From: an uncultured Dehalococcoidales bacterium
GTDB taxonomy: Bacteria > Chloroflexota > Dehalococcoidia > GIF9 > AB-539-J10
Direction: 5' to 3'
Assembly: GCA_964586515.1 (NCBI GenBank)
Contig: CAZPGJ010000001.1
Span: 394,560 to 458,559 of the forward strand
DNA: 64,000 bases
The notes under the pieces: generated by a model
Told to the model about the DNA's origin: nothing
Database searches by the model: none
What the model saw: only the letters and a program-made list of their open reading frames with translations
In this document: piece by piece, positions 1 to 64,000 of the stretch
Numbering within the stretch: position 1 is the first letter of the stretch
Layout of the letters: each line of letters begins with the position of its first letter
Made by a program: the position numbers and the translations under genes

Positions 1-95
1 TTTATGTTATGCAAAATCTCCCGCCCTTCCACCTCTACGGTTAGCTGTTCAATGCTTAAAGCCACATCCCTCATGTTGTACTCTCTTATTTTCAC

Positions 96-626
96 TCAAA
101 TCCCATCCAGTGACCAATGTTCTCTTTCGGTAAACCACCCCGCAGGGTTGCTGAGATACTCGAGGGAATCGGTAAGGGCGAGATGGTGCCCCCGTTCCTC
201 ACCCGCCAGGCTCTCGTAGAACCGCTTTTCCAGAGGGAGAGTGCTTTCTTCGCTTCGAGAGTGATACAAATTATAAGACTTTATCTCCATATCTATAGCT
301 ATATTGATAGCTTCGAGTTCAGACTCGGCCACTTTAACCTTGCTACCCAGCGTTTTAGTGGCTTCGGAGAATAGAGACTTGAGTTTTTTCCCTTTCTCGG
401 ATGGTGGTGCTACATCAGGCCAATTCTGCCCTCTCTTGAGGACTTCATGTATTTCTTCAAACTTCTTACGGTGAACGTCTTCTTCATTAGCCAGCTGCTG
501 AAATAGGTCCTTAGCTAGCTTGTTGCTGCTTTTCTGGCTTGCCTTCTGGTAGAACTCCTTACCCTCTACCTCCATCCGAACAGCGAGCCGAAGCACTTCT
601 ATCGCCCTGGCCTGTTCATTTTTCAT
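96..626 (-). CDS. rubrerythrin-family ferritin-like diiron protein (no rubredoxin domain)
   Basis: 176 aa; two four-helix halves each with E...ExxH-type metal ligand pairs (EVEGKEFYQKA/EEDVHRKKFEE and DMEIKSYNLYH/EERGHHLAL); sits in a redox operon with trxB. Confidence 0.65.
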   Translation of the reverse strand: MKNEQARAIEVLRLAVRMEVEGKEFYQKASQKSSNKLAKDLFQQLANEEDVHRKKFEEIHEVLKRGQNWPDVAPPSEKGKKLKSLFSEATKTLGSKVKVAESELEAINIAIDMEIKSYNLYHSRSEESTLPLEKRFYESLAGEERGHHLALTDSLEYLSNPAGWFTEREHWSLDGI

Positions 627-647
627 CTGCTCACTCCTCTTGAGACC

Positions 648-773
648 TTATGAGCTAATTAATTCCATGTTCTGACCACAACAGACTAGAGTGCCGCCGC
701 CAGCCTTAGTCACCGTCACCTCATTGCCACAGATATTGCAGCGATATTTTTCGCCAACCTTTTTAACAGCCAT
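648..773 (-). CDS. desulforedoxin-like small rubredoxin-type protein (41 aa)
   Basis: Not in ORF track (<60 aa). Translation [41 protein letters not shown] has the CxxC...CC signature of desulforedoxin (N-domain of desulfoferrodoxin); located exactly in the gap between two rubrerythrin-like genes. Confidence 0.55.
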
Positions 774-815
774 TTTCACCTCCTTAATTTTTTATAGCCA
801 GCAGAAAGCCAGAAT

Positions 816-1301
816 TCACGTTCTTTGTAATTTTCTCTTGAGTTCCGAAAGCTGGCGCAGGTGTTTTTTTTCTTCATCTGATATGTTGAGGACTACTTTA
901 CGGTCCCGCTCCCTCACCAAGCTCTGCAATTCTGTGTAAAAGAGGATGGAATCTTTCTCAGCCTGGATTCCAATGTTAATGGCTTCAATTTCATTGAATA
1001 CCTTACCAGCCTTTTGTTGGGCCTCGGTAACATTGGAAAATACTGCGTTGTCAACTAATGATTTGAGGTAAAGCATATATTCTTCAGTGTAGGTTTCCGA
1101 GGGCTTAGCCTGGCCTAGGGAATCCGATATGCTTTGAAAGGTATCCAGATGTTTCTTTTCTTCTCCGGCGAGATAATTATAGATGTCTTTGACATCCCTA
1201 TTTCCGGTCTTATCAGCCAAGGCTTGATAGAATGCCATACCGTTCCTTTCTATACCTATAGCTATTTCTAAGAGTTCGCTTCCTGAGAAAAAAACAGCCA
1301 T
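816..1301 (-). CDS. rubrerythrin-family ferritin-like protein
   Basis: 161 aa; ferritin-like E/H ligand pattern (GEEKKHLDTF, EKDSILFYTELQ, DEEKKHLRQL); paralogous in architecture to 96..626. Confidence 0.65.
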   Translation of the reverse strand: MAVFFSGSELLEIAIGIERNGMAFYQALADKTGNRDVKDIYNYLAGEEKKHLDTFQSISDSLGQAKPSETYTEEYMLYLKSLVDNAVFSNVTEAQQKAGKVFNEIEAINIGIQAEKDSILFYTELQSLVRERDRKVVLNISDEEKKHLRQLSELKRKLQRT

Positions 1302-1324
1302 TTCAATCCTCCTTTTTAATATAT

Positions 1325-2245
1325 TTATTCGCGGAGCCTCTGGAGATAGCGGTGAGCTTGAAGCGCAGCTTTGGCTCCTTCCCCAGCAGCTACCACTATT
1401 TGCTTGTCAGGGACGCTGGTAATGTCTCCAGCGGCGAAAAGCCCGAGTAAGCTAGTTTCATTGGCACAATTTACTTCGATTTCTCCAAGGCGATTTAGAT
1501 GGACCATTCCTTTGAATGGCTCCGAGTTAGGGATAAGTCCGATCTCGATAAAGATGCCACCAACATCCAATTCCTTTTCCTGTTTACTTTTCAAGTCCCT
1601 TATTTTTATCCCCTCAACTTGGCTCTCTCCCTTTATCTCCAGGACTTCGTGCTCCAGGAAAATTGTCAGATTGCCAGCACTTCTCACTCTATCAATTAGT
1701 ATCTGGTCGCCGGTGAGAGGAGTCAGTGATACTAAATAAACATAGTTGGCTATTTTGACCATGTCGTCAACAGCTTCCAATGCCGAGTTGCCACCACCAA
1801 TGACAGCCACCTTAACATCAGCGAAGACGGGACCATCACAGATAGCGCAGTAGGTAACCCCTCTTCCAAGCAACTCCTTCTCTCCAGGAACATTTAGCTG
1901 GCGAGGACTTTTGCCTGTGGCCAATATGACCGCCTTGGCCTGGTAAGTCTCACCTCTATCTGTCCTGACCTCGAAGCCTCCATCCACTCTTGATAGCCTT
2001 TTAGCTCTCTTGCCAACTTCGACTTTTATACTTGTGGGGAACTGCTTGACCTGCTCCTCAAATTTCTGCATCAAATCGTGGCCTTCGATGAATTGATAAC
2101 CCATATAGTTTTCTATAAGCCAAGTGGTGAGGCCCTGTCCTCCTATGTCGTAGCTAACAAGCAATGTATTCAGCTTTTTTCTCGCTGCATACACTGCGGC
2201 CGTCATACCGGCCGGGCCGCCACCAATAATAATCAGTTCATACAT
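1325..2245 (-). CDS. trxB: thioredoxin-disulfide reductase
   Basis: 306 aa; FAD motif IIGGGPAGMTAA, redox-active CAICDG, NADPH motif VIGGGNSALE, C-terminal AAGD. Confidence 0.9.
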   Translation of the reverse strand: MYELIIIGGGPAGMTAAVYAARKKLNTLLVSYDIGGQGLTTWLIENYMGYQFIEGHDLMQKFEEQVKQFPTSIKVEVGKRAKRLSRVDGGFEVRTDRGETYQAKAVILATGKSPRQLNVPGEKELLGRGVTYCAICDGPVFADVKVAVIGGGNSALEAVDDMVKIANYVYLVSLTPLTGDQILIDRVRSAGNLTIFLEHEVLEIKGESQVEGIKIRDLKSKQEKELDVGGIFIEIGLIPNSEPFKGMVHLNRLGEIEVNCANETSLLGLFAAGDITSVPDKQIVVAAGEGAKAALQAHRYLQRLRE

Positions 2246-2261
2246 GATTTCCTTTAATTAA

Positions 2262-2498
2262 CTAAAGACCTAATTTCTCCCTGAGCTGCCCCTCATTGAA
2301 TCCGACCAGCACTTCGCCATCCAAGCAAATTGTGGGGACTGCTAGCGAACCACACTTATTCTTCATTTCCTCCCGAGCCGCTTTATCCTCAACTATATTA
2401 AATTCTTGATACTTGATGCCGTTATCATCCAGAAACTTCTTGGCCATCTTGCAATAAGGGCAGGTAGGGGTGGTGTAGAGTTTAACCTCGCGTGCCAT
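2262..2498 (-). CDS. glutaredoxin-like protein (NrdH/Grx fold, CPYC)
   Basis: 78 aa; LYTTPTCPYCKMAKKFL active-site motif, thioredoxin fold length. Confidence 0.75.
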   Translation of the reverse strand: MAREVKLYTTPTCPYCKMAKKFLDDNGIKYQEFNIVEDKAAREEMKNKCGSLAVPTICLDGEVLVGFNEGQLREKLGL

Positions 2499-2733
2499 TT
2501 TACCTCCTCGGTTTTTATTTTAAGCAGTGTGCCTGCTCTCTCCTATAATTAATATAAAAAGCTGCCAAAGCAATACTTAGCAGCCATATTAAACGCCTAC
2601 CTCAGGACTAGCTTTGCTTGTATCTTGTATACCATCGGCCCCACCCGCATAACTTTCCGCTATAAGGCGAGGTAAATAGCGTGGTAAATTTACTTAATGA
2701 TACAGGAGAGGCCAATTATTCGTCAAGCACGGG

Positions 2734-2826
2734 TGTCATCGCAATCACTTGAAAGTTGTATGGCCATCCTATGCCCGCCACGAGGTTGCTTCGGCTGACT
2801 TCGTCAGCCTCGCAATTATGCAGAGG
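2734..2826 (+). repeat. degenerate copy of TGTCATTGCGAG-type MITE
   Basis: gtgtcatcgcaatcac...gattgcttcggctgacttcgtcagcctcgcaattatg matches the ends and central GATTGCTTCGGC..GTCAGCCTCGCAA segment of the 10415/13546/15842 copies. Confidence 0.35.
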
Positions 2827-2944
2827 AGTATTCTTCACAATTGTGTAGGCGCTGGCATTAATTGTCAATTAACTCGGGCATAGTCAGGCTCGACTGTGCC
2901 TTCCCACACCCCTTTTACATTAGTAAACTGGTAACGCACCTCAT

Positions 2945-3238
2945 TTATAATATACTGCTCTGCCCACAGCTCTGATGGTCAGAGAACTGAACAGAAACGG
3001 TATAGCCCCCGATAAGAAAAGCGACAAAGACCCTCCAGTGAATTAAATCGATTGTGTTGAGCTGATAGTCGGCGTAGAAGGCAGTAAACAGAGATACTGC
3101 TGCCAGGACTGCCGAAGCAATAGCAATGCACTTGGTTAAGGACTTGGTAGTGTTGCCCACCGCATCCAGGTCATTCAAAGTCTGGCGAGTCCCGGGTTCG
3201 AGTTTTGCCATTTTCCCCGATGACATTGGCATTATCAA
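2945..3238 (-). pseudogene. hppA: fragment of membrane H+/Na+-translocating pyrophosphatase
   Basis: 97-aa ORF contains LDAVGNTTKSLTKCIAIASAVLAAVSLFTAF, matching the conserved GNTTAA..KG.AIGSAALTA..LF region of HppA, but only ~1/7 of the protein length. Confidence 0.45.
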
Positions 3239-3399
3239 CTACATGAGAGAGCTAAGAAGCTAGGATATTTGTACCGGTAGTGTTGAAGCAAAACTGGAAA
3301 GATGGCCAGGACTTTACCCAAGCCACTACAGAGCCCAAATAGGGAGATTCCGAGCCTCTGCGGAGTATAGTCATCCTTTCAGCGAGTCGCAGAGGATTT

Positions 3400-4770
3400 T
3401 TACAAGCCCCCTAGGTATCTTATCATTAGCATCAGGTGACAGATGGCGAGCACTATCAATGTTGCGGGGACGGAGTAATTCAGAAACTTCTTCCAGGTAA
3501 TCCGGTAGCCGGTCTTCTCAGCCATGGCTATACCGACAATATTAGCCTCGGCACCAATGGGCGTAGCATTACCTCCAATGCAGGCACCCAGTGCTAAGGA
3601 CCAGGCAAAAGTTGACAGCGTTCCGCCGGTCGTCCGGGAAAGATAAACAATCACCGGTAACATGATGGTAACAAACGGTATGTTATCTACTACTGACGAG
3701 ATAAGAGCGGAAACCCAGAGTATAAGTAACGTAGCCGTTACCGGACTGTTTCCGGATATTCTGCCGATATAGTTGGCGAGCACCTGAAGGAGTCCGGTCT
3801 CTTCCAGCCCGGACGCCGCTACAAAAAGCCCAAGGATGAAAAGAAGGGTCTTCCAGTCTACTCCCTTAATAATGTTAGATGCTCTTTTCCCTGATACGGC
3901 CAGTATGGCTCCGGCCCCGATGAAGCTAACCGTGACTACGGAGAGCCTGGCTTGCTCGTACATGGCAAGCAAGACCACGGTTAGCACCAGGATGGCGAAC
4001 TCAATCCAGAACAGATTTCGGTTGGTAATAGCTTCTCCCGGCTTGGGGTACTGCGCGGTGGAGATGCCCACCTCAATACCTGCCCCGAGTTTTTCTTTTC
4101 GGAAACGGAGATAGAAATAAACCATGGCCGCCGCCATACCAATCCAGACAATGGGACCAAGATTTACCAGGAACTTATTGAAGGTATAACCCAGGCTGGT
4201 GCCGATGATGATGTTAGGTGGATCCCCAATCAGGGTAGCCGTACCCCCAGCATTGGTAGCGACAATCTCGGCGATAATGAGCGGTATGGGGTTAATTTTG
4301 AGAAGTCGCGCCAGTTCAATGGTCACCGCACCCATAAATAATATTACGGTGACGTTGTTCAGGAACATTGACAATACCCCGGATAGAACTATAAAAAGGA
4401 GTGCGCTAGGGATAACGCGGTAATTGACCATCCGGGCGGTGTTCAGGCAGATCCAGCGGAAAAAACCTACTGCAGTTAGCCCCTCCACGATGACCATCAT
4501 CCCACCGGTAAACAGAATGGCTTGCCAGTCGACGCCGTAGGGCATGGCAGGCTGGTAGCTTCCTATCCAGAAGCTGGCCCGGCCAAGCTCGGCGAGGTTG
4601 AGGACCCCAATAGCGGTCTGCGGACTTCTCTCAATGCCCAGAAAAACGACTAACAGGGTTAGGGCGGCTCCGACGAGCGCCGGTACATATCGGCCTGCCT
4701 TGCCGGTTATGAGGGAGATAAATACCCCAACGAAGATGGCAAGAGCAGCAATCTGGCTCAGGGTAGGCAT
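3400..4770 (-). CDS. ArsB/NhaD-superfamily ion transporter (polytopic membrane permease)
   Basis: 456 aa, ~12 hydrophobic helices, GIERSPQTAIG / GGTATLIGDPPNIIIG duplicated-half motifs typical of ArsB/NhaD/CitMHS permeases. Confidence 0.5.
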   Translation of the reverse strand: MPTLSQIAALAIFVGVFISLITGKAGRYVPALVGAALTLLVVFLGIERSPQTAIGVLNLAELGRASFWIGSYQPAMPYGVDWQAILFTGGMMVIVEGLTAVGFFRWICLNTARMVNYRVIPSALLFIVLSGVLSMFLNNVTVILFMGAVTIELARLLKINPIPLIIAEIVATNAGGTATLIGDPPNIIIGTSLGYTFNKFLVNLGPIVWIGMAAAMVYFYLRFRKEKLGAGIEVGISTAQYPKPGEAITNRNLFWIEFAILVLTVVLLAMYEQARLSVVTVSFIGAGAILAVSGKRASNIIKGVDWKTLLFILGLFVAASGLEETGLLQVLANYIGRISGNSPVTATLLILWVSALISSVVDNIPFVTIMLPVIVYLSRTTGGTLSTFAWSLALGACIGGNATPIGAEANIVGIAMAEKTGYRITWKKFLNYSVPATLIVLAICHLMLMIRYLGGL

Positions 4771-4829
4771 TATTTTAAGTAGCTTTCTTCTTCCCTTTGG
4801 TTGGAACTAGGCACACGGCCAATCATATC

Positions 4830-5051
4830 TTACAACTGGGCCACTCCATGATGGCGTGAGCGACCAGGACAGCAGCTTTTGGCATGCTTAAGGTAGGTAC
4901 GATACAGGTGGTCTATATACAGGATGGCAGATTCGGATACGGTAACCGGGGTGACTGCGGAGGCAAACTTGGAGGCCAGGTCCGCGCAGTAGGGAAATAC
5001 TATCTCGGCATTTTCCGAGCCATCAAGTGGAACCAATATCCTCTCAAACAT
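4830..5051 (-). pseudogene. truncated universal stress protein (UspA-like) fragment
   Basis: From internal Met: MFERILVPLDGSENAEIVFPYCADLASKFASAVT matches Usp N-terminus; ORF ends after ~73 aa, about half Usp length. Confidence 0.3.
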
Positions 5052-5310
5052 CCGATCATGCCTCCGGAGGCGTTTACTTCCATTTGCGCAAGGCCCATTT
5101 TTTGTTTCGCTAATTATAATTGCCCATATATTAATCGTCAATTAAGGTTTTTGCTGCCGATACCGTTGAGAGGCATGTAAAATCGGCAACCCAAGAAGGA
5201 AAATCTAGCACGGTTCTCAAATATGACAAAAGCCCCCTTTTTTGTTTCCTAGCGAAATTGCTTTGTCGAGCTCTTTCATTGAGGCTCGGGACCAGCCTAA
5301 AGGAGATGTG

Positions 5311-6969
5311 TTACATCTTTTCCGGGGCGGCCATGCCCATGATGTGGAGGACTTTAGCCAGGGCAATCTGAGTTGCCTGGACCAGCTTGAGGCGGGCCTT
5401 GGTTAGCGCTTCATCCTTAGAGACAACCCGGCATTGCTTATAGAAGCTGTGAAACACGGTGGCTAAATCCTGGGCATAGTAAGGCAGGTGGTGAGGCCCC
5501 AGAGTAACTGCCACCCGTTCTACTATTTCGGGGAGGAGTATCAAGCGGCGAATTAAGGTTAGCTCCGGCTCAGTGGTAAGCAGAGAAACATCGCCTTGGC
5601 TGTAGTCTATCTCCCGCTGTTTCGCTAAGCGAAGGATGCTGGCGATCCGAGCGTGAGCATATTGAACATAATACACAGGATTATCCGCTGATTGCTTCTT
5701 AGCCAGTTCCAGGTCGAAATCCATCTGGCTATCGGCAGAGCGAGAGAGGAAGAAGAAGCGGCAAGCATCTGGGCCTACCTCTTCTATCACCTCCTGTAAA
5801 GTAATAATATCGCCACTGCGCTTGGATACTTTAACTATTTCCTCTCCCCGCCGCAGGGTGACTAGCTGGCAGATTATCACCTTGAGCTGCTCAGGGTCAC
5901 AATTCAAGGCCTTGAGCACCGCCTTCATGCGAGGGACATGTCCCTGATGGTCAGCCCCCCAGATATCAATCACTCGGTCGAATTTCCGCTCCAGAAACTT
6001 GTTGTAATGATAGGCAACATCAGAGGCAAAATAGGTTGGAGAGCCATCGCTGCGCACCAGGACATTGTCCTTGTCTTCGCCTAGGGAGCTTGATTCAAAC
6101 CAGGTGGCGTTTTCCTTTTTAGCAATATAGGCTCCACTTTGGAGCAGTTCCATAGCCCTGTTATATTGCCCGCCTGGATAAAGGCTTCTCTCTGAGAACC
6201 AGGAGTCAAAAACGACGTTTAGCAGCTCGAGGTCCTGTTTAATTCCCTGTAGCATCTTGGCAACCCCAACCTCTGCCAGTTGTGAAGCTGCCTCGCTCTC
6301 GGGCAACAATGAAAATTTATCACCCTGCTCCTGAGCTATTTCTTTGGCCAGGTCAATCATGTAATTGCCGTAGTAGCCATCCGGGGGCATGGCCGCTTCC
6401 TTGCCCAGGCATTGCTGGTAACGAGCATAGAGGGAACGGCCGAAGTTAGCTATCTGGTTGCCCATATCATTTATGTAATATTCTTTTTCTACAGCGTAGC
6501 CCGAGGTAGTAAGAATATTAGCTAAAGTACTGCCTAAAACAGCACCACGGCCATGACCTACGTGAAGAGGTCCGGTGGGGTTGACACTAACGAATTCCAG
6601 CTGGACCCGCTTACCTTTGCCTAGCTCAATGTCGCCATACGATTCGCCGGCAGCCAGGATTGATTCCACCTCCGTACTCAGCCAGTCCTCCCGCAAGGTG
6701 AAGTTGATGAAGCCTGGCGAAGCAATCAAAATCTTGTCAATTTGGGGCGGCGGTAATATGTGCTCAGAGATTTTTTCGGCTATAGCCATGGGGGACATCC
6801 TCATAGCCCGAGCCAGCCTCAAAGGGAGGCCTGAAGCAAAATCTCCGTGTTCGGGATTTTGAGGATGTTCTATAAGCACTTCGGGCAGGGCGGCTGAGGC
6901 CAGGGCACCTTCTTGCTGTGCCTTCAATACAGCTTGCTGCAAACATCTGGCTAGTTCTTGCTTGACCAT
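5311..6969 (-). CDS. argS: arginine--tRNA ligase
   Basis: Class I aaRS HVGH motif ([14 protein letters not shown]), KMSKS-like VSKRSG, anticodon-binding C-terminus; start set at [10 protein letters not shown] (track ORF extends to a TTG at 7029). Confidence 0.9.
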
Positions 6970-7046
6970 GATTGAATTAACCCCAACAAATTTGATTCTA
7001 AATTTAGCGGGTTCCCACGAAAATCGCAAGATTCACGTGGGTGGAT

Positions 7047-9500
7047 CTAGCTCCATTCAGCGCCTTTGGACCATGCTCGGCTCAATTGTTGGCGTAAAGG
7101 TTGATGTTCAGCTTTCTTTAAATTGGGGTCGCTTTGGAAAAGAGTCATTGCCTCCTGACGAGCTAACTCCAGACTGCGTAAATCGGTTAGCTTGGCAAGT
7201 TTGAGGTCGGGCAAGCCGCTCTGTTGGGTGCCGAAAAATTCCCCGGGCCCCCGCAGCTCCAGGTCTTTCTCAGCCAGGGCGAAGCCATTATGGACCCGCT
7301 CCATCAGCCGGAGGCGCTCCCTGGCTTCCGGTGAAAGCTTTTCCGGTATAAGCAGGCAGTAGCCCTGTTCTTTATCTCGCCCCACACGTCCCCGGAATTG
7401 GTGGAGCTGAGATAAGCCAAAGCGTTCGGCACCCTCGACCATCATGACCGAAGCCCTGGGTACGTCAATGCCCACCTCCACTACCGAGGTTGATACCAGA
7501 ATATCCAGCTCCCCGCTTCGAAAATGGCGCATTACCTCCTCTTTCTCAGGACCGGGCATTTGACCGTGGAGTAGTCCTAATTTTAAATCCGGGAAAACCT
7601 CTCGCGATAGCCGCTCATATTCCGTTGTGGCGGCTTTCGCCTCCAGTATTTCGGACTCTTCGATTAAGGGGCAGATGATGAAAGCTTGCCGGCCATTGCT
7701 GACCTGGCGATGAAGGAAGGTATAAGCTTTTTCCCTATCCTGTGGTTCCAGGCATTTTGTTTTCACTACCTGCCGTCCCGGCGGCAACTCATCAATAGCC
7801 GAAAGGTCCAGGTCTCCATAGAGCGTCAGCGCCATGGTCCGGGGAATAGGTGTGGCTGTCATGACCAGGACATGAGGGTTAAACCCCTTCTGCCTCAGGG
7901 CGGAGCGCTGTAACACGCCAAAGCGGTGTTGCTCGTCTATCACCGCCAGCCCTAATTTCTTAAATTCTACCTCTTTTTGAATAAGGGCATGGGTGCCGAT
8001 AATGATGTCCACCTCACCCTGCTTAATTTTACCGTGCAGGCTTTCTTTCTCGCTGTTGCTGAGGCTCCCGATGAGCAGAGCGATGGTCAGCGGCCTCGGA
8101 ACAAATCCCGTGTAGCATCTGATAGTCCCTTCGCCCGGCTCGGAACAAGGTCCCTGGCTGCTGGCCTGGGACAGATAGTTACAGATATTGGTGAAATGTT
8201 GCTCAGCTAAGACCTCGGTGGGCGCCATTAATGCCCCCTGGTAACTGTTGGCAGCCGCTATCAAGAGGGCCAGGGTCGCGATTACGGTTTTGCCGCTGCC
8301 GACCTCTCCTTGCAGAAGACGCGACATGGCTTTGGCTTGTTTCAGGTCGGTTAAAATTTCCTGCAGCACTCGCTCCTGTGCCTGGGTCAGAGTGAAAGGC
8401 AGGCAATGTAAAAACCTAGCGATAACTTCCTGGTCTATATGAAAGGCATTGCCCGGTTGCCCTTCCTGCCAGTCTCGCTTTCTAGCCAGCACGCCTAATT
8501 GAAGAAGAAATAGCTCGTCGAAAGACAACCTCCCTCTTGCCCTTCCCGCCATTGTCAGGTCATCGGGATAGTGAATTTGAGCGATGGCGGTGGGGAGGTC
8601 TAATAACTGGCAGCGGGTCTTTATATCCGAGGGCAGGAAATCATCCAATTGCCCGGCATAGCCATCGACAGTCTCCTTGGTCCACTTCCTGACTTGCCGG
8701 GGATATAAGCCTTGAGTAAGGGGATAGACGGGGACCAGTCGCCCGGTGTGAATCAATTCTTTATTTTCCAGCAACTCCCATTCCGGGGACTCGAATACTT
8801 TTTGTCCTTTGAACAGGCTGACCGTGCCGCTGATTACTATTCTGGCATTGGTACGGAAGCTTCTTGCCAGGTAGGGTTGATTAAACCAGACCGCTCTCAC
8901 GTTTCCCGTCTCGTCGCCGACAATTGCCTCTGTGCCGCGCCGGTTACCCAAAGTAGCCACCCTGGCTTGCCAGATCGTGCCTATGATAGTTTGCTCCTCG
9001 CCCTCTATAAGTTCCGAGACGGGTTTCCTCCGGCTGTAATCGACATAGCGCCTGGGGAAGAAATAAAGCAAATCACGCACTGTCCGGACATTGAGCTTGG
9101 CAAACTTTTTATCTGCGCTGGTCGAGATGCCTCTGACAACAGTTATGGGCGAGTCCAGCCCTTCTCTTCGCTCCTGGCGGGGCCTAGCCGCTGCCGTTTG
9201 ACTACTGGCTACTGGCTTCTGACTACTGTTCGTTTTAGTCGCTTTTTCTAGCTTATCTAACCAGCTAAAGACATTTGCTATCCATCTCTTACGCTCATCC
9301 ACGCCATAAGAGCCATAATTGGACTTGGCTAAGTTAAGCTCGTCAAAGCTGCTTAAAAGCTGTGGGTTATTGATACTCTGCCTGATTTGTCCGGCCTGCT
9401 TGTGAAGATACTTATCCAGGCCGCCGATTACTGCCTTATCGGTGTAACCCTTCCGGCGCTCCAGCTCAAGAACATTTCGTAGCGAATCAATGCCTGTCAC
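7047..9500 (-). CDS. recG: ATP-dependent DNA helicase RecG
   Basis: 817 aa; wedge domain, Walker A GEVGSGKT, DEQHRFG, helicase motifs VI QLHQFRGRVGR. Confidence 0.9.
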   Translation of the reverse strand: MTGIDSLRNVLELERRKGYTDKAVIGGLDKYLHKQAGQIRQSINNPQLLSSFDELNLAKSNYGSYGVDERKRWIANVFSWLDKLEKATKTNSSQKPVASSQTAAARPRQERREGLDSPITVVRGISTSADKKFAKLNVRTVRDLLYFFPRRYVDYSRRKPVSELIEGEEQTIIGTIWQARVATLGNRRGTEAIVGDETGNVRAVWFNQPYLARSFRTNARIVISGTVSLFKGQKVFESPEWELLENKELIHTGRLVPVYPLTQGLYPRQVRKWTKETVDGYAGQLDDFLPSDIKTRCQLLDLPTAIAQIHYPDDLTMAGRARGRLSFDELFLLQLGVLARKRDWQEGQPGNAFHIDQEVIARFLHCLPFTLTQAQERVLQEILTDLKQAKAMSRLLQGEVGSGKTVIATLALLIAAANSYQGALMAPTEVLAEQHFTNICNYLSQASSQGPCSEPGEGTIRCYTGFVPRPLTIALLIGSLSNSEKESLHGKIKQGEVDIIIGTHALIQKEVEFKKLGLAVIDEQHRFGVLQRSALRQKGFNPHVLVMTATPIPRTMALTLYGDLDLSAIDELPPGRQVVKTKCLEPQDREKAYTFLHRQVSNGRQAFIICPLIEESEILEAKAATTEYERLSREVFPDLKLGLLHGQMPGPEKEEVMRHFRSGELDILVSTSVVEVGIDVPRASVMMVEGAERFGLSQLHQFRGRVGRDKEQGYCLLIPEKLSPEARERLRLMERVHNGFALAEKDLELRGPGEFFGTQQSGLPDLKLAKLTDLRSLELARQEAMTLFQSDPNLKKAEHQPLRQQLSRAWSKGAEWS

Positions 9501-9503
9501 TTT

Positions 9504-10340
9504 CTACTCTGCTTCAAGGACGGAAACAGCCAGGACATGAGGACCAACATGAGTGCCGACCACCGGGCTTACCTTGGAACGATAAATACGCTCCGGAGGG
9601 ACGACATCCTTAAGCCGCTCGGCTAATGTCTGTAAATCATCGGGGGTAGTAGCATCCTCGATAGCCGTGGCTTCTATCCGGCTAAAACCCTTGACAAAAT
9701 TTACCAGAAAATCCATGGCTTGAGCTCGGTTGCGGGAGCGAGCCATAGGAAAGGTTGCACCGTCTTTTATTCCCAGGACAGGATTTACTTTTAGCAGACC
9801 GCCTAAAAAGGCCTGCGCCTTACCAATGCGCCCGCCTCTTCTCAAGTATTCCAATGTATCGAAGCTCATACGAATATGCACTCTGGGAATTGCTCTCCTG
9901 ACCCAGTCAGTAATTTGCTCCAGATTAGCCCCTGCTTGAGCCATCTTGGCTGCTGAAATAACTAAGAGCATTTGTGGGCCTGCTGCCGTCTGAGAGTCGA
10001 TGACCTCGATGCGGCAATCTTTGCTAACCATAGCCTTACCTTGCAGCGCTGCCGTATAAGTGCCGCTGAACTTTTGCGAAAGAGTTATAGTCAGGATTTC
10101 CTTTGTTTCCTCCGCTAATTTAGTGAAAGCCTCGGCAAAATCAGCCGGGGTGGCGGTTGCGGTGGTGGGATGAATCTTACTTGTTTCCAACTTGTGGTAG
10201 AACTCCTCTGTACTCAGGTCGACATTGTCCCGGTAGGTCTCTTTGCCAAATTGGACGTACAACGGCACCACAGTGATCCCCAGCTCCTGGGCTAACTGTG
10301 GGGTAATGTCCGAGCAGCTATCGGTTACAACTTTAACCAT
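9504..10340 (-). CDS. DegV family fatty-acid-binding protein
   Basis: 278 aa; MVKVVTDSCSDITPQLAQELGITVVPLYVQFG typical DegV N-terminus. Confidence 0.85.
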   Translation of the reverse strand: MVKVVTDSCSDITPQLAQELGITVVPLYVQFGKETYRDNVDLSTEEFYHKLETSKIHPTTATATPADFAEAFTKLAEETKEILTITLSQKFSGTYTAALQGKAMVSKDCRIEVIDSQTAAGPQMLLVISAAKMAQAGANLEQITDWVRRAIPRVHIRMSFDTLEYLRRGGRIGKAQAFLGGLLKVNPVLGIKDGATFPMARSRNRAQAMDFLVNFVKGFSRIEATAIEDATTPDDLQTLAERLKDVVPPERIYRSKVSPVVGTHVGPHVLAVSVLEAE

Positions 10341-10414
10341 TTCTACTTCATAATTCTCCCTGTAATCCTTCCTCCAGGGAGGAAATCGCTTGATTCATCC
10401 CACTACAACGCATT

Positions 10415-10550
10415 TGTCATTGCGAGCGACCTGCCTGCCTGCTCGCCGTACGACTTCGGCAGGCGAGCCAAGGCTTGGCAGGCGGGAGCGTGGCAATCCC
10501 CTGTCCCCACCGAGATTGCTTCGGCGACTTCGCCAGCCTCGCAACGACAG
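10415..10550 (+). repeat. MITE-like structured repeat with TGTCATTGCGAG / CTCGCAA(C)GACAG terminal inverted repeats
   Basis: Full-length copy; internal nested palindromes (GCTCGCC..GGCGAGC, CCAAGGCTTGG); same element at 13546, 15842, partial at 12525. Confidence 0.7.
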
Positions 10551-10630
10551 AGGAAGGAGCCCGGTAAATTGGGCTACAGCCTCTATTTTTCAATTAAAAA
10601 TTCCTCTTACTTGCAGCTTTGCCGCAAACA

Positions 10631-12259
10631 TTATTCCAGGGAAATTATATAATCATAATGGGGCTGGCCACCATAAACTACCTCGACCTCGGTGGGGTAG
10701 CGGTCACGAATTTCCTGGGCTATCTCTTGAGCTTCAGCGCCCTCGATTTCAGCACCGTAATAAACGGTGACTATCTCAGCCTTTTCAGCCCCTGCTTTGC
10801 CTAAAGCTTCAAGGATAACATCACCTATTTTATCAGCCCTGGCTATCAAATCTTCATCGTTTAGAATGGCAATAAATTGCCCCTTTCTTATTTTCAGGCC
10901 TTTAAGACAGGTCTCACGCATTGCTCTGGTAACCTCTATCGCCCTTACCTTGTTTATTGCTTTCTCCATAGCCTGGACATTTTCCTCCAGGTTCATGTCA
11001 TAACCGAAAGCCAGAAATGCCGCTATGCCTTGAGGTATATTCTTGGTGGGAATTACCTTCACCTTTTTGGAAGTTAAGGACTGGACCTGGGAAGCGGCAG
11101 ACACGATGTTCTTGTTATTGGGCAGTAGAATAATGTTGTCCGAGGGGGCCGACTCCACAGCTTGCCAAAGTTCACGGACGCTGGGATTCATCGTTTGACC
11201 GCCGGGGACAATGATTATGTTACCTAAACTATTAAACAGCTCGAAAAAACCGTCTCCAGTGGCCACTGTTACCATAGCGATATCGGCTGAAGGCATTCTT
11301 TCCCTCTGCATCTTAATGAATTCGGCATATTGGTCATCCATGTTATTGATAGTTATCTCATGCAGTTTGCCCAGCTTTGTGGCATATTTCAGGATTTCAC
11401 CGGGCTCGAAGCTGTGGATATGGACTCTAACCAGAGTGTCGTCGCCGGTGACTATCAAAGATAGTCCCTTCTTCTTGAGGTCTTTCTCGATTTTGTCTAA
11501 ATTAAAATTCTGTCCCTCCAGGACGAAATTTGTGCAATACCCGTGAGGCGTTTCCAGCTGGGTTGGCCTCTGAGCTGCCCTGGGGACCAGTTCTGTCTCG
11601 GCAACCACCAGGCGGGGCTTCCGATATTGCATTTTCTGTGACTCTCCCTTGAGGAATCGCAGGGCGCCGTCCAGCAAAACGTACAAGCCTTGCCCACCAG
11701 CATCCACCACTCCGGCATCTCTCAATACTGGCAGTAAGCTGGGCGTCTGGGCCACTGAGTCCTCAGCCGATTTTACCGCGGCTTCCAATACCGAGACTAA
11801 AGCATCATCATTTTTTACTGCTTCTTGAGCCGCTTTAGATGCATCGTTAAGCACCGTCAGGATAGTGCCCTCGACAGGATTGACAATCCCTTTGTAAGCA
11901 GTCTGCGATGCTTTGGCCAGTGCTCTGGCAAAGTCCCCGCCGTCGAAATGGGTCTTGCCCTCCAGTTCTTTAGCTAGACCACGCCAGAATTGAGATAAGA
12001 TAACTCCGGAGTTGCCCCGCGCTCCCATTAAAGCGCCGTGAGCCAGCGATTTGGCTACCGAGGAGACCTGGTTATCCGAATTGGACTTTACCTCTTCCAG
12101 GGCAAACTTCATGGTGAGCACCATATTGGTCCCGGTATCACCATCGGGGACAGGGAAGACGTTTATAGCATTGATATCGGGGGCGCTTTTTTCCAGCCAG
12201 GCAGTTCCTGAAGCAAACATTTCCTTCAGGGTTTGACCATCGGCTAAATCACTTTTCAT
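10631..12259 (-). CDS. DAK2 domain fusion protein YloV
   Basis: 542 aa; N-terminal DhaL/DAK2-like domain plus C-terminal DegV-like domain. Confidence 0.8.
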   Translation of the reverse strand: MKSDLADGQTLKEMFASGTAWLEKSAPDINAINVFPVPDGDTGTNMVLTMKFALEEVKSNSDNQVSSVAKSLAHGALMGARGNSGVILSQFWRGLAKELEGKTHFDGGDFARALAKASQTAYKGIVNPVEGTILTVLNDASKAAQEAVKNDDALVSVLEAAVKSAEDSVAQTPSLLPVLRDAGVVDAGGQGLYVLLDGALRFLKGESQKMQYRKPRLVVAETELVPRAAQRPTQLETPHGYCTNFVLEGQNFNLDKIEKDLKKKGLSLIVTGDDTLVRVHIHSFEPGEILKYATKLGKLHEITINNMDDQYAEFIKMQRERMPSADIAMVTVATGDGFFELFNSLGNIIIVPGGQTMNPSVRELWQAVESAPSDNIILLPNNKNIVSAASQVQSLTSKKVKVIPTKNIPQGIAAFLAFGYDMNLEENVQAMEKAINKVRAIEVTRAMRETCLKGLKIRKGQFIAILNDEDLIARADKIGDVILEALGKAGAEKAEIVTVYYGAEIEGAEAQEIAQEIRDRYPTEVEVVYGGQPHYDYIISLE

Positions 12260-12326
12260 TCCACCCCTTCACCCGGGCTGATAATTGTGATATCATTACG
12301 CAAATTTAACAGACAGGAAAGTTTCT

Positions 12327-12509
12327 ATGAAGTGCGAAATTTGCGGTAAAGAAGCTCAATTCGGACATAATGTAAGCCACTCCAAACAACATACCCTCCG
12401 GCGCTGGCTGCCTAATATCCAGCGAGCTACGATTATGGTAGAGGGAAAGAAAAGAAAAGTCAACATCTGCACCAGATGCCTCCGCACCCAGTATAAAGTA
12501 GCCCGCTAG
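12327..12509 (+). CDS. rpmB: 50S ribosomal protein L28
   Basis: 60 aa MKCEICGKEAQFGHNVSHSKQHTLRRW...; classic L28. Confidence 0.85.
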   Translation: MKCEICGKEAQFGHNVSHSKQHTLRRWLPNIQRATIMVEGKKRKVNICTRCLRTQYKVAR

Positions 12510-12524
12510 CGTACTCACACCGTT

Positions 12525-12581
12525 TGTCATTGCGAGCGACCTGCCCGCCAAGGCTTGGCAGGCGGGGGCGTGGCAATCCCC
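12525..12581 (+). repeat. truncated MITE copy (left half only)
   Basis: tgtcattgcgagcgacctgcccgccaaggcttggcaggcgggggcgtggcaatcccc, missing the right arm. Confidence 0.6.
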
Positions 12582-12745
12582 TTGGCTAAATTCCAAACCC
12601 TGCAACAATGTCAAATGCCAAAGCTCAAATATCAAATCAAGCTCAAAACCCAAAGGATAAAACGGAGTGGTTTTGGCATTTAAGCATTTGGATTTCAATT
12701 GTCACTTGGGTTTTGACATTTGAGTCTTTTCAGTCTTTGCATCAA

Positions 12746-13204
12746 CTACAAATCCACTTCAAAAAGCATCCCTCTTTCCTCGAACCCGCACTTCTTGTAG
12801 AACTCTCTTGCTTTAACGTTTGTCTTCTCAGTGCTCACTTCAACTTCACAACATCCCAGTTGTTTACATTTCTCGATAGCAGCCAGCACCAGCTGCTTAC
12901 CAACGCTTTTGCCCTGATATTCTTTTGCTACAACAAGCTCATCAATTAATGCGGATGGACTTTGGTGCAGAATCGTCTGTCGAACCGTGAAGTGGATGAA
13001 TCCAACCGGACTCCCCTCCATTGCTGCCACCAGGAAATGTGAGCTAGCGTCGTTCAAGAGGTGTTCACAGGTCTTGAGGGCAATTCCAATGTCAATGCCT
13101 TCAGTATTATCCATAGCATTTATCAGGTCTGCCAGCAATTTTCCAATCGCCGGCAAATCCGATTCCCTGGCTTTTCTAATTAGAATATTGTTCATTGTTG
13201 TCAT
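12746..13204 (-). CDS. GNAT family N-acetyltransferase
   Basis: 152 aa; acetyl-CoA binding motif VAKEYQGKSVGKQLV. Confidence 0.75.
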   Translation of the reverse strand: MTTMNNILIRKARESDLPAIGKLLADLINAMDNTEGIDIGIALKTCEHLLNDASSHFLVAAMEGSPVGFIHFTVRQTILHQSPSALIDELVVAKEYQGKSVGKQLVLAAIEKCKQLGCCEVEVSTEKTNVKAREFYKKCGFEERGMLFEVDL

Positions 13205-13328
13205 TGGGATTTTGAGCTTCGTTTGTCATTTGGGCTTTGGCATTTGGCATTGAATCCCTCGAGGTGTGAAGAAATCCCTTCCTTCACGATTAATCCTCTC
13301 CCGTCAAGGGAGTGGCCTGTCTCTCAGT

Positions 13329-13468
13329 GTCCCCCCTTAAAATAAGGGGGATTAAAGGGGGTTATTTCCATGGGCATCATGTTGTGCTTGCCTGTTCAGT
13401 TCTGTAGTTGGATCGTTGTAAATGTATCTACTCATAACTCTCCTTCCCCCTCTTATCTTAAGAGGGGC
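13329..13468. repeat. GC-hairpin palindromic repeat (CCCCCTTAAAATAAGGGGG / CCCCTCTTATCTTAAGAGGGG)
   Basis: Two perfect stem-loops; homologous ~120-bp unit recurs at 40974..41090 and a solo hairpin at 44342..44370. Confidence 0.5.
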
Positions 13469-13545
13469 AGTCCGGTTGTTAGAATTTTTGGATTTTGATA
13501 TTGTTTAGGATTTAGTGCTTAGGATTTAGGATTTCATATCCGGAG

Positions 13546-13675
13546 TGTCATTGCGAGCGACCTGCTCGCCGTACGACTTCGGCAGGCGAGCCAGGGCTTG
13601 GCAGGCGGGAGCGTGGCAATCCCTTGCCCCACCACGAGATTGCTTCGGCTGATTAAAGTCAGCCGCGCAATGACA
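13546..13675 (+). repeat. MITE copy (TGTCATTGCGAG...CGCAATGACAG)
   Basis: Full copy flanked on both sides by GATTT/TTTGA-rich low-complexity tracts (13480-13540, 13690-13745). Confidence 0.7.
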
Positions 13676-13746
13676 GAAAGGGAGAGGCTAAGAATTTTGT
13701 ATTTTAATTTGTCATTTTGACTTTTGACCTTTTATTTTTGAAATTT

Positions 13747-14403
13747 CTATGCCGTTGCTTCCCTGAGCCTCTGTAGCGCCTGGCTTATCCCTTCCTCAGC
13801 CCTGAATACGCTGTTCCCCGCCACCAGGACATTGGCGCCAGCTTTAACTATGTCCGGGGCATTGTCCACAGTAATTCCCCCGTCAACCTCGAGCTCGGCA
13901 CCTAGTCCTCTATCATCGAGGACTTTGCGCATATTCGCTATCCTGGGCAGTGTTTCGGGAATAAAAGATTGCCCGCCGAAGCCCGGATTAACGCTCATAA
14001 TGAGGACCAAATCCACATGATGAAGAAATTCCTCTATTGCGCTGAGAGGAGTAGGCGGATTTAAAGATACTCCGGCCTTAGCCCCCAGTTCCTTTATTGC
14101 CTGAATCGTGCTATGGAGATGGGGAGAGGCTTCGACATGCACGGTAATAATATCGGCGCCGGCGTTAACGAAGTCGGAGATATACCGCTCCGGATGCTCT
14201 ATCATCAAGTGGACGTCCAGCGGCAGGCTCGTCACCTGGCGGATTGAAGCCACCACCGGGGCCCCGATGGTGATATTGGGCACGAAATGCCCGTCCATAA
14301 CATCTACGTGGATATAATCGGCCCCGGCCCTGGCGACCTCGTCAACCTGCTCGCCGAGGCGGGCAAAATCAGCAGACAGAATCGACGGCGCCAGCTTAAT
14401 CAT
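13747..14403 (-). CDS. rpe: ribulose-phosphate 3-epimerase
   Basis: 218 aa; [12 protein letters not shown] and DGGI motifs. Confidence 0.9.
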
Positions 14404-15746
14404 TTTTTGATCAGCCTCTTGGCTCTTCTCAGCGCCGTTCCCACCTGTCGGGGGGAGGTTCCGCCGGCCACATTTCGAGCGGCTACCGATGATTCCAAAG
14501 TTATATTATAGACATCGCCGCTGAAAAGCGGGGAGAACTTGCGGTATTCCTTCATGGCAAGTTCCCGGAAGTTTTTGCCCTTGCTCAGGGCGTATTCGCT
14601 GAGTTTCGCTACTACGCCGTGGGCTTCCCGAAACGGCAGGCCTTTCTTCACCAGATAATCGGCCAGGTCGGTGGCCAGGATATAGTCTGTTTTCATCGCC
14701 TGAGCAATACGCTCGCTGTTTACCTTAAGCGTTTTTACCATCCCGGCGAATACTTCCAGGCTGGCCTGCAGCGTGTCCACGGTGTCAAACAGCCCCTCCT
14801 TGTCCTCCTGCATATCCCGGTTATAGGCTAAAGGCAGAGACTTCATAGTGGTCAAGATGCCCATGAGGTGGCCGTATACCCGCCCGGTCTTTCCCCTCGC
14901 CAGCTCGGCCACATCGGGATTTTTCTTCTGAGGCATGATGCTGCTGCCCGTAGTAAAGGCTTCGCCAATCTCTATGAAGCCAAACTCGCTCGATGACCAC
15001 AGGATGAGCTCCTCAGCCAGCCGGGAAAGATGCATCATGGTGATGGCCGCTGCCGCTTCGTATTCTACGACGAAGTCCCTGTCGGAAACGGCATCCAGGC
15101 TGTTGGTGCTCACCTTGCTGAAGCCTAGCTCCCGGGCCACGAATTCCCGGTCTACGGGGTAAGGAACGCCGGCCAGGGCGCCGCTGCCCAGGGGCAGGAC
15201 GTCCGTGCGCCCCAGGCAGTCCTGAAATCTTTCCTTGTCCCGCTGGAACATCTCGAAATAAGCCAGCAGGTGGTGAGCCAGGAGGACCGGCTGGGCTTGC
15301 TGCAGGTGGGTATAGCCGGGCATGACGACGGCCTTGTTTGCCTCGGCCAGCTCCACCAGCGCAGCTTGCAGAGCTTTTATCTTATCGATGGTCTTCAAGA
15401 TTTCCTCCTTGACGAACAGGCGCAGGTCCAGGGCTATCTGGTCGTTCCTGGAGCGGGCGGTATGGAGCTTGCCTGCCACGTCGCCTATCTTTTCAAACAA
15501 CCCCGCTTCGATGTTCATGTGTATATCCTCGAGCTCGGTCTTGAATTTAAATTTTCCTCGTTCGATTTCCCTTCGAATAGAGTTGAGCCCTTTGGTTATC
15601 GTCTCCACCTCGCTCTCGGCTATTATCCCCTGCTTCGCCAGCATCTGGGCGTGAACAAGGCTGCCCTCGATGTCCTGGCGGTATAGCCGCCGGTCAAAGG
15701 GAATAGATGCCACATATTCTTGCGCCAGTTTATTGGTTCCTTTCAT
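14400..15746 (-). CDS. argH: argininosuccinate lyase
   Basis: 448 aa; fumarate-lyase signature [12 protein letters not shown]; N-terminus atypical (lacks WGGRF). Confidence 0.9.
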
Positions 15747-15806
15747 CTCTCCGGAAGTCCGGTTTCTATTCTGGCTTCGCCTCGCTTTCGGCTATTATAC
15801 CTTGTT

Positions 15807-16075
15807 TTGCCGGTATTTTTAACAGGAGCACTAACCTCCCGTGTCATTGCGAGCCCTTTTCTCTTGTCATTGCGAGCGACCTGCCCGCCTGCTCGCCGTA
15901 CGACTTCGGCAGGCGAGCCAAGGCTTGGCAGGCGGGAGCGTGGCAATCTCATTGCTTTCCTACCGAGATTGCTTCGGCTGACTAAAGTCAGCCTCGCAAA
16001 GACAGGGGGGAGGGATTGCGGAGCTTGTTCCGAAGCGTAAGCGAGGAATCTCGCTCCTCCCAGTGACAGAGGGAG
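15807..16075 (+). repeat. composite: TTTTTAACAGGAGCA element interrupted by a MITE copy (15842..16004, with duplicated 5' end)
   Basis: ggtatttttaacaggagca then gtcattgcgagccc..ttgtcattgcgagcgacc...cctcgcaaagacag then ggattgcggagcttgttccgaagcgtaagcgag, co-linear with the interrupted copy at 44118..44250. Confidence 0.6.
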
Positions 16076-16165
16076 ATAAGGAAAGGAAGGGTTAACTACC
16101 TTTGTGATATAATCGGAGCAAGGACAGACTAGGTAAACGTTGCCAGACTACCGCAGGTTATTGGC

Positions 16166-16698
16166 ATGGTCAATAAGAAATCACTTATCCCTGTCGATAG
16201 GATTGAAAAGGCAATCTTGTTAATCCGTGGGCAAAAAGTTATGCTCGATGCCGACCTGGCGGAGCTTTACGGTGTCGAGACGAGGGTTTTAATTCAAGCA
16301 GTCAAACGTAATCTGGAGCGGTTCCCTGAAGACTTTATGTTCCAGCTTAGCAAAGATGATGTTGATTTTCTAAGATCACAAATTGTGACCTTAAAGAAAG
16401 GACGCGGGCAACACAGCAAATATTTACCTTACGCTTTTCTTTTACTGAACAGGGCGTTGCCATGCTATCCAGTGTCTTGCGTAGCCGGCGTGCTATCCAG
16501 GTAAATATTGAGATAATGCGGGCTTTTATCCGCTTACGGCAGATGCTGGCAAGTCATGTCGAGCTTGCCCGTAAGCTAGATGCCCTTGAGAAGAAGTATG
16601 ATGCTCAATTTAAACAGGTGTTTGAAGCTATTCGTCGTCTTATGGCGCCACCGGAACCGAAACGGCGCCCCATAGGATTTCGAAAGGGGGACGAATGA
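16166..16698 (+). pseudogene. ORF6N-domain (phage anti-repressor-like) gene disrupted by a +5 frameshift
   Basis: Two track ORFs (16166..16504, 16462..16698) together give [18 protein letters not shown]...FPEDFMFQL...KYLPYAF|MLSSVLRS...VNIEIMRAF; tandem CTTTTCTTTT at 16434..16443 shifts the frame. Confidence 0.7.
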
Positions 16699-16717
16699 AA
16701 TCAGGTTTTGGTGAAGA

Positions 16718-16990
16718 TTGTTGAAATCGCAATCTGGGATGTCAAGGCTATATTTAGATATAGAAGTGCGTAAGCAATTGGGAATAGAGGAAGGTGACCT
16801 GGTAGAAATTGACGTTGAAGTCGAGAAAGCTGTGTTAATGCCCAAGAAACTGGTGGACAAGAGCCAGGCTTACTTCTGGACGAAGCGGTGGCAGGAGGGT
16901 GAGAGGGAGGCTGACGAAGACATTAAAGCCGGGCGGGTGAAGACCTTTAACTCGGTTGACGAGCTTATCAAAGACTTAGACAAGGAATAG
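16718..16990 (+). CDS. AbrB/SpoVT-family antitoxin-like protein (N-terminally diverged orphan)
   Basis: 90 aa; 80% identical over residues 17-90 to 45359..45646 ([15 protein letters not shown]...[14 protein letters not shown]); no toxin partner follows. Confidence 0.5.
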   Translation: MLKSQSGMSRLYLDIEVRKQLGIEEGDLVEIDVEVEKAVLMPKKLVDKSQAYFWTKRWQEGEREADEDIKAGRVKTFNSVDELIKDLDKE

Positions 16991-17002
16991 CAGTCTCTGT
17001 CT

Positions 17003-17075
17003 TGCCGGTATTTTTAACAGGAGCACCTGCTCGAAGCCTGAGGACATCGCGCCTGTCTGAACTTTCTGTCAAAAT
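17003..17075 (+). repeat. TTTTTAACAGGAGCA boundary element (family 2)
   Basis: ccggtatttttaacaggagcacctgctcgaagcctgaggacatcgcgcctgtctgaacttt; other copies 42232, 44118, 45203, 45694. Confidence 0.55.
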
Positions 17076-17170
17076 GTGTTCAAAACAGTTTTCTCCATCT
17101 CAGTCGTGTTTATTGACATTACGTTCCTTCTACCGCTACAATTACATCAAAAGCTAGAACATAGCGTAGT

Positions 17171-18514
17171 TTGCAGACGACGAGCTTGGAGAGCATAACC
17201 CGGACACAGCCTCCCAAAATCGAACTTGATGGGGGAGGCCTTAACGAGCGCCTCTGTATTGAGGACAAATATCACTCCGTGATGTCGGAAAACCACAAAC
17301 TGGCCCACCTTGTCTCATACGTCGGCAATAAATCCGTTCCAATTCTAAGGCTCTACCGTTTCAAGGAGGCATTCTCTCTTGGCCTGGTAAATTATTTCTT
17401 GGACGAATTCAAAGCTACGTCAGACGACCTCGTATTCGATCCTTTTGCGGGAATGGGCACCACACTGTTTGGGGCGATGCTACGAGGATTACCTTCTCTG
17501 GGCATCGATAAGTTACCTGTGGCAGCATTTGTCAGTAGGACGCTTCCGAAATTCCTGCTATTGGAGCCGGGCTCACTAGCTTCAACCTTCAGGCGGCTCG
17601 AGAACGTAGTGGACAAGTTGGAACCGGCGACTATTGCGGATGATGTTTCCATTATGAAAATCGCATTTGAGGAGCCGTACCTCACAAGGCTACTAAAATG
17701 GAAGGCCGCTATCGATAGCTTGCCAGCACCGCACAAAGAGCTCTTCACTCTGTTGCTCCTGTCCATATTGGAAAGTACAAGCTACGCGTCCAATGATGGT
17801 CAGTTTCTGAGGTTGAACCTCCACAAGAAGCTTATGGCTCCCGACGAAGCGTTACTTAGAAAGGTGTTACTGGCCGAAGCTGACTCAATTGCGATCCAGC
17901 ATATGTGGCTCGACAGAATCCGGTACACTGAGAATCTGCCAATTCTCTGCGAAGCTGACGCACGAGACTTGAGCAATGTGGAGTTCCCAAAGAAGCCTAC
18001 AATTATAATAACATCACCCCCTTACCCCAATAGATATGATTATTCCAGAAGTTACTGCCTGGAACTATGTTTCCGCTTCGTGAAAAGTTTTGAAGAGTTG
18101 AAGGCGGTGCGGTTTGGGATTCTGCGCTCGCATATCGAATCCAGGGCCGAAGAGGGTGATAAACCTTGCCACCCTGTAATAGCCGAAGTCATACAAAACC
18201 TGGAAGGGCGGAAACTCAACAATCCACGCATTCCCATCATGCTGACTGCCTATTTCGTCGATATGGAGAAGTGCATACATGAGTGGGGTCGGGTGCTGGC
18301 CTCCGGTGCAAGGGTTGCTATGGTGGTAGACAACGTACGTTTCGAAGGACAACTCGTACCCGTCGACCTCGTTCTCTCTGACATAGCTGAACGATACGGT
18401 TTTTGCGTCGACGGAATTGTTGTAGCGCGGTACAAGGGCAATAGTTCACAGCAAATGGGACGCTATGGTCGTATCCCTGTGCGAGAGAGTATTACATTGT
18501 GGAGGAAGCTGTGA
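17171..18514 (+). CDS. Type II DNA methyltransferase (N4-C/N6-A, alpha-class order)
   Basis: 447 aa; motif I DPFAGMGTT near residue 90 and motif IV TSPPY near residue 283 with a TRD-sized spacer. Confidence 0.75.
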   Translation: MQTTSLESITRTQPPKIELDGGGLNERLCIEDKYHSVMSENHKLAHLVSYVGNKSVPILRLYRFKEAFSLGLVNYFLDEFKATSDDLVFDPFAGMGTTLFGAMLRGLPSLGIDKLPVAAFVSRTLPKFLLLEPGSLASTFRRLENVVDKLEPATIADDVSIMKIAFEEPYLTRLLKWKAAIDSLPAPHKELFTLLLLSILESTSYASNDGQFLRLNLHKKLMAPDEALLRKVLLAEADSIAIQHMWLDRIRYTENLPILCEADARDLSNVEFPKKPTIIITSPPYPNRYDYSRSYCLELCFRFVKSFEELKAVRFGILRSHIESRAEEGDKPCHPVIAEVIQNLEGRKLNNPRIPIMLTAYFVDMEKCIHEWGRVLASGARVAMVVDNVRFEGQLVPVDLVLSDIAERYGFCVDGIVVARYKGNSSQQMGRYGRIPVRESITLWRKL

Positions 18515-19518
18515 GGCAGAGTGAGCTGCAACGTGAAGCAGAACAAGCCAGCTATGCGCTGCGCTCGTCATTCTTCTACAGGGTTCACTCTTTGTGGCCA
18601 AATCTCCTGCAGATGTTGTCGCTGGCGGGAGGTTTGAAGGTAAACTGGCGAGGCCGTAGAGGACTTGGTATTTCTGAGGCAGCATGGCAGCGTATCCAGA
18701 CCCAGGGTATTGATCCAGTCAATGTATTTTGCCATCCTGCAGTGATAAGAGCGACCCCTCCGCTGATTACCTACTATCGTTGTCTGGCGTTGCTTCCTCA
18801 AAAGGGCGCGCAGCGTCTAGCCTACACAACCAAACAGTTTGAGGATGGGAAGAAGACTAACTTAGTCGAGAAGCAAGCAACCAAGCTGGCACAGGTCTTT
18901 AATGGCCTTGTCAGCCTTCTCATTGAGTCCGACCCAAAGTGGTCATTGGAACAGAATCGTATTGCGGCTTTACTGAATCTGGGCACGCAGGTCAATGGCT
19001 CCTGGCGCAATGAGATAGGCGCTGAGGGAAGCCGCAGAGTAAAAGAGTTGCTGATTAGCCACTTTGTCCAGTCGGGGCTTGTAAGTGATGCTTCCAGAAC
19101 AAATGGATCAAAGATACAAATTGCGGAACTTGCTGGTGCACCTGAGGCTCCGCCAATCGAGGTAATCCGATCATTCAAAACGCCTGCTGGTTATATGTTT
19201 ACCTTTGCAAGCGAGCCCGATGTATCGATTCGTAGCGCTGACGGGGTCTTGGTGAGCACAATTGAGGTTAAATATGGGCTCGATCCAGCCGGGGCACTTG
19301 AGCGCTACGGGGCTGCCAAGAAATCTTTCGAGCAGGCGACAAGAGAGAATCGCCGAGTTCACAATATATACCTGGCCAGCTGCATTACCCCCGAGGTCCG
19401 AAACAGAATTAGCGAAGACAGGCTCGTCAACGAAGATTTCAATCTTACAGAAGTGCTTGGGGATGCTGAAAAGCGAACGCAGTTCCTTAGGCATATAGAG
19501 CACCTTATTAGCCTGTAA
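18499..19518 (+). CDS. cognate Type II restriction endonuclease (PD-ExK)
   Basis: 339 aa; start overlaps MTase stop; candidate catalytic motif EPD...(18)...IEVK; no other recognisable domain. Confidence 0.5.
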   Translation: MEEAVRQSELQREAEQASYALRSSFFYRVHSLWPNLLQMLSLAGGLKVNWRGRRGLGISEAAWQRIQTQGIDPVNVFCHPAVIRATPPLITYYRCLALLPQKGAQRLAYTTKQFEDGKKTNLVEKQATKLAQVFNGLVSLLIESDPKWSLEQNRIAALLNLGTQVNGSWRNEIGAEGSRRVKELLISHFVQSGLVSDASRTNGSKIQIAELAGAPEAPPIEVIRSFKTPAGYMFTFASEPDVSIRSADGVLVSTIEVKYGLDPAGALERYGAAKKSFEQATRENRRVHNIYLASCITPEVRNRISEDRLVNEDFNLTEVLGDAEKRTQFLRHIEHLISL

Positions 19519-19546
19519 AAAGGACGCTGAACTGGTAGCTGGAGGC

Positions 19547-19613
19547 GAATTCTAGGGACGCCATACCAGTCAGGCCTGCTACAAATCAGGTATTATGCCC
19601 CCAGAATATCCCC
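19547..19613 (+). repeat. cassette-boundary repeat, copy 1 (variant B, hairpin-less)
   Basis: gaattctagggacgccataccagtcaggcctgctacaaatcaggtattatgcccccagaata. Confidence 0.7.
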
Positions 19614-19749
19614 TCTGGGGTTAGGTTATTAAGCTGAAAAGAAGGAACTATGATTTCTTGTGGTCGCGTCGACCTCGGGCTATAATTCGGCAAATACTGA
19701 ATCCGAAGACACATCTTATCCTTAATCATTCCCTCAGGGGGAAATTTTC

Positions 19750-19947
19750 TTGGAGGTGGACATGCCACAGAAATATGAGTACAAGTTCGTAACTATTGGA
19801 CAAGGCAAGAAAGACAAGGACTACCACGACGTAATACGTGAAAACTCATTGGATGGGTGGCGCCTTGTCCAGGTATTCGCGCCGGGAGCCGGAGGCCTAT
19901 GGGCAAAAGCCAGTTTCTGCGAAGTAATATTCGAACGGCAAGTCTAA
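19750..19947 (+). CDS. DUF4177-like small protein
   Basis: 65 aa; YEYKFVTIG...GWRLVQV pattern of DUF4177. Confidence 0.45.
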   Translation: MEVDMPQKYEYKFVTIGQGKKDKDYHDVIRENSLDGWRLVQVFAPGAGGLWAKASFCEVIFERQV

Positions 19948-19955
19948 GGTTGGCT

Positions 19956-20020
19956 GAATTCCAGGGACACCATCCTTCACAAGGTGAAGGACAAATCAGG
20001 TATTATGCCCCCAGAATACC
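19956..20020 (+). repeat. cassette-boundary repeat, copy 2 (hairpin loop inverted: cacAAGGtg)
   Basis: gaattccagggacaccatccttcacaaggtgaaggacaaatcaggtattatgcccccagaatacc; begins 9 nt after stop of 19750..19947. Confidence 0.75.
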
Positions 20021-20163
20021 GGCCTATTGCCAAGGACTTAATATCCCATTACCACCGAATTGATAACAAGAGCCACCGATGATAATATGCCGTCATGGCC
20101 CTTAGAAAAGCAGGACTCTCGAGACTTGAGTTGCGCAGCTATTAACGTAAGGAAAGAATAGAA

Positions 20164-21285
20164 GTGATTCCGCTATTTGAACAGTACCCGCTATTGCGGG
20201 AGAAGCTTGCCTATGTACCGCTAGGCGAATTTCCTACCCCGGTGCAAAAGCTTGAACGATTAGGAGCTGAGTTGGGCGTCAGCCAGCTCTATATAAAACG
20301 CGATGACCTGAGTGGCAAAGTCTACGGTGGTAACAAGCCTCGAAAGTTAGAGTTCATTCTGGGCAACGCTCTGCGCTCCAAGGCGAAGGAGGTTATAACC
20401 TTTGGTGGTGCCGGGTCGAATCATGCCTTGGCCACTGCCATATATGCACGACAGGTCGGTCTGAAGAGCATCTCGATGTTAATGCCTCAGCCGAATGCCC
20501 AGTATGTTCGCCGCAATTTACTCATGAGCCACTACTGTGGTGCGGAACTACACTTGTGTGAGGCCGACTTGGAATCTGCAAGAAATATGCCGTTGGTTTA
20601 TGCGGCAACCACCTATCAGCTTTTGCGACACAAGCTGGAAAAAGGCCGCCTTCCCCACTTTATCTCTCCTGGCGGTTCTTCACCCCTCGGCGTTACTGGT
20701 TTTATTAATGCAGCTCTTGAATTAAGAAGACAAGTAACGAGTGGAGAAATGGCGGAGCCAGAGTATATTTACGTCGCTTGCGGTTCAATGGGCACAGCGG
20801 CCGGATTGACTCTTGGACTCAGGGTAGCGAAGCTCGGTGGCCGGGTAGTCTCGGTAGCCGTACACAGTGAAAGATTTACCAATACCAGAGCAATGATTAA
20901 ACTCATCAAAAAAACGAACTCTTTACTTTGTTCTCTGGACGCTGCTTTCCCCAGATTTGAGTTCTCTGAAACAGACGTTGATATTAGACACGATTATGTT
21001 GGCAAACGATACGCGCTCTTCACAGATGAGGGGATGGAGGCAGTATCCCTGATGAGAGAATGTGAAGAAATCAAGCTAGATGGCACCTATACAGGTAAGG
21101 CCTTAGCGGCGCTTAAACATGATGCAAAAAGCGGGAGCTTGCGAGGTAAAGCGGTCCTATTTTGGAACACTCTGAACTCAAGGGATTTCTCAAACGCTAT
21201 ATCTGACGTTGATTATCATGACCTACCTCGTTCGTTTCACCGTTATTTTGAGGAAGAAGCGCAGCCTCTTGACCATGACTACTGA
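20164..21285 (+). CDS. PLP-dependent ACC deaminase / D-cysteine desulfhydrase family enzyme
   Basis: 373 aa; PLP-lysine motif VYGGNKPRKLEF, FGGAGSNHALATA glycine loop. Confidence 0.75.
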   Translation: MIPLFEQYPLLREKLAYVPLGEFPTPVQKLERLGAELGVSQLYIKRDDLSGKVYGGNKPRKLEFILGNALRSKAKEVITFGGAGSNHALATAIYARQVGLKSISMLMPQPNAQYVRRNLLMSHYCGAELHLCEADLESARNMPLVYAATTYQLLRHKLEKGRLPHFISPGGSSPLGVTGFINAALELRRQVTSGEMAEPEYIYVACGSMGTAAGLTLGLRVAKLGGRVVSVAVHSERFTNTRAMIKLIKKTNSLLCSLDAAFPRFEFSETDVDIRHDYVGKRYALFTDEGMEAVSLMRECEEIKLDGTYTGKALAALKHDAKSGSLRGKAVLFWNTLNSRDFSNAISDVDYHDLPRSFHRYFEEEAQPLDHDY

Positions 21286-21300
21286 CCACATAATTCCGGG

Positions 21301-21365
21301 GACGCCATACCAATCAGGCCTGCTACAAATCAGGTCTTATGTCCCCACAATACAGGTAGGTATTT
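21301..21365 (+). repeat. cassette-boundary repeat, copy 3 (variant B)
   Basis: aattccggggacgccataccaatcaggcctgctacaaatcaggtcttatgtccccacaatac. Confidence 0.7.
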
Positions 21366-21437
21366 AAAACATCGAATGAAGCTACGTGTGCTTGAAGATT
21401 CGTTAATATAGGTGTACACTGAATAATCGAGTATAGA

Positions 21438-21908
21438 GTGGAGGTGGCTCTAATGAAGGCTTTAATAGTATATGACTCGGTTTATGGAAATACGGAGAAA
21501 ATCGCCAGGGCTATTGCTGAAGCTATTACCCCGTCCGGTGAAGTCAAGGTACTGCGGGCGGGCGAGGCGAATCCCTCGGAATTGGCATCTATTGACCTTC
21601 TCATTGTAGGTTCTCCGACCCATGGGGGCAGGCCGACGCCGGCGATTCAAGGCCTCCTCAACAAAGTCCCTGAGCGTTCTCTTCAAGGTATCAACGTAGC
21701 TGCGTTCGACACCAGAACCCCGACGAAACTCGTAGCGGTGTTTGGATATGCTGCTGGACGCCTCGCCCGCAATCTGAAAAGGAAAGGCGGTGCTCTCATA
21801 GCGTCCCCGGAAGGCTTCTTCGTTACAGGCACCAAAGGTCCGCTGAAAGAAGGAGAACTGGAGCGGGCTGCAGGTTGGGCTAAAGGAATTTTGGAGAGCA
21901 AGAAGTAA
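21438..21908 (+). CDS. flavodoxin-like fold protein (copy 1)
   Basis: MKALIVYDSVYGNTEKIA flavodoxin phosphate-binding loop; ~90% identical to 54900..55364 including ~80 nt upstream. Confidence 0.7.
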   Translation: MEVALMKALIVYDSVYGNTEKIARAIAEAITPSGEVKVLRAGEANPSELASIDLLIVGSPTHGGRPTPAIQGLLNKVPERSLQGINVAAFDTRTPTKLVAVFGYAAGRLARNLKRKGGALIASPEGFFVTGTKGPLKEGELERAAGWAKGILESKK

Positions 21909-21968
21909 ATTTGCAAGGCCCTTTCCCATTTCAACTACACGGTTATTCACTTTGGGACACGAGTAAGA

Positions 21969-22030
21969 ATTTCGAGGACAACATCCCAGTTAGACCTATT
22001 AAAAATCAGGCATTATGCCCCCAGAATACC
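21969..22030 (+). repeat. cassette-boundary repeat, copy 4 (degenerate)
   Basis: atttcgaggacaacatcccagttagacctattaaaaatcaggcattatgcccccagaatacc. Confidence 0.55.
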
Positions 22031-22206
22031 TAATACATTATTTAATGGCAAGGTCATCGGGGTGTGATGTATCCGGTAAATGTGATTGTCAAGACCAGTC
22101 TTGTCCTCGTAGCTTAGAAGCGATATAATCTGTCACACCAGCGATGAAAAACCACACTCCCTATTGCTACAGAACAGTGTGTTTCTATCATTGAGAGGAC
22201 GGACGA

Positions 22207-22671
22207 ATGCCGGATTTAAAGGCCGAATTCCTATGCACTGTAACTGCATATGTTGACTGGCGACAGGTCATAGATTTGGGAGTGACGCCGCATGGCATAC
22301 GGCAGATAGTATACATAAAAGGCGGCACATTCGAAGGCCCAAAAATCAAAGGAGTTGTCCTTCCTGGAGGAGGCGATTGGTTTGTTCGCCGGGCTGACCA
22401 GATGGTAGAACTGGATGTTCGCTGTGTCTTACGCACTGATGACAATCACCTGATATATTGCTGTCTCAGAGGTATTAACGAGATGACTGCTGAGGTTGCG
22501 ATCAAGGCAATCACCGGTCAATCTGTCGATTCATCGAAATACTACTTCCGGGTTACAACGGTGGTTGAAACCGGATCCAAGAAATATGCCTGGCTGAATC
22601 GTATTATTGCAATCGGAGTGGGGAACTTGATACCGGCGGGTGTCGAGTACAAGATCTACATGGTTCTGTAA
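22207..22671 (+). CDS. DUF3237-like beta-barrel protein
   Basis: 154 aa; GGTFEGPKIKGVVLPGGGDWFV motif reminiscent of DUF3237. Confidence 0.4.
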   Translation: MPDLKAEFLCTVTAYVDWRQVIDLGVTPHGIRQIVYIKGGTFEGPKIKGVVLPGGGDWFVRRADQMVELDVRCVLRTDDNHLIYCCLRGINEMTAEVAIKAITGQSVDSSKYYFRVTTVVETGSKKYAWLNRIIAIGVGNLIPAGVEYKIYMVL

Positions 22672-22768
22672 ATATGAGGCATGTATGTGCTGGGAGTTTT
22701 AACTGTCACGGTGTGTAGAGCTTTGCATTTGTCTGCCAAATTGTGATTACACTTTTTTGACTTTTAGA

Positions 22769-22832
22769 GAATTCCAGAGACGCCATCCTTCACCTTGTGA
22801 AGGACGAATCAGGTATTATGTTCCCAAACTTC
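22769..22832 (+). repeat. cassette-boundary repeat, copy 5 (variant A)
   Basis: gaattccagagacgccatccttcaccttgtgaaggacgaatcaggtattatgttcccaaacttc. Confidence 0.7.
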
Positions 22833-22857
22833 GCCACGACCGCCTGCTCTGTGAATC

Positions 22858-23103
22858 CTAGAGCTTTCCCAGGATTCTATGGTACTCATCCACACTGATG
22901 CCCATATCACGCAGTATCTTGCGTAGTAATGGGCGCACGATAACCTGCATACCGTGATCCGGGATAACGATTATCCGCCCTTCAGAGTTTTTGAAAGTAT
23001 TATGACTCCCATGGCGACGCTGCCACTCAAAACCAAGCTTTCCGCTACCTTTCTTAATTCTTTGTAAGTAGCCAGGCGGAGTTTGGTCAAGCCGATACCT
23101 CAA
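22858..23103 (-). CDS. hicA: HicA-family toxin (mRNA interferase), probable TTG start
   Basis: KKGSGKLGFEWQRRHGSHNTFKNSEGRIIVIPDHG...LLRKILRDMGIS matches HicA/YcfA; track ORF 5'-extended through hicB. Confidence 0.5.
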   Translation of the reverse strand: MRYRLDQTPPGYLQRIKKGSGKLGFEWQRRHGSHNTFKNSEGRIIVIPDHGMQVIVRPLLRKILRDMGISVDEYHRILGKL

Positions 23104-23320
23104 CGCGCCAGGTACCGACGAAATCGGGAAGTGGTTCTCCCGGCGAGGCCGTCTTGAGGTATACAGATATGGCTTCACGAACATTAGATTCGAGAGAGGG
23201 CAAATCTGGTGCCTGGGTATAGCAGCCCGGAAGCTCGACGACTTCGCCAACCAGCCATCTGCTTTCAGGGTCTCTTTCCACCACTACGGTATACGAACTT
23301 TTCATTTTAGCTTTGGCCAA
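23087..23320 (-). CDS. hicB: HicB-family antitoxin (UPF0150)
   Basis: 77 aa; YTVVVERDPESRWLVGEVVELPGCYTQAPDLPSLESNVREAISVYL. Confidence 0.65.
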   Translation of the reverse strand: MAKAKMKSSYTVVVERDPESRWLVGEVVELPGCYTQAPDLPSLESNVREAISVYLKTASPGEPLPDFVGTWRVEVSA

Positions 23321-23364
23321 GATTCTATTATTTTATTAAACGCAAGTTTAGTAAGTTTTCCCCT

Positions 23365-23396
23365 TATTAAACAAAATACCAGTTTTGTTTAATAAT
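23365..23396. promoter_or_regulatory. inverted-repeat operator candidate upstream of hicBA
   Basis: TTATTAAACAAAA-tacc-agTTTTGTTTAATAA perfect 13-bp arms, 45-75 nt upstream of hicB start. Confidence 0.4.
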
Positions 23397-23439
23397 ATCA
23401 CCGGCAGGGATAGTTAGCAAACCTTTATAGTTCCCCAGA

Positions 23440-23477
23440 GATTGCCACGCCCTGACAAGTCAGGGCTCGCAATGACA
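23440..23477 (-). repeat. mini-MITE (40-nt core, inverted orientation)
   Basis: reverse complement = tgtcattgcgagccctgacttgtcagggcgtggcaatc, same as 44152..44191. Confidence 0.55.
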
Positions 23478-23490
23478 CGCTAGTAGGGGC

Positions 23491-23557
23491 ACGAATCCCA
23501 GAGACACCATCCTTCACCTTGTGAAGGACAAATCAGGTATTATTTCCCTTGAATACC
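23491..23557 (+). repeat. cassette-boundary repeat, copy 6 (variant A)
   Basis: acgaatcccagagacaccatccttcaccttgtgaaggacaaatcaggtattatttcccttgaatacc. Confidence 0.7.
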
Positions 23558-23576
23558 ACCTCGGAGACTGCTTTCT

Positions 23577-24299
23577 TTACACACGCATTTCCCTGTTCTT
23601 TCTGCGAGATAAGATTGCATTATGCAATAGAAGTCCGGCGCATGCTGCCAGGACTGGAATAAAACCTAATAAGGCAATGAGCAGCGGTTGACCCTGACCA
23701 ACAACGCTGAAGAGCGTCAGCAGGGGAACTATAAGCCAGAAGAGAACGATACTCCATCTTGCTTCTTTGTTAACCCCGGCTTTGCTGAGCACATTCCTCA
23801 GTATTATGGAAACTGAGAAGAGGCTGACGAGGAATATCAGGAGTCCCAGAATGAAGGCAATCTCCTTGGTCATGACCCCGGCAGATATGAGGCTGGCAAT
23901 ATCGCCGAACGGCTTTATACCCCCGACAACAAGGTATCCAGCCGGGTTTATGAATGTCCAAAAAGCCAGCCAGAAAAGCGTAGATGAAGCCACCCAATTT
24001 GCCCTTTTCGAGAAGCTCAACAGCAAGATGAGCTGTAATATGAACGAGACTATCAAGCACATGAGTATGCCGCCCCCATCGACTAAGACCTCCTGCCAGG
24101 GCTGGAAACCAGGGGGCGGTGGGGCGAATCCAATGCCGGACAGCTTATAGGGCCAGAGTAAAGAGATGCTTACGCTTGTTATTCTGCCACCGAACGCCAG
24201 GACGAATAGACCATGACCCAAGACCTCGTGAACCATCTCGCCCAAAATCTTTGTTACGAAACCCAGGGAGAGAAAGACCATGAGGAACTTGAAAATCAT
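23577..24299 (-). CDS. polytopic membrane protein with HExxH (putative intramembrane metallopeptidase)
   Basis: 240 aa, ~7 TM; MVHEVLGHGLF zinc-binding-type motif in first TM. Confidence 0.35.
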   Translation of the reverse strand: MIFKFLMVFLSLGFVTKILGEMVHEVLGHGLFVLAFGGRITSVSISLLWPYKLSGIGFAPPPPGFQPWQEVLVDGGGILMCLIVSFILQLILLLSFSKRANWVASSTLFWLAFWTFINPAGYLVVGGIKPFGDIASLISAGVMTKEIAFILGLLIFLVSLFSVSIILRNVLSKAGVNKEARWSIVLFWLIVPLLTLFSVVGQGQPLLIALLGFIPVLAACAGLLLHNAILSRRKNREMRV

Positions 24300-24503
24300 C
24301 TATTTCCTCCTGCTTTTCTGAATGAAGATGCCGCAGGATGCAAGAATTGCGCTTATGATTGCGAGCGGAATAGTGTAAGCACGCAATGGATAGGTTATCA
24401 CCGGCAGAAGCCCGGTTGACCTCGATTCATAGAAATAACTGAACAGGGCAAGTGCTACGAATATGACGGAAAGAACGATGTAGACTACTGCGTTTCTTTT
24501 CAT
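24300..24503 (-). CDS. small two-TM membrane protein
   Basis: start at MKRNAVVYIVLSVIFVALALF; abuts preceding gene (stop/start adjacent). Confidence 0.35.
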   Translation of the reverse strand: MKRNAVVYIVLSVIFVALALFSYFYESRSTGLLPVITYPLRAYTIPLAIISAILASCGIFIQKSRRK

Positions 24504-24607
24504 CCTGGCGCTACCTCCATCTCCGGGAACCACAAGTCCATACCCGGAGTACCCGACTTAATTCGGTCTACCAAATACTATCATACCGATGGGGATGCTG
24601 TAACCCG

Positions 24608-24672
24608 TAATTCCAGGGACGCCATCCTTCACCTTGTGAAGGACAAATCAGGTATCATTTCCCAGAATACCC
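24608..24672 (+). repeat. cassette-boundary repeat, copy 7 (variant A)
   Basis: gtaattccagggacgccatccttcaccttgtgaaggacaaatcaggtatcatttcccagaatacc. Confidence 0.75.
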
Positions 24673-24734
24673 TATAGTACGAGGTACATTAAAGCACGCT
24701 TGAAGAAAGCTGGCAGTGTCTAATACTTGATTTT

Positions 24735-24774
24735 GTTACCCAATACGGGTAATATAGTACCCGAAATGGGTAAC
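24735..24774. promoter_or_regulatory. nested inverted repeats (operator candidate) upstream of MNT gene
   Basis: GTTACCCaatacGGGTAATatagTACCCgaaatGGGTAAC ends 5 nt before the start codon. Confidence 0.4.
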
Positions 24775-24778
24775 ATCT

Positions 24779-25378
24779 ATGAATGAAAATTTGTTATGCA
24801 GTGGTCTCTTCGGCAAAACACGGCAGGCGGTCCTTGCGCTCCTCTATGGGCGAGCGGATAGCTCTTTTTATACCAAACAAATACTGGACGCCGTGAAAAT
24901 CGGACGGGGAACGGTGCAGCGAGAGCTGAAAAACCTGACGGACACGGGCATCATCACCCGTGAAGTTCAAGGGAGACAGGTATATTATCGAGCCAATGCC
25001 CGTTGCCCTATCTTCGATGAGCTCAAAAGCATCGTGAGGAAAACCTTCGGCATGGCTGATGTCATCAGACAGTCTCTGGCGGCTAATGCAGATAAAATAC
25101 GGGTAGCTTTTATCTTCGGCTCAGTAGCCAAGAGCACGGATGACCGAAGAAGTGACATTGACCTGATGGTGGTGGGCAAAATCTCTTTTGGAGACGTGGT
25201 TTCGCTTCTCACCCCGGCAGAACAAAAACTAGGGCGCGAGGTTAATCCTGTTGTCTACCCGATTGCCGAATTCAAGAAGAAAGTGAAAGAGGACCATCAT
25301 TTCGTCAAGACAGTGCTTGAGGATGAGAAGATATTTGTGATAGGCGATGAAGATGAGCTTAGAAAACTGGCTGAATGA
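24779..25378 (+). CDS. wHTH + minimal nucleotidyltransferase (MNT) antitoxin-like protein
   Basis: 199 aa; N-terminal winged helix, NTase motif GSVAKSTDDRRSDIDLMVV. Confidence 0.7.
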   Translation: MNENLLCSGLFGKTRQAVLALLYGRADSSFYTKQILDAVKIGRGTVQRELKNLTDTGIITREVQGRQVYYRANARCPIFDELKSIVRKTFGMADVIRQSLAANADKIRVAFIFGSVAKSTDDRRSDIDLMVVGKISFGDVVSLLTPAEQKLGREVNPVVYPIAEFKKKVKEDHHFVKTVLEDEKIFVIGDEDELRKLAE

Positions 25379-25799
25379 TAAACTGATTGTGAAACACCGC
25401 CCATCGGCAGCTGAAATTGCCGAACTGTTGCATATCTGCGACCGTGACCTGGAAAAAGCACAGATAATCGAACTCGGTCCAGACTGGCGATTGAGTATTG
25501 CGCATAATGCGGCTGTCCAAACTGCTAAGGCGGCACTGGCAGCAGTTGGCTATCGCGCTCGGAAAGAGGGGCAGCATTATCTTGTTCTGCAATCATTGGC
25601 TTTCACCATTAAAGCAAACCCCGCTATAATTAAGCAATTGGACAAGTTCCGTGAAAAACGTAATATCAGCGATTATGAAAGAGCTGGACTGGTCACTGAA
25701 CAAGAAGCTGAAGAAATGATAGTACTGGCGAAACAACTCCGCGATGATGTTGAGCAATGGCTCCGTGCTCATTATCCTAGTCTTGCCAGAGAGATTTAG
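25347..25799 (+). CDS. HEPN domain protein (toxin-like partner of MNT)
   Basis: 150 aa; overlaps MNT 3' end; Rx4HxY-like region RNISDYERAG. Confidence 0.6.
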   Translation: MKMSLENWLNDKLIVKHRPSAAEIAELLHICDRDLEKAQIIELGPDWRLSIAHNAAVQTAKAALAAVGYRARKEGQHYLVLQSLAFTIKANPAIIKQLDKFREKRNISDYERAGLVTEQEAEEMIVLAKQLRDDVEQWLRAHYPSLAREI

Positions 25800-25811
25800 A
25801 TGCCGGTGCAT

Positions 25812-25876
25812 GAATTCCAGGGACAGCATCCTTCACCTTGTGAAGGACAAATCAGGTATCTTTTCCCAGAATACCT
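25812..25876 (+). repeat. cassette-boundary repeat, copy 8 (variant A)
   Basis: gaattccagggacagcatccttcaccttgtgaaggacaaatcaggtatcttttcccagaatacc. Confidence 0.75.
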
Positions 25877-25929
25877 CAGGCGCAATGCCATATTGGCACG
25901 GGAAAAGTGAGCCGGGCTTCGATTTCTCC

Positions 25930-26520
25930 TTACATATCTCCCTTTGACGAGACCTCATCCGGCTGGCGGCGTGGCTCTTTTACCAGGACCAGCACCAGGA
26001 TAAAGCCTACCGCCGCGATTATTGCGCCCACAAGGAATATTGTGCGGAAACCGATTAATTCCGAGAGGAAACCGCCGAAGGCCGGACCTATCATCCAGCC
26101 GAGGGCTATCGTCTGTTGATAGACACCCATAGCCCAGCCTCTCTTATCCTCAGTAATGATGTCGGCTATGTAGGCTGTGACCGAAGCACCGATGGCGACC
26201 CAGGCGGCGCCTTCGAGGACCTGTATGCCATAGACCACCATATAACCCTGGGCCCGGAAATAAAGGACAAAAATTGTCGCAAAGGCACCCATCGCGCCGA
26301 GGATGACCGGCTTCCTGCCGAAACGGTCTGATATCTTCCCCAGAAGCGGGCCGAATATCAGCCCGACAGCGGAGCCGACCATATATATCAAGCCGATCTG
26401 GGTCCTCGGTGCCCCCAGCACCTCGCCCATATAGAGCGAGAACATGGAATAGACCAGACCGGAGCAAATCATCAGGGGTAGTACACAAGCACAGAGAACA
26501 TATAGTTTTTTCCTTCCCAT
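25930..26520 (-). pseudogene. MFS transporter N-terminal half (6 TM) - truncated
   Basis: 196 aa; MFS motif A-like GPLLGKISDRFGRKPV; only half of a 12-TM MFS. Confidence 0.5.
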
Positions 26521-26682
26521 AAGTCACACTCCTTAAAGTATATTTTCGGCAAAGGCCGCCCGATGGAGATACTTCATGCACTCATAGTCTGCCATTCTAT
26601 CTGTGTTTTGGCATAATTTACAAGAGTGCCGTTTCCCGATAATTTTGTGGCAGTAATCAGGTAACAATCGGTGAATTCCAGG

Positions 26683-26732
26683 GATGCCATCCTTCACCTT
26701 GTGAAGGACAAATCAGGTATTATGTCCCCAGC
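26683..26732 (+). repeat. cassette-boundary repeat, copy 9 (3' arm decayed)
   Basis: gaattccagggatgccatccttcaccttgtgaaggacaaatcaggtattatgtccccagcc. Confidence 0.65.
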
Positions 26733-26838
26733 CTCTTGCAAATATTGTTAATTTGCAGTACAAATAATATTGATTTACATGAGCATGTAACAGCTGAACA
26801 AGTTATAGGCTAAAATATAAAAGGAGGTAACAATAACA

Positions 26839-27483
26839 ATGGCAACAAAAGCGTCGCCGACCCTGCCCGAGTATCCCGCCACCCTGGCAATCGACTACCC
26901 TGACAGAGCTCTTAATCGGTTAACCACGTTCTTCAGAATCTTCGTAGCAGTTCCAATCGTCATTATTCTGTTTCTGGTAGCTGGTGGGAATCTTAATTTA
27001 CATGGAATGAGTGCTTGGAATTGGCAATATGCTGCGGGAGGCATCTTGTTTCTAGCAACCTTATTCATGATTCTTTTCCGGCAAAAGTATCCCAGGTGGT
27101 GGTTTGATTGGAATGTAGCATTGATTAAGTTCAGCACGCGTGTCAGTACTTATCTTGGTCTGCTTACAGATGTATACCCGTCAACTGATGAAGAGCAGTC
27201 GGTCCACATCGAGATCCCATATCCAGACGTCCCCAAAGACCTCAACCGTTGGTTACCGCTGGTGAAGTGGTTTCTAGCTATCCCACACTACATCATCCTG
27301 TTCTTCCTGGGGATTGCAGCCTTCGTTTGCGTGGTGATAGCCTGGTTTGCCATCTTGTTTACCACTCGCTATCCCAGAGGTCTATTCGACTTCGTAGTTG
27401 GCGTATACCGATGGTCGCTGAGAGTAGCTGCATACGCTTTCTTGTTGACGACGGATCGGTATCCTCTCTTCAGTCTGGACTAG
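26839..27483 (+). CDS. DUF4389 membrane protein (tandem domains)
   Basis: 214 aa; DYPDRALNRLTTFFRIFVAVP and IAWFAILFTTRYPRGLFDFVVGVYRWSLRVAAYAFLLTTDRYP signatures. Confidence 0.6.
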   Translation: MATKASPTLPEYPATLAIDYPDRALNRLTTFFRIFVAVPIVIILFLVAGGNLNLHGMSAWNWQYAAGGILFLATLFMILFRQKYPRWWFDWNVALIKFSTRVSTYLGLLTDVYPSTDEEQSVHIEIPYPDVPKDLNRWLPLVKWFLAIPHYIILFFLGIAAFVCVVIAWFAILFTTRYPRGLFDFVVGVYRWSLRVAAYAFLLTTDRYPLFSLD

Positions 27484-27495
27484 ATTTACCTGGCG

Positions 27496-27563
27496 GCTTC
27501 CGGGGATAGCATCCTTCACAAGGTGAAGGACCAGGCCTGCTACAAATTCGGAGTATAATAGGT
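27496..27563 (+). repeat. cassette-boundary repeat, copy 10 (long form: inverted-loop hairpin + CAGGCCTGCTACAAAT)
   Basis: ggcttccggggatagcatccttcacaaggtgaaggaccaggcctgctacaaattcggagtataatagg. Confidence 0.65.
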
Positions 27564-27628
27564 TGAAAAACCGGAGCGCACCTACATATAATTTCGCAGC
27601 ATAATAATTAAACAGGAGGTATATAAGC

Positions 27629-28525
27629 ATGCCGGTTATCCGTACGCCAGATGAACGTTTTTCCAAATTGCCCGGTTTCCCTTTTGCCCCGCACTATATT
27701 GAGGTTAACGGACTGCGCATACATTATGTGGATGAAGGCAAAGGAGAGACCATACTCTGTTTGCATGGCGAGCCCTCATGGTCATTTCTATACCGCAAAA
27801 TGATTGCCGCTATGTCCAAGAAGCACCGTGTTATAGCTATGGACTTTATCGGCTTTGGCCGGTCTGATAAGTTCACCGAGCGGGAGGCATATACCGTTAA
27901 GATGCACCTGGACACGCTGATGGGTTTTATAAAGGCGATGGGTCTTAAGCAGATAACTGTCGTGGTGCAGGACTGGGGCGGGTTGATCGGTCTGGCTGCG
28001 GTCGCTCATATGCCGGAACGGTTTGCCCGGCTGGTTATCATGAATACCGGCTTGCCCACAGGTAAGGGAAAGCCCGGCGAAGCTTTCCTGGCCTGGCGTA
28101 GTTATGCTGAGACTCATCCCGATATGCAAATCGGGCAATCAATACTTGGCGGTATGGCCCATCCCGAAAAGATTACCAAGGAAATCGTCGCCGCTTATGA
28201 AGCGCCGTTTCCGGATGTCAGGTATAAAGCTGGGGCTGCCGTGTGGCCGTTACTCGTCCCCATCAGCCCTGAAGACCCCGCTTCCGCCGAAATGCGGCAT
28301 GCTCGGGAGGTCCTGTCAAAGTGGAACAAGCCGGCCCTGGTCTTGTTTTCAGATAAAGACCCTATTACAGGTGGCGGTGACAAATTCTTTCGCTCTCTTA
28401 TACCTACAGCCAAAGACCAGCCGGAGATTATAATCAAGGACGCCGGCCACTTTCTCCAGGAAGAGAAAGGCGAGGAAATAGCTCAGCATATACTGGACTT
28501 CATAAAAAGAACGCCTGCTGCCTAG
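27629..28525 (+). CDS. haloalkane dehalogenase (alpha/beta-hydrolase, DhlA-like HLD-I)
   Basis: 298 aa; [15 protein letters not shown], nucleophile context [11 protein letters not shown], acid FSDKDPIT, His in DAGHFLQEE; co-linear with Xanthobacter DhlA. Confidence 0.8.
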
Positions 28526-28552
28526 TATTTCAGCAGGTCTGGCCGGCTAAGC

Positions 28553-28613
28553 GAATTACGGGACGCCATCCTTCACCTTGTGAAGGACAAATCAGGTGTT
28601 GGGTCCCCAATAC
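28553..28613 (+). repeat. cassette-boundary repeat, copy 11 (variant A)
   Basis: gaattacgggacgccatccttcaccttgtgaaggacaaatcaggtgttgggtccccaatacc. Confidence 0.7.
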
Positions 28614-28741
28614 CACAAGAGGAAATGGTATTGACAAATGGTGTCATATATGATACCATAGTATCGCCCTGTGTGAAATAAGTTAGTAGCAGGGAGAAGA
28701 CCAAGAAAGGAGGCAGAGTATGTTGAGGAGGTTTATGTCCT

Positions 28742-28966
28742 ATGGCGCGTGGCAAAAAATCCCTGGAGGTAATTCGACGAAATCCTAGAAATGTGGCTTT
28801 GCGCGACTTTGAAGCACTAATAAAACGGTACGGATATATCGAGGAAGGCGCAAAGCATCCCAAGGCTATCATAGGAACGCACACGATGCCTTACAAAAGA
28901 GAAAGTCCAGTTAGATCCTGCTACGTAAAAGAGTTGTTAGAAATTATTGAAGAACAAGAGGCATAG
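28742..28966 (+). CDS. HicA-like toxin
   Basis: 74 aa; RNVALRDFEALIKRYGYIEEG..HPKAIIGTH pattern of YcfA/HicA fold; followed by HicB-like gene. Confidence 0.5.
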   Translation: MARGKKSLEVIRRNPRNVALRDFEALIKRYGYIEEGAKHPKAIIGTHTMPYKRESPVRSCYVKELLEIIEEQEA

Positions 28967-29001
28967 CTGGCTGGAGATTACGATTAAGATGGAGATTAAG
29001 G

Positions 29002-29433
29002 ATGGTAATTAAAGGTAATATAGAGAAAGAGCTAGAATACTATGCGAAGTTGCCTTATACCGTTATAGTTGAGCAATGGGATGACGGTGAAGGCCCTTAT
29101 TGGGTTGCCAGGATTGCAGAGCTCCCACATTGTCTAATACACGCAGATACACCTGAGGAAGTCGTGAAAGAGATTCAGGAAGTCAAAATGGATTGGATAA
29201 AGTCCAATCTGGAAAGAGGGCTGCGTATTCCTGAGCCGAGACTGCGCAAATATAGTGGTCAAATCAGACTCAGAATTTCGCCTTCACTTCATAGACTACT
29301 TGCCTATAGGGCTGAAACGGAAGGAATGAGCTTAAATCAATATATGGCTACGGCACTGGCAACGTCAGTTGGTATAACTAAAGAGCCCCCTCACTCGAGA
29401 AAGGCAAGAAAAAACACCCTGACAAAGGTGTAA
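29002..29433 (+). CDS. HicB-family antitoxin with C-terminal RHH-like DNA-binding tail
   Basis: 143 aa; YTVIVEQWDDGEGPYWVARIAELPHCLIHADTPEEVVKEIQE (RNase H-like HicB fold) + SLHRLLAYRAETEGMSLNQYMATALA. Confidence 0.6.
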   Translation: MVIKGNIEKELEYYAKLPYTVIVEQWDDGEGPYWVARIAELPHCLIHADTPEEVVKEIQEVKMDWIKSNLERGLRIPEPRLRKYSGQIRLRISPSLHRLLAYRAETEGMSLNQYMATALATSVGITKEPPHSRKARKNTLTKV

Positions 29434-29435
29434 CA

Positions 29436-29481
29436 AATTCCCGGGACACCATCCTTCACAAGGTGAAGGATCAGGCCTACC
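29436..29481 (+). repeat. cassette-boundary repeat, copy 12 (truncated long form)
   Basis: aaattcccgggacaccatccttcacaaggtgaaggatcaggcctac. Confidence 0.6.
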
Positions 29482-29483
29482 TG

Positions 29484-30986
29484 TCAGCTTTCCTTTGTCA
29501 GGCTGAGTCGTCTCCGGTCTATTTGGCCCGACCCCGTCCTGGGCAGGCTGTCAACAAACTTGATTTGTTTGGGCACTTTATAGTCGGATAAGCTCTGGCG
29601 GCAAAAATCGCGTATTTCGTCCACCGTAGCGCTTTGTCCTTCCTTAAGCACTATGAAAGCTGTGGGTATTTGCCCTTTGTAATCATCAAGGACACCGACA
29701 CAGGCTGTTTCGGCTACCGCAGGGTGCCTCAGGAGGACTTCTTCAACTGCCGCGGGCAGAATCTTAACTCCCCCCGAAGGCACTATGATAGATGATGTCT
29801 TTTCTATGAACTCCAGGTAGCCGTCCTCATCCAACTTGACCAGGTCGCCAGTATGAAACCAACCATCTTTGAGGACCTGGGCCGTGAGTTCAGGCGATTT
29901 GTAATATTCCTTCATCATCCAGGGGGCCCTGGCCACGGCTTCCCCTATGCTGCCCCGGGGTACTTCCTTGCCGTTTTTGTCCAGCACTCTGAGCTCAGCC
30001 AGGGGTTTCCCTGCCGTACCCAATTTGCGGTCACGAATAGCACCTATAGTGACGATTATCAACTCCGAGAGCCCATATATTTCGCACGCAGTTAAGCCAA
30101 ACTTTTTCTCGAGCATCTCCATGAAAAGGGCTGAGGACTTTGCCCCGGCACAAAGCACCCGACTTAAAGAACTAAGGTCATAGCCCTTAATCGTCTCTTC
30201 GTCTATCATAGCCAGACCATTAAAGCTGGCCGGGACGCCTATAAGCATGGTTGCTTTTTGCCGCTCTACGGTATCCAGGACACTCTTGGAGCTGAAATGA
30301 GGGAGAATTGCTATGGTGGCTCCCCTCTTAACGGGCATGAGAACAACCAACCCAAATCCCAGAAGGTAGTTGAAAGGGAGCAGACCCAAAACAACATCGT
30401 CTCTCTCCAGTTCGAATTTTTCCACCACTATGGGCAAAATTGACATGAACGAAGCGTGAGTATGCACTATGCCCTTGTTCTTCCCCAGCACACCCAGGGT
30501 GCAAAAAATGATGGCATCATCCTCGCCCTTTATATCGACAGACGGTGACGCAGGGGAACTGCCGGCCACCATCCTGTTGTAAGGGTCTGTACCAACTTCA
30601 AGGACGTGTTTCAGCAGGGGGATATTGGGCAAAATTGAAGACAGCATGGGAGAGAATCTTTGTTCGGTAATCAGGACTTTGGAATCGGTTTCACGGAGCA
30701 GAGGCTCAAGTTCGGGCGCCTTAGCTCCGGAATCGAGCAGCACGCCAACGGCTCCAGCTTTAAGCACTCCAAAACAATTGATGACCCATTCAGGGTTACG
30801 AGACATTAGAATGGCTACGTGGTCGCCCTTCTTTGTCCCCAGGCTGATAAGGGCATTGGCTATCTTGTTAGAGGTTTCATCCAATTCGCAATAGCTAACT
30901 CTGCGAGAGCCGAGCACGATGGCCGTTTGCTGTGGCACCTCGCTGGCGGTTCTTTCTAGCATCTGCTTGAGATTCACGAGATTCAT
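29484..30986 (-). CDS. AMP-dependent synthetase/ligase (acyl-CoA synthetase family)
   Basis: 500 aa; A-domain motifs TLGVLGKNKG (TSGTTG-like), YGLSE, GWFHTGD, PRTGSGQIDRR. Confidence 0.8.
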   Translation of the reverse strand: MNLVNLKQMLERTASEVPQQTAIVLGSRRVSYCELDETSNKIANALISLGTKKGDHVAILMSRNPEWVINCFGVLKAGAVGVLLDSGAKAPELEPLLRETDSKVLITEQRFSPMLSSILPNIPLLKHVLEVGTDPYNRMVAGSSPASPSVDIKGEDDAIIFCTLGVLGKNKGIVHTHASFMSILPIVVEKFELERDDVVLGLLPFNYLLGFGLVVLMPVKRGATIAILPHFSSKSVLDTVERQKATMLIGVPASFNGLAMIDEETIKGYDLSSLSRVLCAGAKSSALFMEMLEKKFGLTACEIYGLSELIIVTIGAIRDRKLGTAGKPLAELRVLDKNGKEVPRGSIGEAVARAPWMMKEYYKSPELTAQVLKDGWFHTGDLVKLDEDGYLEFIEKTSSIIVPSGGVKILPAAVEEVLLRHPAVAETACVGVLDDYKGQIPTAFIVLKEGQSATVDEIRDFCRQSLSDYKVPKQIKFVDSLPRTGSGQIDRRRLSLTKES

Positions 30987-31052
30987 TGTCTCCTCCAGGA
31001 CTCGACGAATTTAAAGTAGGATTATGGGCTACTTTCTTGTTTCCTGTCAACG

Positions 31053-31116
31053 GAATTCCGAGACACCATCCTTCACCTTGTGAAGGACAAATCAGGTATT
31101 ATGTCCCCAGAATACC
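31053..31116 (+). repeat. cassette-boundary repeat, copy 13 (variant A, near-consensus)
   Basis: ggaattccgagacaccatccttcaccttgtgaaggacaaatcaggtattatgtccccagaatacc. Confidence 0.75.
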
Positions 31117-31458
31117 CTACTTGAGTCCCAGGGCGTCTCGGAGGTTGCCTTCAATTCTTTTCATATCTGCCGGGGGCATTATTCCAAGCTTCTTGGCTAT
31201 CATGCCCTGCTTTATCGTTCTTACAATTCCTGTGGCAACGGAGGGGAAAAGCAGCCCAGCCTCCTGCCAATCGCTGATAAGGTGGTCGCCCACCAATATC
31301 CGGTCAGTCCTGCTGGTGATTGCCGCAATTATAGCTTCTTGACGGCTTTGATGGTAAGTGTCTGAGCTTACTATGACTGCCGGACGCCGCCTCTCTCCAG
31401 TTTCATCGGAGAAGATAAACCTGACAAGGACTACATCTCCACGTTTATACCTGGTCAT
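31117..31458 (-). CDS. MazF/PemK-family endoribonuclease toxin
   Basis: From MTRYKRGDVVLVRFIFSDETGERRRPAVIV...; PemK fold motifs. Confidence 0.7.
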   Translation of the reverse strand: MTRYKRGDVVLVRFIFSDETGERRRPAVIVSSDTYHQSRQEAIIAAITSRTDRILVGDHLISDWQEAGLLFPSVATGIVRTIKQGMIAKKLGIMPPADMKRIEGNLRDALGLK

Positions 31459-31732
31459 AAGCTGCGTCCTTTTCGTTATCCCAGGCTTCGGCAAGGACCG
31501 GGTCAGCTTTTGCAGACAACTTCAAAAGCGTCTCTACATTGGCAAACTCCTCTCCTGGACGGGGCACCTTATCTATGTCTTCTTTACGAAATCGGCGATG
31601 ACGTTCTTTACCAATCCGAAAAGCCGGCAACCTGCCTTCCTTGGTCAGTTTGTAGATAGTTCTTCTAGATACGCATAGGTATTCAGCAGCTTCTTCAACT
31701 GTAAACCATTCTTTAGTGATTACCATGAGCAT
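31445..31732 (-). CDS. HTH (excisionase/MerR-like) antitoxin partnered with MazF
   Basis: From MLMVITKEWFTVEEAAEYLCVSRRTIYKLTKEGRLPAFRIG; C-terminal ...AEAWDNEKDAAYD acidic tail; overlaps mazF start. Confidence 0.55.
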   Translation of the reverse strand: MLMVITKEWFTVEEAAEYLCVSRRTIYKLTKEGRLPAFRIGKERHRRFRKEDIDKVPRPGEEFANVETLLKLSAKADPVLAEAWDNEKDAAYDQV

Positions 31733-31967
31733 ACCTCCACAAGCTCGTGTTCGTGCCTGGCACCATTCTAGCACATACACGCAAATAAAAGCAATACTGT
31801 ACTTTCCTGACATTTGTCCTGATTACCTGGAACCTGCTCCAAAACGGCGTAAGTAATCTCGTCCGCCCCGGGCTGGAGAAGCCGATTTTTTGAAAACCGG
31901 GGTGATTGCTTTATACTATTCGGGATTGATACGGCGATGAGAGTATAGGCGACTCGAGAAGGTTACC

Positions 31968-34355
31968 TTGGGCGACAGGGATTTAGAACTGCTGGAATTT
32001 CATAAGATACGGGAGATACTGGCCGGCTTTACTTCATTTTCCGCCAGCCGAGAGCTGGCCCTCGACCTCACTCCCCTCTCGGATGAGGAAGAGGTCCGCC
32101 TGCGGCTCAGGCAGTCGGCTGAGGCGCGCCGTTGGCTGTCACTCAGTCCCGATACCCATATCGGCGAAGTTACCGATATCCGGGAAACGGTGAAGATGGC
32201 GGCACGCGGCAAGGTCCTGGCCCCTCAGTCGCTGCTGGAAATCCAGGGGACGCTGGACTCCGCCCACCGGCTGAAAAAGCACCTGATGAACCTGCCGGGC
32301 GAACTCCCGTTACTCGGCGGTCTGGCCCGGGACATTGTGGCACTGGACCAGCTTCAAAAGGATATTGGTGGCTGCTTGAGCCCGACCGGCGACCTGCTGG
32401 ACGCTGCCTCACCTAAACTGGCGTCGGTGAGACATAGAATGCGAGAGGTACGCCAGGAACTGCTCACTCACCTGCAAGCCATAATCACCTCACCCAGAGG
32501 ACGGAGAATAATCCAGGACCCCATTGTTACCGAGCGGGAAGGCCGGTATGTAATTCCCGTCAAGGTGGAATTTCGCCGGCAGATAAAGGGCATTATCCAC
32601 GACGTCTCCAATACCGAGGCCACGGTGTTTATCGAGCCATGGACAACTACGGACGTGCAAAATGAACTGCGCGAGCTGGCTGCGGAAGAGAAGGACGAAA
32701 CAGAAAGGATATTGAGAACGCTCAGTGCTGAAGTTGGGGCGTTCCAAAGAGAAATTTCCCGGAACATTGAGCTGATTGCCGAGATTGACTTGGCACTGGC
32801 TAAGGCTAGATATGCTAGGGAGGCCAGAGCCACCGAGCCCATTATCGTGGCCGCTGCTAGAAGCGCTGAGGCAGAGGGACATGAACCTGCCGGAGTGCTC
32901 AGGCTGGTCGAAGCTAGGCATCCGCTGCTGAAAAAGAAGGCAGTGCCGCTGTCGGTCGAGATTGGCCGGGACTTCTCCATTCTGGTTATTACCGGGCCCA
33001 ATACCGGTGGTAAGACGGTCGCCCTCAAAACGATAGGGCTTCTCAGTCTGATGGCGCAGGCCGGCCTGCCCATTCCAGCTCAGGCGGAAAGCCGCATCCC
33101 TATTTTTGACGGCGTATATGCCGACATCGGTGATGAGCAGAGCATCGAGCAGACCCTGTCTACATTCAGCTGGCACATAGGCAACATCGTGCACATCATC
33201 AATAACGCCACGGCACAGAGCCTGGTGCTGTTAGATGAACTGGGCACTAACACCGACCCGGGTGAAGGCTCGGCTCTCGGCCGCGCTATCCTGCTCCATT
33301 TCCTATCACAGGAAACGATGACCGTAGCCACCACTCACTACACCGAATTGAAGGCGCTGGCCCATGCTACCGACGGCATGGAAAATGCGGCTCTGGATGT
33401 GGACCCTGTTACCATGACGCCCACCTATCACCTGACGGTGGGTGTCCCGGGCGGCAGCAATGCTCTGGCTACAGCATCCCGCCTGGGACTGCCCGCGGAG
33501 ATCGTGACCCGCGCCCGGCATATGCTTTCCGAAGGCGCCCAGGAGATTGAGTCTTTGCTTACCCATCTGGTGACCGAGCAGAAGAATGTTGAGTCGCTTC
33601 GCCACAGCCTGGAGAAGGAGCTGAGTGAGGCAGAACAGAACGACGCAAACTTGAAAAACAGGCTCCGCCAGTTGGAGGAGGAGAGGCGGAGAATCATCAA
33701 GCAGACACGTGACCAGCTAGCCCGCGAGGCTACTGAGTTACAGGTGAAAATTCGTGAGGCGGCAGCGGAATTGCGCAAGGAAAAATCTAAGGAAAGAATC
33801 GAGCAGGCCAAAAAGGCACTGGCCGAAGCACAGGAGCAGTTGGATGCCGGAGTATGGCAGGCCAGACCGGCGGTTGGGATAGACGAAACAGAAGCCGAGG
33901 CAGGCTCAATCACTGCCGGTGATACCGTCTGGTTGAAAGAGGCTGGCGTGCCAGCAACGGTACTTTCGGTGTCCGAGGAACGCGGGCTCGTCGAGGTCCA
34001 GGCCAGGAAGGTGAAGATGACCCTCAGGCTGGACAGCGTGGAGAAGAGGATACCATCAGCTGGTGCGGTGAAGACAGGTGGCGCCCCGATAAGGAGGGAG
34101 GTGCGCAAGTCCAGGGTCTCTCTCGAGCTTGACCTGCGGGGAAAGAGGGCCGAGGAGGTTGAGCCGGTGCTGGAGGGCTATCTTAATGAAGCGTCTTTAT
34201 GCGGGTTGAGCCGAGTCCGCATCATTCACGGTATCGGCACGGGCACCGTGCGCCAGATTGTCAGGGAGATACTGGCCTCTCATCCGCTGGTCACGTCTTT
34301 CCAGCCCGGGGAACAGGGCGAGGGCGGCGACGGCGTTACCATAGTCAGCCTGTAG
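31968..34355 (+). CDS. mutS2: endonuclease MutS2 (ribosome-collision sensor/splitter RqcU-type)
   Basis: 795 aa; Walker A GPNTGGKTV, ABC-like ATPase, coiled-coil, C-terminal Smr domain LDLRGKRAEE...VRIIHGIGTGTVRQ. Confidence 0.9.
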   Translation: MGDRDLELLEFHKIREILAGFTSFSASRELALDLTPLSDEEEVRLRLRQSAEARRWLSLSPDTHIGEVTDIRETVKMAARGKVLAPQSLLEIQGTLDSAHRLKKHLMNLPGELPLLGGLARDIVALDQLQKDIGGCLSPTGDLLDAASPKLASVRHRMREVRQELLTHLQAIITSPRGRRIIQDPIVTEREGRYVIPVKVEFRRQIKGIIHDVSNTEATVFIEPWTTTDVQNELRELAAEEKDETERILRTLSAEVGAFQREISRNIELIAEIDLALAKARYAREARATEPIIVAAARSAEAEGHEPAGVLRLVEARHPLLKKKAVPLSVEIGRDFSILVITGPNTGGKTVALKTIGLLSLMAQAGLPIPAQAESRIPIFDGVYADIGDEQSIEQTLSTFSWHIGNIVHIINNATAQSLVLLDELGTNTDPGEGSALGRAILLHFLSQETMTVATTHYTELKALAHATDGMENAALDVDPVTMTPTYHLTVGVPGGSNALATASRLGLPAEIVTRARHMLSEGAQEIESLLTHLVTEQKNVESLRHSLEKELSEAEQNDANLKNRLRQLEEERRRIIKQTRDQLAREATELQVKIREAAAELRKEKSKERIEQAKKALAEAQEQLDAGVWQARPAVGIDETEAEAGSITAGDTVWLKEAGVPATVLSVSEERGLVEVQARKVKMTLRLDSVEKRIPSAGAVKTGGAPIRREVRKSRVSLELDLRGKRAEEVEPVLEGYLNEASLCGLSRVRIIHGIGTGTVRQIVREILASHPLVTSFQPGEQGEGGDGVTIVSL

Positions 34356-34377
34356 CCAGAGTGTTTCGCCCGACCCT

Positions 34378-35142
34378 GTGATTGATATTATGTTTATGTC
34401 AAGGAGATTTTGTCTGGGCAGGTCGAAGATGCTCGACTTTCTGGACGAGCTGGCTGTGACCGAAGGCCAAGCGATATCGGCGTATTTCCCACGGGGGACG
34501 CCTCAAGCCCGGGTTGAAAATCTGCTGGGGAAGGTGTTTACCGCAACTGCCATACCGCCAGGTGTGGCTGAGGTTACTGCCGGGTCGGAAATGGGAGCGG
34601 CGTTTTTCTGGAGCCCGCCGCAAATGTACCTGGTTCTGCCCACGTTCCCTATTGCCGAAGAATATGTCACCAGCGGCTACGATGTTGGGCCGTTGCGTTC
34701 CCTTCTCAGTCAGGACTTTCTTATCGCTCTGGTGCTGGTCCGCCTGGGGTCGTACAGCATTGGCGTCTGCCGGGGCACAGAGCTCATAGATAGCAAGACA
34801 GGGACAGGCCTGGTGCACGCCCGCCACAAAAAGGGCGGTTCCTCGCAGGCGCGGTTTGCCCGACACCGCGAAAAGCAGATAGAGCAGTTTCTGATCCGCG
34901 TCTGCGGTCATGTGCGGGAGCATATCGAGCCTCATGCCCGTTCACTCGACTATCTGGTCTATGGCGGAGCCAGAACCACCATACTCTTGTTGCGCAAACA
35001 GTGCCCGTTCCTGGGCCAATTTGAGGGCCGCATCTTGCGGATGCTGCTGGATATACCTGAGCCGCGCAAACCCGTACTGGAAAAAGCCATCGGCACCGTC
35101 TGGTCAACCGATGTTATCGAATGGCACGAGGATAACTCTTAA
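34378..35142 (+). CDS. eRF1/Pelota/Vms1-like (baeRF1-type) release-factor-domain protein with divergent GGQ loop
   Basis: 254 aa; residues 100-200 align to eRF1 central domain: ...LIDSKTGTGLVHARHKKGGSSQARFARHREKQIEQF vs eRF1 [26 protein letters not shown]; GGQ replaced by GGSSQ (nt 34834-34848); 23 nt after mutS2 stop, same strand. Confidence 0.55.
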   Translation: MIDIMFMSRRFCLGRSKMLDFLDELAVTEGQAISAYFPRGTPQARVENLLGKVFTATAIPPGVAEVTAGSEMGAAFFWSPPQMYLVLPTFPIAEEYVTSGYDVGPLRSLLSQDFLIALVLVRLGSYSIGVCRGTELIDSKTGTGLVHARHKKGGSSQARFARHREKQIEQFLIRVCGHVREHIEPHARSLDYLVYGGARTTILLLRKQCPFLGQFEGRILRMLLDIPEPRKPVLEKAIGTVWSTDVIEWHEDNS

Positions 35143-35146
35143 CAGG

Positions 35147-35209
35147 CATTCCAGGGCGCCGTACTAATTAAGCTTGCTGCGAATTAGGTATTATTTTCCC
35201 AGAGTACCA
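35147..35209 (+). repeat. cassette-boundary repeat, copy 14 (highly degenerate)
   Basis: cattccagggcgccgtactaattaagcttgctgcgaattaggtattattttcccagagtacc retains only the arms. Confidence 0.45.
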
Positions 35210-35256
35210 GAGGATATGTTAAGATGGGGTGATTTCAGTGACATCCTGCTCAAGGA

Positions 35257-35946
35257 GTGGTCATGTCTATAACAAGATTCATCAAGGACTTACTGAGGAG
35301 GCCTGAAGCAATCCCGACCCCTGGCGCCATAATCTACGGTGCAACCGTGACAAGAGTCCTGCGCAAGCCGGAAACAAAGATAGCTAATGACATAGTGGAA
35401 AAGGTGAAAGATGGGACTATTCTTGATTTAGGTTCGGGACCAGGCTTTTTGTCAACAGAGATTGCCAGGAAGTCACCGGGCCTACAGGTCTGCGGCATCG
35501 ATCTCAGCAGGCAAATGGTCAAGATTGCCGGGCGCCATGCCAGAGGCCTTGATAATGCTCGATTTGTGTTTGGCAATGCAGCCAGACTTCCTTTCCAGAA
35601 TAATTCAATAGACCTTGTGATTAGTACGGGCGCTTCGCACCACTGGAAGACACCGCGCCTGGTGTTTGATGAGTGCTATCGTGTTCTAAAAACCGGTGGG
35701 GAAGCCTGGATATACGATGGGTGTCCTGAGGTTTTCCACAACCCGGCTGGTAGAAGAAAATTGAACGAGGAATATGGGTTCTTGATTGGCCGGTTTGGAC
35801 GCAGAGTCTCTACACTGCATGGTTTCAGCAAGGAAGAATACGAGACCGTAATTAAGGGTGCGCTAGAGCAAACGGCATTCAAAGGCAACTACGAGATGGC
35901 GCTAACAGATATCTGGATGAAGATTACGCTCAAGAAGCGCCAGTGA
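35257..35946 (+). CDS. class I SAM-dependent methyltransferase (type 11)
   Basis: 229 aa; motif I ILDLGSGPGFL, post-I acidic CGIDLS, motif II FVFGNAARLPF. Confidence 0.8.
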   Translation: MVMSITRFIKDLLRRPEAIPTPGAIIYGATVTRVLRKPETKIANDIVEKVKDGTILDLGSGPGFLSTEIARKSPGLQVCGIDLSRQMVKIAGRHARGLDNARFVFGNAARLPFQNNSIDLVISTGASHHWKTPRLVFDECYRVLKTGGEAWIYDGCPEVFHNPAGRRKLNEEYGFLIGRFGRRVSTLHGFSKEEYETVIKGALEQTAFKGNYEMALTDIWMKITLKKRQ

Positions 35947-36327
35947 GCCCGTTTGCTGTTTCGCGATTTTAGTTACTCGTCACATTCAACTGACAACAAC
36001 ATGCCATAATGTGCAGTTAAGTAACAGAAGCCTGTATTATTACCTTTAACGTAACAATAGGAAAAACAACCAAAATGAGAAAATCAACCACGATTATACT
36101 TAACCAAGCTGCCTTTAATTTAAGAATGTAGCATTTTTCAAAGGAGGGTAATTTTCGAGGGTAGTGGCACGTAAATTAATCAAGGTTTACACTTGAGTTT
36201 CTGTGCAATGAGTAAACGATTTAGACACGAAGCTCATCCGTAATTCAACATTGCTGGCTTACGCATACATGACCCTTCACCAAGGACTATTGCTCAGCTG
36301 GGAACTGGCAAGTGTTCCGTGGCCGGT

Positions 36328-37236
36328 CTACTGGAGGCGGTTACCTGGCGAGATCTTAGGGATGGCCAATAGTTCATTCTTTCTGACCGAGGAAAGCAAC
36401 AGTCCGTGCAGCCATCGGTTACGGAGTTGGCTCTGGTAGGTGAAAATGGCTTCTTCTTTCTGTTTCTCAACGCCCTGAGTCAAGGTGAACTCCATCCACT
36501 GATTGCCGGGTCCGGTCAGGTTTTCCGGCGGTAACAGATAAAGGTTGGGAGCGAATTTCCGTGGTTGCGGCCAAATGAGCTTGTAATGCACCAGGTACTC
36601 ATAGGCCGTTACGTTGTACTGACCCGATTCCAAAATAGCAGTGACGGCCTTCCCAATAGCGGCATGGTCAGGGTTATAGTCCCGAGGATGCGGATAGATA
36701 ATTATATCGGGGTGGAACTGGTCAATTTGTACCCGCAGAGCTGCCTCAAGTATGGTCTGGTTTATTGTTCGTAGCGAGCCATCGGGGAAATTGAGAAAAA
36801 CAAGAGAGGTCTCCGGCACACCCAGTATACCAGTAGCCTTCTTGAACTCGGCATAACGAATGGCTTCTTGATGATGATAATTGCCGTTTGTCACCAGCAC
36901 TATCCTGACATCGGCCCCGTTTATTATCGATTGAGCAATATATCCACCGACTCCGATTGTTTCGTCATCTGGATGTGGAGAGAACACCAGAACTCTTTGC
37001 CCATTAGCTGGCGCTACCACGTCGACTAAGGAGCCGATTGCTGACTGCGCGAGGACCTCAGGAACTTCCGCATGATAGAAACACAAACCACCAGCCAGGG
37101 CAACAATTGCCACAATGGTAAACCAGCGGCGTCTTCTTCCATTGAGCTTCTCTTTTAGTAAATTAAACAAATTCTTTATCAAACCACTCACCGACACCAA
37201 CACTGTACTACATTTTAAGGTAGTTTCACACCTCAA
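36328..37236 (-). CDS. PIG-L/LmbE family N-acetylglucosaminyl deacetylase (membrane-anchored)
   Basis: 302 aa; N-terminal TM, VFSPHPDDETIGVGG and HHQE/HPDH zinc motifs. Confidence 0.7.
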   Translation of the reverse strand: MRCETTLKCSTVLVSVSGLIKNLFNLLKEKLNGRRRRWFTIVAIVALAGGLCFYHAEVPEVLAQSAIGSLVDVVAPANGQRVLVFSPHPDDETIGVGGYIAQSIINGADVRIVLVTNGNYHHQEAIRYAEFKKATGILGVPETSLVFLNFPDGSLRTINQTILEAALRVQIDQFHPDIIIYPHPRDYNPDHAAIGKAVTAILESGQYNVTAYEYLVHYKLIWPQPRKFAPNLYLLPPENLTGPGNQWMEFTLTQGVEKQKEEAIFTYQSQLRNRWLHGLLLSSVRKNELLAIPKISPGNRLQ

Positions 37237-37751
37237 AGGTTGCGTTTAGCACTTATTAATGACATTGTCAATATTAAATCAGAGTTGTGCCTGAGAATTG
37301 GTATAACGGCAGTCCAGTAACAATATCGTAGCGCAGGGCTGACCTTCTTGCTCAGCGGGGTATGTTATTCCATAGTCAGCTTGAGGCAATGGTAATCAGG
37401 CATATCACATCCTTTCTATCCCTTTTCTCCTGGCAGGGATATTATTTCCTCCTCGGATGCTATATAGGTCGCCTTTACGTGATCGGTACATCTCATCTCC
37501 TTTTTCAGTTAGTCATCATCAGTGCAAATCAAGTTTATCACAACAACATGAACTAGAGGTGAACGGCAGAAAAAGCATGCAAATGAGCCATTCGTCTCGA
37601 TCTCTTCGAATAATTAACAGAAGCCTGTATTGTTTACCCAACGTCTTTGACTTTGAGCAATCGGTGTACTGCCAACGGGTAATCTGGCACGGCGGAGAGG
37701 AATAACAGGGTACTCAGATGGAAACAACAAAAAACCCACTGCTGTGAATAA

Positions 37752-38666
37752 TCACTTTAAGAGGGCGCGGAAGTTCCTCGGCAGCAAGTCCAGGTATTCC
37801 AGCATATAGCAACGATTGAGTTTGTGAACCGTTTCAGGTGGGATGCGGTCAAGTGGTACTCTATTCAGGATTAACTCGGTCTCGGCTTCATTGAAATCTT
37901 CTCCATCTTCCACCCATTTAGTAAAACGCTTGTTTACCGGGCAGACGAGCTGGCACCTCATACAGCCGACAAGGCTATTGTGCCAGGCCGGGTCTATCCA
38001 TTCGGGAAACTCTTCGCTACCCTCATTAAAGAAGGTGATGCATCTCTCCGCATGAACCGAGAAGCGGTCCGCAGCAATCGCTCCGGTAGGACATTCATTA
38101 AGGCACGCCTTACACTTATCACATGCTTTCATTACCCGCGGTTCCGACCATTCGCTTCTGCCGGGCGGCATGTCTGAAAGAAAGGCTCTGAGTCGAGCAA
38201 AGCTCCCCAGACCTTCTACGTAAGCGATGTTGTTCTTTCCATACTTTGCCATTCCGCTGCATACTGCCAGTAATTTCAGCGGCAGCGCAGCCGGGTAAAG
38301 CTGGTAGTCGTTAAAAGTGAGAATGTTCTGCAGTATGCTCCTGATTTGCTTATCTGTGTCACCATAGTAAGTGGGAGGGACTATGACCGGATAGGTCTGC
38401 CCGTTGAAACGGAAGGTGACTCTGCGCTGAGGTTGTGGAGCTGCCGTCATTATGATTGAACGAGCCCTGGGAAACCTGGTGGCAACATCGAATTCAAATT
38501 CAGCCAGGTATCTGTCATACACCCCCGCGTCTATTTTCCCCTGGCTGAGGCCCTCTTCTATTTCAGATTTGAGTTGAGCGACATGCTCGATAGGCAGCAC
38601 TGCACCCCGATAGCCTTTTTCCTCCAGCCTGGAGCAGGTGAGTCCTGCTGTTTCATCGGGAGCCAT
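37752..38666 (-). CDS. QueG/RdhA-related 4Fe-4S protein (epoxyqueuosine-reductase-like C-terminal module)
   Basis: 304 aa; two ferredoxin motifs CDKCKACLNECPTGAI and CMRCQLVCPVNKRF with spacing (ERCITFFNE) like QueG; shorter than QueG (~370 aa). Confidence 0.5.
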   Translation of the reverse strand: MAPDETAGLTCSRLEEKGYRGAVLPIEHVAQLKSEIEEGLSQGKIDAGVYDRYLAEFEFDVATRFPRARSIIMTAAPQPQRRVTFRFNGQTYPVIVPPTYYGDTDKQIRSILQNILTFNDYQLYPAALPLKLLAVCSGMAKYGKNNIAYVEGLGSFARLRAFLSDMPPGRSEWSEPRVMKACDKCKACLNECPTGAIAADRFSVHAERCITFFNEGSEEFPEWIDPAWHNSLVGCMRCQLVCPVNKRFTKWVEDGEDFNEAETELILNRVPLDRIPPETVHKLNRCYMLEYLDLLPRNFRALLK

Positions 38667-38862
38667 CGGTTGTCCTTTTGTATTAAGCTATACCGGATTA
38701 TACCCGTTGGTGCTCAATATTTATAGTATCGCCGGCAAATGTGCTAGCGCCATGACGCAGGCAGTAACTCATCTCATAATTATCGCGCTAAACTTATCAA
38801 CTTGGTTCAACTAACATATATCAGCTATAATTAGGCTATCTCGGTAGAGGGAGAAAGTTGGC

Positions 38863-39756
38863 ATGACAAAAGTGGCACTGGTAAGCACCAAGGACCGAGG
38901 TAAAGGTGTCAGGCAAGCAATAGACCTCCTTGAGTTAAAATCCTTTCAGGGCCAAAGTGTGGTTCTGAAACCCAATTTCAACACGGCTGACCCGGCACCG
39001 GGTTCGACGCATAACGAAACACTGAGGTCTTTGATTCTGGCTCTTCAGCAGATGGGAGCAAAGCAGGTCACCCTGGCTGAGCGAAGCGGACCCGGAGATA
39101 GCACCCGGACGGTTATGGAGAAGAAAGGAATTTTTAAGCTAGCTCAAGAGCTGGGCTTCAGTATCCTCAATCTGGAAGAGTTAGGTTCCGAAGGCTGGAG
39201 CAAGATAGAGCCTAAAGACAGTCATTGGAGCCAGGGTTTTCATTTTCCCCGGATTTATCTCGAAGCGGAATCAATTGTCCAGACCTGCTGCCTTAAGACG
39301 CATGCTTACGGCGGCCATTTCACACTCTCTTTGAAGAACTCGGTAGGACTTGTCCCCTCGGCAGGCTATCCCTATATGGAGGAACTTCACTCATCACGGC
39401 ACCAGCGGCAAATGATTGCCGAGATTAATACCGCTTATTCACCCGACTTGGTGGTTCTGGACGGAGTGGAGGCTTTTATTGACGGTGGGCCCGACCGTGG
39501 CACCAAAGTGGAGGTCGGGGTGATGCTTGCCGGCACCGATCGAGTGGCCATCGACGCAGTGGGGGTAGCGATTCTCCGTCTGTTGGGGACAACGCCGGAG
39601 GTCAGCCGCGGGTCTATCTTTGAGCAAGAGCAGATTGCGCGGGCCGCTGAGCTGGGACTGGGCATATCCTCGGCCAAGCAGATTCAGCTTATCACCGGAG
39701 ATGCCAGGAGCGAGGCTTTCGCCGTGAGGACCAGGGATATCTTGGCTCATGACTAA
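38863..39756 (+). CDS. DUF362 domain protein
   Basis: 297 aa; VVLKPNFNTADPAPGSTHNETLRSLILAL... typical DUF362 N-terminus. Confidence 0.5.
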   Translation: MTKVALVSTKDRGKGVRQAIDLLELKSFQGQSVVLKPNFNTADPAPGSTHNETLRSLILALQQMGAKQVTLAERSGPGDSTRTVMEKKGIFKLAQELGFSILNLEELGSEGWSKIEPKDSHWSQGFHFPRIYLEAESIVQTCCLKTHAYGGHFTLSLKNSVGLVPSAGYPYMEELHSSRHQRQMIAEINTAYSPDLVVLDGVEAFIDGGPDRGTKVEVGVMLAGTDRVAIDAVGVAILRLLGTTPEVSRGSIFEQEQIARAAELGLGISSAKQIQLITGDARSEAFAVRTRDILAHD

Positions 39757-39852
39757 TCAGTCCCGTATTAACAGGTATTGCTGTCCTCAGTCGCGATTGG
39801 GCAGTTTGTGTCATCATGTTTGCCAAACTATATGGTATAATCAAGTTCAAAC

Positions 39853-40197
39853 TTGAAAAACACCGTGGACCTCAAGTCACTGATAGCATACTTTATAATT
39901 GGCGGCCTTATAGTCGCGGTTGTGACCTATTTTGGAAGTCGGGGGAGCAGTCTGCTGGCTGTTTTCATTGCTTTCTTCCCCAGTACCAGTCTGATAACCA
40001 TGGTCACCATATATCTTGCCGGCGGAACAGGGCCGACCGTTTCTTATGCTAAGAGCATGCTGATACTACTGCCTGCCTGGCTATTGTACGTCATTGGCAT
40101 CGTTTTTCTTCTGCCTCGTTTGGGACTGGTAGCGTCGATTCTGATAAGCATTGTAGCCTATGCGGCAGCAGCGTTTCTCACCATGAGATTAGCATAG
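39853..40197 (+). CDS. small 4-TM membrane protein (DUF3147-like)
   Basis: 114 aa, four hydrophobic helices. Confidence 0.35.
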   Translation: MKNTVDLKSLIAYFIIGGLIVAVVTYFGSRGSSLLAVFIAFFPSTSLITMVTIYLAGGTGPTVSYAKSMLILLPAWLLYVIGIVFLLPRLGLVASILISIVAYAAAAFLTMRLA

Positions 40198-40208
40198 TCA
40201 GCTGGTCG

Positions 40209-40607
40209 GTGGGTCAAATTCCCGGGACGCTGTGCCAATCGGGTATTATTTCCACGCGAATACCGCTTTCATGGGGGGTCTGTTCGATTTTGGTGTATGC
40301 CCGATTCCGTTCTTTTTGTTTGACGCCCGGTTTCCGCGGTGCTAAATTCCGCTCTGTGTCCAAAAGTTACGGCAGGGTTGGTATTGCAATAGGCTTTCTC
40401 CTTTTCTTCGCCGGCGCCCTGGATGCGCGGGACCATTACGGATTTTGGGCCACATTTTCGATTATGCTTGGCCTATTCTCTATTGTATTTGGCGCAAGCT
40501 TTGGTGTCGGTGACAAACGCCAAAAAGAAGTTGCACGCCGCGTGAGTCTTGGTTTCCTCGGAGCCGCTTTAGTTTTTCTGGCCATCGCATTAGCGACCCA
40601 ATCCTGA
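40209..40607 (+). CDS. small membrane protein (tandem paralogue 1; true start probably internal/non-ATG)
   Basis: C-terminal SLGFLGAALVFLAIALATQS paralogous to next gene; 5' end of track ORF overlaps a repeat copy. Confidence 0.3.
   Translation: MGQIPGTLCQSGIISTRIPLSWGVCSILVYARFRSFCLTPGFRGAKFRSVSKSYGRVGIAIGFLLFFAGALDARDHYGFWATFSIMLGLFSIVFGASFGVGDKRQKEVARRVSLGFLGAALVFLAIALATQS
40216..40264 (+). repeat. cassette-boundary repeat, copy 15 (degenerate)
   Basis: aaattcccgggacgctgtgccaatcgggtattatttccacgcgaatacc. Confidence 0.45.
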
Positions 40608-40610
40608 ATT

Positions 40611-40895
40611 TTGATACAAAAATATAAGAATGGCTTCAATTCTATGACTAAAATTGCCGACAAGGTTGCTATTGCAGCGGGTATTATCTTTTTCTTATCC
40701 GCGGCTGAAGAACTATGGCTACATTCGAGGATTCTGGCCACATCTGATATTCTACTTGGCATAGGCCTTATTCTAGGTGGCGTGAGCCTTAGTCGCAGCG
40801 GCGTACGTAAAAAAGTCACGCGCGGTTTGAGTTTTGGTTTCCTCGGAGCTGGCATAGTTTTTCTTGGCATCTGGTTAGCGGCAAATGTACCTTAA
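40611..40895 (+). CDS. small membrane protein (tandem paralogue 2)
   Basis: GLSFGFLGAGIVFLGIWLAANVP; intergenic tgatacaa...gcttcaatt motif repeated after both genes. Confidence 0.35.
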   Translation: MIQKYKNGFNSMTKIADKVAIAAGIIFFLSAAEELWLHSRILATSDILLGIGLILGGVSLSRSGVRKKVTRGLSFGFLGAGIVFLGIWLAANVP

Positions 40896-40973
40896 ACTTT
40901 GATACAAGAAACATAACAGTAGCTTCAATTTCCTTTCAACAGTAGTGGCGAAGCGTGGTAATCTCTGCTTAAG

Positions 40974-41090
40974 TCTCCCCCTTAAGATAAGGGGGAGAAA
41001 AGGGGGTTATAAATGCTGTATGGTAGGCGTCGTAACTCCCCTGAGCCCCTCTTATCCCTTCGGCAGGCTCTAAGAGGGGGAGAAAAGGGA
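40974..41090. repeat. GC-hairpin palindromic repeat unit (second copy)
   Basis: tcccccttaagataagggggagaaaagggggtta...cccctcttatccc...taagagggggag; ~85% identical at ends to 13329..13468. Confidence 0.5.
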
Positions 41091-41139
41091 AGAATTTGAC
41101 AGTGCCATGTAGGCCGTCTAAAGTGTAAGTCAGTGAGTT

Positions 41140-42183
41140 GTGCCGCGTTCACTCACGAGGCTCTTAACATCTATGGAAGCAGGATACGTTGCGCTATACC
41201 ACTCCGGCGAACTGGAGCGTCGTGCGCGGGCGCTTGAGGCCCGATTAGCCTCCTGCGACATCTGCCCCCGGGAGTGTAGAGTCAATAGATTACAAAACGA
41301 ACGCGGCTATTGCCATTCCGGGCGTCTCCCTATAGTCTCGGCGGTCTGCGCTCATCATGGCGAGGAGCCGGCTCTTTCCGGGGCCAGAGGGTCGGGGACG
41401 GTCTTCTTCGGCAACTGCAATATGAGATGCGTTTACTGCCAGAACTACCAGATAAGCCAGGACTGGAAAAAGCAAAAATCGAAGGAAATGGACTGCCACA
41501 CCCTGGCGGAAAGGATGCTCTACCTTCAGGATGGGTTGGGCTGCCACAATATCAACTTTGTTTCGCCGTCCCATTTTGTTCCCCAGCTCCTGCGGGCGGT
41601 CGTGGAAGCGGTGCCCATGGGGCTGCGGGTGCCTCTGGTCTACAACACCGGCGGCTATGATTCCGTCGCTTCTCTCGAAGAGCTGGACGGTGTCATAAGT
41701 ATCTACCTGCCCGATTTGAGATATGCCTCCGACAGGTGGGCCAGGAAATTCTCGCATGCCCCGCATTATGTAACGCGGGCCCGCCAGGCAATTAAGGAGA
41801 TGTATCGCCAGGTTGGAGACCTGGTGGTAGATGAGTCCGGCCTGGCACAAAAAGGACTGATAGTGCGGCATCTCATTCTGCCCAACGGTCTGGCCGGCAG
41901 CGAGGAATCGCTGGCCTGGCTTATCCGGGAGCTTTCTCCCGTGGTGACGGTCAGCATAATGTCTCAATACAAGCCGGTGCACCGGGCACCGCGAATACCG
42001 CTGCTTTCCCGGAAGATCACCGCTGATGAGCATGAAGCGGTCCTCCGGCTGCTAGCCGACCTGGGAATAGAGAACGGCTGGGTGCAGGAAATGGGGGCGG
42101 CGGAAGAGTATCTCCCTGATTTTGAACGAGAAGGCCACCCTTTCTCCCCGTCGAATTCCCGGGACACCATCCTTCACTTGTGA
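41140..42183 (+). CDS. radical SAM enzyme (PflX-like, COG1313-type)
   Basis: 347 aa; N-terminal CDICPRECRVNR..GYCHSG plus radical-SAM CNMRCVYCQN cluster. Confidence 0.65.
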   Translation: MPRSLTRLLTSMEAGYVALYHSGELERRARALEARLASCDICPRECRVNRLQNERGYCHSGRLPIVSAVCAHHGEEPALSGARGSGTVFFGNCNMRCVYCQNYQISQDWKKQKSKEMDCHTLAERMLYLQDGLGCHNINFVSPSHFVPQLLRAVVEAVPMGLRVPLVYNTGGYDSVASLEELDGVISIYLPDLRYASDRWARKFSHAPHYVTRARQAIKEMYRQVGDLVVDESGLAQKGLIVRHLILPNGLAGSEESLAWLIRELSPVVTVSIMSQYKPVHRAPRIPLLSRKITADEHEAVLRLLADLGIENGWVQEMGAAEEYLPDFEREGHPFSPSNSRDTILHL

Positions 42184-42228
42184 AGGGTCAGGCCTGCCAC
42201 AAATTAGGTATTATGTCTCCAGAATAAA
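42162..42228 (+). repeat. cassette-boundary repeat, copy 16 (long form, overlaps 3' end of radical SAM gene)
   Basis: gaattcccgggacaccatccttcacttgtgaagggtcaggcctgccacaaattaggtattatgtctccagaataaacc. Confidence 0.65.
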
Positions 42229-42231
42229 CCA

Positions 42232-42290
42232 TCCTGCTTGAAGCCTAGGCACACCGCGCCTGCTTAAACTTTTTGACGTAGTGCTTGGCC
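42232..42290 (+). repeat. TTTTTAACAGG-family element, 3' part only
   Basis: ccatcctgcttgaagcctaggcacaccgcgcctgcttaaactttttgacg. Confidence 0.45.
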
Positions 42291-42363
42291 GGAGCACAAC
42301 AATCAGAGTACTTCCGAGGTATTGACATATTGTGCTATAATACTTACATAGGAGGTAATTATT

Positions 42364-43185
42364 ATGGCACAAACTATAAGAACTCTGGGCGATAAGGGCA
42401 GCAACCTCCTGACCGGATTATCACGCCAGGGGAAGAGACTTTTTACTTTCATGGATGCCACAGAAGTCTACGGTAAAAGCGATGGTGGACTTCATAAGCT
42501 TTTGCATACGCTGGTCAAAAGGCGGTGGCTTCAGCGTGTGGAAAAAGGCAAATACCTGATTCTCCCCTTTGAAGCTGGCCGCGAGCGTGAATGGACTGAA
42601 CACGAGTTCATTATTGCTTCCTATCTGATTAACCCCTACTACATAGGATTTCGAAGTGCATTGAACTACTACGGTTACACAGAGCAGGTCAGCCGGGCTG
42701 TCTTTATAGCATCGACACACCGCAAGATGAAGACGGAACTTGATATCTCAGGGGTAACATATCGATTCGTCCATATGACAGAGAGGAAATTCTTTGGAGA
42801 AACTAAGGTGATCTTGGACGGGTATGGCATAAAAATATCGGAACGTGAGAAGACGATTGTTGATTGCCTTGATAGATTGGAATACTGCGGTGGTATATCA
42901 GAAGTAGCCAAAGCCCTTTCATATGGCCGTGATGAATTCGATTTGGTGAAAATGGTTCATTATGCCGTGAAAAGCGGAAATAAAGCTGTAATCAAACGCC
43001 TGGGTTACCTCTTAGAGCTTCTAAATTTCGAGGCCGGTAATGCCATCAACATACTGCGCGGCAACCTTAGCAGCGGTTATTCCCCATTAGATACTTTGGG
43101 ACACCGGGAAGGCCGCCATATCCAGCGCTGGCGATTGCTAGTAAATGTACCGCAGAATGAAATCTCCCAGTGGCAGGAGCTCTGA
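42364..43185 (+). CDS. AbiEi-family antitoxin (type IV TA / abortive infection)
   Basis: 273 aa; N-terminal wHTH, AbiEi C-domain. Confidence 0.65.
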   Translation: MAQTIRTLGDKGSNLLTGLSRQGKRLFTFMDATEVYGKSDGGLHKLLHTLVKRRWLQRVEKGKYLILPFEAGREREWTEHEFIIASYLINPYYIGFRSALNYYGYTEQVSRAVFIASTHRKMKTELDISGVTYRFVHMTERKFFGETKVILDGYGIKISEREKTIVDCLDRLEYCGGISEVAKALSYGRDEFDLVKMVHYAVKSGNKAVIKRLGYLLELLNFEAGNAINILRGNLSSGYSPLDTLGHREGRHIQRWRLLVNVPQNEISQWQEL

Positions 43186-44012
43186 TGTTATCCAGAGCCG
43201 AACTTCAGAGACTAGCCAATCGGGAGAAGGTAGCTCTGGGCGTATTAGAAAAGGACTACGTGCTTACAGAGGTGCTGAAGGCGTTATTCCAGCTACCGGC
43301 ATTGCGCGAAAGCTTCGTATTCAAAGGTGGCACTGCTCTGCGCAAGGTTTATTTTCCGCGCTGGCGTTATTCAGAAGACCTGGATTTCACCGTCAAATTC
43401 GATATTCCCAAAGAAGAACTTGGACAGAACCTCGATGGCTTGTATCATCAAGTAGAACAAGCCACTCAAATTCGGCTCACTACTAGAATGCTTCACAAGA
43501 CAAATGGCTACGCCCGTATCAGGACTCAATTCTTAGGACCTTTGGCTCATCCGGCTATGATCTACATGGATTTGAGTTTCGATGAACCGTTATGCCTCGA
43601 ACCTCAGTCCCGAAAGGTATTGACTGCACCCTTCCCTGATGAGGAACGAACAGTTCAAGTGTATCCCCTGGAGGAATTAATGGCCGAGAAGATGCGCAGT
43701 TTGGTAGAACGGGGTAAATCAAGGGACTACTACGATGTGTGGAGGCTTCTAAAAGAACAACGCTCCCAGATGAACTTAGAGCTACTGGGAATGGTACTTG
43801 GGAAGAAACTCAGGCATAAGGGACTGAGACTCGGGACTACAGCAGATTTTCTCCCTGAGAATCCAGCCGGAATCAAAAGGTATTGGGAGAAAGACCTTAG
43901 TCAGCAGGTTGCTGCGCTACTACCTCTTGAGAATGTACTTAACGAGCTAAAGCACATGCTTGATAGCTATGTAGCTCCACATTTGACCTTGCAGTCTGGT
44001 GAGCCTCGATAA
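43170..44012 (+). CDS. AbiEii/AbiGii nucleotidyltransferase toxin (DUF1814)
   Basis: 280 aa; FKGGTALRKVYFPRWRYSEDLDF motif; overlaps abiEi stop. Confidence 0.7.
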   Translation: MAGALMLSRAELQRLANREKVALGVLEKDYVLTEVLKALFQLPALRESFVFKGGTALRKVYFPRWRYSEDLDFTVKFDIPKEELGQNLDGLYHQVEQATQIRLTTRMLHKTNGYARIRTQFLGPLAHPAMIYMDLSFDEPLCLEPQSRKVLTAPFPDEERTVQVYPLEELMAEKMRSLVERGKSRDYYDVWRLLKEQRSQMNLELLGMVLGKKLRHKGLRLGTTADFLPENPAGIKRYWEKDLSQQVAALLPLENVLNELKHMLDSYVAPHLTLQSGEPR

Positions 44013-44117
44013 TGCCAGTGCGCAAAAATAAAAAGAGAGGCATTACCTCGGGACCAACCCCTTTGGATGGCCTCTCATCGTGATTATGCCACGAAGTTAA
44101 CATAAACTACATTTTTG

Positions 44118-44250
44118 GCCGGTATTTTTAACAGGAGCAGTAACCTCCCGCGTCATTGCGAGCCCCGACTTGTCGGGGCGTGGCAATCCCCAGGATTGCG
44201 GAGCTGTTTTTTGAAGCGTAAGCGAGCCCATCGCGCCTGCCTAAACCTTT
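44118..44250 (+). repeat. TTTTTAACAGG element interrupted by mini-MITE (44152..44191)
   Basis: ggtatttttaacaggagca|gtaacctcccgcgtcattgcgagccccgacttgtcggggcgtggcaatcccc|aggattgcggagctgttttttgaagcgtaagcgagcccatcgcgcctgcctaaacctttt. Confidence 0.55.
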
Positions 44251-44275
44251 TGCCGATTTGTGACTTCAGCGGGCT

Positions 44276-44336
44276 CAGGAACAAATTGTGCCCTTAAAGA
44301 AAGGACGCGGGCAACACAGCAAATACCCTCCATATG
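44276..44336 (+). pseudogene. remnant of a second ORF6N-domain gene (~20 codons)
   Basis: gtgcccttaaagaaaggacgcgggcaacacagcaaataccctccatatgctttcact = ...[17 protein letters not shown], near-identical to 16390..16440. Confidence 0.5.
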
Positions 44337-44595
44337 CTTTCACTTCTTCCCCCTCTTAAGATAAGAGGGGCTAGGCCTGCCCGCTTGCCTTCGCTGAAGC
44401 TTTTGCGCAAGCAGGCCGAACACCTGCCCGCCAGGGCTCGGCAGGCGGGAATTCTTTGGCAGGCGGGGGAGTTATGAAGGAAGCCCGGATGTATCGGGAC
44501 TCCTCAGAATGACATGACTAAACACTGTCGATGGGCTTGACAAATACCTGTCTATGGTGTATCTTCATTGTAGATACTATGAATGGAGGTTTGAT

Positions 44596-44838
44596 ATGAA
44601 GACGCGTGTTCAGAAATGGGGTAACAGTCTCGCTTTGCGCATTCCGAAATCCTTCGCTGATGAAGTGGGACTCCGGAAAGAGACATCCGTCGAAGTATCG
44701 CTGGCAGACGGGAAAATCGTTGTCACGCGGCTAACTAAGCCGGAGCTGACCCTCGAACAGCTCCTATCAAAGGTCACCAAAGATAACTTGCATCACGAGG
44801 TTGATACCGGCTCTGCCGTGGGGAACGAAACGTGGTAG
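44596..44838 (+). CDS. mazE: MazE/PemI-type antitoxin (SpoVT/AbrB fold)
   Basis: From MKTRVQKWGNSLALRIPKSFADEVGLRKETSVEV. Confidence 0.65.
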   Translation: MKTRVQKWGNSLALRIPKSFADEVGLRKETSVEVSLADGKIVVTRLTKPELTLEQLLSKVTKDNLHHEVDTGSAVGNETW

Positions 44839-45179
44839 GCCACCGCACTTTCGTGCCTCGTTGCGGAGATGTGGTGTGGATTAGCTTAAATCCGCAAGCA
44901 GGTCACGAACAAGCCGGACGCCGTCCGGCCGTGGTGCTGTCACCACAAAGCTATAACAGCAAGGTAGGACTGGCCATCCTTTGTCCAATAACCAGCCAGC
45001 CCAAAGGCTACCCTTTCGAGGTTCTTCTTCCCGCCGGGTTACCGGTGGCAGGAGCAATATTATCTGACCAGGTTAAGAGTCTGGATTGGCGCGCTCGACA
45101 TGCCGAATTGATATGCACTTTGCCAACCGAGACAATCTCGGAGGCGCTCCAGAAGCTGGCAACGTTGTTATCGGAGTAA
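44832..45179 (+). CDS. mazF: MazF/PemK-family toxin
   Basis: 115 aa; GDVVWISLNPQAGHEQAGRRPAVVLS; overlaps mazE stop. Confidence 0.7.
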   Translation: MVGHRTFVPRCGDVVWISLNPQAGHEQAGRRPAVVLSPQSYNSKVGLAILCPITSQPKGYPFEVLLPAGLPVAGAILSDQVKSLDWRARHAELICTLPTETISEALQKLATLLSE

Positions 45180-45202
45180 GAAAATGCATCGCCCACTGCT
45201 TT

Positions 45203-45275
45203 GCCAGTATTTTTAACAGGAGCATCTGCTCGAAGCCTGCGGACATCGTGCCCGTCTAAACCTTTTGACGACTTG
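45203..45275 (+). repeat. TTTTTAACAGGAGCA boundary element
   Basis: ccagtatttttaacaggagcatctgctcgaagcctgcggacatcgtgcccgtctaaaccttttgacg. Confidence 0.55.
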
Positions 45276-45355
45276 TGTAATGTTAAGCTGATCTTGACAT
45301 CTCCGTCGTATTGCGTAATATTGGACGTCATGATGAAACACTGGAGCGCCCGTAG

Positions 45356-45646
<291 letters not shown>

Positions 45647-45693
45647 TCTCTGTCTTGTAGCCTTCTTAGCCATCGTTTTGATTGCATCGTTTT

Positions 45694-45770
45694 CCCGGTA
45701 TTTTTAACAGGAGCATCTGCTTGAAGCCTGAGGACGTCGCACCTGTCTAAACTTTTTGGCGGAATGTGCA
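45694..45770 (+). repeat. TTTTTAACAGGAGCA boundary element
   Basis: cccggtatttttaacaggagcatctgcttgaagcctgaggacgtcgcacctgtctaaactttttggcg. Confidence 0.55.
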
Positions 45771-45976
45771 ACCCGAATGTAGGACCATGCAAAACTTTAT
45801 GTTAAGGAGAGAATAAATTAGGTGACTAACCCTTGATATATGTAAATACCTATTAAGTCGTATCTACAAAAAGTTTACCAGATTTAAACTTAGATTAAAA
45901 GATTCCACCAAAAGTACTTGACATTCTGTCTCGTTTAAGTATAATTTAAGTATCAATATATACTGGATTAAGACTT

Positions 45977-46231
45977 ATGAAAGAGCAGAATAAGGACAGA
46001 AAAAGACTAAAATTAGTCCCATTTGGGGATGCATATATACAAAGAAGTAGGCGTCTCGCTATCCCTGAGATCTTGTTGCAAAACGTTGAGTTGCGGGAGG
46101 GAGATGCAGTCAAGTTATTTCTTGATGTTGGGGATATTACTGGTGAGAAGGCGATTGTGGTAATGAAATCAAAAAATCCTGACAAAATTAAGGCCAAAGG
46201 CCGCAGGCAAAAAAGAGGAGAGACTACTTGA
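45977..46231 (+). CDS. AbrB/SpoVT-like small DNA-binding protein, possible controller of downstream R-M gene
   Basis: 84 aa; RRLAIPEILLQNVELREGDAVKLFLDVGDITGEKAIVV resembles AbrB-N swapped hairpin; stop overlaps TTG start of 46228 gene; AT-rich. Confidence 0.4.
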   Translation: MKEQNKDRKRLKLVPFGDAYIQRSRRLAIPEILLQNVELREGDAVKLFLDVGDITGEKAIVVMKSKNPDKIKAKGRRQKRGETT

Positions 46232-48924
46232 TTTATCCTTTGGGTCTTTATTCAGGTGACGCCAGCAATAAGTTTTGTTCTCTCAAGAATCTTCGCAACG
46301 AGAGTGATGTAGAGCAGTTCTTCACTATCCGCTTGCTCAATCATCTGGGATATACTGACGATTTCATTGAAACAAAAACCTCACTAAAAGGTGAACTGTT
46401 AGGAAAGGGTACTAGACGTAGGACATATGTTCCTGATTATGTTTGCTATAAAGATAGGCAACATAAGATTCCTCTTCTGGTTGTGGATGCAAAGAGCCCT
46501 CTTGAAAGTGCTGAGGCAGGCGCAAGTGATGCACAAGAATATGCTGCAGTTTTACACCGACGTCTAGATGACCCAAAACCAGAAATCTATTGCATAGGCA
46601 CAAATGGTACTCGCACTATCGTAAAGCACTATGATAGAGAAAAACCAGAGTTTGACCTTACTTTTGAAGAGTTTGTTGATGGGAATCCTAAGTTCGCTGA
46701 CTTTATTTCCGTGCTTTCGAGAGCATCACTATCGGAAGTTAGTTTCCCGGCAGGTGCAATATTTGAGTTCAGGAAACCGGGCCTTGGCGAAGTAAGAGGC
46801 ATCTTCCAAGCCTGCCACAATATTATATGGCGTAAGGAAAAAATGTCCCCCCAAGCCGCCTTCTATGAATTCTGCAAAATTATGTTTATTAAACTTCGAG
46901 AGGATAAGAAGCTAAGAGGAGACCCAGAACTAAGTCAGTTGATTCGTAACGGACGTCCATTGCCGACGGATAGAGTATTGTTTAACCTTCATATGATAGT
47001 ACAAAGTGAGGATGCAGACCCTAATCCGGTTAACTCTATGCTTTTTAAGCGTCTCAGGGAAGAATTAGAACATGAAATACGAATTGGACGTAAGAAGCGT
47101 ATTTTTGAGCCTGATGAAGAGATAAGACTGAAAGCTACTACAGTTAAAGAAGTCGTGAGGCACCTTGAACACCACGACCTTTATGGTATAGATGAAGATT
47201 TAAATGGTCGATTATTTGAAACTTTCTTAAGTTCCACCATGAGAGGGCCTGAACTAGGTCAATTTTTTACACCGCGTTCTGTAGTTGAATTTATGAGCGA
47301 CCTTGTTGATTTACAAGTGTCACTTCAATATGTCGATTCGGTAATTGACCTATGCTGTGGCACTGGAGGCTTCCTTATAGAGGCGATGGCAAAAATGGCA
47401 GAAAAGGTAAACAGACCCCCGCTGGCAACTGTGCTTGGAAGTGGTGAAAAGGAAAAGATACTACAAAAGATAAGAGATGAGCAGCTACTAGGAATAGATG
47501 CAGGAAAAGACCCCCCTATAGCTAGGATTGCTAGAATCAACATGTATTTACATGGGGATGGAGGTAGCCACATCTACTTTGCAGACGCTCTAGATAAGGC
47601 GACTGCAATAGAGGAAGGTGTGGAACCTGAATTAAGAACAGAACGAGAGGAACTTCGTCAAATTCTTGTTACTGGCGGACATAAGTTTGATGTCGCCCTA
47701 ACTAATCCTCCATTTGCTATGCGTTATAAACGTTCTGAGGCTGATGAACGAAGCATACTTGAACAATACAAACTAGGGGAATATATTGCTAAGAAGGGTT
47801 CTCGAAAACAAAGAGCTTCTTTAAAGTCAAATATTATGTTCTTGGAACGGTATTGTGACTTGTTAAAGCCTGGAGGCAGACTTTGTACTATAATTGATGA
47901 AAGTGTGCTAAATACGGATACAGATAAAGAAGCCAGATACTTTCTGCTGCATAACTTCCTAGTGAGAGCCGTGATTAGTTTGCCCCGATGGGCATTTTTT
48001 GAAGCAGGCTCAAATGTAAAGACCTCTATTCTATTCTTGACCAAAAAACATGAAACGTCTGAAGAGCAACCTCACACGTTCTATGCACGCTGTGAGAACA
48101 TAGGTTATGACTATCAGAAACCAGACCCTACAAAAAATGAACTACCTATGATTCTAACCGCATACAGAGCATATCAGAAAGACGGGAAAATACTTGAGAA
48201 GCAAAAAACTCATTGGAGCGACAAGACTCGGCTCTTCTCCACGAAGTTAACATCAGACATAAGACGAATCGACTTTGAATACCTTGACCCTCGGCATGAA
48301 GTAATGCTAGAGAAATTGCAGGAAATAGCCACCACCCGAAACTATGAGATAGCTAACCTTGATGATTTATGTGAGGTGTTCCGGGGTAAGACTGCAGAAC
48401 AATATGTTACTGATGGCATCCCTATAATTAAACTACGAAACGTAACGAACGAGGGTATAAATTGGGAAGATATAGATTTTGTGCTTAGAGACTTTTTTGA
48501 TGATAATCCTGATTGCCATCTAAAGCCTTTAGATATTTTGCTTACCTCTACAGGAGTGGGAACTATCGGTAGGGTCGATATGTTGGATAGGGACATACCC
48601 TGTATGACAGATGGGCATGTTACTGTGTTAAGGGTAAAGGAACAAACTAAGGTTCTGCCCCGATATATCCTTTATTACCTCCGGTCAACTTTAGGACAAA
48701 TGCAAATGGAGAAATATACTGTAGGCAGTACTGGCCAAACTGAGCTCAATAGAGATGATGTTAAGGCAATAAAGGTTGTTTATCCTGAGTCAGCCGATGA
48801 CCAATCAAAATTAGCTGATGCTGCACACAGTATAGAGGCTGTCGCAGTCAGAGCAAGAAATGAATATAGGAATAACTTAGCAATGGCTAGACTGAAATTT
48901 GCTGAATCGTTGGGTTTGTCATAA
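46228..48924 (+). CDS. single-chain Type IIG/IIL-like restriction-modification enzyme (nuclease + gamma-class N6-MTase + TRD)
   Basis: 898 aa; N-terminal PD-(D/E)xK (VPDYVCY...VVDAKS), MTase motif I LCCGTGGFL and motif IV LTNPPF, C-terminal HsdS-like TRD; AGAGGAG SD before TTG start. Confidence 0.65.
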   Translation: MIYPLGLYSGDASNKFCSLKNLRNESDVEQFFTIRLLNHLGYTDDFIETKTSLKGELLGKGTRRRTYVPDYVCYKDRQHKIPLLVVDAKSPLESAEAGASDAQEYAAVLHRRLDDPKPEIYCIGTNGTRTIVKHYDREKPEFDLTFEEFVDGNPKFADFISVLSRASLSEVSFPAGAIFEFRKPGLGEVRGIFQACHNIIWRKEKMSPQAAFYEFCKIMFIKLREDKKLRGDPELSQLIRNGRPLPTDRVLFNLHMIVQSEDADPNPVNSMLFKRLREELEHEIRIGRKKRIFEPDEEIRLKATTVKEVVRHLEHHDLYGIDEDLNGRLFETFLSSTMRGPELGQFFTPRSVVEFMSDLVDLQVSLQYVDSVIDLCCGTGGFLIEAMAKMAEKVNRPPLATVLGSGEKEKILQKIRDEQLLGIDAGKDPPIARIARINMYLHGDGGSHIYFADALDKATAIEEGVEPELRTEREELRQILVTGGHKFDVALTNPPFAMRYKRSEADERSILEQYKLGEYIAKKGSRKQRASLKSNIMFLERYCDLLKPGGRLCTIIDESVLNTDTDKEARYFLLHNFLVRAVISLPRWAFFEAGSNVKTSILFLTKKHETSEEQPHTFYARCENIGYDYQKPDPTKNELPMILTAYRAYQKDGKILEKQKTHWSDKTRLFSTKLTSDIRRIDFEYLDPRHEVMLEKLQEIATTRNYEIANLDDLCEVFRGKTAEQYVTDGIPIIKLRNVTNEGINWEDIDFVLRDFFDDNPDCHLKPLDILLTSTGVGTIGRVDMLDRDIPCMTDGHVTVLRVKEQTKVLPRYILYYLRSTLGQMQMEKYTVGSTGQTELNRDDVKAIKVVYPESADDQSKLADAAHSIEAVAVRARNEYRNNLAMARLKFAESLGLS

Positions 48925-48978
48925 TGTTGCTTAAGCAATTTTCCTAGCAAAAACCCTAACTTCCCCAAATTGCCCAAG

Positions 48979-49049
48979 AATTCCGGAATTCCAGGGGCAC
49001 CATACCAATCAGGCCTGCTACAAATCAGGTATTATGCCCCCAGAATACC
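48979..49049 (+). repeat. cassette-boundary repeat, copy 17 (variant B, duplicated GAATTCC 5' arm)
   Basis: gaattccggaattccaggggcaccataccaatcaggcctgctacaaatcaggtattatgcccccagaatacc. Confidence 0.7.
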
Positions 49050-49193
49050 ACGAACTCATCTTCGGTCGAGGGTGGTGATGGCACCCTTGACTTGACTTTG
49101 GTCTGAGCCTTTGATACCTTAGACTTTGTCATGGTTGCTAGGGGGTGCACTACTAGACTCACTTAAATCTCGTACATACCCTCAGGGCGAATC

Positions 49194-50015
49194 TTGCAAG
49201 TTCTGGGGGTGACGGAAGGAAATATGACTCGGCAATTGCATATCACCATCGAAGGAAGACTAGGCCAAATTCCCCTTAATACACTAGCGACTATGGCACG
49301 AAACTCCTGTGATATTTTGGAGGAGTTGGATAATGTGACCTCTGCGAAGCCCGGTGGGACTATGGAATGGTTTGTCTCGGGCATCTCCACTGAGGCAAGT
49401 TTGACGGTCACCATCGAAGCAAAGCCAAAACTAAAGGATGTAGATTATACAGGGAGGGTAGCAGAATTATTTGTTGATGGATTGGCGCATATTGAGAAGG
49501 AGCATACCACTCCGCCGTATTTTTCTGACTATGGTCTCCGTAAAACTCATAACATTGCCAAAACCCTTCGTAAGAATGGAGCAGAAGCTATCAGAGTGGA
49601 AGACATTGAACGCAAAGCCAGTGGCCTTATAAAGGCAGATGTGGCGGACCCTCTGAAAAAACTCATTAGTATTCGGTATCAAGAGATAGGTTCAGTAGAG
49701 GGTACACTTGAAATGATTTCTATTCACGGCTATCCACGTACAACTGTTTATCATTCTATTACACATCGGTCTGTTAGCTGCAAATTTGCCCCCAGATTGT
49801 TAGAGATAGTTAAAGAAGGGCTGGGAAATCGTGTGATTGTACACGGCATAGTTTATTTCAACTATGTGCATGAACCGATAAGAGTGGATGCCGAGAGGAT
49901 AGAAATAATGCCTCAAGAGGAGGAACTTCCTACGGCAAAAGACTTACGTGGTATGGTTCCTGATTTCACGGGGGATATGAAGACTGAAGACTATATTCGG
50001 AGTCTTCGTGAATGA
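49194..50015 (+). CDS. hypothetical protein (no recognisable domain), upstream partner of PIN gene
   Basis: 273 aa (probable start MTRQLHITIEG at 49224); stop overlaps start of PIN gene (ATGA). Confidence 0.45.
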   Translation: MQVLGVTEGNMTRQLHITIEGRLGQIPLNTLATMARNSCDILEELDNVTSAKPGGTMEWFVSGISTEASLTVTIEAKPKLKDVDYTGRVAELFVDGLAHIEKEHTTPPYFSDYGLRKTHNIAKTLRKNGAEAIRVEDIERKASGLIKADVADPLKKLISIRYQEIGSVEGTLEMISIHGYPRTTVYHSITHRSVSCKFAPRLLEIVKEGLGNRVIVHGIVYFNYVHEPIRVDAERIEIMPQEEELPTAKDLRGMVPDFTGDMKTEDYIRSLRE

Positions 50016-50494
50016 CTAACACTATTTATAAACAACCGTATTTGGAGAGTAGCGTTTTTATCGCCCTCATTAAAGGTGAGGTCATAGACGGGGTAGATAG
50101 AGCCGATATTGCTCAACACATTCTTGACGATGCTGCAAGAGGAAGGTGGCCTATTTTCACATCCACATTTACCTTTGCAGAAGTAATCAAAGATCGCAAA
50201 AGACCCTTGTTAACACTGGAGGAAGAAAGGAGAATTGGTGATTATTTCAAACATAAATACATTAAGCCAGTGCTATTAGATAGGGAAGTTGGAGAATCAG
50301 CGAGACGATTAGCTAGAATTTATACTCTACGCCCCGCTGATGCTGTTCACTTGGCAAGTGCTATCCAAGCAAAAGCAGATGAATTGTTGACTTGGGATAG
50401 TGGTAATTTCCCAATTGGTCAAACTATAGAGGGAGTCACAATTAAATTACCATATTGGTTTGGTCAAACTAGGATACCATTGCAACCAAGCTAA
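50012..50494 (+). CDS. PIN-domain nuclease
   Basis: 160 aa; acidic residues in PIN positions: YLESSVFIA, TSTFTFAEV, PADAVHLASA, LLTWDSG. Confidence 0.6.
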   Translation: MTNTIYKQPYLESSVFIALIKGEVIDGVDRADIAQHILDDAARGRWPIFTSTFTFAEVIKDRKRPLLTLEEERRIGDYFKHKYIKPVLLDREVGESARRLARIYTLRPADAVHLASAIQAKADELLTWDSGNFPIGQTIEGVTIKLPYWFGQTRIPLQPS

Positions 50495-50568
50495 TCAAAA
50501 GAACCCCCAATGATAGAATTAGGAAGAGAATAATGTCACTCGCCCTAGCTTCATGTATAGCCCTTTTG

Positions 50569-50632
50569 TAATTCCCGGGACACCATACCAATCAGGCCTA
50601 CTACAAATTAAGTATTATTTTCCCCAAAATAC
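50569..50632 (+). repeat. cassette-boundary repeat, copy 18 (variant B)
   Basis: aattcccgggacaccataccaatcaggcctactacaaattaagtattattttccccaaaatac. Confidence 0.65.
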
Positions 50633-50680
50633 ACGTGAATGACACGCCATTCGCTTTAGCATTAGGTTCAGCGGGTGAAT

Positions 50681-51355
50681 TTAAGCATTCAAGAGGCTAT
50701 TACCGGTGAGCAACAGCACAGCGTTGTCGATTAGCTTTGGTACGGTTGTATTCCAACCATCATCGAGGTATTTCTCCCACATATCTCCCGGACTTTCCAT
50801 CACTTCTAGGGCAAGATGCATAATTTCCATGTACTTTACGCCCGATTCTGCTTCGTACCCATAGAAATATTTGAGTGTATTCTTCGAGTCCATAGGAATA
50901 CACAATTTAGGAAACAAAAAGTGTAGTAGTTTGGAATTAGACACCAGTCTTCCGCCTGTCTTCATCACGTGTAGATTCTCGTAAACGTCGGCTATGCAAT
51001 CAAGTTTCTGTTCGATGCTCCCGTGTTGCCTTTCTACTGCTTCGAGGTTAGACAACTGCGATATACAGACGAAAATACTCTGTTTGAAATCATCGAAGTA
51101 CTTAAGTCTGGCTCCCCGGCTGTTCATGTCCCAGGCCACAAGAGTAGCGTAGACTATCTCCAAATTGTGGTCGTCAGAAATAAAAGATGTGACGGTCCCT
51201 GCGCCAAATCTCAGTACGAGTGTTCGCTTATAGAAGTAAAGGTCTGGGCCAAAACGGCCGTCACGTCCGATTCGGTATAGCCGATTTATATCAGATATTC
51301 TATTCTCTATCGTTGTCTTGATGTCATTCATCTTCTGAGTTCTGTTTTTTATCAT
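50681..51355 (-). CDS. hypothetical protein
   Basis: 224 aa; clean ORF bounded by two repeat copies; no motif recognised. Confidence 0.4.
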   Translation of the reverse strand: MIKNRTQKMNDIKTTIENRISDINRLYRIGRDGRFGPDLYFYKRTLVLRFGAGTVTSFISDDHNLEIVYATLVAWDMNSRGARLKYFDDFKQSIFVCISQLSNLEAVERQHGSIEQKLDCIADVYENLHVMKTGGRLVSNSKLLHFLFPKLCIPMDSKNTLKYFYGYEAESGVKYMEIMHLALEVMESPGDMWEKYLDDGWNTTVPKLIDNAVLLLTGNSLLNA

Positions 51356-51519
51356 ATATGTTTATCTCCTCCAATATGAGCTTTGGTTCAGTCTATGATA
51401 TTCATTACACCGGTCTACGCCAGCGCTCGCCACACGTCAGTCTTAGCAGTCTTTACTAAGTCCATTCGTAACCTGCTAGGTATTATAGCAAGGGATAGCT
51501 GTCTGGTTCATCCTCCACA

Positions 51520-51583
51520 CAATTCCAGGGACACCACCCCAGTCAGGCCTGCTACAAATCAGGTATTATTTCCCCAGAATACC
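51520..51583 (+). repeat. cassette-boundary repeat, copy 19 (variant B)
   Basis: aattccagggacaccaccccagtcaggcctgctacaaatcaggtattatttccccagaatacc. Confidence 0.7.
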
Positions 51584-51706
51584 ACGAAATCAAAGGCGCA
51601 GATGGTGAACTTTGGTTAAGAGTCGAACTCGAATAGGCCGATATCCACGCAGGCAGCAAGCGTATCCATTGGGTCATTTCAAACTGTGACGGGGATGCTT
51701 AGCCGG

Positions 51707-51857
51707 CAAAAAAAGATGCCCCGAGTAACCTCACTTCCTTCACCTGCATCGTCCGGCTCAGCCCTCAGCTTATCCTGTGCCGACCACCGCCAGCACCTTT
51801 CAGCCTCCGCCAAGCTCAACTCTTATGCCGGGTCCCTGCTCGGCTACTCGGGACAAC
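51707..51857 (-). ncRNA. candidate ~150-nt structured small RNA (copy A) with own promoter and U-tail
   Basis: Minus strand: TTGACA(51891-51886)-18-TAGTAT(51867-51862); transcript GUCCCGAGUAGCC...CAGGUGAAGGAAGUGAGGUUACUCGGGGCAUCUUUUUUU; 5' CCCGAGUAG pairs with 3' UUACUCGGG; ~80% identical to copy B with conserved ends and variable middle. Confidence 0.35.
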
Positions 51858-51938
51858 CTTAATACTAGCACATATATAGAACAGTTGTCAAGTCCGCATA
51901 TGTACCAGGACGTCAGTAATGTCATGTGTCGGCACAGG

Positions 51939-52388
51939 TCACTTCTGGGTGAACTCCGGATGGTTCCTTTTCAACCATTCCAGGACCGTAGTGCGAAGCT
52001 TCTTTGCCAGAGCAAGCATCTTCTCAACTTCTTGTTCAGAAACCATGCCCACTCTCTCATAATCAGCGATATTGCGTTTCCTGCGAAAGGTATTAAGCTG
52101 GTCAATGGTCCTGGCATCAAGCTGCATGGTGAAAGCTAGCGACTGGATAGTCCAGTAGTGGTGGCCTTCTTGTGCTGCCCTGTAGCCACTGGCAGCCAGC
52201 GCTACCGTCGCTGCCAGCAAGGCAGCACTGTAAGCGGTGGCGAATCGCCTGTCCGCGCTCAATTCATGTAACTGGGCATCCGCCAGGTCACGGTCAGCCG
52301 CCTTCAGTAGCTCGGCAATGTCGCTACTGCTTGTTTTATGGGCTCTTAACCGCCCGCTTTCCAACCAGCTTTGTAAGCTCGTATTCAT
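51939..52388 (-). CDS. HEPN domain protein (second MNT-HEPN pair)
   Basis: 149 aa; paralogue of 25347..25799 (NAAVQTAKAAL / SAALLAATVAL; RNISDYER / RNIADYER). Confidence 0.6.
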   Translation of the reverse strand: MNTSLQSWLESGRLRAHKTSSSDIAELLKAADRDLADAQLHELSADRRFATAYSAALLAATVALAASGYRAAQEGHHYWTIQSLAFTMQLDARTIDQLNTFRRKRNIADYERVGMVSEQEVEKMLALAKKLRTTVLEWLKRNHPEFTQK

Positions 52389-52953
52389 TGCCTATGAGAA
52401 AGATTTTGTCGCCCTCAAGCACTGTATTGAGGAAATGGTGAGCGTCCTTTATTTTCTGTTTGAATTCAGTGATAGGATATACTACCGGGTTGACTTCGCG
52501 CCCCAGTTTTTGTTCCGCCGGGTTGAGAAGCGAAACCACGTCTTCAAAGGAGATTCTCCCAACTATCATCACGTCAATATCGCTTGTTCTCCTTTCATCG
52601 CCGCTGACGATTGAGCCGAATATGAAAGCAACCTTTATCTGCCCGATACAAGGCGCCAGTGCTGAGCGCAGGACGTCTGCCACACCCACAGTTTTGACAA
52701 TTATTCCATGCAGCTCATTAAAAAGAGGGCTCTGCCGGTTTGCCTGATAATATTTCTGTTTTCCCTCCGTAGTCGAAACAAGAATACCGGTCTCCTCCAG
52801 ATGTGCCAGCTCACGGCTCACATTTGTAGAATCTTCCTCCACTAAGGCGGTAAGTTGGCGGACAAAATAGCGCTGATCTGGATGTGTGAATAACCATCCC
52901 AGCACCTTTGCCCTGAGCTTTGACCCTACAAGTGTTCCTAATATTCCGTTCAT
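52336..52953 (-). CDS. wHTH + minimal nucleotidyltransferase (second copy)
   Basis: 205 aa; GSIVSGDERRTSDIDVMIV; paralogue of 24779..25378. Confidence 0.7.
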   Translation of the reverse strand: MNGILGTLVGSKLRAKVLGWLFTHPDQRYFVRQLTALVEEDSTNVSRELAHLEETGILVSTTEGKQKYYQANRQSPLFNELHGIIVKTVGVADVLRSALAPCIGQIKVAFIFGSIVSGDERRTSDIDVMIVGRISFEDVVSLLNPAEQKLGREVNPVVYPITEFKQKIKDAHHFLNTVLEGDKIFLIGNEYELTKLVGKRAVKSP

Positions 52954-52965
52954 CCTATACGAAAT

Positions 52966-53023
52966 TGCAGTTTTATTTACTGCTATTGCAGTATTTTATA
53001 CTGCAAACCCTTCCGAAGTCAAT
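52966..53023. promoter_or_regulatory. promoter/operator of MNT-HEPN pair 2
   Basis: Minus strand TTGACT-17-ATAAAAT; palindrome TGCAGTATTTTATACTGCA (52988..53006) overlaps -10; second half-site TGCAGTTTTATTTACTGCTATTGCA. Confidence 0.4.
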
Positions 53024-53106
53024 AGTAGTTTCCAGATATTTGCTCCAAATATTGAGTATGTGCTCATTAGAATGAGCGATGACAAAGAAGCCAAGACTTG
53101 GTAGCT

Positions 53107-53152
53107 GGAATTCCGGGGATACCATCCTTCACAAGGTGAAGGATCAGGTCGG
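53107..53152 (+). repeat. cassette-boundary repeat, copy 20 (truncated after hairpin)
   Basis: ggaattccggggataccatccttcacaaggtgaaggatcaggtcgg. Confidence 0.6.
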
Positions 53153-53254
53153 TGAATTTTGGTTAAGAGTCGAACCTGAATAAGCCGATATCCACGCAGG
53201 TATTAGGCCTATTTATCGGGCATTTGAAACTGCGAGAAGGATGCTCAGCTGGCA

Positions 53255-53405
53255 AAAAATAAAACGCCCCGAGTAACCTCACTTCCTTCACCTGCCATCG
53301 TCGAGCCTCATCTTCAGCCTACCTTGCGGCGATTACCATCCCCGCCTTTCAGCTTCCACCAAGCCCGACTCTTATGCCGGGTCCCCGCTTGGCTACTCGG
53401 GACAT
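53255..53405 (-). ncRNA. candidate ~150-nt structured small RNA (copy B)
   Basis: Minus strand TTGACA(53440-53435)-18-TAACAT(53416-53411); same conserved 5' GUCCCGAGUAGCC and 3' CAGGUGAAGGAAGUGAGGUUACUCGGGGCGUUUUAUUUUUU as copy A. Confidence 0.35.
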
Positions 53406-53611
53406 CTTCTATGTTAGCACATCCATAAAACATCTGTCAAGTTTTGTGCGCGGGGGTCGGAGCAACCGGCTTATGGATAACGAGGCCGGCTTTCGTGCAA
53501 CCCCGCCATATTGAGCGATGAGTCCCTTTCATGACTTTTCCCTTGGCGCGATATACAATCTAACGAAGAATTCTTGTGCCAACCCGTTACTTGAGTACGT
53601 AGGAGATAGGA

Positions 53612-54619
53612 TTGCTCTCAGCCATACCTGTACTGTTTGGCTCGCTAATTTCAGTCTTTATTGCCTCGCTTCTTTTTGTTAATGCGCTCGAATGGTTGGG
53701 CAATAAGTTGAACCTGGGTAGCTCATTTGTTGGGGCTGTTTTATCACCAATATTTACCTCCCTGCCCGAGCTAATTGTCATTCTAATAGCTATCTTTTCC
53801 AATATCGGTGAGGCCGGGCAAGAGGTCGGAATAGGGACGATTTTCGGAGAGCCTTTTATGGCATCCAGTTTGTCTTATAGCCTGGTGGGGATTGCCGTTG
53901 TCGTTGGATACCTTGGGAAGAAAAGAACCAGCACTACGCTGGTTATCGATAAAACTCTCTCTATTCCTTATATCTTCGTAATAGTTCTGTTTCCGTTAGT
54001 CCTGATACCGGGGTTCGTACATATAATTTGGGTGAAGTACTTATTCGGTGCAGGGTTTCTGGCGATTTTCATCTTCTATATGCGGTTAATGTACCGGAGA
54101 AGAATGACCGAGGAAATCGGAGAGGTTGAAGATCTTACGTTTGCTAAATTGGCCCCCAAAACACGCTCGCACCCAATGATAGTGTTAGCATTTCAACTTT
54201 CTGTGTCGGTTGTACTACTGTATTTCGGTTCGCGATATCTGGTCTCTTCGGTGGTAGCGATTTCTCAGGGGATTAATGTCAGCCCTTTAGGTTTAGCGAT
54301 GATTATTATTCCGGCGGCAACGGCTATCCCTGAGACTATAACTGCGCTGATCTGGGGATACAGGGGAAAGGATACACTGAGCATTGCCTCTCTGGTTGGT
54401 GAAAAGACTTTATATTCTACTTTCTACCCTGCAATAGGGCTATTTCTTACTTCCTGGGCGCTGGATATTCATGCTATATTCAGCGTCATTGTCACCACCC
54501 TAATTTCATTGATTCTGCTTTGCTACGTCAGGAGGCAACGATTACCCTGGTACAGCCTATTCTTCGGCCTCGCCTTTTTTATAGGTTACGGCGTACTAAT
54601 ATTCCTGTTTAGAATCTAA
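53612..54619 (+). CDS. CaCA-family cation/Ca2+ antiporter (YrbG-like)
   Basis: 335 aa; two alpha-repeat signatures GAVLSPIFTSLPELIVIL and IPAATAIPETITALIWG. Confidence 0.7.
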   Translation: MLSAIPVLFGSLISVFIASLLFVNALEWLGNKLNLGSSFVGAVLSPIFTSLPELIVILIAIFSNIGEAGQEVGIGTIFGEPFMASSLSYSLVGIAVVVGYLGKKRTSTTLVIDKTLSIPYIFVIVLFPLVLIPGFVHIIWVKYLFGAGFLAIFIFYMRLMYRRRMTEEIGEVEDLTFAKLAPKTRSHPMIVLAFQLSVSVVLLYFGSRYLVSSVVAISQGINVSPLGLAMIIIPAATAIPETITALIWGYRGKDTLSIASLVGEKTLYSTFYPAIGLFLTSWALDIHAIFSVIVTTLISLILLCYVRRQRLPWYSLFFGLAFFIGYGVLIFLFRI

Positions 54620-54752
54620 TATGATTCTTAATAAGACATCTTTCCCCGTTGACCAGACTTGGTAATCCTGAAACACTCCGGCTCACGGCTTTACAAAATA
54701 GTGTATTGTGATCGCCAGCGAGTAGCGCACGGAATAGCGTTTGTGCAGCCTG

Positions 54753-54817
54753 GAATTCCAGGGACACCTCCTTCACCTTGTGAAGGACAAGTCAGGCATT
54801 ATGTCCTCAGAATACAG
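54753..54817 (+). repeat. cassette-boundary repeat, copy 21 (variant A)
   Basis: ggaattccagggacacctccttcaccttgtgaaggacaagtcaggcattatgtcctcagaatacagg. Confidence 0.7.
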
Positions 54818-54899
54818 GTGGGTATTTACAACATCGAATGAGGTTACGTGTGCTTGAAGATTCGTTAATACAGGCGTACACTGGATAATCGAGTATAGA

Positions 54900-55364
54900 G
54901 TGGAGGTGTCTCTAATGAAGGCTTTAATAGTATATGACTCAGTTTATGGAAATACGGAGAAAATCGCCAGGGCTATTGCTGAAGCTATTACCCCGTCCGG
55001 TGAGGTCAAGGTACTGCAGGCAGGCGAGGCGAATCCCTCGGAACTGGCATCCAATGACCTTCTCATTTTAGGTTCTCCGACCCATGGGGGCAGGCCGACG
55101 CCGGCGATTCAAGACCTCCTTACCAAAGTCCCCAAGCTTCAAGGTATCAACGTAGCTGCATTCGACACCAGAACCCAGACGAAACTCGTCGGGGTGTTTG
55201 GATATGCTGCTGGACGCATCGCCCGTAATCTGAAAGGAAAGGGCGGTACTCTCATAGCGTCTCCGGTGGGTTTCTTTGTTACAGGTAGCAAAGGTCCGCT
55301 GAAAGAAGGCGAACTAGAGCGGGCTGCAGGTTGGGCCAAGGGAATTTTAGAGAGCAAGAAGTAA
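54900..55364 (+). CDS. flavodoxin-like fold protein (copy 2)
   Basis: 154 aa, ~90% identical to 21438..21908; differs by 3-aa indel (ERS). Confidence 0.7.
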   Translation: MEVSLMKALIVYDSVYGNTEKIARAIAEAITPSGEVKVLQAGEANPSELASNDLLILGSPTHGGRPTPAIQDLLTKVPKLQGINVAAFDTRTQTKLVGVFGYAAGRIARNLKGKGGTLIASPVGFFVTGSKGPLKEGELERAAGWAKGILESKK

Positions 55365-55404
55365 TTTTGTAATGCCCTTCCTCATTTCAACTATACAATT
55401 ACTG

Positions 55405-55467
55405 AATTCCAGGAACACCGTCCTTCACAAGGTGAAGGACAAGTCAGGTATTATGTCCCCAGAATAC
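55405..55467 (+). repeat. cassette-boundary repeat, copy 22 (inverted-loop hairpin)
   Basis: gaattccaggaacaccgtccttcacaaggtgaaggacaagtcaggtattatgtccccagaatac. Confidence 0.7.
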
Positions 55468-55599
55468 TTATGTAGTGAGCCAGAACAAGGACTTGACGGA
55501 ATTGTGGCATATGTTATAATAATGGTGAAAATAGTGGGAAATGGTGCGAAATGGGTTCAACCCACATGACAATTGGATTAATGTGTAAGGGGAAATAAG

Positions 55600-55899
55600 A
55601 TGGCAACTATAATAAAAGATCAAAATCTAGTAAGAGTGGGCAAGCCCGTCACACCGGATTCCAGGAAGCGAGTGGTTTTGCCCAAAACAGTAGTGAAAGA
55701 AGGTATTACCTATTTTATATATCATAATAGCGTTGGGCAGATAGTACTAGATCCACAGGCAAGTATACCTGCTTCTGAGTTATGGGTATTTGAAAATAAA
55801 GACGTTTTAGCCTCGATTGATAAAGGCATACGTGAGTCACTAAATGGGAAAACAATAGACCGTGGCTCATTTGCAAAACACATAAATGACGCACCGTGA
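55600..55899 (+). CDS. antitoxin-like protein (AbrB/MazE-type fold?)
   Basis: 99 aa; LVRVGKPVTPDSRKRVVLPKTVVKEG; overlaps start of downstream RelE/ParE-like gene. Confidence 0.4.
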   Translation: MATIIKDQNLVRVGKPVTPDSRKRVVLPKTVVKEGITYFIYHNSVGQIVLDPQASIPASELWVFENKDVLASIDKGIRESLNGKTIDRGSFAKHINDAP

Positions 55900-56212
55900 G
55901 CTACGTTTTACGCTTGAAGCTGACAAGCAACTAACAATCATTGAGAATGACCCCTCCCTTAAGGATGTACAAAAACAAGTAAGGAAAACTCTAAGATATT
56001 TAGAAACAAATCTCCGCTCAAAATCCTTACAAACCCACGAGTATCAATCACTAACCAGGCGTTATGGCATTAAGGTTTTTGAGGCCTATGTTCAACAGAA
56101 TACGCCGGGGGCTTATAGAGTGTTTTGGCATTACGGGCCGGATGAAATAAGCAAAGACGGAAAGCGAATACCCATTATCACCATCATTGCTATAACGCCT
56201 CACCCCGATTGA
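55886..56212 (+). CDS. RelE/ParE-superfamily toxin
   Basis: 108 aa; ...AYRVFWHYGPDE...IPIITIIAITPH C-terminal pattern. Confidence 0.5.
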   Translation: MTHRELRFTLEADKQLTIIENDPSLKDVQKQVRKTLRYLETNLRSKSLQTHEYQSLTRRYGIKVFEAYVQQNTPGAYRVFWHYGPDEISKDGKRIPIITIIAITPHPD

Positions 56213-56456
56213 CTAATTCCCCACCCTGCCCCAGCAGCTTTCTTATCTATTTCACTCCGCTGCTTTGCCGTTGGCTTATTAGCCCTGGCCTTACTACCTT
56301 TCCGACCACTGCGGCCACTTGCCAAACCTTAATTGTTTTACTACCATATAATCAACAGCGCCAGGGTGAGCAGCCCTGGCCCGACAGTCTCTCTTGTGAA
56401 GGGAGGCTGTTTCTTTTTGAACTGATTCCGCCGCAATATTATGTCTCTTGACCACA

Positions 56457-56500
56457 TAATTCCGAGGACGCCATGCCGGTCAGGCTTACTGCGGATCACG
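56457..56500 (+). repeat. cassette-boundary repeat, copy 23 (truncated variant B) - last copy before argG
   Basis: cataattccgaggacgccatgccggtcaggcttactgcggatcacg; 5' flank cttgaccacataattcc shared with copy 3. Confidence 0.55.
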
Positions 56501-56581
56501 TGTTAAGCTCCTAGGAAATGACCGCAAGCAAATTCCCAGATTCTTCGGTCACTCCGCTCCCTCAGAATGACAAAGAGTGAA

Positions 56582-57790
56582 TTATCGTTTTTCGGGTGGT
56601 TCGGGCTGCACCCTGGCCTGGGTCCTCGCGGGTAAGCCCCAGATATGGATGAAGCCGGGGGAGGCACTCTGGTCGAAGGCATCGCCCTTATCGTAAGTAG
56701 CCAGGCTGTAGTCGTAAAGAGAGTAGGGCGACTTTCTACCCACTATCTGACAGTTACCTTTGAAGAGCTTTACCCTTATGGTGCCGGTGACGTACCTTTG
56801 TGTGCTTTTCACATAGGCGGCTAAGTCCCGGCGCATGCCTGTGAACCACAGCCCATTGTAGATGAGGTCGGCATACTCCGCGGCGACCCCGGCCTTGAAG
56901 CGGAGCTGCTCCTTGGTCAGCACCAGGCCTTCCAGGGCCTGATGGGCCTTCAGCAGGACCACGGCAGCCGGCGCCTCATAAATCTCCCTCGATTTTATGC
57001 CCACCAGCCTATTTTCCACGTGGTCAATCCGGCCTACGCCATGTTTCCCAGCCAGGCTATGGACCTTCTGGACAAGGGCAACAGGCCCTAGCTTTCGTCC
57101 ATCCAGGCTTACCGGTATCCCCTTCTCAAAGCCAATCTCCAGATAAGCAGGCCGGGCCGGTGTTTTTTCGGGCGACTTTGTCCACAGGAAGACATCCTCG
57201 GGTGGTTCGTTCCAGGTGTCTTCCAGCACGCCACATTCAATGCTCCGGCCCCACAGGTTCTCGTCAATGGAATAGGGGTTGGCTTTGGTGATGGGGACAG
57301 GAATCTTGTGGACCCGGGCATATTCAATCGTTTGCTCGCGGGTCATCTTCCATTCCCGGGCCGGGGCTATTACCTTTAGTTCGGGGGCGAGAGCGGCCAC
57401 GCTGACATCAATCCTGACCTGGTCATTGCCCTTGCCGGTGCAGCCGTGAGCGACCGCTTTCGCCCTTTCTTTCCTGGCTGCTTCCACCAGGAGTCGGGCG
57501 ATAAGAGGACGCCCCAGGGCTGTGGCTAAAGGATACTGCCCTTCATAAACGACATCGGCCTGGAGGGCGGGGAAAACATACGACTTAATAAAGGTCTCTT
57601 TGGCGTCGACTACCAGCGCTTTGACGGCTCCGACTTTGAGTGCTTTTTGTCTGATAGCCTCGAGGTCGGGGACGTTGCCTATATCCACGGTGAGGGTGAT
57701 GACCTTCGAGTTATATTTTTCCTCGAGCCATTTTATGGCCACGGATGTATCCAGGCCGCCGCTGTAGGCCAATACTACCTTTCCTGACAT
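56582..57790 (-). CDS. argG: argininosuccinate synthase
   Basis: PP-loop AYSGGLDTS; start set at MSGKVVLAYSGG. Confidence 0.9.
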   Translation of the reverse strand: MSGKVVLAYSGGLDTSVAIKWLEEKYNSKVITLTVDIGNVPDLEAIRQKALKVGAVKALVVDAKETFIKSYVFPALQADVVYEGQYPLATALGRPLIARLLVEAARKERAKAVAHGCTGKGNDQVRIDVSVAALAPELKVIAPAREWKMTREQTIEYARVHKIPVPITKANPYSIDENLWGRSIECGVLEDTWNEPPEDVFLWTKSPEKTPARPAYLEIGFEKGIPVSLDGRKLGPVALVQKVHSLAGKHGVGRIDHVENRLVGIKSREIYEAPAAVVLLKAHQALEGLVLTKEQLRFKAGVAAEYADLIYNGLWFTGMRRDLAAYVKSTQRYVTGTIRVKLFKGNCQIVGRKSPYSLYDYSLATYDKGDAFDQSASPGFIHIWGLPARTQARVQPEPPEKR

Positions 57791-57882
57791 TTCATAACCT
57801 CCTGCTTCATTAAATCCCAAATCATAATATCTAAATCCTAAACAAATTCAAATTTCAAATGTCCTAAATTCAAAACCTTCAA

Positions 57883-57916
57883 GATTGCTTCGTCGCTACG
57901 CTCCTTGCAATGACAG
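57883..57916 (+). repeat. solo right-end remnant of MITE
   Basis: gattgcttcgtcgctacgctccttgcaatgacag flanked by GATTT/TTTGA-rich tracts. Confidence 0.45.
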
Positions 57917-58007
57917 GAAGAGAGGGCTTCTAGCAAGGACATTGGTCCAAGTCTTTGTGTTTTGTTCATTGGGATTTTGGATTTTGGTATTGTTTAGCAT
58001 TTCGTAT

Positions 58008-59285
58008 TTAGTGCTTAGGATTTTGTATTTCTCCCAGCGCATCCTTCAAAATGACTACTGCCTTGTCCACCTCCTTTTCGGTGATGATAAGGGGCGGCAT
58101 AAAGCGCAGGGCATTCGGTTTCACTTTGTTGACCAGTAAGCCTCTATCAATACAAGCCAGTACCAACTTCTCGGCAATTTCCTGGTTAAATTCTAAAGCT
58201 ATGAGGAGTCCGCGCCCCCTCACCTCGGTGATAAAATCAAACTGCTGCCTGAGGCTTTCCAGCCTGGTCAGGAAATAATTTCCGACGCGTTTAACCTGTG
58301 CCGGTATGTTGTGGTCAATGATGTATTTCAAGGTGGCATGAGCGGCGGCACAGACCAGCGGGTTGCCACCAAAGGTAGAGCCGTGCTCGCCTGGAGAAAA
58401 AACGGAGACATTTTCTTTGGCTAAGAAAGCGCCGATGGGCACGCCGCTGCCCAGTCCCTTGGCCAGGGTCATTATGTCGGGCTCGACCCCATACTGTTCA
58501 TAGGCGAAGAGGGTTCCTGTCCGACCGATGCCCGTCTGGACTTCATCCAGAATAAAAAGGACTCCCTTTTCCCGGCACCAGCTTTGCACCTTCTTGAGAT
58601 AGTCATCGTCAGGTATGTTCACCCCGCCTTCTCCCTGGACTGGCTCCAGTATTACAGCACATGTTTGCTTAGTGGTTGCCCGCTTGACCGCCTCGACATT
58701 GTTATATTCAACATTGACAAAGCCGTCAGGCAGAGGAATGTAAGGCTCCTGAAACTTACTTTGTCCTGTGGCGGCAGTCATAGCCAGAGTCCGCCCATGA
58801 AAAGAACTATAGGTAGTAATGACCTCATAGGCGCCGTTAAGTCGAAGCTTTCCATATCTGCGAGCTAATTTCACTGCTCCTTCGTTAGCTTCAGCACCGC
58901 TGTTGCAGAAGAAGACTCTGTCCAGACAGCTATGCTCAATTAGAAGCTGTGCCAGCTCTATCTGCGGGATGGTATAAAACTGGTTGGATGCCTGGATCAG
59001 GGTTTTAGCTTGCTTTCCCAGAGCCTCGACTACCACTGGAGGACAATGCCCCAGGCTGTTTACTGCCCAGCCGCCGACAAAGTCAAGGTATTCTCGGCCC
59101 TGGTCATCCCAGGCCCAAGCCCCTTGACCGCGAACCAGAGTCACGGGGACCCTGGTGGTCGTTCTGAGAAATAACTTCTGTTCTAGCTCTGGCCAGTTAT
59201 TCTGAGACAATTGTTGTACCTCTTGATTTAGTTTGCCGAGCCTGTCCAGCGATGTCATGGAGTAAAGCATGGGGAATTTTACCAT
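58008..59285 (-). CDS. argD: acetylornithine aminotransferase
   Basis: 425 aa class III aminotransferase; PLP-lysine region DIMTLAKGLGSGVPIGA; true start may be MTSLD (59258). Confidence 0.85.
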   Translation of the reverse strand: MVKFPMLYSMTSLDRLGKLNQEVQQLSQNNWPELEQKLFLRTTTRVPVTLVRGQGAWAWDDQGREYLDFVGGWAVNSLGHCPPVVVEALGKQAKTLIQASNQFYTIPQIELAQLLIEHSCLDRVFFCNSGAEANEGAVKLARRYGKLRLNGAYEVITTYSSFHGRTLAMTAATGQSKFQEPYIPLPDGFVNVEYNNVEAVKRATTKQTCAVILEPVQGEGGVNIPDDDYLKKVQSWCREKGVLFILDEVQTGIGRTGTLFAYEQYGVEPDIMTLAKGLGSGVPIGAFLAKENVSVFSPGEHGSTFGGNPLVCAAAHATLKYIIDHNIPAQVKRVGNYFLTRLESLRQQFDFITEVRGRGLLIALEFNQEIAEKLVLACIDRGLLVNKVKPNALRFMPPLIITEKEVDKAVVILKDALGEIQNPKH

Positions 59286-59985
59286 CTATGATGCGCACGA
59301 CCTGCGCTGTAGTCAGAGCTCTGAGGCTGGCTTCTATTTTAGGAATCATGCCCCCTGAAGCTACTCCGGAGACGAGCATATCCCTGGCCTCAGCCAGGTT
59401 GAGTCTAGGGATTGCCTTCCCCGCCCCATCGTGAATACCGTCAACGTCGGTCAGGAATACGAGTTTTTCTGCAGCTAGTGCCGCGGCAATTTCCCCGGCC
59501 GCAGTATCCCCGTTAACGTTAAGCAGCATAACCTTGCCTTCAACGGAGCCGTAACTTACGGGCGCGACCACCGGCATATAGCCGGCATCCAGCAATAGTT
59601 TCAAGGGAGTGGTGTCAACGGCGACAATTTCGCCAACGTAGCCCAGCTCAGGGCTCTTGATACTCGCCCGGAGCAAGTTGCCGTCACAGCCACTTAAGCT
59701 GACCGCCTTTCCTCCCAGAGCCTGGATAGCCACTACCAATTCCTTATTGACCAGGCCACCCAACGCCGCAGCCACCACCTTCAAAGTTTCGGCATCGGTG
59801 ACCCTCAAGCCGTTTACAAAGCTGGTAGGAATGCCCAAACGGGCCAGCCACTCGGAGGTCACCTTGGCGCCGCCATGAACCACTACCAGGGACTTACCCT
59901 GTTTCTGAAGCTCGACCAGGTCTTCTAAGGTGGTATCGTGGTTGCCCAGGGTGCTGCCGCCAATCTTGATTACTATCGGTTTCAT
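59197..59985 (-). CDS. argB: acetylglutamate kinase
   Basis: 262 aa; VVKIGGS / VVHGGG amino-acid-kinase motifs. Confidence 0.9.
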   Translation of the reverse strand: MKPIVIKIGGSTLGNHDTTLEDLVELQKQGKSLVVVHGGAKVTSEWLARLGIPTSFVNGLRVTDAETLKVVAAALGGLVNKELVVAIQALGGKAVSLSGCDGNLLRASIKSPELGYVGEIVAVDTTPLKLLLDAGYMPVVAPVSYGSVEGKVMLLNVNGDTAAGEIAAALAAEKLVFLTDVDGIHDGAGKAIPRLNLAEARDMLVSGVASGGMIPKIEASLRALTTAQVVRIIDGKIPHALLHDIAGQARQTKSRGTTIVSE

Positions 59986-60055
59986 GCTTCTTCTGATCTT
60001 TTTTGTAGCTTCCTATCTAACGCCTACACTAAAGCAAGCCGTGTCTATCACCCCT

Positions 60056-62074
60056 CTACCTTCTGAACAGCCGAGTAAGCCATGAGCGCCGTTGTAGTGA
60101 CTGTCCTTCCAGCCATTCCTTGAATTCATTTGGGGTTTCAATGATCAAGGTATTGCCCCGTCGCTGGGATTTGACCGTTTGGGGAAGGTAAGCCTGATAT
60201 TCGCCAATTTCCCTAGGTTGCATATCCTTGGAGAATTCTATCAGCATGCGACCCTTTTCTGGAATGGTCTTTGCCTTTCCCCGGAGCTGATGCAAAATGT
60301 CGTACCAAGCGCGGCGGCCCGGGTCGTAGAGCCTCTCTATCGGTTCTTGGGGAAAGAATTCTGGCAAAGGGCGCTGTGCATGTTCATAAAGTTCCTTCAT
60401 GGCAACACGCGCCAACTGAAGCTCATCATCACTAACCAATTCAGAGTTCTTCAGGAGTTTCAAATAAAGATGGGAAAACCACCTGAAGATAAGGTTCTCT
60501 TCTGAGAAGAGTTTTGCTAGCTTCTGTTTACTGTGCTCATTTGGAGCAAATTGCACATCAAAATCTACGCGTTTCACCCGCGACTTAGCCCACTCTTGGA
60601 GCCGCGAACTGTTGGAAGTTATGATAATTTGAGGCGACACATAATCTTGTTTCCACCAAACTTCCCAGTAAGATTTAATTACGTTCTGAAAAATCACGCC
60701 CTGAGATACATCATCAAATACCAATGGAAATACAGTGCCAAGGTCAGTCGCCGCAAAGATCCGCTCCCTGATAAAATCCTTTCCAGAGAACGGTTGTATC
60801 ATGTGTCCTGTAAGAAGCTTGAGAGCAAAGCGTAAGAAGGTAGATTTACCGTTCTGGGAGGGGCCGTAAATATAAAGGAACCTTGGCCCTCGCTGGTCAA
60901 TTATACCGTATTTGGTTCTCTTGTTTTTCATGTATTCGTTCGCGAAGGGAGCAAAAAACATATATAGCAAGGCTTCAAACATGCTTGTCTTGGCAAACTT
61001 AGGGTCAGGTGATTGCCCGAAGTCTACTGTGTCCAGATAGTCCTCAATATGCTGGAGTCCTTGATCCACCAAAGCAGGCTCGGGCATGGCTTCACTAAGC
61101 GAGAGCACTGAGCCATTAATACCCAACCGTATCTCCTCCTGCTCTAAATCTACACGCATGAGTGGAAACCCATGATTCTCTTCTACGTAGCGGATAAAAA
61201 CGAAGTTATTCAAGCGCAGTTCATTGTGTGTCATCAAAGGTTGCAGTGGTTCCAGAAATTTGTCTATTTGTCTTTTAGCTGCTGGCGCTTTGGGCAATTG
61301 TACTGCAATGAGCGATTCCTCTCTCAGATTAGAGGATTGCAGTGCCTTTAGGGAAATTTCCTGGAGGGTCCTCTTTGCTTCCAGATTCTCTTCGTCGACA
61401 GAAGTTCCCTTAAGCCATGCCTCGATGACCTGTACTCTATCTAAATCTTTATGTTTGTCTAAGAGCTCTCTCAGATCGCCCATAAAAAGAAAACAGTCCT
61501 TGAGGTGTGATTGGTAATCCTGGCGCACTTTAAGAAGCAAAGGATCATCCACCGGGAGGTCTGCATACCAAGCGTAATTGATTTGGCGACTGGCTTGGCG
61601 TGCTGTCTCAGTGAAGTTGGCACTACTCACAATGACCCGATCAGAACTGTGCCCTTCCAAGATATATAATTTGGTGTGGATGATTCGTTCTTTAGGGATG
61701 AAGATACGTAGTATACCATCCTCCACCCTTTCCAACAGTCGTTCAGTAACTTCAATGCCCTTTCGTTCTAGATCCTGCTGGTATTGTTTAGAGAGATTTT
61801 CTCCCACAAGCACCTCAACTTCTGTATAGCCGCGCCTGTCGAAAAATTCCAGGAGCAGATCCGGGGAAACGACGTAAGAGATTGCCCAGAGCTTAGTGAA
61901 ACCTTCAAAAAGGTTCTCAAAGTTTTGCTTGCGGGAGATGACCACTGTGTGCAATGGAGGTATTGAATTGGAGGTAAAGAAGGGAATTTGTCTCATGTGC
62001 TGCTTAGAGTCTCCTCTAATGTCCGTCATCGCTACATTTCCCTTTGCGGCATTGCTGGTTTTTTTTCTTTCCAT
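60056..62074 (-). CDS. PLD-family nuclease domain fused to SF3/D5-like P-loop NTPase
   Basis: 672 aa; N-terminal HxK...SSAN motif (IIHTKLYILEG...VIVSSANFT); C-terminal Walker A YIYGPSQNGKSTFLRF and Walker B VFPLVFDDV resembling phage/plasmid primase-helicase C-domain. Confidence 0.5.
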   Translation of the reverse strand: MERKKTSNAAKGNVAMTDIRGDSKQHMRQIPFFTSNSIPPLHTVVISRKQNFENLFEGFTKLWAISYVVSPDLLLEFFDRRGYTEVEVLVGENLSKQYQQDLERKGIEVTERLLERVEDGILRIFIPKERIIHTKLYILEGHSSDRVIVSSANFTETARQASRQINYAWYADLPVDDPLLLKVRQDYQSHLKDCFLFMGDLRELLDKHKDLDRVQVIEAWLKGTSVDEENLEAKRTLQEISLKALQSSNLREESLIAVQLPKAPAAKRQIDKFLEPLQPLMTHNELRLNNFVFIRYVEENHGFPLMRVDLEQEEIRLGINGSVLSLSEAMPEPALVDQGLQHIEDYLDTVDFGQSPDPKFAKTSMFEALLYMFFAPFANEYMKNKRTKYGIIDQRGPRFLYIYGPSQNGKSTFLRFALKLLTGHMIQPFSGKDFIRERIFAATDLGTVFPLVFDDVSQGVIFQNVIKSYWEVWWKQDYVSPQIIITSNSSRLQEWAKSRVKRVDFDVQFAPNEHSKQKLAKLFSEENLIFRWFSHLYLKLLKNSELVSDDELQLARVAMKELYEHAQRPLPEFFPQEPIERLYDPGRRAWYDILHQLRGKAKTIPEKGRMLIEFSKDMQPREIGEYQAYLPQTVKSQRRGNTLIIETPNEFKEWLEGQSLQRRSWLTRLFRR

Positions 62075-62137
62075 AAACGTGGTGATGCAAAAAGTATATT
62101 AAAGAGGAACTTTGGCCTGCTCCATCTCTGCTCCTTC

Positions 62138-62365
62138 TTAAAGCAAGTTTAAGAACTGTTCAACAGTAAGCCCAGCATCCTCAAGTATGCCGTGGAGAGT
62201 CCCCTTTGGCAAATCCTTCGTGTGTAAAGGTACAACCACAAGATTGGGAACACCTTCTTTGTGCATAGAAACATGACTCCCCTTCTGACGATGAACCCTC
62301 CAGCCAGCCTTTTCCAAAGCTCTAATCACATCCCTTGGTGTAACGGCTGGCAATCGCTTACTCAT
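62138..62365 (-). CDS. hicA: HicA-family toxin
   Basis: 75 aa; PRDVIRALEKAGWRVHRQKGSHVSMHKEGVPNLVVVPLH. Confidence 0.7.
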   Translation of the reverse strand: MSKRLPAVTPRDVIRALEKAGWRVHRQKGSHVSMHKEGVPNLVVVPLHTKDLPKGTLHGILEDAGLTVEQFLNLL

Positions 62366-62589
62366 CCAACTTCCACGCTGATAACCTTTCTCTCTGGTAT
62401 CTTGATACCTAACTCTCTAGCACTCTCCAGCCAAAGCTCGATTGCCTCTTTGATTCTTTCCAGTGCTTCTTCCTTTGTAGCTCCATAGGAATGACAACCT
62501 TTCAAGAGAGGGCAGTAAACATGATACCCTCCCTCCTCTTCCAACTCTAAGATAACCTCAAAGTTTTGGACAATTCTTTTCTGCTTCAC
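62362..62589 (-). CDS. hicB: HicB-family antitoxin
   Basis: 75 aa; FEVILELEEEGGYHVYCPLLKGCHSYGATKEEALERIKEAIELWLE. Confidence 0.7.
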   Translation of the reverse strand: MKQKRIVQNFEVILELEEEGGYHVYCPLLKGCHSYGATKEEALERIKEAIELWLESARELGIKIPERKVISVEVG

Positions 62590-62611
62590 TTCTCACCTCC
62601 CAGAACTCAAA

Positions 62612-63811
62612 TCAGGTTGTATAGGTGCTGTTAATAGTAACATATTCTTCGGAGAGGTCACAGCCCCAGGCAGTGGCTTGGCCGTCTCCTAAATGCAGGC
62701 ATAGCCTTATGAGTACATTATCGCTGTTGCTCAAAGCCGATTTCATTTCCTCTCTGCTGAAGGAGGCGGGGCAGCCCTGCTTCATAACACAAACATCGTT
62801 CAAATAGACATCCAATCTGTCTTCTCTCACCCTGGCTCCGCTTCGCCCCAGGGCAGCAACGATGCGCCCCCAGTTAGGGTCGTTGCCATGGATGGCTGCT
62901 TTCACCAGCGGTGAACTAGCGATAGTTCGAGCCGCCTGGCGGGCCCCAGCCTGGTCTTCCGCCTCTTCTACTACAACTTCAATAAGTTTTGTGGCTCCCT
63001 CTCCATCCCGAGCCATGGACTTAGCCAGATGAGTGCAAACTGCATTTAAGGCTTCTTGAAAGGTGCCGCCATTATCAAAGTCAATAGGTTCGTTACCCAC
63101 TAAGCCATTGGCCAATAGAAATGCACAATCGTTGGGGCTGGTATCGCCATCAATACTTACCATGTTGAAAGAGCAGTCCACCGCCTTTTGTAATGCTACG
63201 CGCAGGAAATAAGCATTTACCACAGCATCGGTGGTGATAAAACAAAGCATCGTAGCCATGTTGGGATGAATCATACCTATCCCTTTAGCCACCCCACCAA
63301 TGGTGAACTTAGTTCCTTTTGAATCTACCTGGACGGCCATTTCCTTTGGTCTGATATCCGTGGTCATTATTGCCCGGCAAAAATCGTGACCACCTCCTCT
63401 GGTTGGCTTTATCTTAGGAATTCCAGCCCTGATTTTATCCATGGGCAAGGGCACGCCAATGATACCGGTACTGGCGACAAGGACTTCCTCAGGAGATATG
63501 TCTAGCTTGGCGGCTGTCAGGTTTGCCATTTCCAAGGCGTCTGCCAGTCCTTGCTCGCCTACGCAGGCATTGGCACAACCGGAATTTACCACTATAGCCT
63601 GCGCCCGTCCTTTTGCTATATGCTTCTGGGATAAAATAACTGGAGCGGATTTAATCTGGTTGGTAGTAAAAACGCCGGCAGCCGTGCAGGGCGCTTCGGA
63701 GCAAAGAATGGCTAAATCAGGCTCATCTTTACTCTTTATCCCAGCACACACCGCCCCAGCCAGGAATCCTGAAGCTGAGGTAACACTGCCCGAAGGAATT
63801 AAGTTAAACAT
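62612..63811 (-). CDS. argJ: glutamate N-acetyltransferase / amino-acid acetyltransferase (bifunctional ArgJ)
   Basis: GFLAGAVCAGIKS N-terminus, autoproteolytic ATML site (PNMATMLCFITTDA); start set at MFNLIP. Confidence 0.85.
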   Translation of the reverse strand: MFNLIPSGSVTSASGFLAGAVCAGIKSKDEPDLAILCSEAPCTAAGVFTTNQIKSAPVILSQKHIAKGRAQAIVVNSGCANACVGEQGLADALEMANLTAAKLDISPEEVLVASTGIIGVPLPMDKIRAGIPKIKPTRGGGHDFCRAIMTTDIRPKEMAVQVDSKGTKFTIGGVAKGIGMIHPNMATMLCFITTDAVVNAYFLRVALQKAVDCSFNMVSIDGDTSPNDCAFLLANGLVGNEPIDFDNGGTFQEALNAVCTHLAKSMARDGEGATKLIEVVVEEAEDQAGARQAARTIASSPLVKAAIHGNDPNWGRIVAALGRSGARVREDRLDVYLNDVCVMKQGCPASFSREEMKSALSNSDNVLIRLCLHLGDGQATAWGCDLSEEYVTINSTYTT

Positions 63812-64000
63812 AAGATTCAAATATAGCAGGAAATGGGGGCAACGTCTATTCCCAGCGACCTCGCAGCCCAGGCAACTCCTTTTCTGGATTGCTTCGTGGC
63901 TCAGGCTTGACCTACAGTTCAAGCCTGAAGTTGCTTTCGCCTACTATCCTGCTCAATTCTCCAGCTAATTCGGGGCAGTAATTTACTGTTATGTTGGGCA

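Follow-up and report, generated by a model that had tools for sequence, protein, structure and literature searches.

The pdif (XerC/D) modules of Acinetobacter plasmids are small modules, often comprising toxin-antitoxin (TA) or resistance genes, which are bounded by short recombination sites (28-bp, double-stranded, in alternating orientation) and move between replicons although no recombinase gene is linked to them. In Dehalococcoides mccartyi, variable genes are collected in a few fixed high-plasticity regions amid otherwise conserved synteny, and these regions consist of genomic islands that integrated at the tmRNA gene and have ~20-bp direct repeats and integrases. The locus considered here is part of a window of 64,000 nucleotides from an uncultured Dehalococcoidales bacterium (GCA_964586515.1, CAZPGJ010000001.1:394560-458559). 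It resembles the D. mccartyi regions in that a Dehalococcoidia chromosome concentrates variable genes in a fixed region, and the pdif modules in that small gene modules, often TA, are bounded by short sites without a linked recombinase gene. Unlike pdif, the sites are 63-nt palindromes in a single orientation and on the chromosome; unlike the D. mccartyi regions, which are not made up in this way, the locus has a copy between nearly every gene.

Two further classes of elements are similar in appearance. As in sedentary chromosomal integron arrays and CALINs (attC clusters without integrase), ~60-nt hairpin palindromes on the same strand end units of one or two genes, tens of sites occupy a fixed chromosomal locus, many cassettes encode TA systems, ORF-less and duplicated cassettes occur, the order is reshuffled between relatives, and no integrase is nearby. 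As in REP/BIME and REPIN-RAYT systems, the repeats are short palindromes outside genes that fold into long, imperfect hairpins, are multi-copy, lineage-specific and near the consensus in sequence, and become eroded where a lineage has apparently lost the activity that maintains them.

The interval is delimited by argH, which is 87-93% identical to argH of Dehalococcoidia MAGs, and argG (Table 1). On the minus strand the order is argJ, a 672-aa ORF, argB, argD, argG, the gap, argH and rpe, the gap measuring 40,835 bp. The preliminary description was right about this separation; its statement that the two genes are usually adjacent does not hold for this lineage, as they are apart in every relative examined. 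Complete intervals span 40.8 kb in the window and 27.5, 19.4 and 18.4 kb in three related Dehalococcoidia genomes, and share genes. The common backbone consists of mutS2-acVLRF1, a radical SAM enzyme, a methyltransferase, a hydrolase, the half-MFS protein, a flavodoxin and DUF362; in three genomes these genes are partly collinear. In 6 of 6 genomes the array borders on the stop codon of argG, and in 3 of 3 it is situated upstream of argH, in constant orientation; counterparts of repeat copy 23 are found at the argG stop in stretches L105, L021, L026, L063 and L078. One relative (JBRAJF010000002.1) has a similar order of backbone genes and is nearly repeat-free, with copies decayed to remnants, so the repeat is not required for the interval to exist.

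The gap indeed contains the two restriction-modification (R-M) systems, AbiE, several TA pairs, mutS2, duplicated cassettes and three families of short repeats that had been listed for it. A count of about eight TA pairs is fair: five are solid (two MNT/HEPN, MazF with HTH, MazEF, and an unknown ORF with PIN), two are orphan genes (HicA-like and HicB), and one is a small TA-like pair without annotation. Duplications include a flavodoxin cassette, the MNT/HEPN pair (as inverted copies), a module of ~330 nt and the ORF6N region, each present twice. Among the proposed pseudogenes, the ORF6N fragments are genuinely decayed, whereas the supposed MFS pseudogene is not evidently one, its ORF being kept at ~185-196 aa in at least 4 other MAGs. 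Genes without a homologue in any sampled relative comprise both R-M systems including the type IIG enzyme, AbiE, the PIN pair and several others; the defence genes are the only part specific to the window, against the backbone of shared genes. The view of the region as a zone of genomic plasticity with many defence and TA genes is supported.

Table 1. Features of the argG-argH interval (coordinates refer to the window; copy, copy of the 63-nt repeat).
Feature	Position	Strand	Remarks
argH (argininosuccinate lyase), left boundary	14400..15746	-	Lyase_1 (1e-77) + ASL_C2
argH-proximal block without 63-nt repeat	15747..19546	+	decayed ORF6N gene (16166-16504 and downstream); repeat families 2 and 3; type II methyltransferase (PADLOC MTase_II, 17171-18514, 3.8e-77); XcyI-like endonuclease (REase_II, 18499-19518); no R-M homologue in sampled relatives
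Copy 1, plain	19547..19609	+	
Copy 2, hairpin-64	19956..20019	+	loop AAG
PLP-dependent enzyme (PALP)	20164..21285	+	homologues in 3 MAGs
Copy 3, plain	21291..21353	+	
Flavodoxin paralogue	21438..21908	+	duplicate of 54900-55364 (21325-21952 ~ 54787-55408, 88-93% identity); homology begins within upstream repeat
Copy 4, plain, divergent	21967..22029	+	
DUF3237	22207..22671	+	follows acVLRF1 instead in L040/L050
Copy 5, hairpin-64	22769..22832	+	
HicA-like toxin	22858..23250	-	orphan
Copy 6, hairpin-64	23493..23556	+	
Two membrane ORFs	23577..24533	-	unique to window
Copy 7, hairpin	24608..24670	+	orthologous junction in L051/L076 is plain type
MNT/HEPN pair	24779..25799	+	PADLOC PDC-M05A
Copy 8, hairpin	25812..25874	+	
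Half-size MFS protein	25930..26520	-	same size in relatives
Copy 9, hairpin-64	26673..26736	+	eroded 3' end
DUF4389 membrane protein	26839..27483	+	in 6 MAGs, neighbours differ
Copy 10, truncated	27494..27550	+	3' arm deleted
Alpha/beta hydrolase	27629..28525	+	
Copy 11, hairpin	28553..28613	+	
HicB antitoxin	29002..29433	+	orphan
Copy 12, truncated	29435..29480	+	
AMP-binding acyl-CoA ligase	29484..30986	-	
Copy 13, hairpin	31053..31115	+	
MazF toxin + HTH_17 partner	31117..31813	-	expected following repeat is a remnant only, ~31805-31825
mutS2 + acVLRF1 release-factor-like gene	31968..35142	+	fixed two-gene unit; mutS2 31968-34355 (TIGR01069, 804 bits vs cutoff 400)
Copy 14, plain, divergent	35146..35207	+	
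Multi-gene stretch without intact repeats	35257..40197	.	contains the next five genes
SAM methyltransferase	35257..35946	+	
PIG-L deacetylase	36328..37236	-	
QueG-like Fe-S protein	37752..38666	-	grouping with next two kept in relatives
DUF362	38863..39756	+	
Small membrane protein	39853..40197	+	
Copy 15, degenerate	40216..40264	+	E 0.013
Radical SAM enzyme	41140..42183	+	in 10 MAGs; homology stops at repeat in 10/10
Copy 16, 75-nt long form	42153..42227	+	central hairpin
Defence block without 63-nt repeat	42234..48924	+	AbiEi/AbiEii (42364-44012; 8e-82, 1e-68); ORF6N copy; MazEF; small ORF (45977-46231); type IIG-like R-M (46228-48924; nuclease-like N-terminus, N6_Mtase and specificity domain fused); GC 0.41-0.44 from 45 kb on; homologues in relatives only for MazEF (1 MAG)
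Second decayed ORF6N copy, in defence block	44114..45792		interrupted by MazEF (44554-45179)
Copy 17, plain	48986..49048	+	
Unknown 273-aa ORF + PIN-domain protein	49194..50494	+	
Copy 18, plain	50569..50632	+	
224-aa ORF	50681..51355	-	no family match
Copy 19, plain	51520..51582	+	
~330-nt ORF-less conserved module, copy 1	51604..51930	+	
HEPN/MNT pair	51939..52953	-	inverted paralogue of 24779-25799
Copy 20, truncated	53108..53149	+	
~330-nt ORF-less conserved module, copy 2	53151..53480	+	
Na/Ca exchanger family membrane protein	53612..54619	+	
Copy 21, hairpin	54753..54815	+	
Flavodoxin	54900..55364	+	
Copy 22, hairpin-64	55404..55467	+	loop AAG
Overlapping small gene pair, TA-like	55600..56212	+	no annotation; pair kept in L044
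Copy 23, most divergent	56457..56519	+	63 nt past argG stop codon
argG (argininosuccinate synthase), right boundary	56582..57820	-	Arginosuc_synth (6e-70) + C-terminal domain (2e-93)

The repeat is an imperfect palindrome of 63 nt, GAATTCCAGGGACACCATACCAATYAGGCCTRCTACAAATCAGGTATTATGTCCCCAGAATAC, and folding of both strands gives a hairpin with z ~ -3.5. All 23 copies in the window are on the plus strand, between 19547 and 56519. The repeat is confined to the interval, with none in 27 kb of flanks that offer at least 8 usable intergenic gaps. A derived 64-nt variant occupies at least 10 junctions and occurs only in the window's genome, where it has spread; orthologous junctions elsewhere carry the plain form. 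The family totals ~600 copies on ~220 stretches from related MAGs and metagenomes, and copies are co-oriented in all stretches except one: the MAG set (299 copies, 102 stretches, ~30 Dehalococcoidia MAG species) has one stretch of mixed orientation, the independent metagenome set (297 copies, 120 stretches) none. These data are mostly metagenome assemblies, in which some mis-joins at repeats are possible; long-read MAG contigs (L026) have the same architecture. The unit is exactly 63 nt long in 202 of 245 full copies. Repeats are spaced by a median of 1.13 kb, with a single ORF in 117 of 208 intervals; ORF-less units also occur, and ORF orientation inside units is only 60:40. Copies exist at several loci per genome, including singletons beside the core genes uvrC, a sigma-70 and dtd, and genes that look essential (a sigma-70, dtd neighbours) are also present in arrays.

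Breakpoints of synteny coincide with the repeats. Neighbouring homologues retain the adjacency seen in the window in 43 of 51 cases without a repeat between them and in only 3 of 38 with one. Pairs of repeat flanks are homologous upstream only (136) or downstream only (168), and on both sides in 13 cases. Cassette homology stops at repeat edges. The flavodoxin duplication begins within a repeat and is bounded inside repeats; together with the spread of the 64-nt variant, this points to exchange between copies. The spacing between stop codon and repeat, on the other hand, differs from one orthologue to another. The mutS2-acVLRF1 pair is unbroken in 11 other loci, each time flanked by repeats. 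Polymorphisms within the repeat are linked to neither flank, and therefore no fixed crossover point can be demonstrated.

Units of one or two genes, mostly 0.4-2.5 kb, are delimited by co-oriented 63-nt palindromes, and we favour the reading, with a probability of roughly 0.55, that the argG-argH interval is a gene-cassette array reshuffled by recombination at these repeats. Recombination between directly oriented copies would drive the changes: a unit could be excised as a circle and re-inserted at another repeat, and unequal exchange and conversion between copies may contribute, such that units would be shuffled, duplicated, gained and lost. The agent would be either a dedicated recombinase acting in trans or the host's own homologous recombination. 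Several observations weigh against this reading: apart from the Xer-like matches given below, no recombinase gene turned up in ~1.5 Mb near arrays, no fixed crossover point emerges, the stop-to-repeat spacing is variable, the backbone is partly collinear and in one relative nearly repeat-free, and arrays contain genes that look essential. The content is best explained as being of two kinds, an ancestral set (mutS2-acVLRF1, radical SAM, methyltransferase, acyl-CoA ligase, hydrolase, half-MFS, flavodoxin, DUF362/QueG-like) and strain-specific defence and TA cargo.

The main rival to a cassette array is a strand-biased, selfish REP/REPIN- or MITE-like element that colonised the intergenic spaces of an already variable region, an explanation that is possible and, in our judgement, rather doubtful. 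Its mobilisation would proceed through single-stranded DNA, with the enzyme (a RAYT or an HUH enzyme of the IS200/IS605 type) encoded elsewhere and insertion taking a single orientation with respect to replication; rearrangements at repeats would be incidental homologous recombination. The hairpin-forming palindrome with inverted arms, the several loci and core-gene singletons, the multiplied variant, a sequence not tied to the adjacent cassette and the 60:40 gene orientation agree with such an element, as do the remnant copies in one relative, expected after loss of a mobilising enzyme. Strand-specific targeting is likewise known for HUH systems: PMC6006769 describes IS608/ISDra2 and related systems as targeting the lagging-strand template. 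However, no other genome offers a clean empty site for any of 258 repeats, the 6 candidates being explained by deletions within a resident copy; target-site duplications and a conserved target motif were not found at the repeats, and a search of ~1.5 Mb around copies revealed neither a Y1 nor a RAYT-like gene. Arrays are densely populated with copies, whereas the usable gaps of the flanks have none, and the coincidence of breakpoints and repeats is far above what incidental recombination suggests. Unlike REP and REPIN elements, which are dispersed or form inverted doublets, the 63-nt repeats are strictly co-oriented in local arrays, and they have no terminal GTAG/CGTC tag, GTAG being internal and on the minus strand only.

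In the preliminary description an accessory or defence island splits the operon; as an explanation, this would be a genomic island of the classical kind, acquired horizontally and inserted between argG and argH. The dense defence and TA content, the window-unique genes (both R-M systems, AbiE, PIN) and low GC (0.41-0.44) at 45-50 kb would suit this view, and the argH-proximal spot, which in relatives is MFS-argH, holds a different, CfrBI-type R-M in one of them. The split itself is conserved in related species at the three lengths given above, mutS2-acVLRF1 belongs to the ordinary genes resident in all relatives, and no integrase, tRNA or flanking att repeats were found at the interval. Composition, proposed as a check, is a mosaic (GC 0.41 to 0.58) rather than uniformly foreign. 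The same content in relatives, named beforehand as evidence against an island, was found in part: about half is common to them, while order, size and defence cargo differ. Acquisition of the whole interval is largely refuted and improbable; it survives only for the sub-blocks at 15.7-19.5 kb and 42.2-50.5 kb, and the two R-M blocks would be separate insertions that did not use the repeat.

The array looks like an integron, yet has none of the integron's defining parts. Integrons have been reported in Chloroflexi (PMC4889954), and co-oriented sites on one strand, <4 kb apart, species-typical and homogeneous, with one- or two-gene units, many TA cassettes, ORF-less units and duplications, fit the description of arrays and CALINs given there. 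Yet the consensus lacks AAC or GTT on either strand, and thereby the R-box triplets that are the best-conserved feature of attC; two 2x2 internal loops replace the single extrahelical bases. Repeats are not cassette-specific, ORFs are merely 60% co-oriented, and arrays hold conserved housekeeping-type genes (mutS2, a sigma factor). Neither the window nor the surroundings of the ~220 array stretches yielded an intI. Probes for IntI/Xer, IS200/IS608 TnpA and serine recombinases (tblastn) had no match near arrays (~1.5 Mb) except Xer-like matches at two places: in L103, where a housekeeping Xer lies next to uvrC, and at the end of stretch L009. That the repeats are attC sites of an IntI encoded outside the window is hence most improbable. 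Least probable of all is a role as expression elements (bidirectional terminators, RNA-stability hairpins or protein-binding insulators) without part in rearrangement: copies do lie 0-120 nt from stop codons of plus-strand genes and at 3' ends of several minus-strand genes, with a hairpin stable on both strands, but their orientation is fixed regardless of the direction of neighbouring genes, two lie between divergent gene starts (24608, 26673), T-runs and compensatory covariation are absent, and the breakpoints are left unexplained.

The 63-nt repeat, treated previously as one of three short-repeat families, is what organises the region. The 40.8-kb gap between argG and argH is no one-off acquired island; it is a variable region that an uncultured Dehalococcoidia lineage maintains at this site.

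The region between argH and argG is a lineage-conserved, repeat-delimited cassette array. Complete intervals between the two genes measure 40.8 kb in the window, 27.5 kb in JGI Ga0646010_000003, 19.4 kb in JGI Ga0499970_0000187 and 18.4 kb in NCBI JBRAJF010000002.1. All four harbor mutS2 followed by the gene acVLRF1, and most of them also contain a radical SAM enzyme, a methyltransferase, a hydrolase, a half-MFS transporter and a flavodoxin. In six of six genomes the array starts at the stop codon of argG, with the repeats always antisense to this gene. The interval of JBRAJF010000002.1 keeps the backbone genes in similar order while its 63-nt repeats are reduced to remnants, hence the split of argG from argH is independent of the repeat. 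An alignment of empty and filled sites with this relative proved too diverged to read.

Gene order differs among genomes, and the changes fall at repeats. Adjacency and orientation as in the window are kept for 43 of 51 neighbouring homologues without a repeat between them, versus 3 of 38 with a repeat between them. Among repeat pairs from different stretches, only the upstream flank is homologous in 136 and only the downstream flank in 168; homology extends to both flanks in just 13, most of which represent one population sampled twice. Cassette homology ends at the repeat edges, sharply at the 3' edge (…AGAATACC, directly followed by the cassette) and more raggedly at the 5' edge. A duplication is bounded in repeats, and the orientation of each cassette gene relative to the repeat is constant among genomes.

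Coordinates of features in the window
Feature	Position	Strand	Remark
argH	14400-15746	-	Pfam; 40,835 bp from argG
argG	56582-57820	-	Pfam
argD	58008-59285	-	Pfam
argB	59197-59985	-	Pfam
672-aa ORF	60056-62074	-	unannotated; between argJ and argB
argJ	62612-63922	-	Pfam
63-nt repeat, 23 copies	19547-56519	+	profile search
Derived copies, 3-nt loop AAG	19956, 27494, 29435, 53108, 55404	+	
Derived copies, 3-nt loop CTT	22769, 23493, 24608, 25812, 26673, 28553, 31053, 54753	+	
Restriction-modification blocks	15.7-19.5 kb, 42.2-49 kb		
mutS2-acVLRF1 unit	31968-35142		
Module of ~330 nt	51604-51930, 53151-53480		
Second repeat family	10414-10498, 12524-12578, 13537-13621, 13635-13676, 15864-15948, 15964-16005, 23440-23479, 44149-44188	both	
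Third repeat	15805-15856, 16999-17078, 42234-42283, 44114-44165, 45198-45277, 45689-45768		
GGATTT/AAATCC-like AT-rich stretches	12606-12660, 13198-13252, 13479-13539, 57809-57867, 57975-58028		direct and inverted matches

Beyond argH follow rpe and then genes for GNAT, FakA, DegV, RecG and ArgS (Pfam). The top homologues of argH and argG belong to Dehalococcoidia or Chloroflexota MAGs throughout, at 87-94% identity, and a look-up of the exact argH protein gives no database record; since the closest relatives are 93-94% identical, the comparison excludes same-strain genomes. A cyanobacterial origin, suggested at first by the abundance of toxin-antitoxin genes, was rejected because HIP1 sites are absent and the argH homologues come from Dehalococcoidia. 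The window holds no tRNA or tmRNA gene. Rfam gives no family in it at the gathering score, and none at E≤1 over the 63-nt repeats and the ~330-nt module; one sub-threshold match to sX5 was put down to chance. A second small variable site lies within the arg operon, since the content between argJ and argB differs among relatives, where the spot is empty or holds an ORF of 95 or 253 aa. Pfam, NCBIfam and PADLOC give no family for the 672-aa ORF of the window, but for a weak PLD-like match (E 0.002); the ORF carries a P-loop-like motif (GPSQNGKST). The GGATTT/AAATCC-like stretches sit in intergenic gaps of the operons on the minus strand, close to GNAT/rpe and in the spacer from argD to argG.

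The repeat itself was searched with a profile built from the copies themselves, which finds no copy in the 27 kb of window flanks. The arms of the canonical unit, GAATTCCAGGGACACCATACCAATYAGGCCTRCTACAAATCAGGTATTATGTCCCCAGAATAC, are imperfect inverted repeats with two conserved 2x2 mismatches (internal loops), and a long hairpin can form from either strand (z about -3.5). No compensatory covariation is seen; variation within the repeat is one-sided, and covariation is therefore uninformative on structure. Copies lie 0-120 nt past the stop codons of + strand genes; others adjoin the 3' ends of genes on the - strand or separate two divergent starts. They therefore mark the boundaries of units rather than one gene end.

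At least 10 copies in this genome share a derived centre, CCTTCAC-CTT/AAG-GTGAAGG. The AAG and CTT loops on its central 7-bp hairpin are exact reverse complements, and both flip states occur, which is what flip-flop inversion of an extruded DNA hairpin would produce. At orthologous junctions the window has its own derived variant and other genomes the plain form; repeat copies therefore exchange sequence within the genome, in which the variant has spread. Copies are about 86% identical to each other, and pairs with just one flank in common, be it upstream or downstream, resemble each other no more than random pairs do. To judge from the sequences, the repeat is not tied to its cassette. Repeat polymorphisms linked to the flanks, as for a fixed crossover point, were sought and none were found. 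The notion that orthologous repeats are better conserved than their flanks was dropped: most pairs with both flanks homologous stem from a single population sampled in duplicate, and in the independent pairs identity is about 90% for the repeat and about 87% for the flanks.

The repeat family was sought in one genome per species, using a degenerate 25-mer from the repeat as query. The scan yields 100 stretches, nearly all from Dehalococcoidia MAGs; a MAG contributes several contigs, and the stretches are often found at contig ends. A profile search counts 299 copies in 102 stretches (mixed orientation in only one), and an independent metagenome scan adds 120 stretches with 297 copies and no mixed orientation. 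Viral contigs do not contain the repeat. The spacing in related arrays has a median of 1.13 kb, and a single ORF (≥80 aa) occupies 117 of the 208 inter-repeat intervals. A dtd-FUR-ABC transporter gene group forms a second conserved array boundary at 10 loci (comparison stretches L006, L007, L011, L032, L034, L039, L055, L068, L075 and L077), and a gene for a 492-aa sigma-70 factor is bracketed by repeats in four MAGs (L019, L028, L037, L048); the arrays therefore extend beyond the argG-argH locus and beyond dispensable genes. Single copies adjoin core genes, namely uvrC/xer in stretch L103, a sigma-70 gene and dtd-FUR. The comparison set consists mostly of short-read assemblies; the same arrangement is seen in a long-read MAG contig (L026), and assembly mis-joins at repeats are an unlikely source of the pattern because the copies differ by about 14%.

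Further short elements accompany the array. The ~330-nt module, also present in two copies each in the comparison stretches L001, L047 and L080, is 81-87% identical across at least 15 MAG species and has no conserved ORF. It is always located 3' of a 63-nt repeat, and another repeat usually follows. The module has no Rfam match and shows no covariation (RNAalifold -49 kcal/mol); a non-coding RNA is one possible reading, a DNA element linked to the repeat system another. The second repeat family, GTCATTGCGAGC ... GGCAATC with a GC-rich hairpin inside, is found in conserved flank and interval alike; it is a small palindrome distributed genome-wide rather than a component peculiar to the array. 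The third, TTGCCGGTATTTTTAACAGGAGCA ..., is located upstream of the type II methylase, the AbiEi gene and the type IIG gene as well as around two ORF6N remnants, and recurs in four relatives (L018, L063, L087, L097). It could serve as a common promoter or leader sequence, or mark where another mobile unit with defence genes ends.

In the best-supported account, the direct repeats would be the places where units excise, re-insert, duplicate and get lost. The main rival is a REP/REPIN-like element spreading via single-stranded DNA with strand bias. The 63-nt repeat is likewise a short extragenic palindrome in many copies, and such spreading would account for the co-orientation of copies, the singletons beside core genes, the multiplication of the derived variant and the near-absence of the repeat, but for remnants, from JBRAJF010000002.1. 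However, REP palindromes are described in PMC3733652 as having a conserved GTAG or CGTC at one end, whereas the ends of the 63-nt repeat are GAATTCC and AGAATAC, with GTAG only internal and on the minus strand. REP systems have a cognate RAYT (Y1 HUH) gene in the genome, flanked by the repeats; IS200 and IS608 TnpA probes remain unmatched in about 1.5 Mb around the copies. The tblastn probes covered IntI1, XerD, IS200/IS608 TnpA, Hin and gamma-delta resolvase; combined with Pfam on recurrent neighbour genes, they find no recombinase apart from Xer-like genes, namely a housekeeping one in L103 and a match at the margin of stretch L009.

CALINs are by definition devoid of intI. The array looks like an integron or CALIN in layout, with all 23 window sites on the + strand, 19 of 22 gaps below 4 kb and about 220 related stretches co-oriented, but lacks their defining features. 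The conserved AAC/GTT triplets are the best-conserved feature of attC (PMC4889954). The R''/R' boxes of attC bear AAC...GTT, whereas neither triplet occurs on either strand of the repeat consensus or of the 23 window copies. An attC site folds as an imperfect hairpin with an unpaired spacer and extrahelical bases; the 63-nt hairpin has its conserved 2x2 internal loops and a geometry different from R/UCS/L/EHB. Cassette ORFs of integrons are mostly co-oriented with the sites and share a promoter, whereas here only 158 ORFs follow the direction of the repeat and 104 oppose it (60% co-oriented). No intI was found in the window or near the about 220 arrays, and tblastn with IntI1 gives no match in 670 kb of metagenome arrays; the IntI1-probe match in L103 is a Xer-like housekeeping gene beside uvrC. 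For want of the triplets and of an intI in the window or near these arrays, the repeat was rejected as an integron attC. The searchable literature on integrons or cassette repeats of Dehalococcoidia and Chloroflexi describes no such array. A classical MITE, to which the inverted arms bear a likeness, was rejected as well: no target-site duplication flanks the copies, and no copy out of 258 is matched by a clean empty site in another genome, six candidates being partial deletions of a resident copy.

The preliminary description had read the interval as an accessory island. The observation stands, the reading as an acquired island only in part, as the interval is conserved within the lineage; a classical genomic island is rejected for the interval as a whole given that there is no tRNA and no integrase (the Phage_integrase domain is absent from Pfam matches across the window ORFs), the interval is present in relatives and GC deviates only in sub-blocks. 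Family searches recover the described gene inventory, and the three short-repeat families and several duplications are confirmed as well. One restriction-modification (R-M) system consists of MTase_II (3.8e-77) and an XcyI-like endonuclease, the other is type IIG-like (898-aa methylase plus specificity protein, with a nuclease-like N-terminus). Further constituents are AbiEi/AbiEii, two MNT/HEPN pairs (PDC-M05A), two MazF modules, a PIN module, an orphan HicA and an orphan HicB, such that several unrelated systems are clustered and the term defence island is apt. The mutS2 gene is bona fide (TIGR01069, 804 bits). Only the supposed pseudogene of a truncated MFS transporter has to be revised: the ORF is kept at about 190 aa in other genomes and probably encodes a functional half-transporter.

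Both R-M systems, AbiE, the PIN pair, PIG-L, a Na/Ca exchanger and a few unknowns have no homologue in any sampled relative. The two R-M blocks lack the 63-nt repeat, and each is preceded by the decayed remains of an ORF6N gene and by copies of another element, of ~80 nt; they therefore look like separate insertions. In JGI Ga0499970_0000187 (stretch L112, 4829-7844) a type II R-M system of another kind, made up of a CfrBI-like endonuclease and an N6_N4 methylase with an adjoining HNH gene, is located directly upstream of argH, at the position of the XcyI-like system of the window, which indicates that R-M systems repeatedly land next to argH. The release-factor-like gene (acVLRF1/baeRF_family10) invariably comes directly after mutS2, in the window as well as in L105, L108, L111 and eight further loci. 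The two genes move as a single unit, which suggests a ribosome-rescue pair; a literature search found no mention of VLRF1 together with MutS2.

We tentatively propose, with a probability of roughly three in ten, that a cassette-exchange system with no relation to integrons recombines at the 63-nt hairpin; by means of a putative trans-acting enzyme, it would maintain part of the chromosome in the form of exchangeable cassettes at fixed loci (argG/argH, dtd). Circular intermediates and the enzyme are both inferred. The latter would recognise a folded or double-stranded site and might be a tyrosine/Xer-like recombinase or a single-strand HUH nuclease. The data fit a dedicated trans-acting recombinase as well as RecA-dependent recombination between 63-nt repeats of about 86% identity; strict co-orientation and the upkeep of the consensus argue for sequence-specific recognition.

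If the proposed exchange system exists, the exchangeable part of the chromosome would comprise conserved genes (mutS2-acVLRF1, a sigma factor) alongside defence and toxin-antitoxin cargo. To our knowledge, integrons are the only well-understood bacterial chromosomal system that stores genes as site-bounded cassettes. Here, an integron-like architecture occurs in an uncultured, environmentally abundant lineage, with a different site, no integrase found and housekeeping genes among the cassettes. Either cassette organisation has evolved repeatedly, or an ordinary chromosomal segment can become a recombination-prone gene store by means of a simple hairpin repeat. For Dehalococcoidia metagenome-assembled genomes, the 63-nt repeat is a marker of variable regions and explains assembly breaks in them, and its sequence, together with the repeat-poor relatives, provides concrete handles to seek the responsible enzyme.

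Follow-up and report, generated by a model that had tools for sequence, protein, structure and literature searches.

A direct-repeat array between argH and argG

Comparison with related genomes indicates that the gene modules in this DNA, bounded by direct copies of a repeat, act as cassettes that are reordered between relatives. In the window, the whole 64,000-nt stretch of DNA analyzed, 23 copies lie between gene modules in an array at 19545..56527; all 23 are on the + strand within 19.5–56.5 kb, and the flanks at 1–19544 and 56528–64000 (27 kb) hold none. Copies were located with an nhmmer profile built from copies, with the center-deleted copy 15 added by sequence reading. An earlier sequence-only reading had reported 13 copies in one orientation, and nhmmer finds exactly 13 in 19545–31125, all on the + strand with E values of 1e-11 to 1e-24, the only − strand matches there being self-hits to the inner palindrome. 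However, the end of the array, which that reading placed at 31.1 kb, lies farther on, as ten additional copies downstream extend it to 56.5 kb.

The array interrupts the arginine operon, with argH (argininosuccinate lyase; 14400..15746, − strand; Pfam Lyase_1 and ASL_C2) as its left anchor and argG (argininosuccinate synthase; 56582..57820, − strand; Pfam) as its right anchor, leaving ~40 kb between the two genes. In locus L061 a single repeat separates argH from argG, the empty state; in L024 a few cassettes adjoin argG, and the radical-SAM and Fer4/DUF362 units stand in reverse order compared with the window. This one locus is seen in three states, from empty to filled.

The copies, all on the + strand and found by nhmmer, differ in form. 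Copies 1 (19545..19618, E 3.8e-18), 3 (21284..21365), 17 (48980..49054), 18 (50567..50645), and 19 (51515..51590) are canonical, and copy 4 (21964..22041) is a diverged canonical form. The hairpin form is found in copies 2 (19949..20029, loop AAG, E 5.9e-24), 5 (22763..22836), 6 (23488..23569), 7 (24604..24675), 8 (25805..25881), 9 (26667..26739), 11 (28548..28629), 13 (31046..31125), 21 (54748..54829), and 22 (55399..55481). Copy 16 (42150..42231) is a long form that combines the hairpin with the canonical center, as does copy 10 (27492..27573), which is without the right arm. Copies 12 (29428..29476) and 20 (53104..53150) consist of the left half alone, the latter fused to a 5′-truncated copy of a 355-nt noncoding unit, and copy 15 (40215..40265; nhmmer E 0.044 plus sequence reading) has its center deleted. 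Two copies are degenerate: copy 14 (35141..35224), located 2 nt 3′ of the acVLRF1 stop codon in a position that orthologous copies occupy in 8 genomes, and copy 23 (56450..56527), ~55 nt before the argG stop. In addition, comparison with L006, L072, L027, L060, and L075 revealed a decayed right-arm remnant, GTCCTGATTACC, at the junction of the MazF-HTH and mutS2 units (31800..31817, + strand).

Units within the array range from 0.35 to 3 kb. Pfam supports most of the genes called from the sequence alone (PLP enzyme, flavodoxin, DUF3237, HicA/HicB, MNT-HEPN, MFS fragment, DUF4389, alpha/beta hydrolase, AMP-binding ligase, and MazF plus HTH), with the exception of DUF4177, which was not confirmed. 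The toxin–antitoxin, duplicated, and truncated units described earlier are present, and the arrays are rich in toxin–antitoxin and restriction–modification genes; a DNA methylase and XcyI-like endonuclease pair (17171..19518, + strand; Pfam N6_N4_Mtase and RE_XcyI) directly precedes copy 1. Sequence comparison shows that two flavodoxin cassettes (21356..21966 and 54818..55403, both + strand) are ~90% identical, with homology that stops at the flanking repeats. Housekeeping genes, namely rpoD, mutS2, dtd, and fur, are also among the repeat-bounded units. Indeed, rpoD is flanked by direct copies, and the neighbors of the mutS2 plus acVLRF1 unit (31968..35142, + strand; domain search and cross-genome comparison) differ across 8 genomes. 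The units are not promoter-poor, as had been supposed, since they hold 24 σ70-like sites, whereas shuffled sequence gives 14.5 ± 3.7; several of the 24 lie where a cassette begins. Cassettes use both strands, in a 60:40 split. There are no tRNA or tmRNA genes in the window.

Sequence and fold of the repeat

The element is ~65 nt long and consists of two imperfect inverted arms of 21 nt that flank a ~22-nt center; outside the window genome its canonical form is GAATTCCAGGGACACCATACCAATYAGGCCTRCTACAAATYAGGTATTATGTCCCCAGAATACC. The outer inverted arms and inner hairpin are both present as previously described. The consensus offered with that description captures the variant typical of the window genome but is a composite, with no match within 3 mismatches, from which single copies differ by substitutions and small indels. 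Of the 21 positions in the terminal arms, 16 match, and the arm asymmetry is conserved, with the C·A, A·C, A·A, and C·T mispairs corresponding to G·T wobbles on the bottom strand. The inner stem/loop occurs in three forms (extracts of ~69, 70, and 82 nt, including 2 flanking nt on each side), in all of which the outer stem is retained. The predicted fold has energies of −7.8 kcal/mol for the top strand and −9.5 kcal/mol for the bottom strand (z-scores of −2.8 and −3.7), with no compensatory covariation; every position is simply conserved. The repeat lacks a T-tract, a terminator scan called none of the copies, and no Rfam family matches it.

Mean identity between copies is 84–86%, slightly above that of orthologous third codon positions (77.5%), while the orthologous copy 3′ of acVLRF1, at 79.6% identity, drifts at about the synonymous rate. 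Copies within a locus are slightly more alike than others (0.857 vs. 0.843; 0 of 1,000 permutations), a weak but significant effect. A hairpin variant specific to the window genome occupies 13 sites whose orthologs elsewhere carry the canonical form, which requires gene conversion and thus indicates that homologous recombination acts on the repeats.

Distribution and orientation in Dehalococcoidia

The element is clade-specific within the uncultured Dehalococcoidia, and 586 copies at 208 loci were found in many of their MAGs and metagenome contigs. Adjacent copies are co-oriented in 375 of 378 cases (375:3; 208 loci); because the comparison loci are mostly short-read MAG contigs, individual joins at repeats can be wrong. 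Dispersal was in part that of a REP: copies are spread over many contigs per MAG, and solitary copies also occur in core intergenic regions. Dense clusters and a single locked orientation do not fit that pattern.

The repeats are intergenic and usually follow soon after a stop codon, with a median distance of 29 nt to a facing stop codon and 95 nt to a start codon. Gene arrangement around the repeat (R) is asymmetric (>R> 133 vs. <R< 54), and all four arrangements, >R>, >R<, <R>, and <R<, are found. The strand of the flanking genes does not account for repeat orientation (177 kb same vs. 173 kb opposite), and base skew accounts for it only weakly.

Breakpoints between genomes fall at the repeats

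Homology blocks shared by the window and other genomes begin and end exactly at repeats. The right-hand neighbor of a gene was homologous in 153 of 259 comparisons without an intervening repeat but in only 8 of 265 with a repeat in both loci and 3 of 109 with a repeat in one, so that 97% of adjacencies are broken across a repeat vs. ~41% without one. Between homologous complete units, the upstream neighbor was shared in 6 of 135 pairs and the downstream neighbor in 9 of 145. Unit boundaries and strand are conserved. The lengths of homologous units agree to a few nucleotides (e.g., 1267–1270, 817–826, and 1139–1141), and, measured against the repeat, homologous genes keep their strand in 957 comparisons (95%) and have the opposite one in 47. 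When loci are oriented by their repeats, same-strand alignments of inter-repeat segments total 1,067,832 nt and opposite-strand alignments 18,514 nt. Thus, of the integron-like array proposed from the sequence alone, the cassette behavior stands (permuted order, kept orientation, breakpoints at repeats), but membership in the integron family does not. At half-site copies the breakpoints vary, and no fixed crossover point is visible.

Searches for a recombinase and comparison with known elements

The absence of an integrase from the window, noted earlier, was borne out by domain searches, and none of the integron type was found in 209 related loci or in ~1.36 Mb of repeat-bearing DNA that includes ~25 array ends. 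The one integrase detected is phage-type and tRNA-adjacent and scores 80 bits against an integron-model cutoff of 265. Recombinases of every other class tested were likewise absent near arrays in the ~1.36 Mb. The R″ and R′ boxes (RYYYAAC and GTTRRRY), which the sequence-only reading had also noted as absent, are found at the ends of 0 of 242 copies on either strand, and there are no attC-type extrahelical bases, because the arms do not differ in length. The center, moreover, is conserved across species. Integron-family membership is therefore not supported, and the promoter-like sites, 60:40 strand use, core singletons, and housekeeping units argue further against it.

A RAYT-REP origin was rejected, as the RAYT of the lineage, which is the sole Y1 enzyme found (locus L151), has REPs of its own on its flanks, of the classical GTAG type and unlike this repeat. 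Near the repeats there was no transposase of the IS200/TnpA or DDE kind. A MITE was rejected for want of target-site duplications; 443 copies showed neither a duplication (k = 2–8) nor a conserved flanking target motif. No orthologous intergenic pairs were found that differ just by a precise 65-nt element, and apparent absences turned out to be decayed copies.

The array nonetheless resembles integron arrays and CALINs (attC clusters without an integrase) in its small gene modules, each with a co-oriented imperfect-palindrome site by the gene 3′ end, in an order that is permuted while orientation is kept between relatives, and in its many toxin–antitoxin modules, duplicated cassettes, and decayed sites; as in CALINs, no integrase lies beside it. 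Unlike in integrons, attI too is lacking in the ~1.36 Mb, ~40% of the coding sequence runs in the opposite direction, and each genome has many separate pads, with rpoD and mutS2 among the units. The array behaves like an integron array or CALIN but falls outside that family.

REP/BIME elements are also short, imperfect, intergenic palindromes, mostly at gene 3′ ends, that are lineage-specific and serve as rearrangement substrates. In contrast to the 65-nt, 99% co-oriented element described here, REPs are 20–40 nt long, end in GTAG/CTAC, and lie on either side of a RAYT gene; they can point either way or form inverted pairs. MITEs such as Correia, RUP, and ERIC share the short, noncoding, intergenic character and terminal inverted repeats but not the single orientation or the unit boundaries that travel with genes. 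The pdif (Xer) modules of Acinetobacter plasmids have 28-bp sites (11-6-11) in alternating orientation and are served by the host recombinase in trans. They too are discrete gene modules, including toxin–antitoxin genes, bounded by short sites in varied contexts, but no 11-6-11 core is evident in our repeat and its copies are direct. In Prochlorococcus, tycheposon arrays arise as islands accrete in tandem at a single att site. Direct-repeat arrays at ssrA of Dehalococcoides mccartyi, from a related class, likewise contain islands accreted at one att site (PMC2764846, PMC3146451). In both, modules between direct recombination-site repeats pile up at one locus, and many lack their own integrase. 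However, those repeats are the 3′ ends of tRNA or tmRNA genes and the integrase, which in D. mccartyi is a serine recombinase, is inside islands, whereas the window has no tRNA/tmRNA, Rfam match, or integrase, and the units here are much smaller and occupy many loci per genome.

Discussion

We tentatively favor, with a probability of about 0.42, a polar recombination site, peculiar to this lineage, at which gene cassettes are exchanged by a putative trans-acting enzyme. The orientation lock, the breakpoints at repeats, the constant unit boundaries and strand, and the empty and filled states of the arginine locus speak for it. Its main rival is a REP-like intergenic repeat shuffled by ordinary homologous recombination with no dedicated recombinase, which we consider a credible but doubtful account. 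Here, an old, mostly decaying interspersed palindrome, possibly with a structural or mRNA 3′-end role, would provide sites at which RecA-dependent crossovers and gene conversion delete, duplicate, and replace modules, the partners being copies in one genome or incoming DNA of relatives. The lack of a recombinase near any array fits such an origin, as do the core-region singletons and housekeeping units, the near-synonymous drift of orthologous copies, and the variable half-site breakpoints. Within-locus homogenization and the spread of the 13-site variant point to gene conversion, and Campbell-type recombination likewise keeps orientation. However, it leaves the origin of the 99% co-orientation unexplained, RecA acts poorly on 65 bp at ~85% identity, which ill fits so marked an excess of broken adjacencies, and relocating a module would need two rare events and a nonreplicating circle. 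Typical copies are also somewhat more conserved than synonymous sites.

The single-strand transposases of IS608 and ISDra2 give a replication-linked orientation bias without target duplication. A nonautonomous element (MITE or PATE-like IS200/IS605 derivative), copied in trans into intergenic DNA with strand bias and with shuffling as a secondary effect, would account in this way for the co-orientation, and for the terminal arms and dispersed copies; we consider it improbable, as independent insertions would not be expected to place the same unit boundaries in different contexts, orientation has no clear link to gene strand or base skew, and neither target duplications nor a suitable transposase was found. 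Less probable still is an RNA-level or chromosome-structure element (mRNA 3′-end stabilizer, terminator, or nucleoid-protein site) with an incidental cassette pattern. The usual position 20–30 nt past a stop codon and the hairpin-forming capacity agree with such a role, but orientation follows the array rather than the neighboring genes, terminator features and an Rfam family are lacking, and the breakpoints at repeats are left unexplained. A genuine CALIN whose attC sites and integrase are divergent, with intI elsewhere in the genome, is the least probable of these. Beyond the cassette-like features, the ~21-bp stem is on the scale of an attC R-box, spacer, and L-box, and integrons have been reported in Chloroflexi (PMC4889954), but the sites, the searches, and the promoter-bearing, 40% reversed cassettes all speak against it.

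Several observations also weigh against a dedicated recombination site: the lack of a nearby recombinase and of covariation, the drift of the acVLRF1 copy, the gene conversion of the hairpin variant, the variable half-site breaks, and the short-read MAG contigs. Because essential genes such as rpoD lie between direct copies, frequent excision would be costly.

If the repeat is such a polar recombination site, a dedicated site-specific recombinase would act in trans on the duplex or folded site by way of a circular intermediate; since no recombinase lies near the arrays, this enzyme is hypothetical. Intergenic copies would be landing pads, and two directly oriented copies with the module between them a cassette. 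The conserved arm asymmetry, with its bottom-strand wobbles, would give the site its polarity. Crossover between two copies would excise the module, presumably as a circle with one copy, and crossover of that copy with any other would reinsert it. Each such cycle would necessarily keep module orientation and regenerate direct repeats, and arrays would in this way grow and reshuffle at the pads.

A co-oriented repeat array splits the arginine operon

An nhmmer profile built from the copies of the ~65-nt repeat recovered exactly the 13 same-orientation copies that the sequence-only reading had placed between 19.5 and 31.1 kb (19545–31125, + strand, E 1e-11 to 1e-24). The array does not end there, however, as that reading had it: nine more copies lie at 35141–56527, and a centre-deleted copy at 40215 brings the total to 23. 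The position 31817/31818, considered as a site from which the repeat is precisely absent, instead carries a decayed right arm (31800–31817). No copy was found in the flanks within the window, 19.5 kb on the left and 7.5 kb on the right. These flanks hold housekeeping genes, all on the - strand, with argS, recG, degV, fakA, rpe, and argH on the left and argG, argD, argB, and argJ on the right, an order indicating that the array splits an arginine operon, parting argH from argG. Together, argJ, an unnamed ORF, argB, argD, argG, and argH make up the arginine cluster, at 14400–15746 and 56582–63922, and the 40 kb between argG and argH cuts argH off from the rest of the operon. An upstream promoter-like element of its own precedes argH. 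Within the array, a PIG-L gene segment of ~1.6 kb lies between direct repeats TAACAGAAGCCTGTATT (36005–36030 and 37630–37655). Because two of the related loci used for comparison, L006 and L075, carry a full 65-nt repeat at the junction matching the border of this segment, the TAACAGAAGCCTGTATT sequences look like decayed copies of the 65-nt repeat.

Anatomy and folding of the repeat

The canonical element, derived from 209 distinct copies, reads (G)AATTCCAGGGACACCATACC-AATYAGGCCTRCTACAAATYA-GGTATTATGTCCCCAGAATAC(C) and is conserved across species at ~90% at every position, the centre included. Its arms are 21 nt each and complementary at 16 positions, with no bulges, and the five mispairs (A.A, C.A, A.C, C.A, and C.T) are themselves conserved. 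On the bottom strand three of these mispairs become G.T wobbles, and when each strand is folded as single-stranded DNA, the bottom one is slightly more stable (-9.5 kcal/mol, z -3.7) than the top one (-7.8 kcal/mol, z -2.8). There are no compensatory double changes between the arms and all positions are conserved, so covariation is uninformative on structure. Rfam returned no match to the repeat, at gathering score or at E <= 5, which removes a known RNA family from consideration. The terminator scan did not call the copies, which have no T-run, and an intrinsic terminator was likewise rejected.

The element occurs in three forms that differ solely in the inner stem and loop: canonical (~69 nt as extracted with two flanking nucleotides per side), long (~82 nt), in which there is an extra perfect hairpin CCTTCAC-NNN-GTGAAGG, and short hairpin (~70 nt). 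The short hairpin form is the variant on which the sequence-only reading was based, and it predominates in this genome, with 13 copies. The loop of the inner CCTTCAC-NNN-GTGAAGG hairpin is AAG in five of the window copies (19949, 27492, 29428, 53104, and 55399) and CTT in eight (22763, 23488, 24604, 25805, 26667, 28548, 31046, and 54748), a flip of the kind expected from template switching inside a perfect stem.

Distribution and orientation

When one genome per species was scanned for the exact pattern, 89 stretches matched, almost all from Dehalococcoidia or Chloroflexota MAGs and often from five or six contigs per MAG, and a metagenome scan returned at least 120. Profile searches of the two locus sets gave 263 and at least 301 copies; with the window included, at least 586 copies in 208 loci are among the matches listed, at a median spacing of 966 nt. 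Among these, 375 pairs of adjacent copies share one orientation and 3 do not. Opposed orientation is confined to three of the 208 loci: L152 (426-, 3606-, 6229+), L156 (173+, 995-), and L193 (87-, 1865+, 2807+). Some long loci have only one copy, in an unremarkable intergenic region of the core. No copy was found in viral contigs or in phage and plasmid collections, and neither the repeat sequence nor a link between Dehalococcoidia and attC was found among the papers searched. Repeat orientation is not linked to the strand of flanking genes (177 kb vs. 173 kb) and is only weakly related to base skew, in a way that gene bias can explain; orientation may nonetheless follow replication, a link that gene strand does not support and base skew supports weakly.

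The short-read Logan contigs L001, L211, L212, and L213 (SRR14802573, SRR14802574) encode proteins that match window proteins exactly and are only 1.7–2.7 kb long, about as long as one or two cassettes. It may be the repeat that breaks up assemblies of these genomes at cassette borders. Exact-protein look-ups for strain variation returned solely short contigs from the same samples.

Gene modules are exchanged between repeats with orientation preserved

Comparison of the window with other genomes shows that blocks of homology start and stop at repeats. When loci are oriented by the repeat, same-strand alignments of inter-repeat segments cover 1,067,832 nt and opposite-strand alignments 18,514 nt, and the strand of gene families relative to the repeat is likewise maintained (957 same vs. 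47 opposite). Complete units are conserved in length within a few bases, while their surroundings are not: complete homologous units share the upstream neighbour in 6 of 135 pairs and the downstream neighbour in 9 of 145. A homologous right neighbour was found in 153 of 259 comparisons (59%) with no repeat between the genes, compared with 8 of 265 (3%) where a repeat lies between them in both loci and 3 of 109 where it does so in one. This control indicates that synteny breaks at repeats and not everywhere. The arginine locus itself occurs in distinct states, with argH, one repeat, and argG in L061 and 40 kb at the same place in the window; L024 has a few units beside argG, and its radical-SAM and Fer4/DUF362 units are in reverse order relative to the window. 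The flavodoxin unit is present twice in the window, its homology stopping at the flanking repeats.

The comparison loci are mostly 8-kb pieces of short-read MAGs, in which joins at repeats may be wrong now and then. Against misjoins, typical short reads are longer than the repeat, arrays are also present in long-read MAGs (L008, L024, and L042), and some adjacencies are common to independent MAGs. Collectively, the comparisons show that the repeat is polar and lineage-specific and that gene modules change places at it without changing orientation.

Contents of the units

Pfam assignments to the mechanically called ORFs place in the array two restriction-modification systems, two HicAB pairs, two MNT-HEPN pairs, two MazF modules (one MazE-MazF pair and one MazF with an HTH partner), a solitary MazE, AbiEi/AbiEii, and a PIN protein. 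The array also encodes a PLP enzyme, two flavodoxin copies, DUF3237, DUF4389, an alpha/beta hydrolase, an acyl-CoA ligase, a methyltransferase, PIG-L, Fer4, DUF362, a radical-SAM protein, and mutS2 with the acVLRF1 release factor. The units are not restricted to accessory genes: in four genomes a 1.93-kb unit is formed by a sigma-70 gene of the primary type, and dtd, fur, Fic, DUF2779, and DUF2851 genes are likewise present in other repeat-bearing loci.

With the strands of the genes left and right of a copy R written as arrows, the arrangements number 133 for >R>, 103 for >R<, 58 for <R>, and 54 for <R<, and the median distance to the repeat is 29 nt from a facing stop codon and 95 nt from a facing start codon. 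The commonest unit is thus promoter region, gene, repeat; the reverse arrangement is also frequent. Of the coding sequence in the arrays, 207.7 kb shares the strand of the repeat and 139.0 kb lies on the opposite strand (60:40). The earlier description of the units as promoter-poor did not hold, as 24 promoter-like sites were observed against 14.5 +/- 3.7 expected, several of them at cassette starts.

The commonest cassette is a noncoding unit of ~355 nt, found in at most two copies per 8-kb locus and always immediately right of a repeat. It lies in the window at 51591–51918 and 53151–53445, on the - strand, and occurs also in L077, L048, L025, L083, L026, L051, L012, L033, L060, L008, L010, and L028. 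Its minus strand has a promoter-like TTGACA-18-TAGTAT followed by a predicted RNA of ~140 nt with a long 5'/3' stem and a U run, and the consensus fold contains 84 pairs, 7 with double changes. The unit has no Rfam match, and its complementarity to the 65-nt repeat is limited to a 10-nt match, which is not significant. The unit may represent an undescribed small RNA gene family.

The array behaves like an integron array but does not qualify as one

The resemblance to integron arrays lies in clustered, co-oriented sites with cassettes shuffled between relatives, and this part of the integron-like proposal stands: the sites share one orientation and neighbours are rarely kept across a repeat. 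Membership in the integron family does not. The proposal had itself noted the lack of an R'/R'' GTTRRRY core, and indeed RYYYAAC (R'') and GTTRRRY (R') within 15 nt of the ends were found together in 0 of 242 complete copies on either strand; a single R-box motif occurs in 2–4 of the 242, and the consensus has neither AAC nor GTT. In contrast to attC, which has R-boxes, extrahelical bases, and an unpaired central spacer, the folded bottom strand of the repeat has no extrahelical bases, its two arms being equal in length and unbulged. In attC sites only the boxes are conserved and the central region varies; the repeat is mixed in this respect, with a conserved centre but an inner stem and loop of three length forms. 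Integron cassettes are mostly promoterless and co-oriented, with attC at the 3' end, whereas here promoter-like sites are enriched and genes lie on both strands; the repeat does tend to follow a stop codon.

The absence of an integrase gene from the window was also borne out, no window ORF having a Phage_integrase domain. Searches by tblastn and phmmer with IntI1 and XerD found no IntI in ~1.36 Mb (the window and 209 related loci, with roughly 25 array ends). The IntI1, XerD, resolvase, TnpA, and RAYT queries were approximate sequences, so matches were rechecked with Pfam and NCBIfam. The sole IntI1/XerD matches were a tRNA-adjacent integrase in L110, a partial Xer in L007, and unrelated Bacillus sequence. 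The L110 tyrosine recombinase was rejected as an integron integrase, being a tRNA-adjacent island integrase that scores 80 bits with the integron model against a cutoff of 265. A canonical attC site was rejected on the R-box test, the arm geometry, and the lack of IntI in this ~1.36 Mb. The element works like an integron array and fails the tests of integron membership.

Other known elements and neighbouring repeat families

REPs are palindromes of 20–40 nt with terminal GTAG/CTAC, present in both orientations or in inverted pairs (REPIN/BIME), whereas the repeat is 65 nt long, has CTAC only inside its central loop, and is almost invariably co-oriented. A RAYT-REP system was rejected on the repeat's length, lack of terminal GTAG, and lack of inverted pairs, and also because the RAYT of the lineage has GTAG REPs of its own. 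This RAYT, the only one found, lies at 1–1060 of L151 (NCBIfam REP_Tyr_transpos, 108 bits, cutoff 80) and is flanked on both sides by the classical GTAG REPs GTAGGGGCGGGTCTTGTACCCGCCC and GGCGGGGATAAACCCCGCCACTAC and not by the 65-nt repeat; judged by sequence, these form a separate REP system in the same lineage. The arms match at 16 of 21 positions, as terminal inverted repeats would, but a DDE-type MITE is disfavoured, as no 2–8 nt target duplication exceeds shuffled expectation in 443 copies. An IS200/IS605-derived PATE, which would sit 3' of a fixed target of four or five nucleotides and need a Y1 transposase, is likewise disfavoured: the same 443 copies have no conserved flanking target motif, and no TnpA besides the L151 RAYT was found in the loci searched. 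Xer/dif-type sites are 28 bp, with 11-nt arms and a 6-nt spacer; by eye, TTATGT in the right arm of the repeat recalls a XerD arm and the partner arm is missing at the right spacing, in a comparison with general dif consensus sequences, which may differ from the dif site of this lineage. Accretion of att sites at tRNA or tmRNA genes was rejected, the window having neither gene and the repeat no Rfam match.

Two other repeat families were observed. One, ...TATTATACCYTGTTTTGCCGGTATTTTTAACAGGAGCA, often followed by CTGCTYGAAGCCTGMGGACATCG...TAAAC, occurs in the window at 15806, 17001, 44115, 45201, and 45692 and in L014, L061, L086, L131, and L138, always in the orientation of the 65-nt repeat. 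Its copies stand at the edges of ORF6N, AbiE, and MazEF modules, and in both the window and L061 one precedes the argH start. The other is a GC-rich palindromic family, TGTCATTGCGAGC...GCGTGGCAATC, which is intergenic and extends into the core flank (10414–10498, 12547–12582, 13537–13621, 15864–15948, and 44157–44192).

A dedicated recombinase or homologous recombination as possible causes

If polar sites recombine when aligned, among other ways by Campbell-type insertion of a circle with one site, this would account for the direct repeats, the fixed strand of modules, the exact boundaries, the empty and filled locus states, and array growth. Our preferred reading, to which we give a probability of about 0.4, is that the putative enzyme is a dedicated site-specific recombinase. 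It is favoured by the near-absolute co-orientation of the sites and by how very strongly breakpoints concentrate on 65-bp sites sharing only ~85% identity. The arm asymmetry, moreover, is conserved, and changes are tolerated in the loop and not in the outer stem.

The main rival is RecA acting on a REP-like repeat, that is, homologous recombination, which we regard as somewhat less likely. In its favour, no dedicated enzyme was found in the loci searched, half-site breakpoints are variable, and at least one orthologous copy drifts neutrally. This copy, which follows acVLRF1, is 79.6% identical among eight genomes, compared with 77.5% at third and 90.2% at first and second codon positions. There are also signs of gene conversion, to which the spread of a genome-specific variant among sites points. 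Random pairs of copies are 84–86% identical, with slightly higher identity within a locus (0.857 vs. 0.843, 0 of 1000 permutations). Taken with those of the orthologous copy, these identities indicate modest constraint on the repeat, and some copies are decaying, either to half-sites or by deletion of the centre. The point of crossover within the repeat was not located, as copies differ too little between contexts and half-site breaks vary.

Implications for Dehalococcoidia genomes

Dehalococcoidia are an uncultured, environmentally abundant class. We suggest, tentatively and with more doubt than confidence, that one clade within Dehalococcoidia possesses a cassette platform independent of integrons, in which a putative trans-acting recombinase or single-strand DNA enzyme would excise and reinsert modules at dozens of polar 65-nt hairpin sites spread over the chromosome. 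Among platforms on which single-gene cassettes are stored and reshuffled at hairpin sites, only integrons are, to our knowledge, well understood. If the suggestion is true, an unrelated family of sites would show the population behaviour of integrons, which would mean that cassette platforms evolved more than once, and it would point to a recombinase still to be found. Were the cause homologous recombination at a REP-like repeat, the synteny would still be structured by repeats with unusual cleanness, adjacencies being kept in 3% vs. 59% of comparisons. The repeat serves as a marker for plastic regions of Dehalococcoidia MAGs and defines exact module borders for studying the exchange of defence and toxin-antitoxin genes. 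If the platform exists, large parts of these genomes would consist of movable, orientation-locked cassettes, the essential rpoD and mutS2 included.

Follow-up and report, generated by a model that had tools for sequence, protein, structure and literature searches.

The acVLRF1-family gene beside mutS2 in Chloroflexota, a candidate factor for nascent-chain release in bacterial ribosome quality control

The finishing step is the least understood part of bacterial ribosome quality control (RQC), and it is this step that is brought into question by the gene directly behind mutS2 in the 64,000-nt stretch of a Dehalococcoidales genome analysed here (the window). As recently as 2024, a dedicated RQC termination factor was stated to be unknown in bacteria (PMC11317155), in line with the original prediction that the classical bacterial pathway does not include such a factor. 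In B. subtilis the release is performed by the general enzyme Pth (PMC11317155), and since this ordinary enzyme suffices there, a dedicated release factor is not strictly needed. Could the gene behind mutS2 nevertheless encode one? We propose that its product, a member of the acVLRF1 family, would release nascent chains from 50S-peptidyl-tRNA after MutS2 has split collided ribosomes, and we give this reading a probability of about 0.5. Through its pairing with MutS2, acVLRF1 becomes a candidate, open to testing, for the factor that bacterial RQC lacks for nascent-chain release. The two genes and their spacer are located as follows:

31968..34355, + strand: mutS2, 795 aa, with a MutS domain V ABC-ATPase, a KOW-like MSSS domain and a C-terminal Smr domain
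34356..34389, + strand: 34-nt spacer separating the acVLRF1 ATG from the mutS2 stop, from the sequence and a terminator scan
34390..35142, + strand: acVLRF1-family gene, 250 aa plus stop, delimited by Pfam PF18859, start-codon conservation and an AF2 model

The predicted ORF at 34378..35142 (+) is present in the window and reaches 254 aa when counted from the first possible GTG in the ORF list. We place the start further downstream, since the upstream 'tattATG' at 34390 is kept across related genomes, the codon at 34429 is not (GCG, GCA, ATT or ACG in related genomes) and the majority of database gene calls have 250 aa. ATG 34390 is therefore the best-supported start, while GTG 34378 and ATG 34429, the latter being the NCBI start of a 237-aa call (P0001), are weaker alternatives. 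With this start the distance to the mutS2 stop is 34 nt instead of the 23 nt given before. A first search returned 1223 homologues at E<=1e-3, a further one gave 677 cluster representatives at 50% identity, and judging from these numbers the ORF is a real gene. The terminator scan found no terminator-like site in the 34-nt spacer, which is consistent with co-transcription of mutS2 and acVLRF1, and the spacer measures 4-76 nt among relatives with called genes.

The upstream gene is readily recognised. It matches the NCBIfam equivalog TIGR01069 (mutS2) with 804.2 bits (cut-off 400), and Pfam MutS_V (123 bits) and Smr (78 bits) both score above threshold, with MSSS borderline below its cut-off (25.9 vs 26.8 bits). 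Walker A (GPNTGGKT), Walker B (LVLLDELG), DLRG and HGIGTG motifs are all seen in the translation. By these domains and motifs, the protein is built like MutS2/RqcU, the factor that senses and splits collided ribosomes, a role that was reportedly demonstrated only in 2022-2023.

The family of the downstream gene is equally well defined. Pfam PF18859 (acVLRF1) matches with E=4.1e-29 and 101.9 bits (cut-off 27.1), covering profile positions 3-129 of 130, while NCBIfam NF041024 is narrowly missed by 8 bits (117.2 vs 125). In NCBI records, its close homologues carry the PGAP name 'Vms1/Ankzf1 family peptidyl-tRNA hydrolase'. The release-factor fold of the eRF1/Pelota/Vms1 type that had been proposed from sequence alone is borne out, and similarity to eRF1 domain 2 was found by three routes: Pfam eRF1_2 (E=1.8e-6, 28.8 bits, over the cut-off of 27.1), phmmer against PDB sequences (aRF1 4af1, E=1.1e-6, residues 92-196, where HKKGGSSQARFARHR is aligned with QRKGGQSAQRFARLR) and a confident AF2 (AlphaFold) model (pLDDT 91.5), which in structural comparisons is matched best by aRF1/eRF1, Pelota, Balon and Vms1 on the ribosome. 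The Pfam search of the protein gave neither an eRF1_1 nor an eRF1_3 match, and residues 1-103 had no match at all. Two regions can be distinguished:

34390..34683, + strand: N-terminal extension (about residues 1-98), mixed alpha/beta, with no Pfam match of its own and a confidently modelled secondary structure
34684..35139, + strand: release-factor (RF-PH) domain with an RNase H fold, a homologue of eRF1 domain 2 and of the VLRF1 domain in Vms1

The extension stands in place of the stop-codon-reading domain of eRF1, and a short, characteristic extension at the N-terminus had already been described for acVLRF-1 (PMC6514570). With this extension, an RF-PH domain, neither a stop-codon-binding nor a C-terminal Pelota-type domain in its 250 aa, and a GGSSQ loop followed by RFARHR, the gene product is by its sequence a member of the catalogued acVLRF1 family of predicted peptidyl-tRNA hydrolases. 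The family and its GGxSQ motif were defined in 2019 by Burroughs & Aravind (PMC6514570), and with models in Pfam and NCBIfam and a PGAP name, the protein itself does not have the novelty implied by the original prediction. MutS2-acVLRF1 fusion proteins do not occur among the best 150 representatives, all of which have at most 306 aa. A single fusion of acVLRF1 to an M23 peptidase was seen at another locus (L026). An anti-phage defence function was considered for both genes and rejected, because acVLRF1 has no PADLOC match and those of MutS2 are weak (about 13-22 bits, residues 518-626 only), and MutS2 has an equivalog-level housekeeping match.

Compared with known systems, the protein is closest to the acVLRF-1 family as described, with which it shares the N-terminal extension and RF-PH domain, the GGxSQ-type loop, the post-loop arginines and a Chloroflexota host. 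However, the family was described as stand-alone, whereas the gene in the window forms a conserved pair with MutS2, and the 'GGxSQ' glutamine proves variable across members. The protein falls outside Vms1/ANKZF1 proper, as the eukaryotic-type Pfam VLRF1 model gave no match to it and it has no Rei1 zinc finger, ankyrin repeats or VIM/Cdc48-binding motif. Moreover, the Vms1/ANKZF1 loop is GSQ/TAQ (PMC6514570) rather than GGSSQ, and the partner there is the eukaryotic RQC machinery, where here it would be MutS2. The central domain of aRF1/eRF1 is homologous in sequence (E about 1e-6), has the highest structural scores and aligns at the GG and RFAR.R, but the stop-codon-reading N-domain and the eRF3/aEF1alpha-binding C-domain of these factors are both absent, and the glutamine of GGQ is shifted by two residues in GGSSQ. 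Likewise, TIGR03676 (aRF1/eRF1) reaches 40.9 bits against a cut-off of 234.7 over profile positions 117-219 only, so that the protein is not a classical member. Pelota/Dom34 and Balon share the fold and both occupy the ribosomal A site, but each of them consists of three domains and binds a translational GTPase, and neither has the GG-x-S loop, which is invariant in acVLRF1. The Sm-fold N-domain, loop-less central domain and C-domain of Pelota/Dom34 are not found in the protein. ArfB is similarly small, stop-codon independent and predicted to act as a peptidyl-tRNA hydrolase on stalled ribosomes, yet it has an unrelated fold (the bacterial RF-PH domain) and, at its C-terminus, a helix for sensing the mRNA channel (PMC6514570), neither of which is present in acVLRF1.

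The pairing with MutS2 is the feature that sets this gene apart. In the window, as at 33 of the 34 related loci of its clade that are informative, the gene immediately upstream of acVLRF1 is MutS2, on the same strand, and a 10-codon scar of the MutS2 tail remains at the lone exception (L030). The pair is kept down to 42% identity while the flanking genes change, and at four loci with 42-60% identity (L031, L044, L046, L047) MutS2 is linked and all other neighbours are different. A second clade (~33-37% identity) shows the reversed order, acVLRF1 followed by MutS2, at 10 loci, where the tblastn match ends lie 55-505 nt apart; in L039 the called genes are separated by 75 nt. Restriction-modification system or beta-helix genes have been inserted between the two at three loci (L035, L042/L043), where acVLRF1 and MutS2 are still found on the same strand within 5 kb. 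An all-against-all comparison of neighbours at 16 linked loci identified acVLRF1 and MutS2 as the only genes common to 16/16. The same-strand adjacency thus extends beyond close relatives and is independent of flanking genes, as is to be expected of the proposed two-gene module. It is far more than the quirk of one genome that an unconserved neighbourhood would have implied, and it persists over deep divergence in two gene orders. A third conserved partner (RqcH, RqcP or Pth) was not found near the pair in the 16 linked loci, nor was an rqcH, rqcP or pth gene found in the scan that covered the 64-kb window.

Linkage to mutS2 is clade-specific and does not extend throughout the acVLRF1 family. 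MutS2 is missing from 46 loci whose flanks each measure 600 nt or more (e.g. L034, L036-38, L040 and L129), and 23 of these have flanks of 3 kb or more to either side; many other clades are unlinked. The distant loci come from contig look-ups and one metagenome scan, as the single-protein contig scan gave mostly close relatives. The two linked groups are close to each other in a neighbour-joining tree, hence the linkage could go back to one or two ancestral events instead of many separate ones. Further, mutS2 was found in 0/3213 Actinobacteria genomes (PMC11633108). Since Actinobacteria are part of the family name and many members are unlinked, the family can work without MutS2, which is not obligatory for the family as a whole.

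This distribution leads to the first of the other explanations, in which acVLRF1 acts alone as an ArfB-like, stop-codon-independent rescue factor on stalled 70S or any obstructed 50S, its adjacency to mutS2 reflecting only inherited synteny or the common regulation of translation-stress genes, with no hand-over between the two proteins. Most sampled distant clades are unlinked, Actinobacteria carry the family without mutS2, and arfB is present in just 11/41 Chloroflexota genomes (PMC11633108), leaving room for such a role. However, acVLRF1 possesses neither the mRNA-channel-sensing tail of ArfB nor a codon-reading domain, and the longer catalytic loop of VLRF-1 has been considered in connection with a missing small subunit (PMC6514570). 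The survival of the pair through full turnover of flanking genes, in both orders, is also hard to explain without selection for co-expression, and we regard a stand-alone role as rather unlikely.

The prokaryotic VLRF-1 proteins have been termed 'standalone', independent of other RQC components (PMC6514570). A limited literature search, which is no proof of absence, revealed no paper noting a link between acVLRF1 and MutS2, nor anything beyond the 2019 paper on the function of prokaryotic VLRF1, with no experimental paper on bacterial members. Neither VLRF nor gene neighbourhoods are mentioned in a MutS2 paper co-authored by Burroughs and Aravind (PMC10897456). The apparent novelty is thus the gene pair, conserved in many Chloroflexota, in an already known protein family.

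A catalytic role would depend on the loop and the helix that follows it:

34834..34848, + strand: GGSSQ loop (G149 G150 S151 S152 Q153), from the sequence, counterpart of the GGQ loop
34852..34869, + strand: start of the basic helix, RFARHR (R155 F156 A157 R158 H159 R160), counterpart of the rRNA-binding RFARLR of eRF1 and aligned to aRF1 RFARLR

The GG-S-S-Q motif is encoded at nt 34834-34848 in the frame of the ORF, just as predicted, and in the AF2 model the loop sits between strand 131-139 and helix 153-182 with a pLDDT of 66-75, lower than the rest. Across 117 representatives at 50% identity and alignment A3, no variation is seen at G149, G150, S152 or R155, while F156, R158 and R160 each reach a conservation of >=94%. 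Arginines after the loop have a role in rRNA binding (PMC6514570). The glutamine, by contrast, is not borne out as the fixed catalytic residue that it had been taken for: position 153 is Q in 82 of the 117 representatives, A in 25 and S in 10. No glutamine at loop positions 148, 151 or 153 was found in 21/137 representatives with a detectable loop motif, among them P0443, which is nonetheless tightly linked to MutS2, and it is entirely absent from 36/482 loop-containing sequences. On the other hand, one or more of positions 148, 151 and 153 is still a glutamine in 85% of representatives, and loss of Q153 coincides with gain of Q148 (odds ratio 21.8, uncorrected for phylogeny), a pattern which suggests that the residue was relocated rather than abandoned.

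The variable glutamine gives some weight to a second explanation, namely that acVLRF1, akin to Pelota/Dom34 or Balon, sits in the ribosomal A site or the peptidyl-transferase centre without catalysing cleavage, and there aids splitting by MutS2 or caps the 50S against re-association. The residue is evolutionarily dispensable (A or S in 35/117), the fold neighbours include Pelota, which is inactive, and Balon, a hibernation factor, and eukaryotic Dom34 partners an ABC-ATPase splitter (PMC10897456). Degenerate loops have been reported for families thought to be inactive (Burroughs & Aravind, PMC6514570), but in acVLRF1 the GG-x-S and the basic helix are invariant. The retention of a loop glutamine in most representatives and its pairing of loss and gain likewise speak against such a role. 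Moreover, in bacterial release factors the side chain of the GGQ glutamine matters less for catalysis than its backbone position. A non-catalytic role therefore seems improbable to us.

We consider it more improbable again that the adjacency is a functionless, lineage-specific accident of synteny between two housekeeping genes. Few independent events would be needed, given that the linked groups adjoin in the tree, and many clades are unlinked; but an accident does not sit well with a pair that outlasts all its other neighbours down to 42% identity, recurs in inverted order at short distance in another clade and stays on the same strand after mobile or other genes have been inserted. By our own estimate, a random gene in a genome of ~2000 genes adjoins mutS2 with a chance of ~1 in 1000.

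The original prediction had also included a third gene:

35257..35946, + strand: SAM-dependent methyltransferase, generic class I, Methyltransf_11/UbiE-like, 114 nt downstream of acVLRF1

The profile match confirms its annotation, but the idea of a three-gene module in which this enzyme methylates the loop glutamine as PrmC does that of GGQ, suggested by its position on the same strand and a weak match to the PrmC model TIGR03534 (32.6 bits, cut-off 199.1), can practically be dismissed, as its best matches are small-molecule methyltransferases of the BioC/UbiE/ArsM type, a scan of the protein for the NPPY motif ([DNS]PP[YFWH]) found none, the target glutamine is itself unconserved, and a homologue follows acVLRF1 in 11/26 close and 0/97 more distant loci, so that the neighbourhood data effectively refute a third component.

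Release of the nascent chain after MutS2-dependent splitting is therefore the reading that we prefer. The analysis establishes the family and its fold, the conservation of loop and basic helix, and the gene pair in two orders, whereas binding to 50S, catalysis and dependence on MutS2 are inferred. In favour of this reading, rqcH is absent but mutS2 present in at least 9/41 surveyed Chloroflexota genomes (PMC11633108). acVLRF1 would be a minimal Vms1-like release factor, without a stop-codon-reading domain or a GTPase-binding C-domain, that is co-expressed with MutS2. MutS2 would act on collided ribosomes, as is established for that of B. subtilis, and the 50S left by splitting would still bear peptidyl-tRNA. 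With the 30S gone, the A-site/peptidyl-transferase side of the 50S would be exposed, acVLRF1 could bind there via the R155/R158/R160 helix, and its flexible GG-x-S(-Q) loop could enter the peptidyl-transferase centre. The chain might then be freed by hydrolysis of the ester bond, as in eRF1, or by cutting of the tRNA 3' CCA, as is reported of Vms1/ANKZF1. The proposed pathway starts with the same splitting as RQC in B. subtilis (MutS2/RqcU, RqcH, RqcP/YlmH, Pth), where MutS2 has the same set of domains, but differs at the end, as release there is carried out by Pth after Ala-tailing (PMC11317155) and does not involve a release-factor-fold protein.

A more far-reaching version, which we put forward tentatively and hold to be possible rather than probable, is that MutS2 and acVLRF1 form a self-contained, tail-less two-gene RQC in Chloroflexota that makes Ala-tailing by RqcH/RqcP and release by Pth unneeded, acVLRF1 being the first dedicated RQC release factor of bacteria. 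Such a tail-less pathway would give prokaryotes an equivalent of the Vms1 step of eukaryotes, and a loop glutamine that can move or be absent would then imply a chemistry other than that of GGQ, e.g. cleavage of the tRNA 3' CCA. If the release role is untrue, the gene is simply one more member of a family that is known but uncharacterised. If it holds, the variability of the glutamine would inform the debate on whether VLRF1 domains act by ester-bond hydrolysis or by cutting the tRNA. Likewise, the eukaryotic order of events, splitting followed by Vms1-type release, would exist in bacteria too.

The acVLRF1 gene lies directly downstream of mutS2 on the same strand, and the features that matter here are arranged as follows:

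31117-31813, minus strand: PemK/MazF-type toxin and HTH_17 protein, within the gap of ~980 nt between an AMP-ligase gene and mutS2
31968..34355, plus strand: mutS2, with its stop 22 nt ahead of the first possible GTG
34390..35142, plus strand: acVLRF1, 250 aa, 34 nt past the mutS2 stop
35257..35946, plus strand: SAM-dependent methyltransferase
60056-62074, minus strand: 672-aa ORF without Pfam match, inside an arginine-biosynthesis cluster

The original prediction placed the acVLRF1 reading frame at 34378..35142 (+). This frame exists, its translation includes HKKGGSSQARFARHREKQ, and the GGSSQ loop is indeed encoded at nt 34834-34848, but conservation of the start codon moved the start to 34390. 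Three candidates are available (GTG 34378, ATG 34390, ATG 34429). The NCBI protein P0001 (237 aa, 100% identical to the window product) begins at ATG 34429, a position occupied by GCG, GCA, ATT or ACG in relatives and lacking a start codon in many of them. As 'tattATG' at 34390 is kept in related genomes and the majority of gene calls in databases have 250 aa, the gene was taken as 34390..35142. A scan of the spacer between the mutS2 and acVLRF1 genes found no terminator-like site.

Judged by profile matches, the protein is a member of an already catalogued, computationally predicted family. The match to Pfam PF18859 ('Actinobacteria/chloroflexi VLRF1 release factor') has E=4e-29 and 101.9 bits (cut-off 27.1), with weaker overlapping matches to baeRF_family10 and eRF1 domain 2, while NCBIfam NF041024 ('acVLRF1 family peptidyl-tRNA hydrolase') reaches 117.2 bits, slightly below its cut-off of 125. 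Close homologues in Dehalococcoidia MAGs are named 'Vms1/Ankzf1 family peptidyl-tRNA hydrolase' by NCBI. As the acVLRF-1 family was defined by Burroughs & Aravind in 2019 (PMC6514570), the original prediction had arrived, from unannotated sequence, at a family that was already known. Its argument for eRF1 likeness was correct: in a phmmer search of PDB sequences, residues 92-196 align with aRF1 (E=1e-6), GGSSQARFARHR facing GGQSAQRFARLR. The fold agrees as well. An AlphaFold2 model built from a 146-sequence alignment is confident (mean pLDDT 91.5, pTM 0.85) everywhere except in the loop of residues 140-152. Its best Foldseek matches in the PDB are eRF1/aRF1 (E 3e-11 to 1e-8), followed by Balon (a hibernation factor of bacteria), Pelota and yeast Vms1 bound to the 60S (6r84_R, E 6.5e-5, TM 0.45). 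Superposition over multiple elements is tightest for Vms1 (3.5 A across 155 residues), and lower-ranked matches are only generic RNase H-fold proteins.

The upstream gene encodes a full MutS2 (TIGR01069, 804 bits, cut-off 400) with MutS domain V, Smr and borderline MSSS/KOW domains and the Walker A and B, DLRG and HGxG motifs. Among 31 species-representative genomes with an acVLRF1 relative of 42-88% identity, MutS2 is directly upstream wherever upstream sequence is present, with locus L030 as sole exception. There, a scar of ~10 codons from the MutS2 C terminus (GGGDVTIVSL; 5075-5190) remains directly ahead of acVLRF1, which points to deletion or relocation of mutS2 or to a misassembled contig. 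In distant members (~33-37% identity) the order is flipped, as in L039 (acVLRF1, 75 nt, MutS2) and in nine metagenome loci whose tblastn match ends lie 55-505 nt apart. The adjacency is therefore not unique to this genome; the pairing is real and clade-specific.

The role of MutS2 as collision sensor and splitter was recognised only after the acVLRF-1 family had been defined. The 2019 paper (PMC6514570) mentions neither MutS nor Smr, and the 2023 EMBO J MutS2 paper, with Burroughs and Aravind as co-authors, mentions neither VLRF nor gene neighbourhoods. A full-text literature search found no published account of an acVLRF1/VLRF1-MutS2 link, and as far as searched the pairing is unreported.

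The best-supported reading, to which we give about even odds (roughly 50%), is that acVLRF1 frees the nascent chain from 50S-peptidyl-tRNA after splitting by MutS2. A collided ribosome would be split by MutS2 and handed over to acVLRF1, whose basic helix would bind the 50S-peptidyl-tRNA complex at its exposed intersubunit face; the GG-x-S(-Q) loop would then enter the peptidyl-transferase centre and the chain would be freed. The protein has neither codon-reading nor GTPase-binding domains. In a survey of 15,259 genomes, mutS2 was present in 35/41 and rqcH in 26/41 Chloroflexota genomes (PMC11633108), so some Chloroflexota would split ribosomes by MutS2 without the tailing factor. In the same survey each of the two genes was found in 0/3213 Actinobacteriota genomes (PMC11633108), and actinobacterial acVLRF1 must therefore work without MutS2. 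MutS2 is absent from 46 loci that have at least 600 nt of sequence on either side, 23 of which have at least 3 kb on either side; some lie on contigs hundreds of kilobases to megabases long (L034, L036-38, L040, L129). These loci speak for a MutS2-independent, ArfB-like rescue factor, an alternative that we consider unlikely. Two unlinked clades (L034, L036-L038; also L032) have a conserved context of their own, with an Abhydrolase_10 gene upstream and an opposite-strand short-chain dehydrogenase downstream; a TIR-domain gene is inserted directly upstream in L036-38.

Across 117 full-length representatives (clusters at 50% identity), G149, G150, S152 and R155 are invariant and F156, R158 and R160 at least 94% conserved, while residue 153 is Q in 82/117, A in 25/117 and S in 10/117; the family signature is thus GG-x-S...RF.R. 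Proteins just 50-70% identical to the window protein carry RQGGSSA, KKGGSSA or RQGGSSS, and some clades have a literal GGQ (GGQSQ or GGQSA). Variants in the family alignments A1-A3 (window 34831-34848, residues 148-153) comprise KKGGSSQ, RQGGSSA/S, AGGQSQ, AGGQSA, AGGTSQ and KKGGSSA. Among 482 loop-motif sequences, loss of Q153 accompanies Q148 (phylogeny-uncorrected odds ratio 21.8, Fisher p 7e-29), and 36/482 have no glutamine at 148, 151 or 153; among motif-containing representatives this holds for 21/137 (15%). The loop glutamine thus appears to shift position or to be dispensable. Release from the 50S could proceed either by eRF1-like ester hydrolysis or by cutting the CCA end off the tRNA, the reaction described for Vms1/ANKZF1 (PMC11317155), and the variable glutamine is compatible with both. 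Glutamine-free loops and the Balon and Pelota matches would also suit a non-catalytic factor that aids splitting or caps the 50S, which the invariant GG-x-S makes distinctly unlikely in our view.

Intermediate relatives on long contigs keep the pair amid completely different flanking genes (L044, 48 nt gap; L046, 4 nt; L047), and an all-against-all neighbour comparison left only MutS2 and acVLRF1 common to all 16 linked loci. The reversed-order loci group as a single unbroken block in a neighbour-joining tree, with an unlinked block between it and the window's clade, so one or two origins plus inversion and losses suffice. Persistence through complete flank turnover and in both orders argues for selection on co-expression. 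That the synteny is meaningless, as the unlinked loci might suggest, seems slightly less probable than a non-catalytic role. Several pairs are interrupted: by two beta-helix protein genes (L042, L043), by an N6_N4 methylase and BglII-type endonuclease (restriction-modification; L035 6939-8431), both members remaining same-strand in all three despite the insertions, by an IS1595 transposase (L041 8607-9416) and, in one lineage, by a 114-aa ORF without family match (L047 5612-5956, L048 1268-1612).

The suggestion that the downstream methyltransferase modifies the loop glutamine as a PrmC-like third component fails. Although a homologue follows acVLRF1 in 11/26 close loci with sufficient downstream sequence, none does so in L032-L128, and the protein is a generic Methyltransf_11 member (best matches BioC, UbiE and ArsM types; PrmC model 32.6 bits, cut-off 199) without an NPPY motif; a methyltransferase module can practically be discarded. 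Its match to PADLOC 'mad2' (methylation-associated defence, 73 bits) is probably generic domain similarity only. The AMP-ligase gene-mutS2 gap is just ~200 nt in relatives, so the PemK/MazF and HTH_17 genes look like a genome-specific toxin-antitoxin insertion. Defence and toxin-antitoxin genes are plentiful in the window (17171-19518; 42364-44012; 46228-48924; 50012-50494), namely an N6_N4 DNA methylase accompanied by an XcyI-like endonuclease, AbiEi and AbiEii as a pair, a large protein fusing N6_Mtase, Methylase_S and Eco57I, and a protein with a PIN domain. The 672-aa ORF is surrounded by argJ, amino-acid kinase, class III aminotransferase and argininosuccinate synthase genes. In one MAG only (L026 5959-7320), acVLRF1 is fused in frame with a ~200-aa Peptidase_M23 domain (E=1.4e-10), which may reflect loss of a stop codon or a true fusion between release factor and peptidase; in L017 a homologous gene lies separately, ~2.6 kb downstream.

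For the family, the alignments indicate that the published 'GGxSQ' motif is better given as GG-x-S, a refinement that bears on mechanism. On comparative evidence, we rate the MutS2-acVLRF1 module as a candidate bacterial RQC system with a Vms1-type release step.
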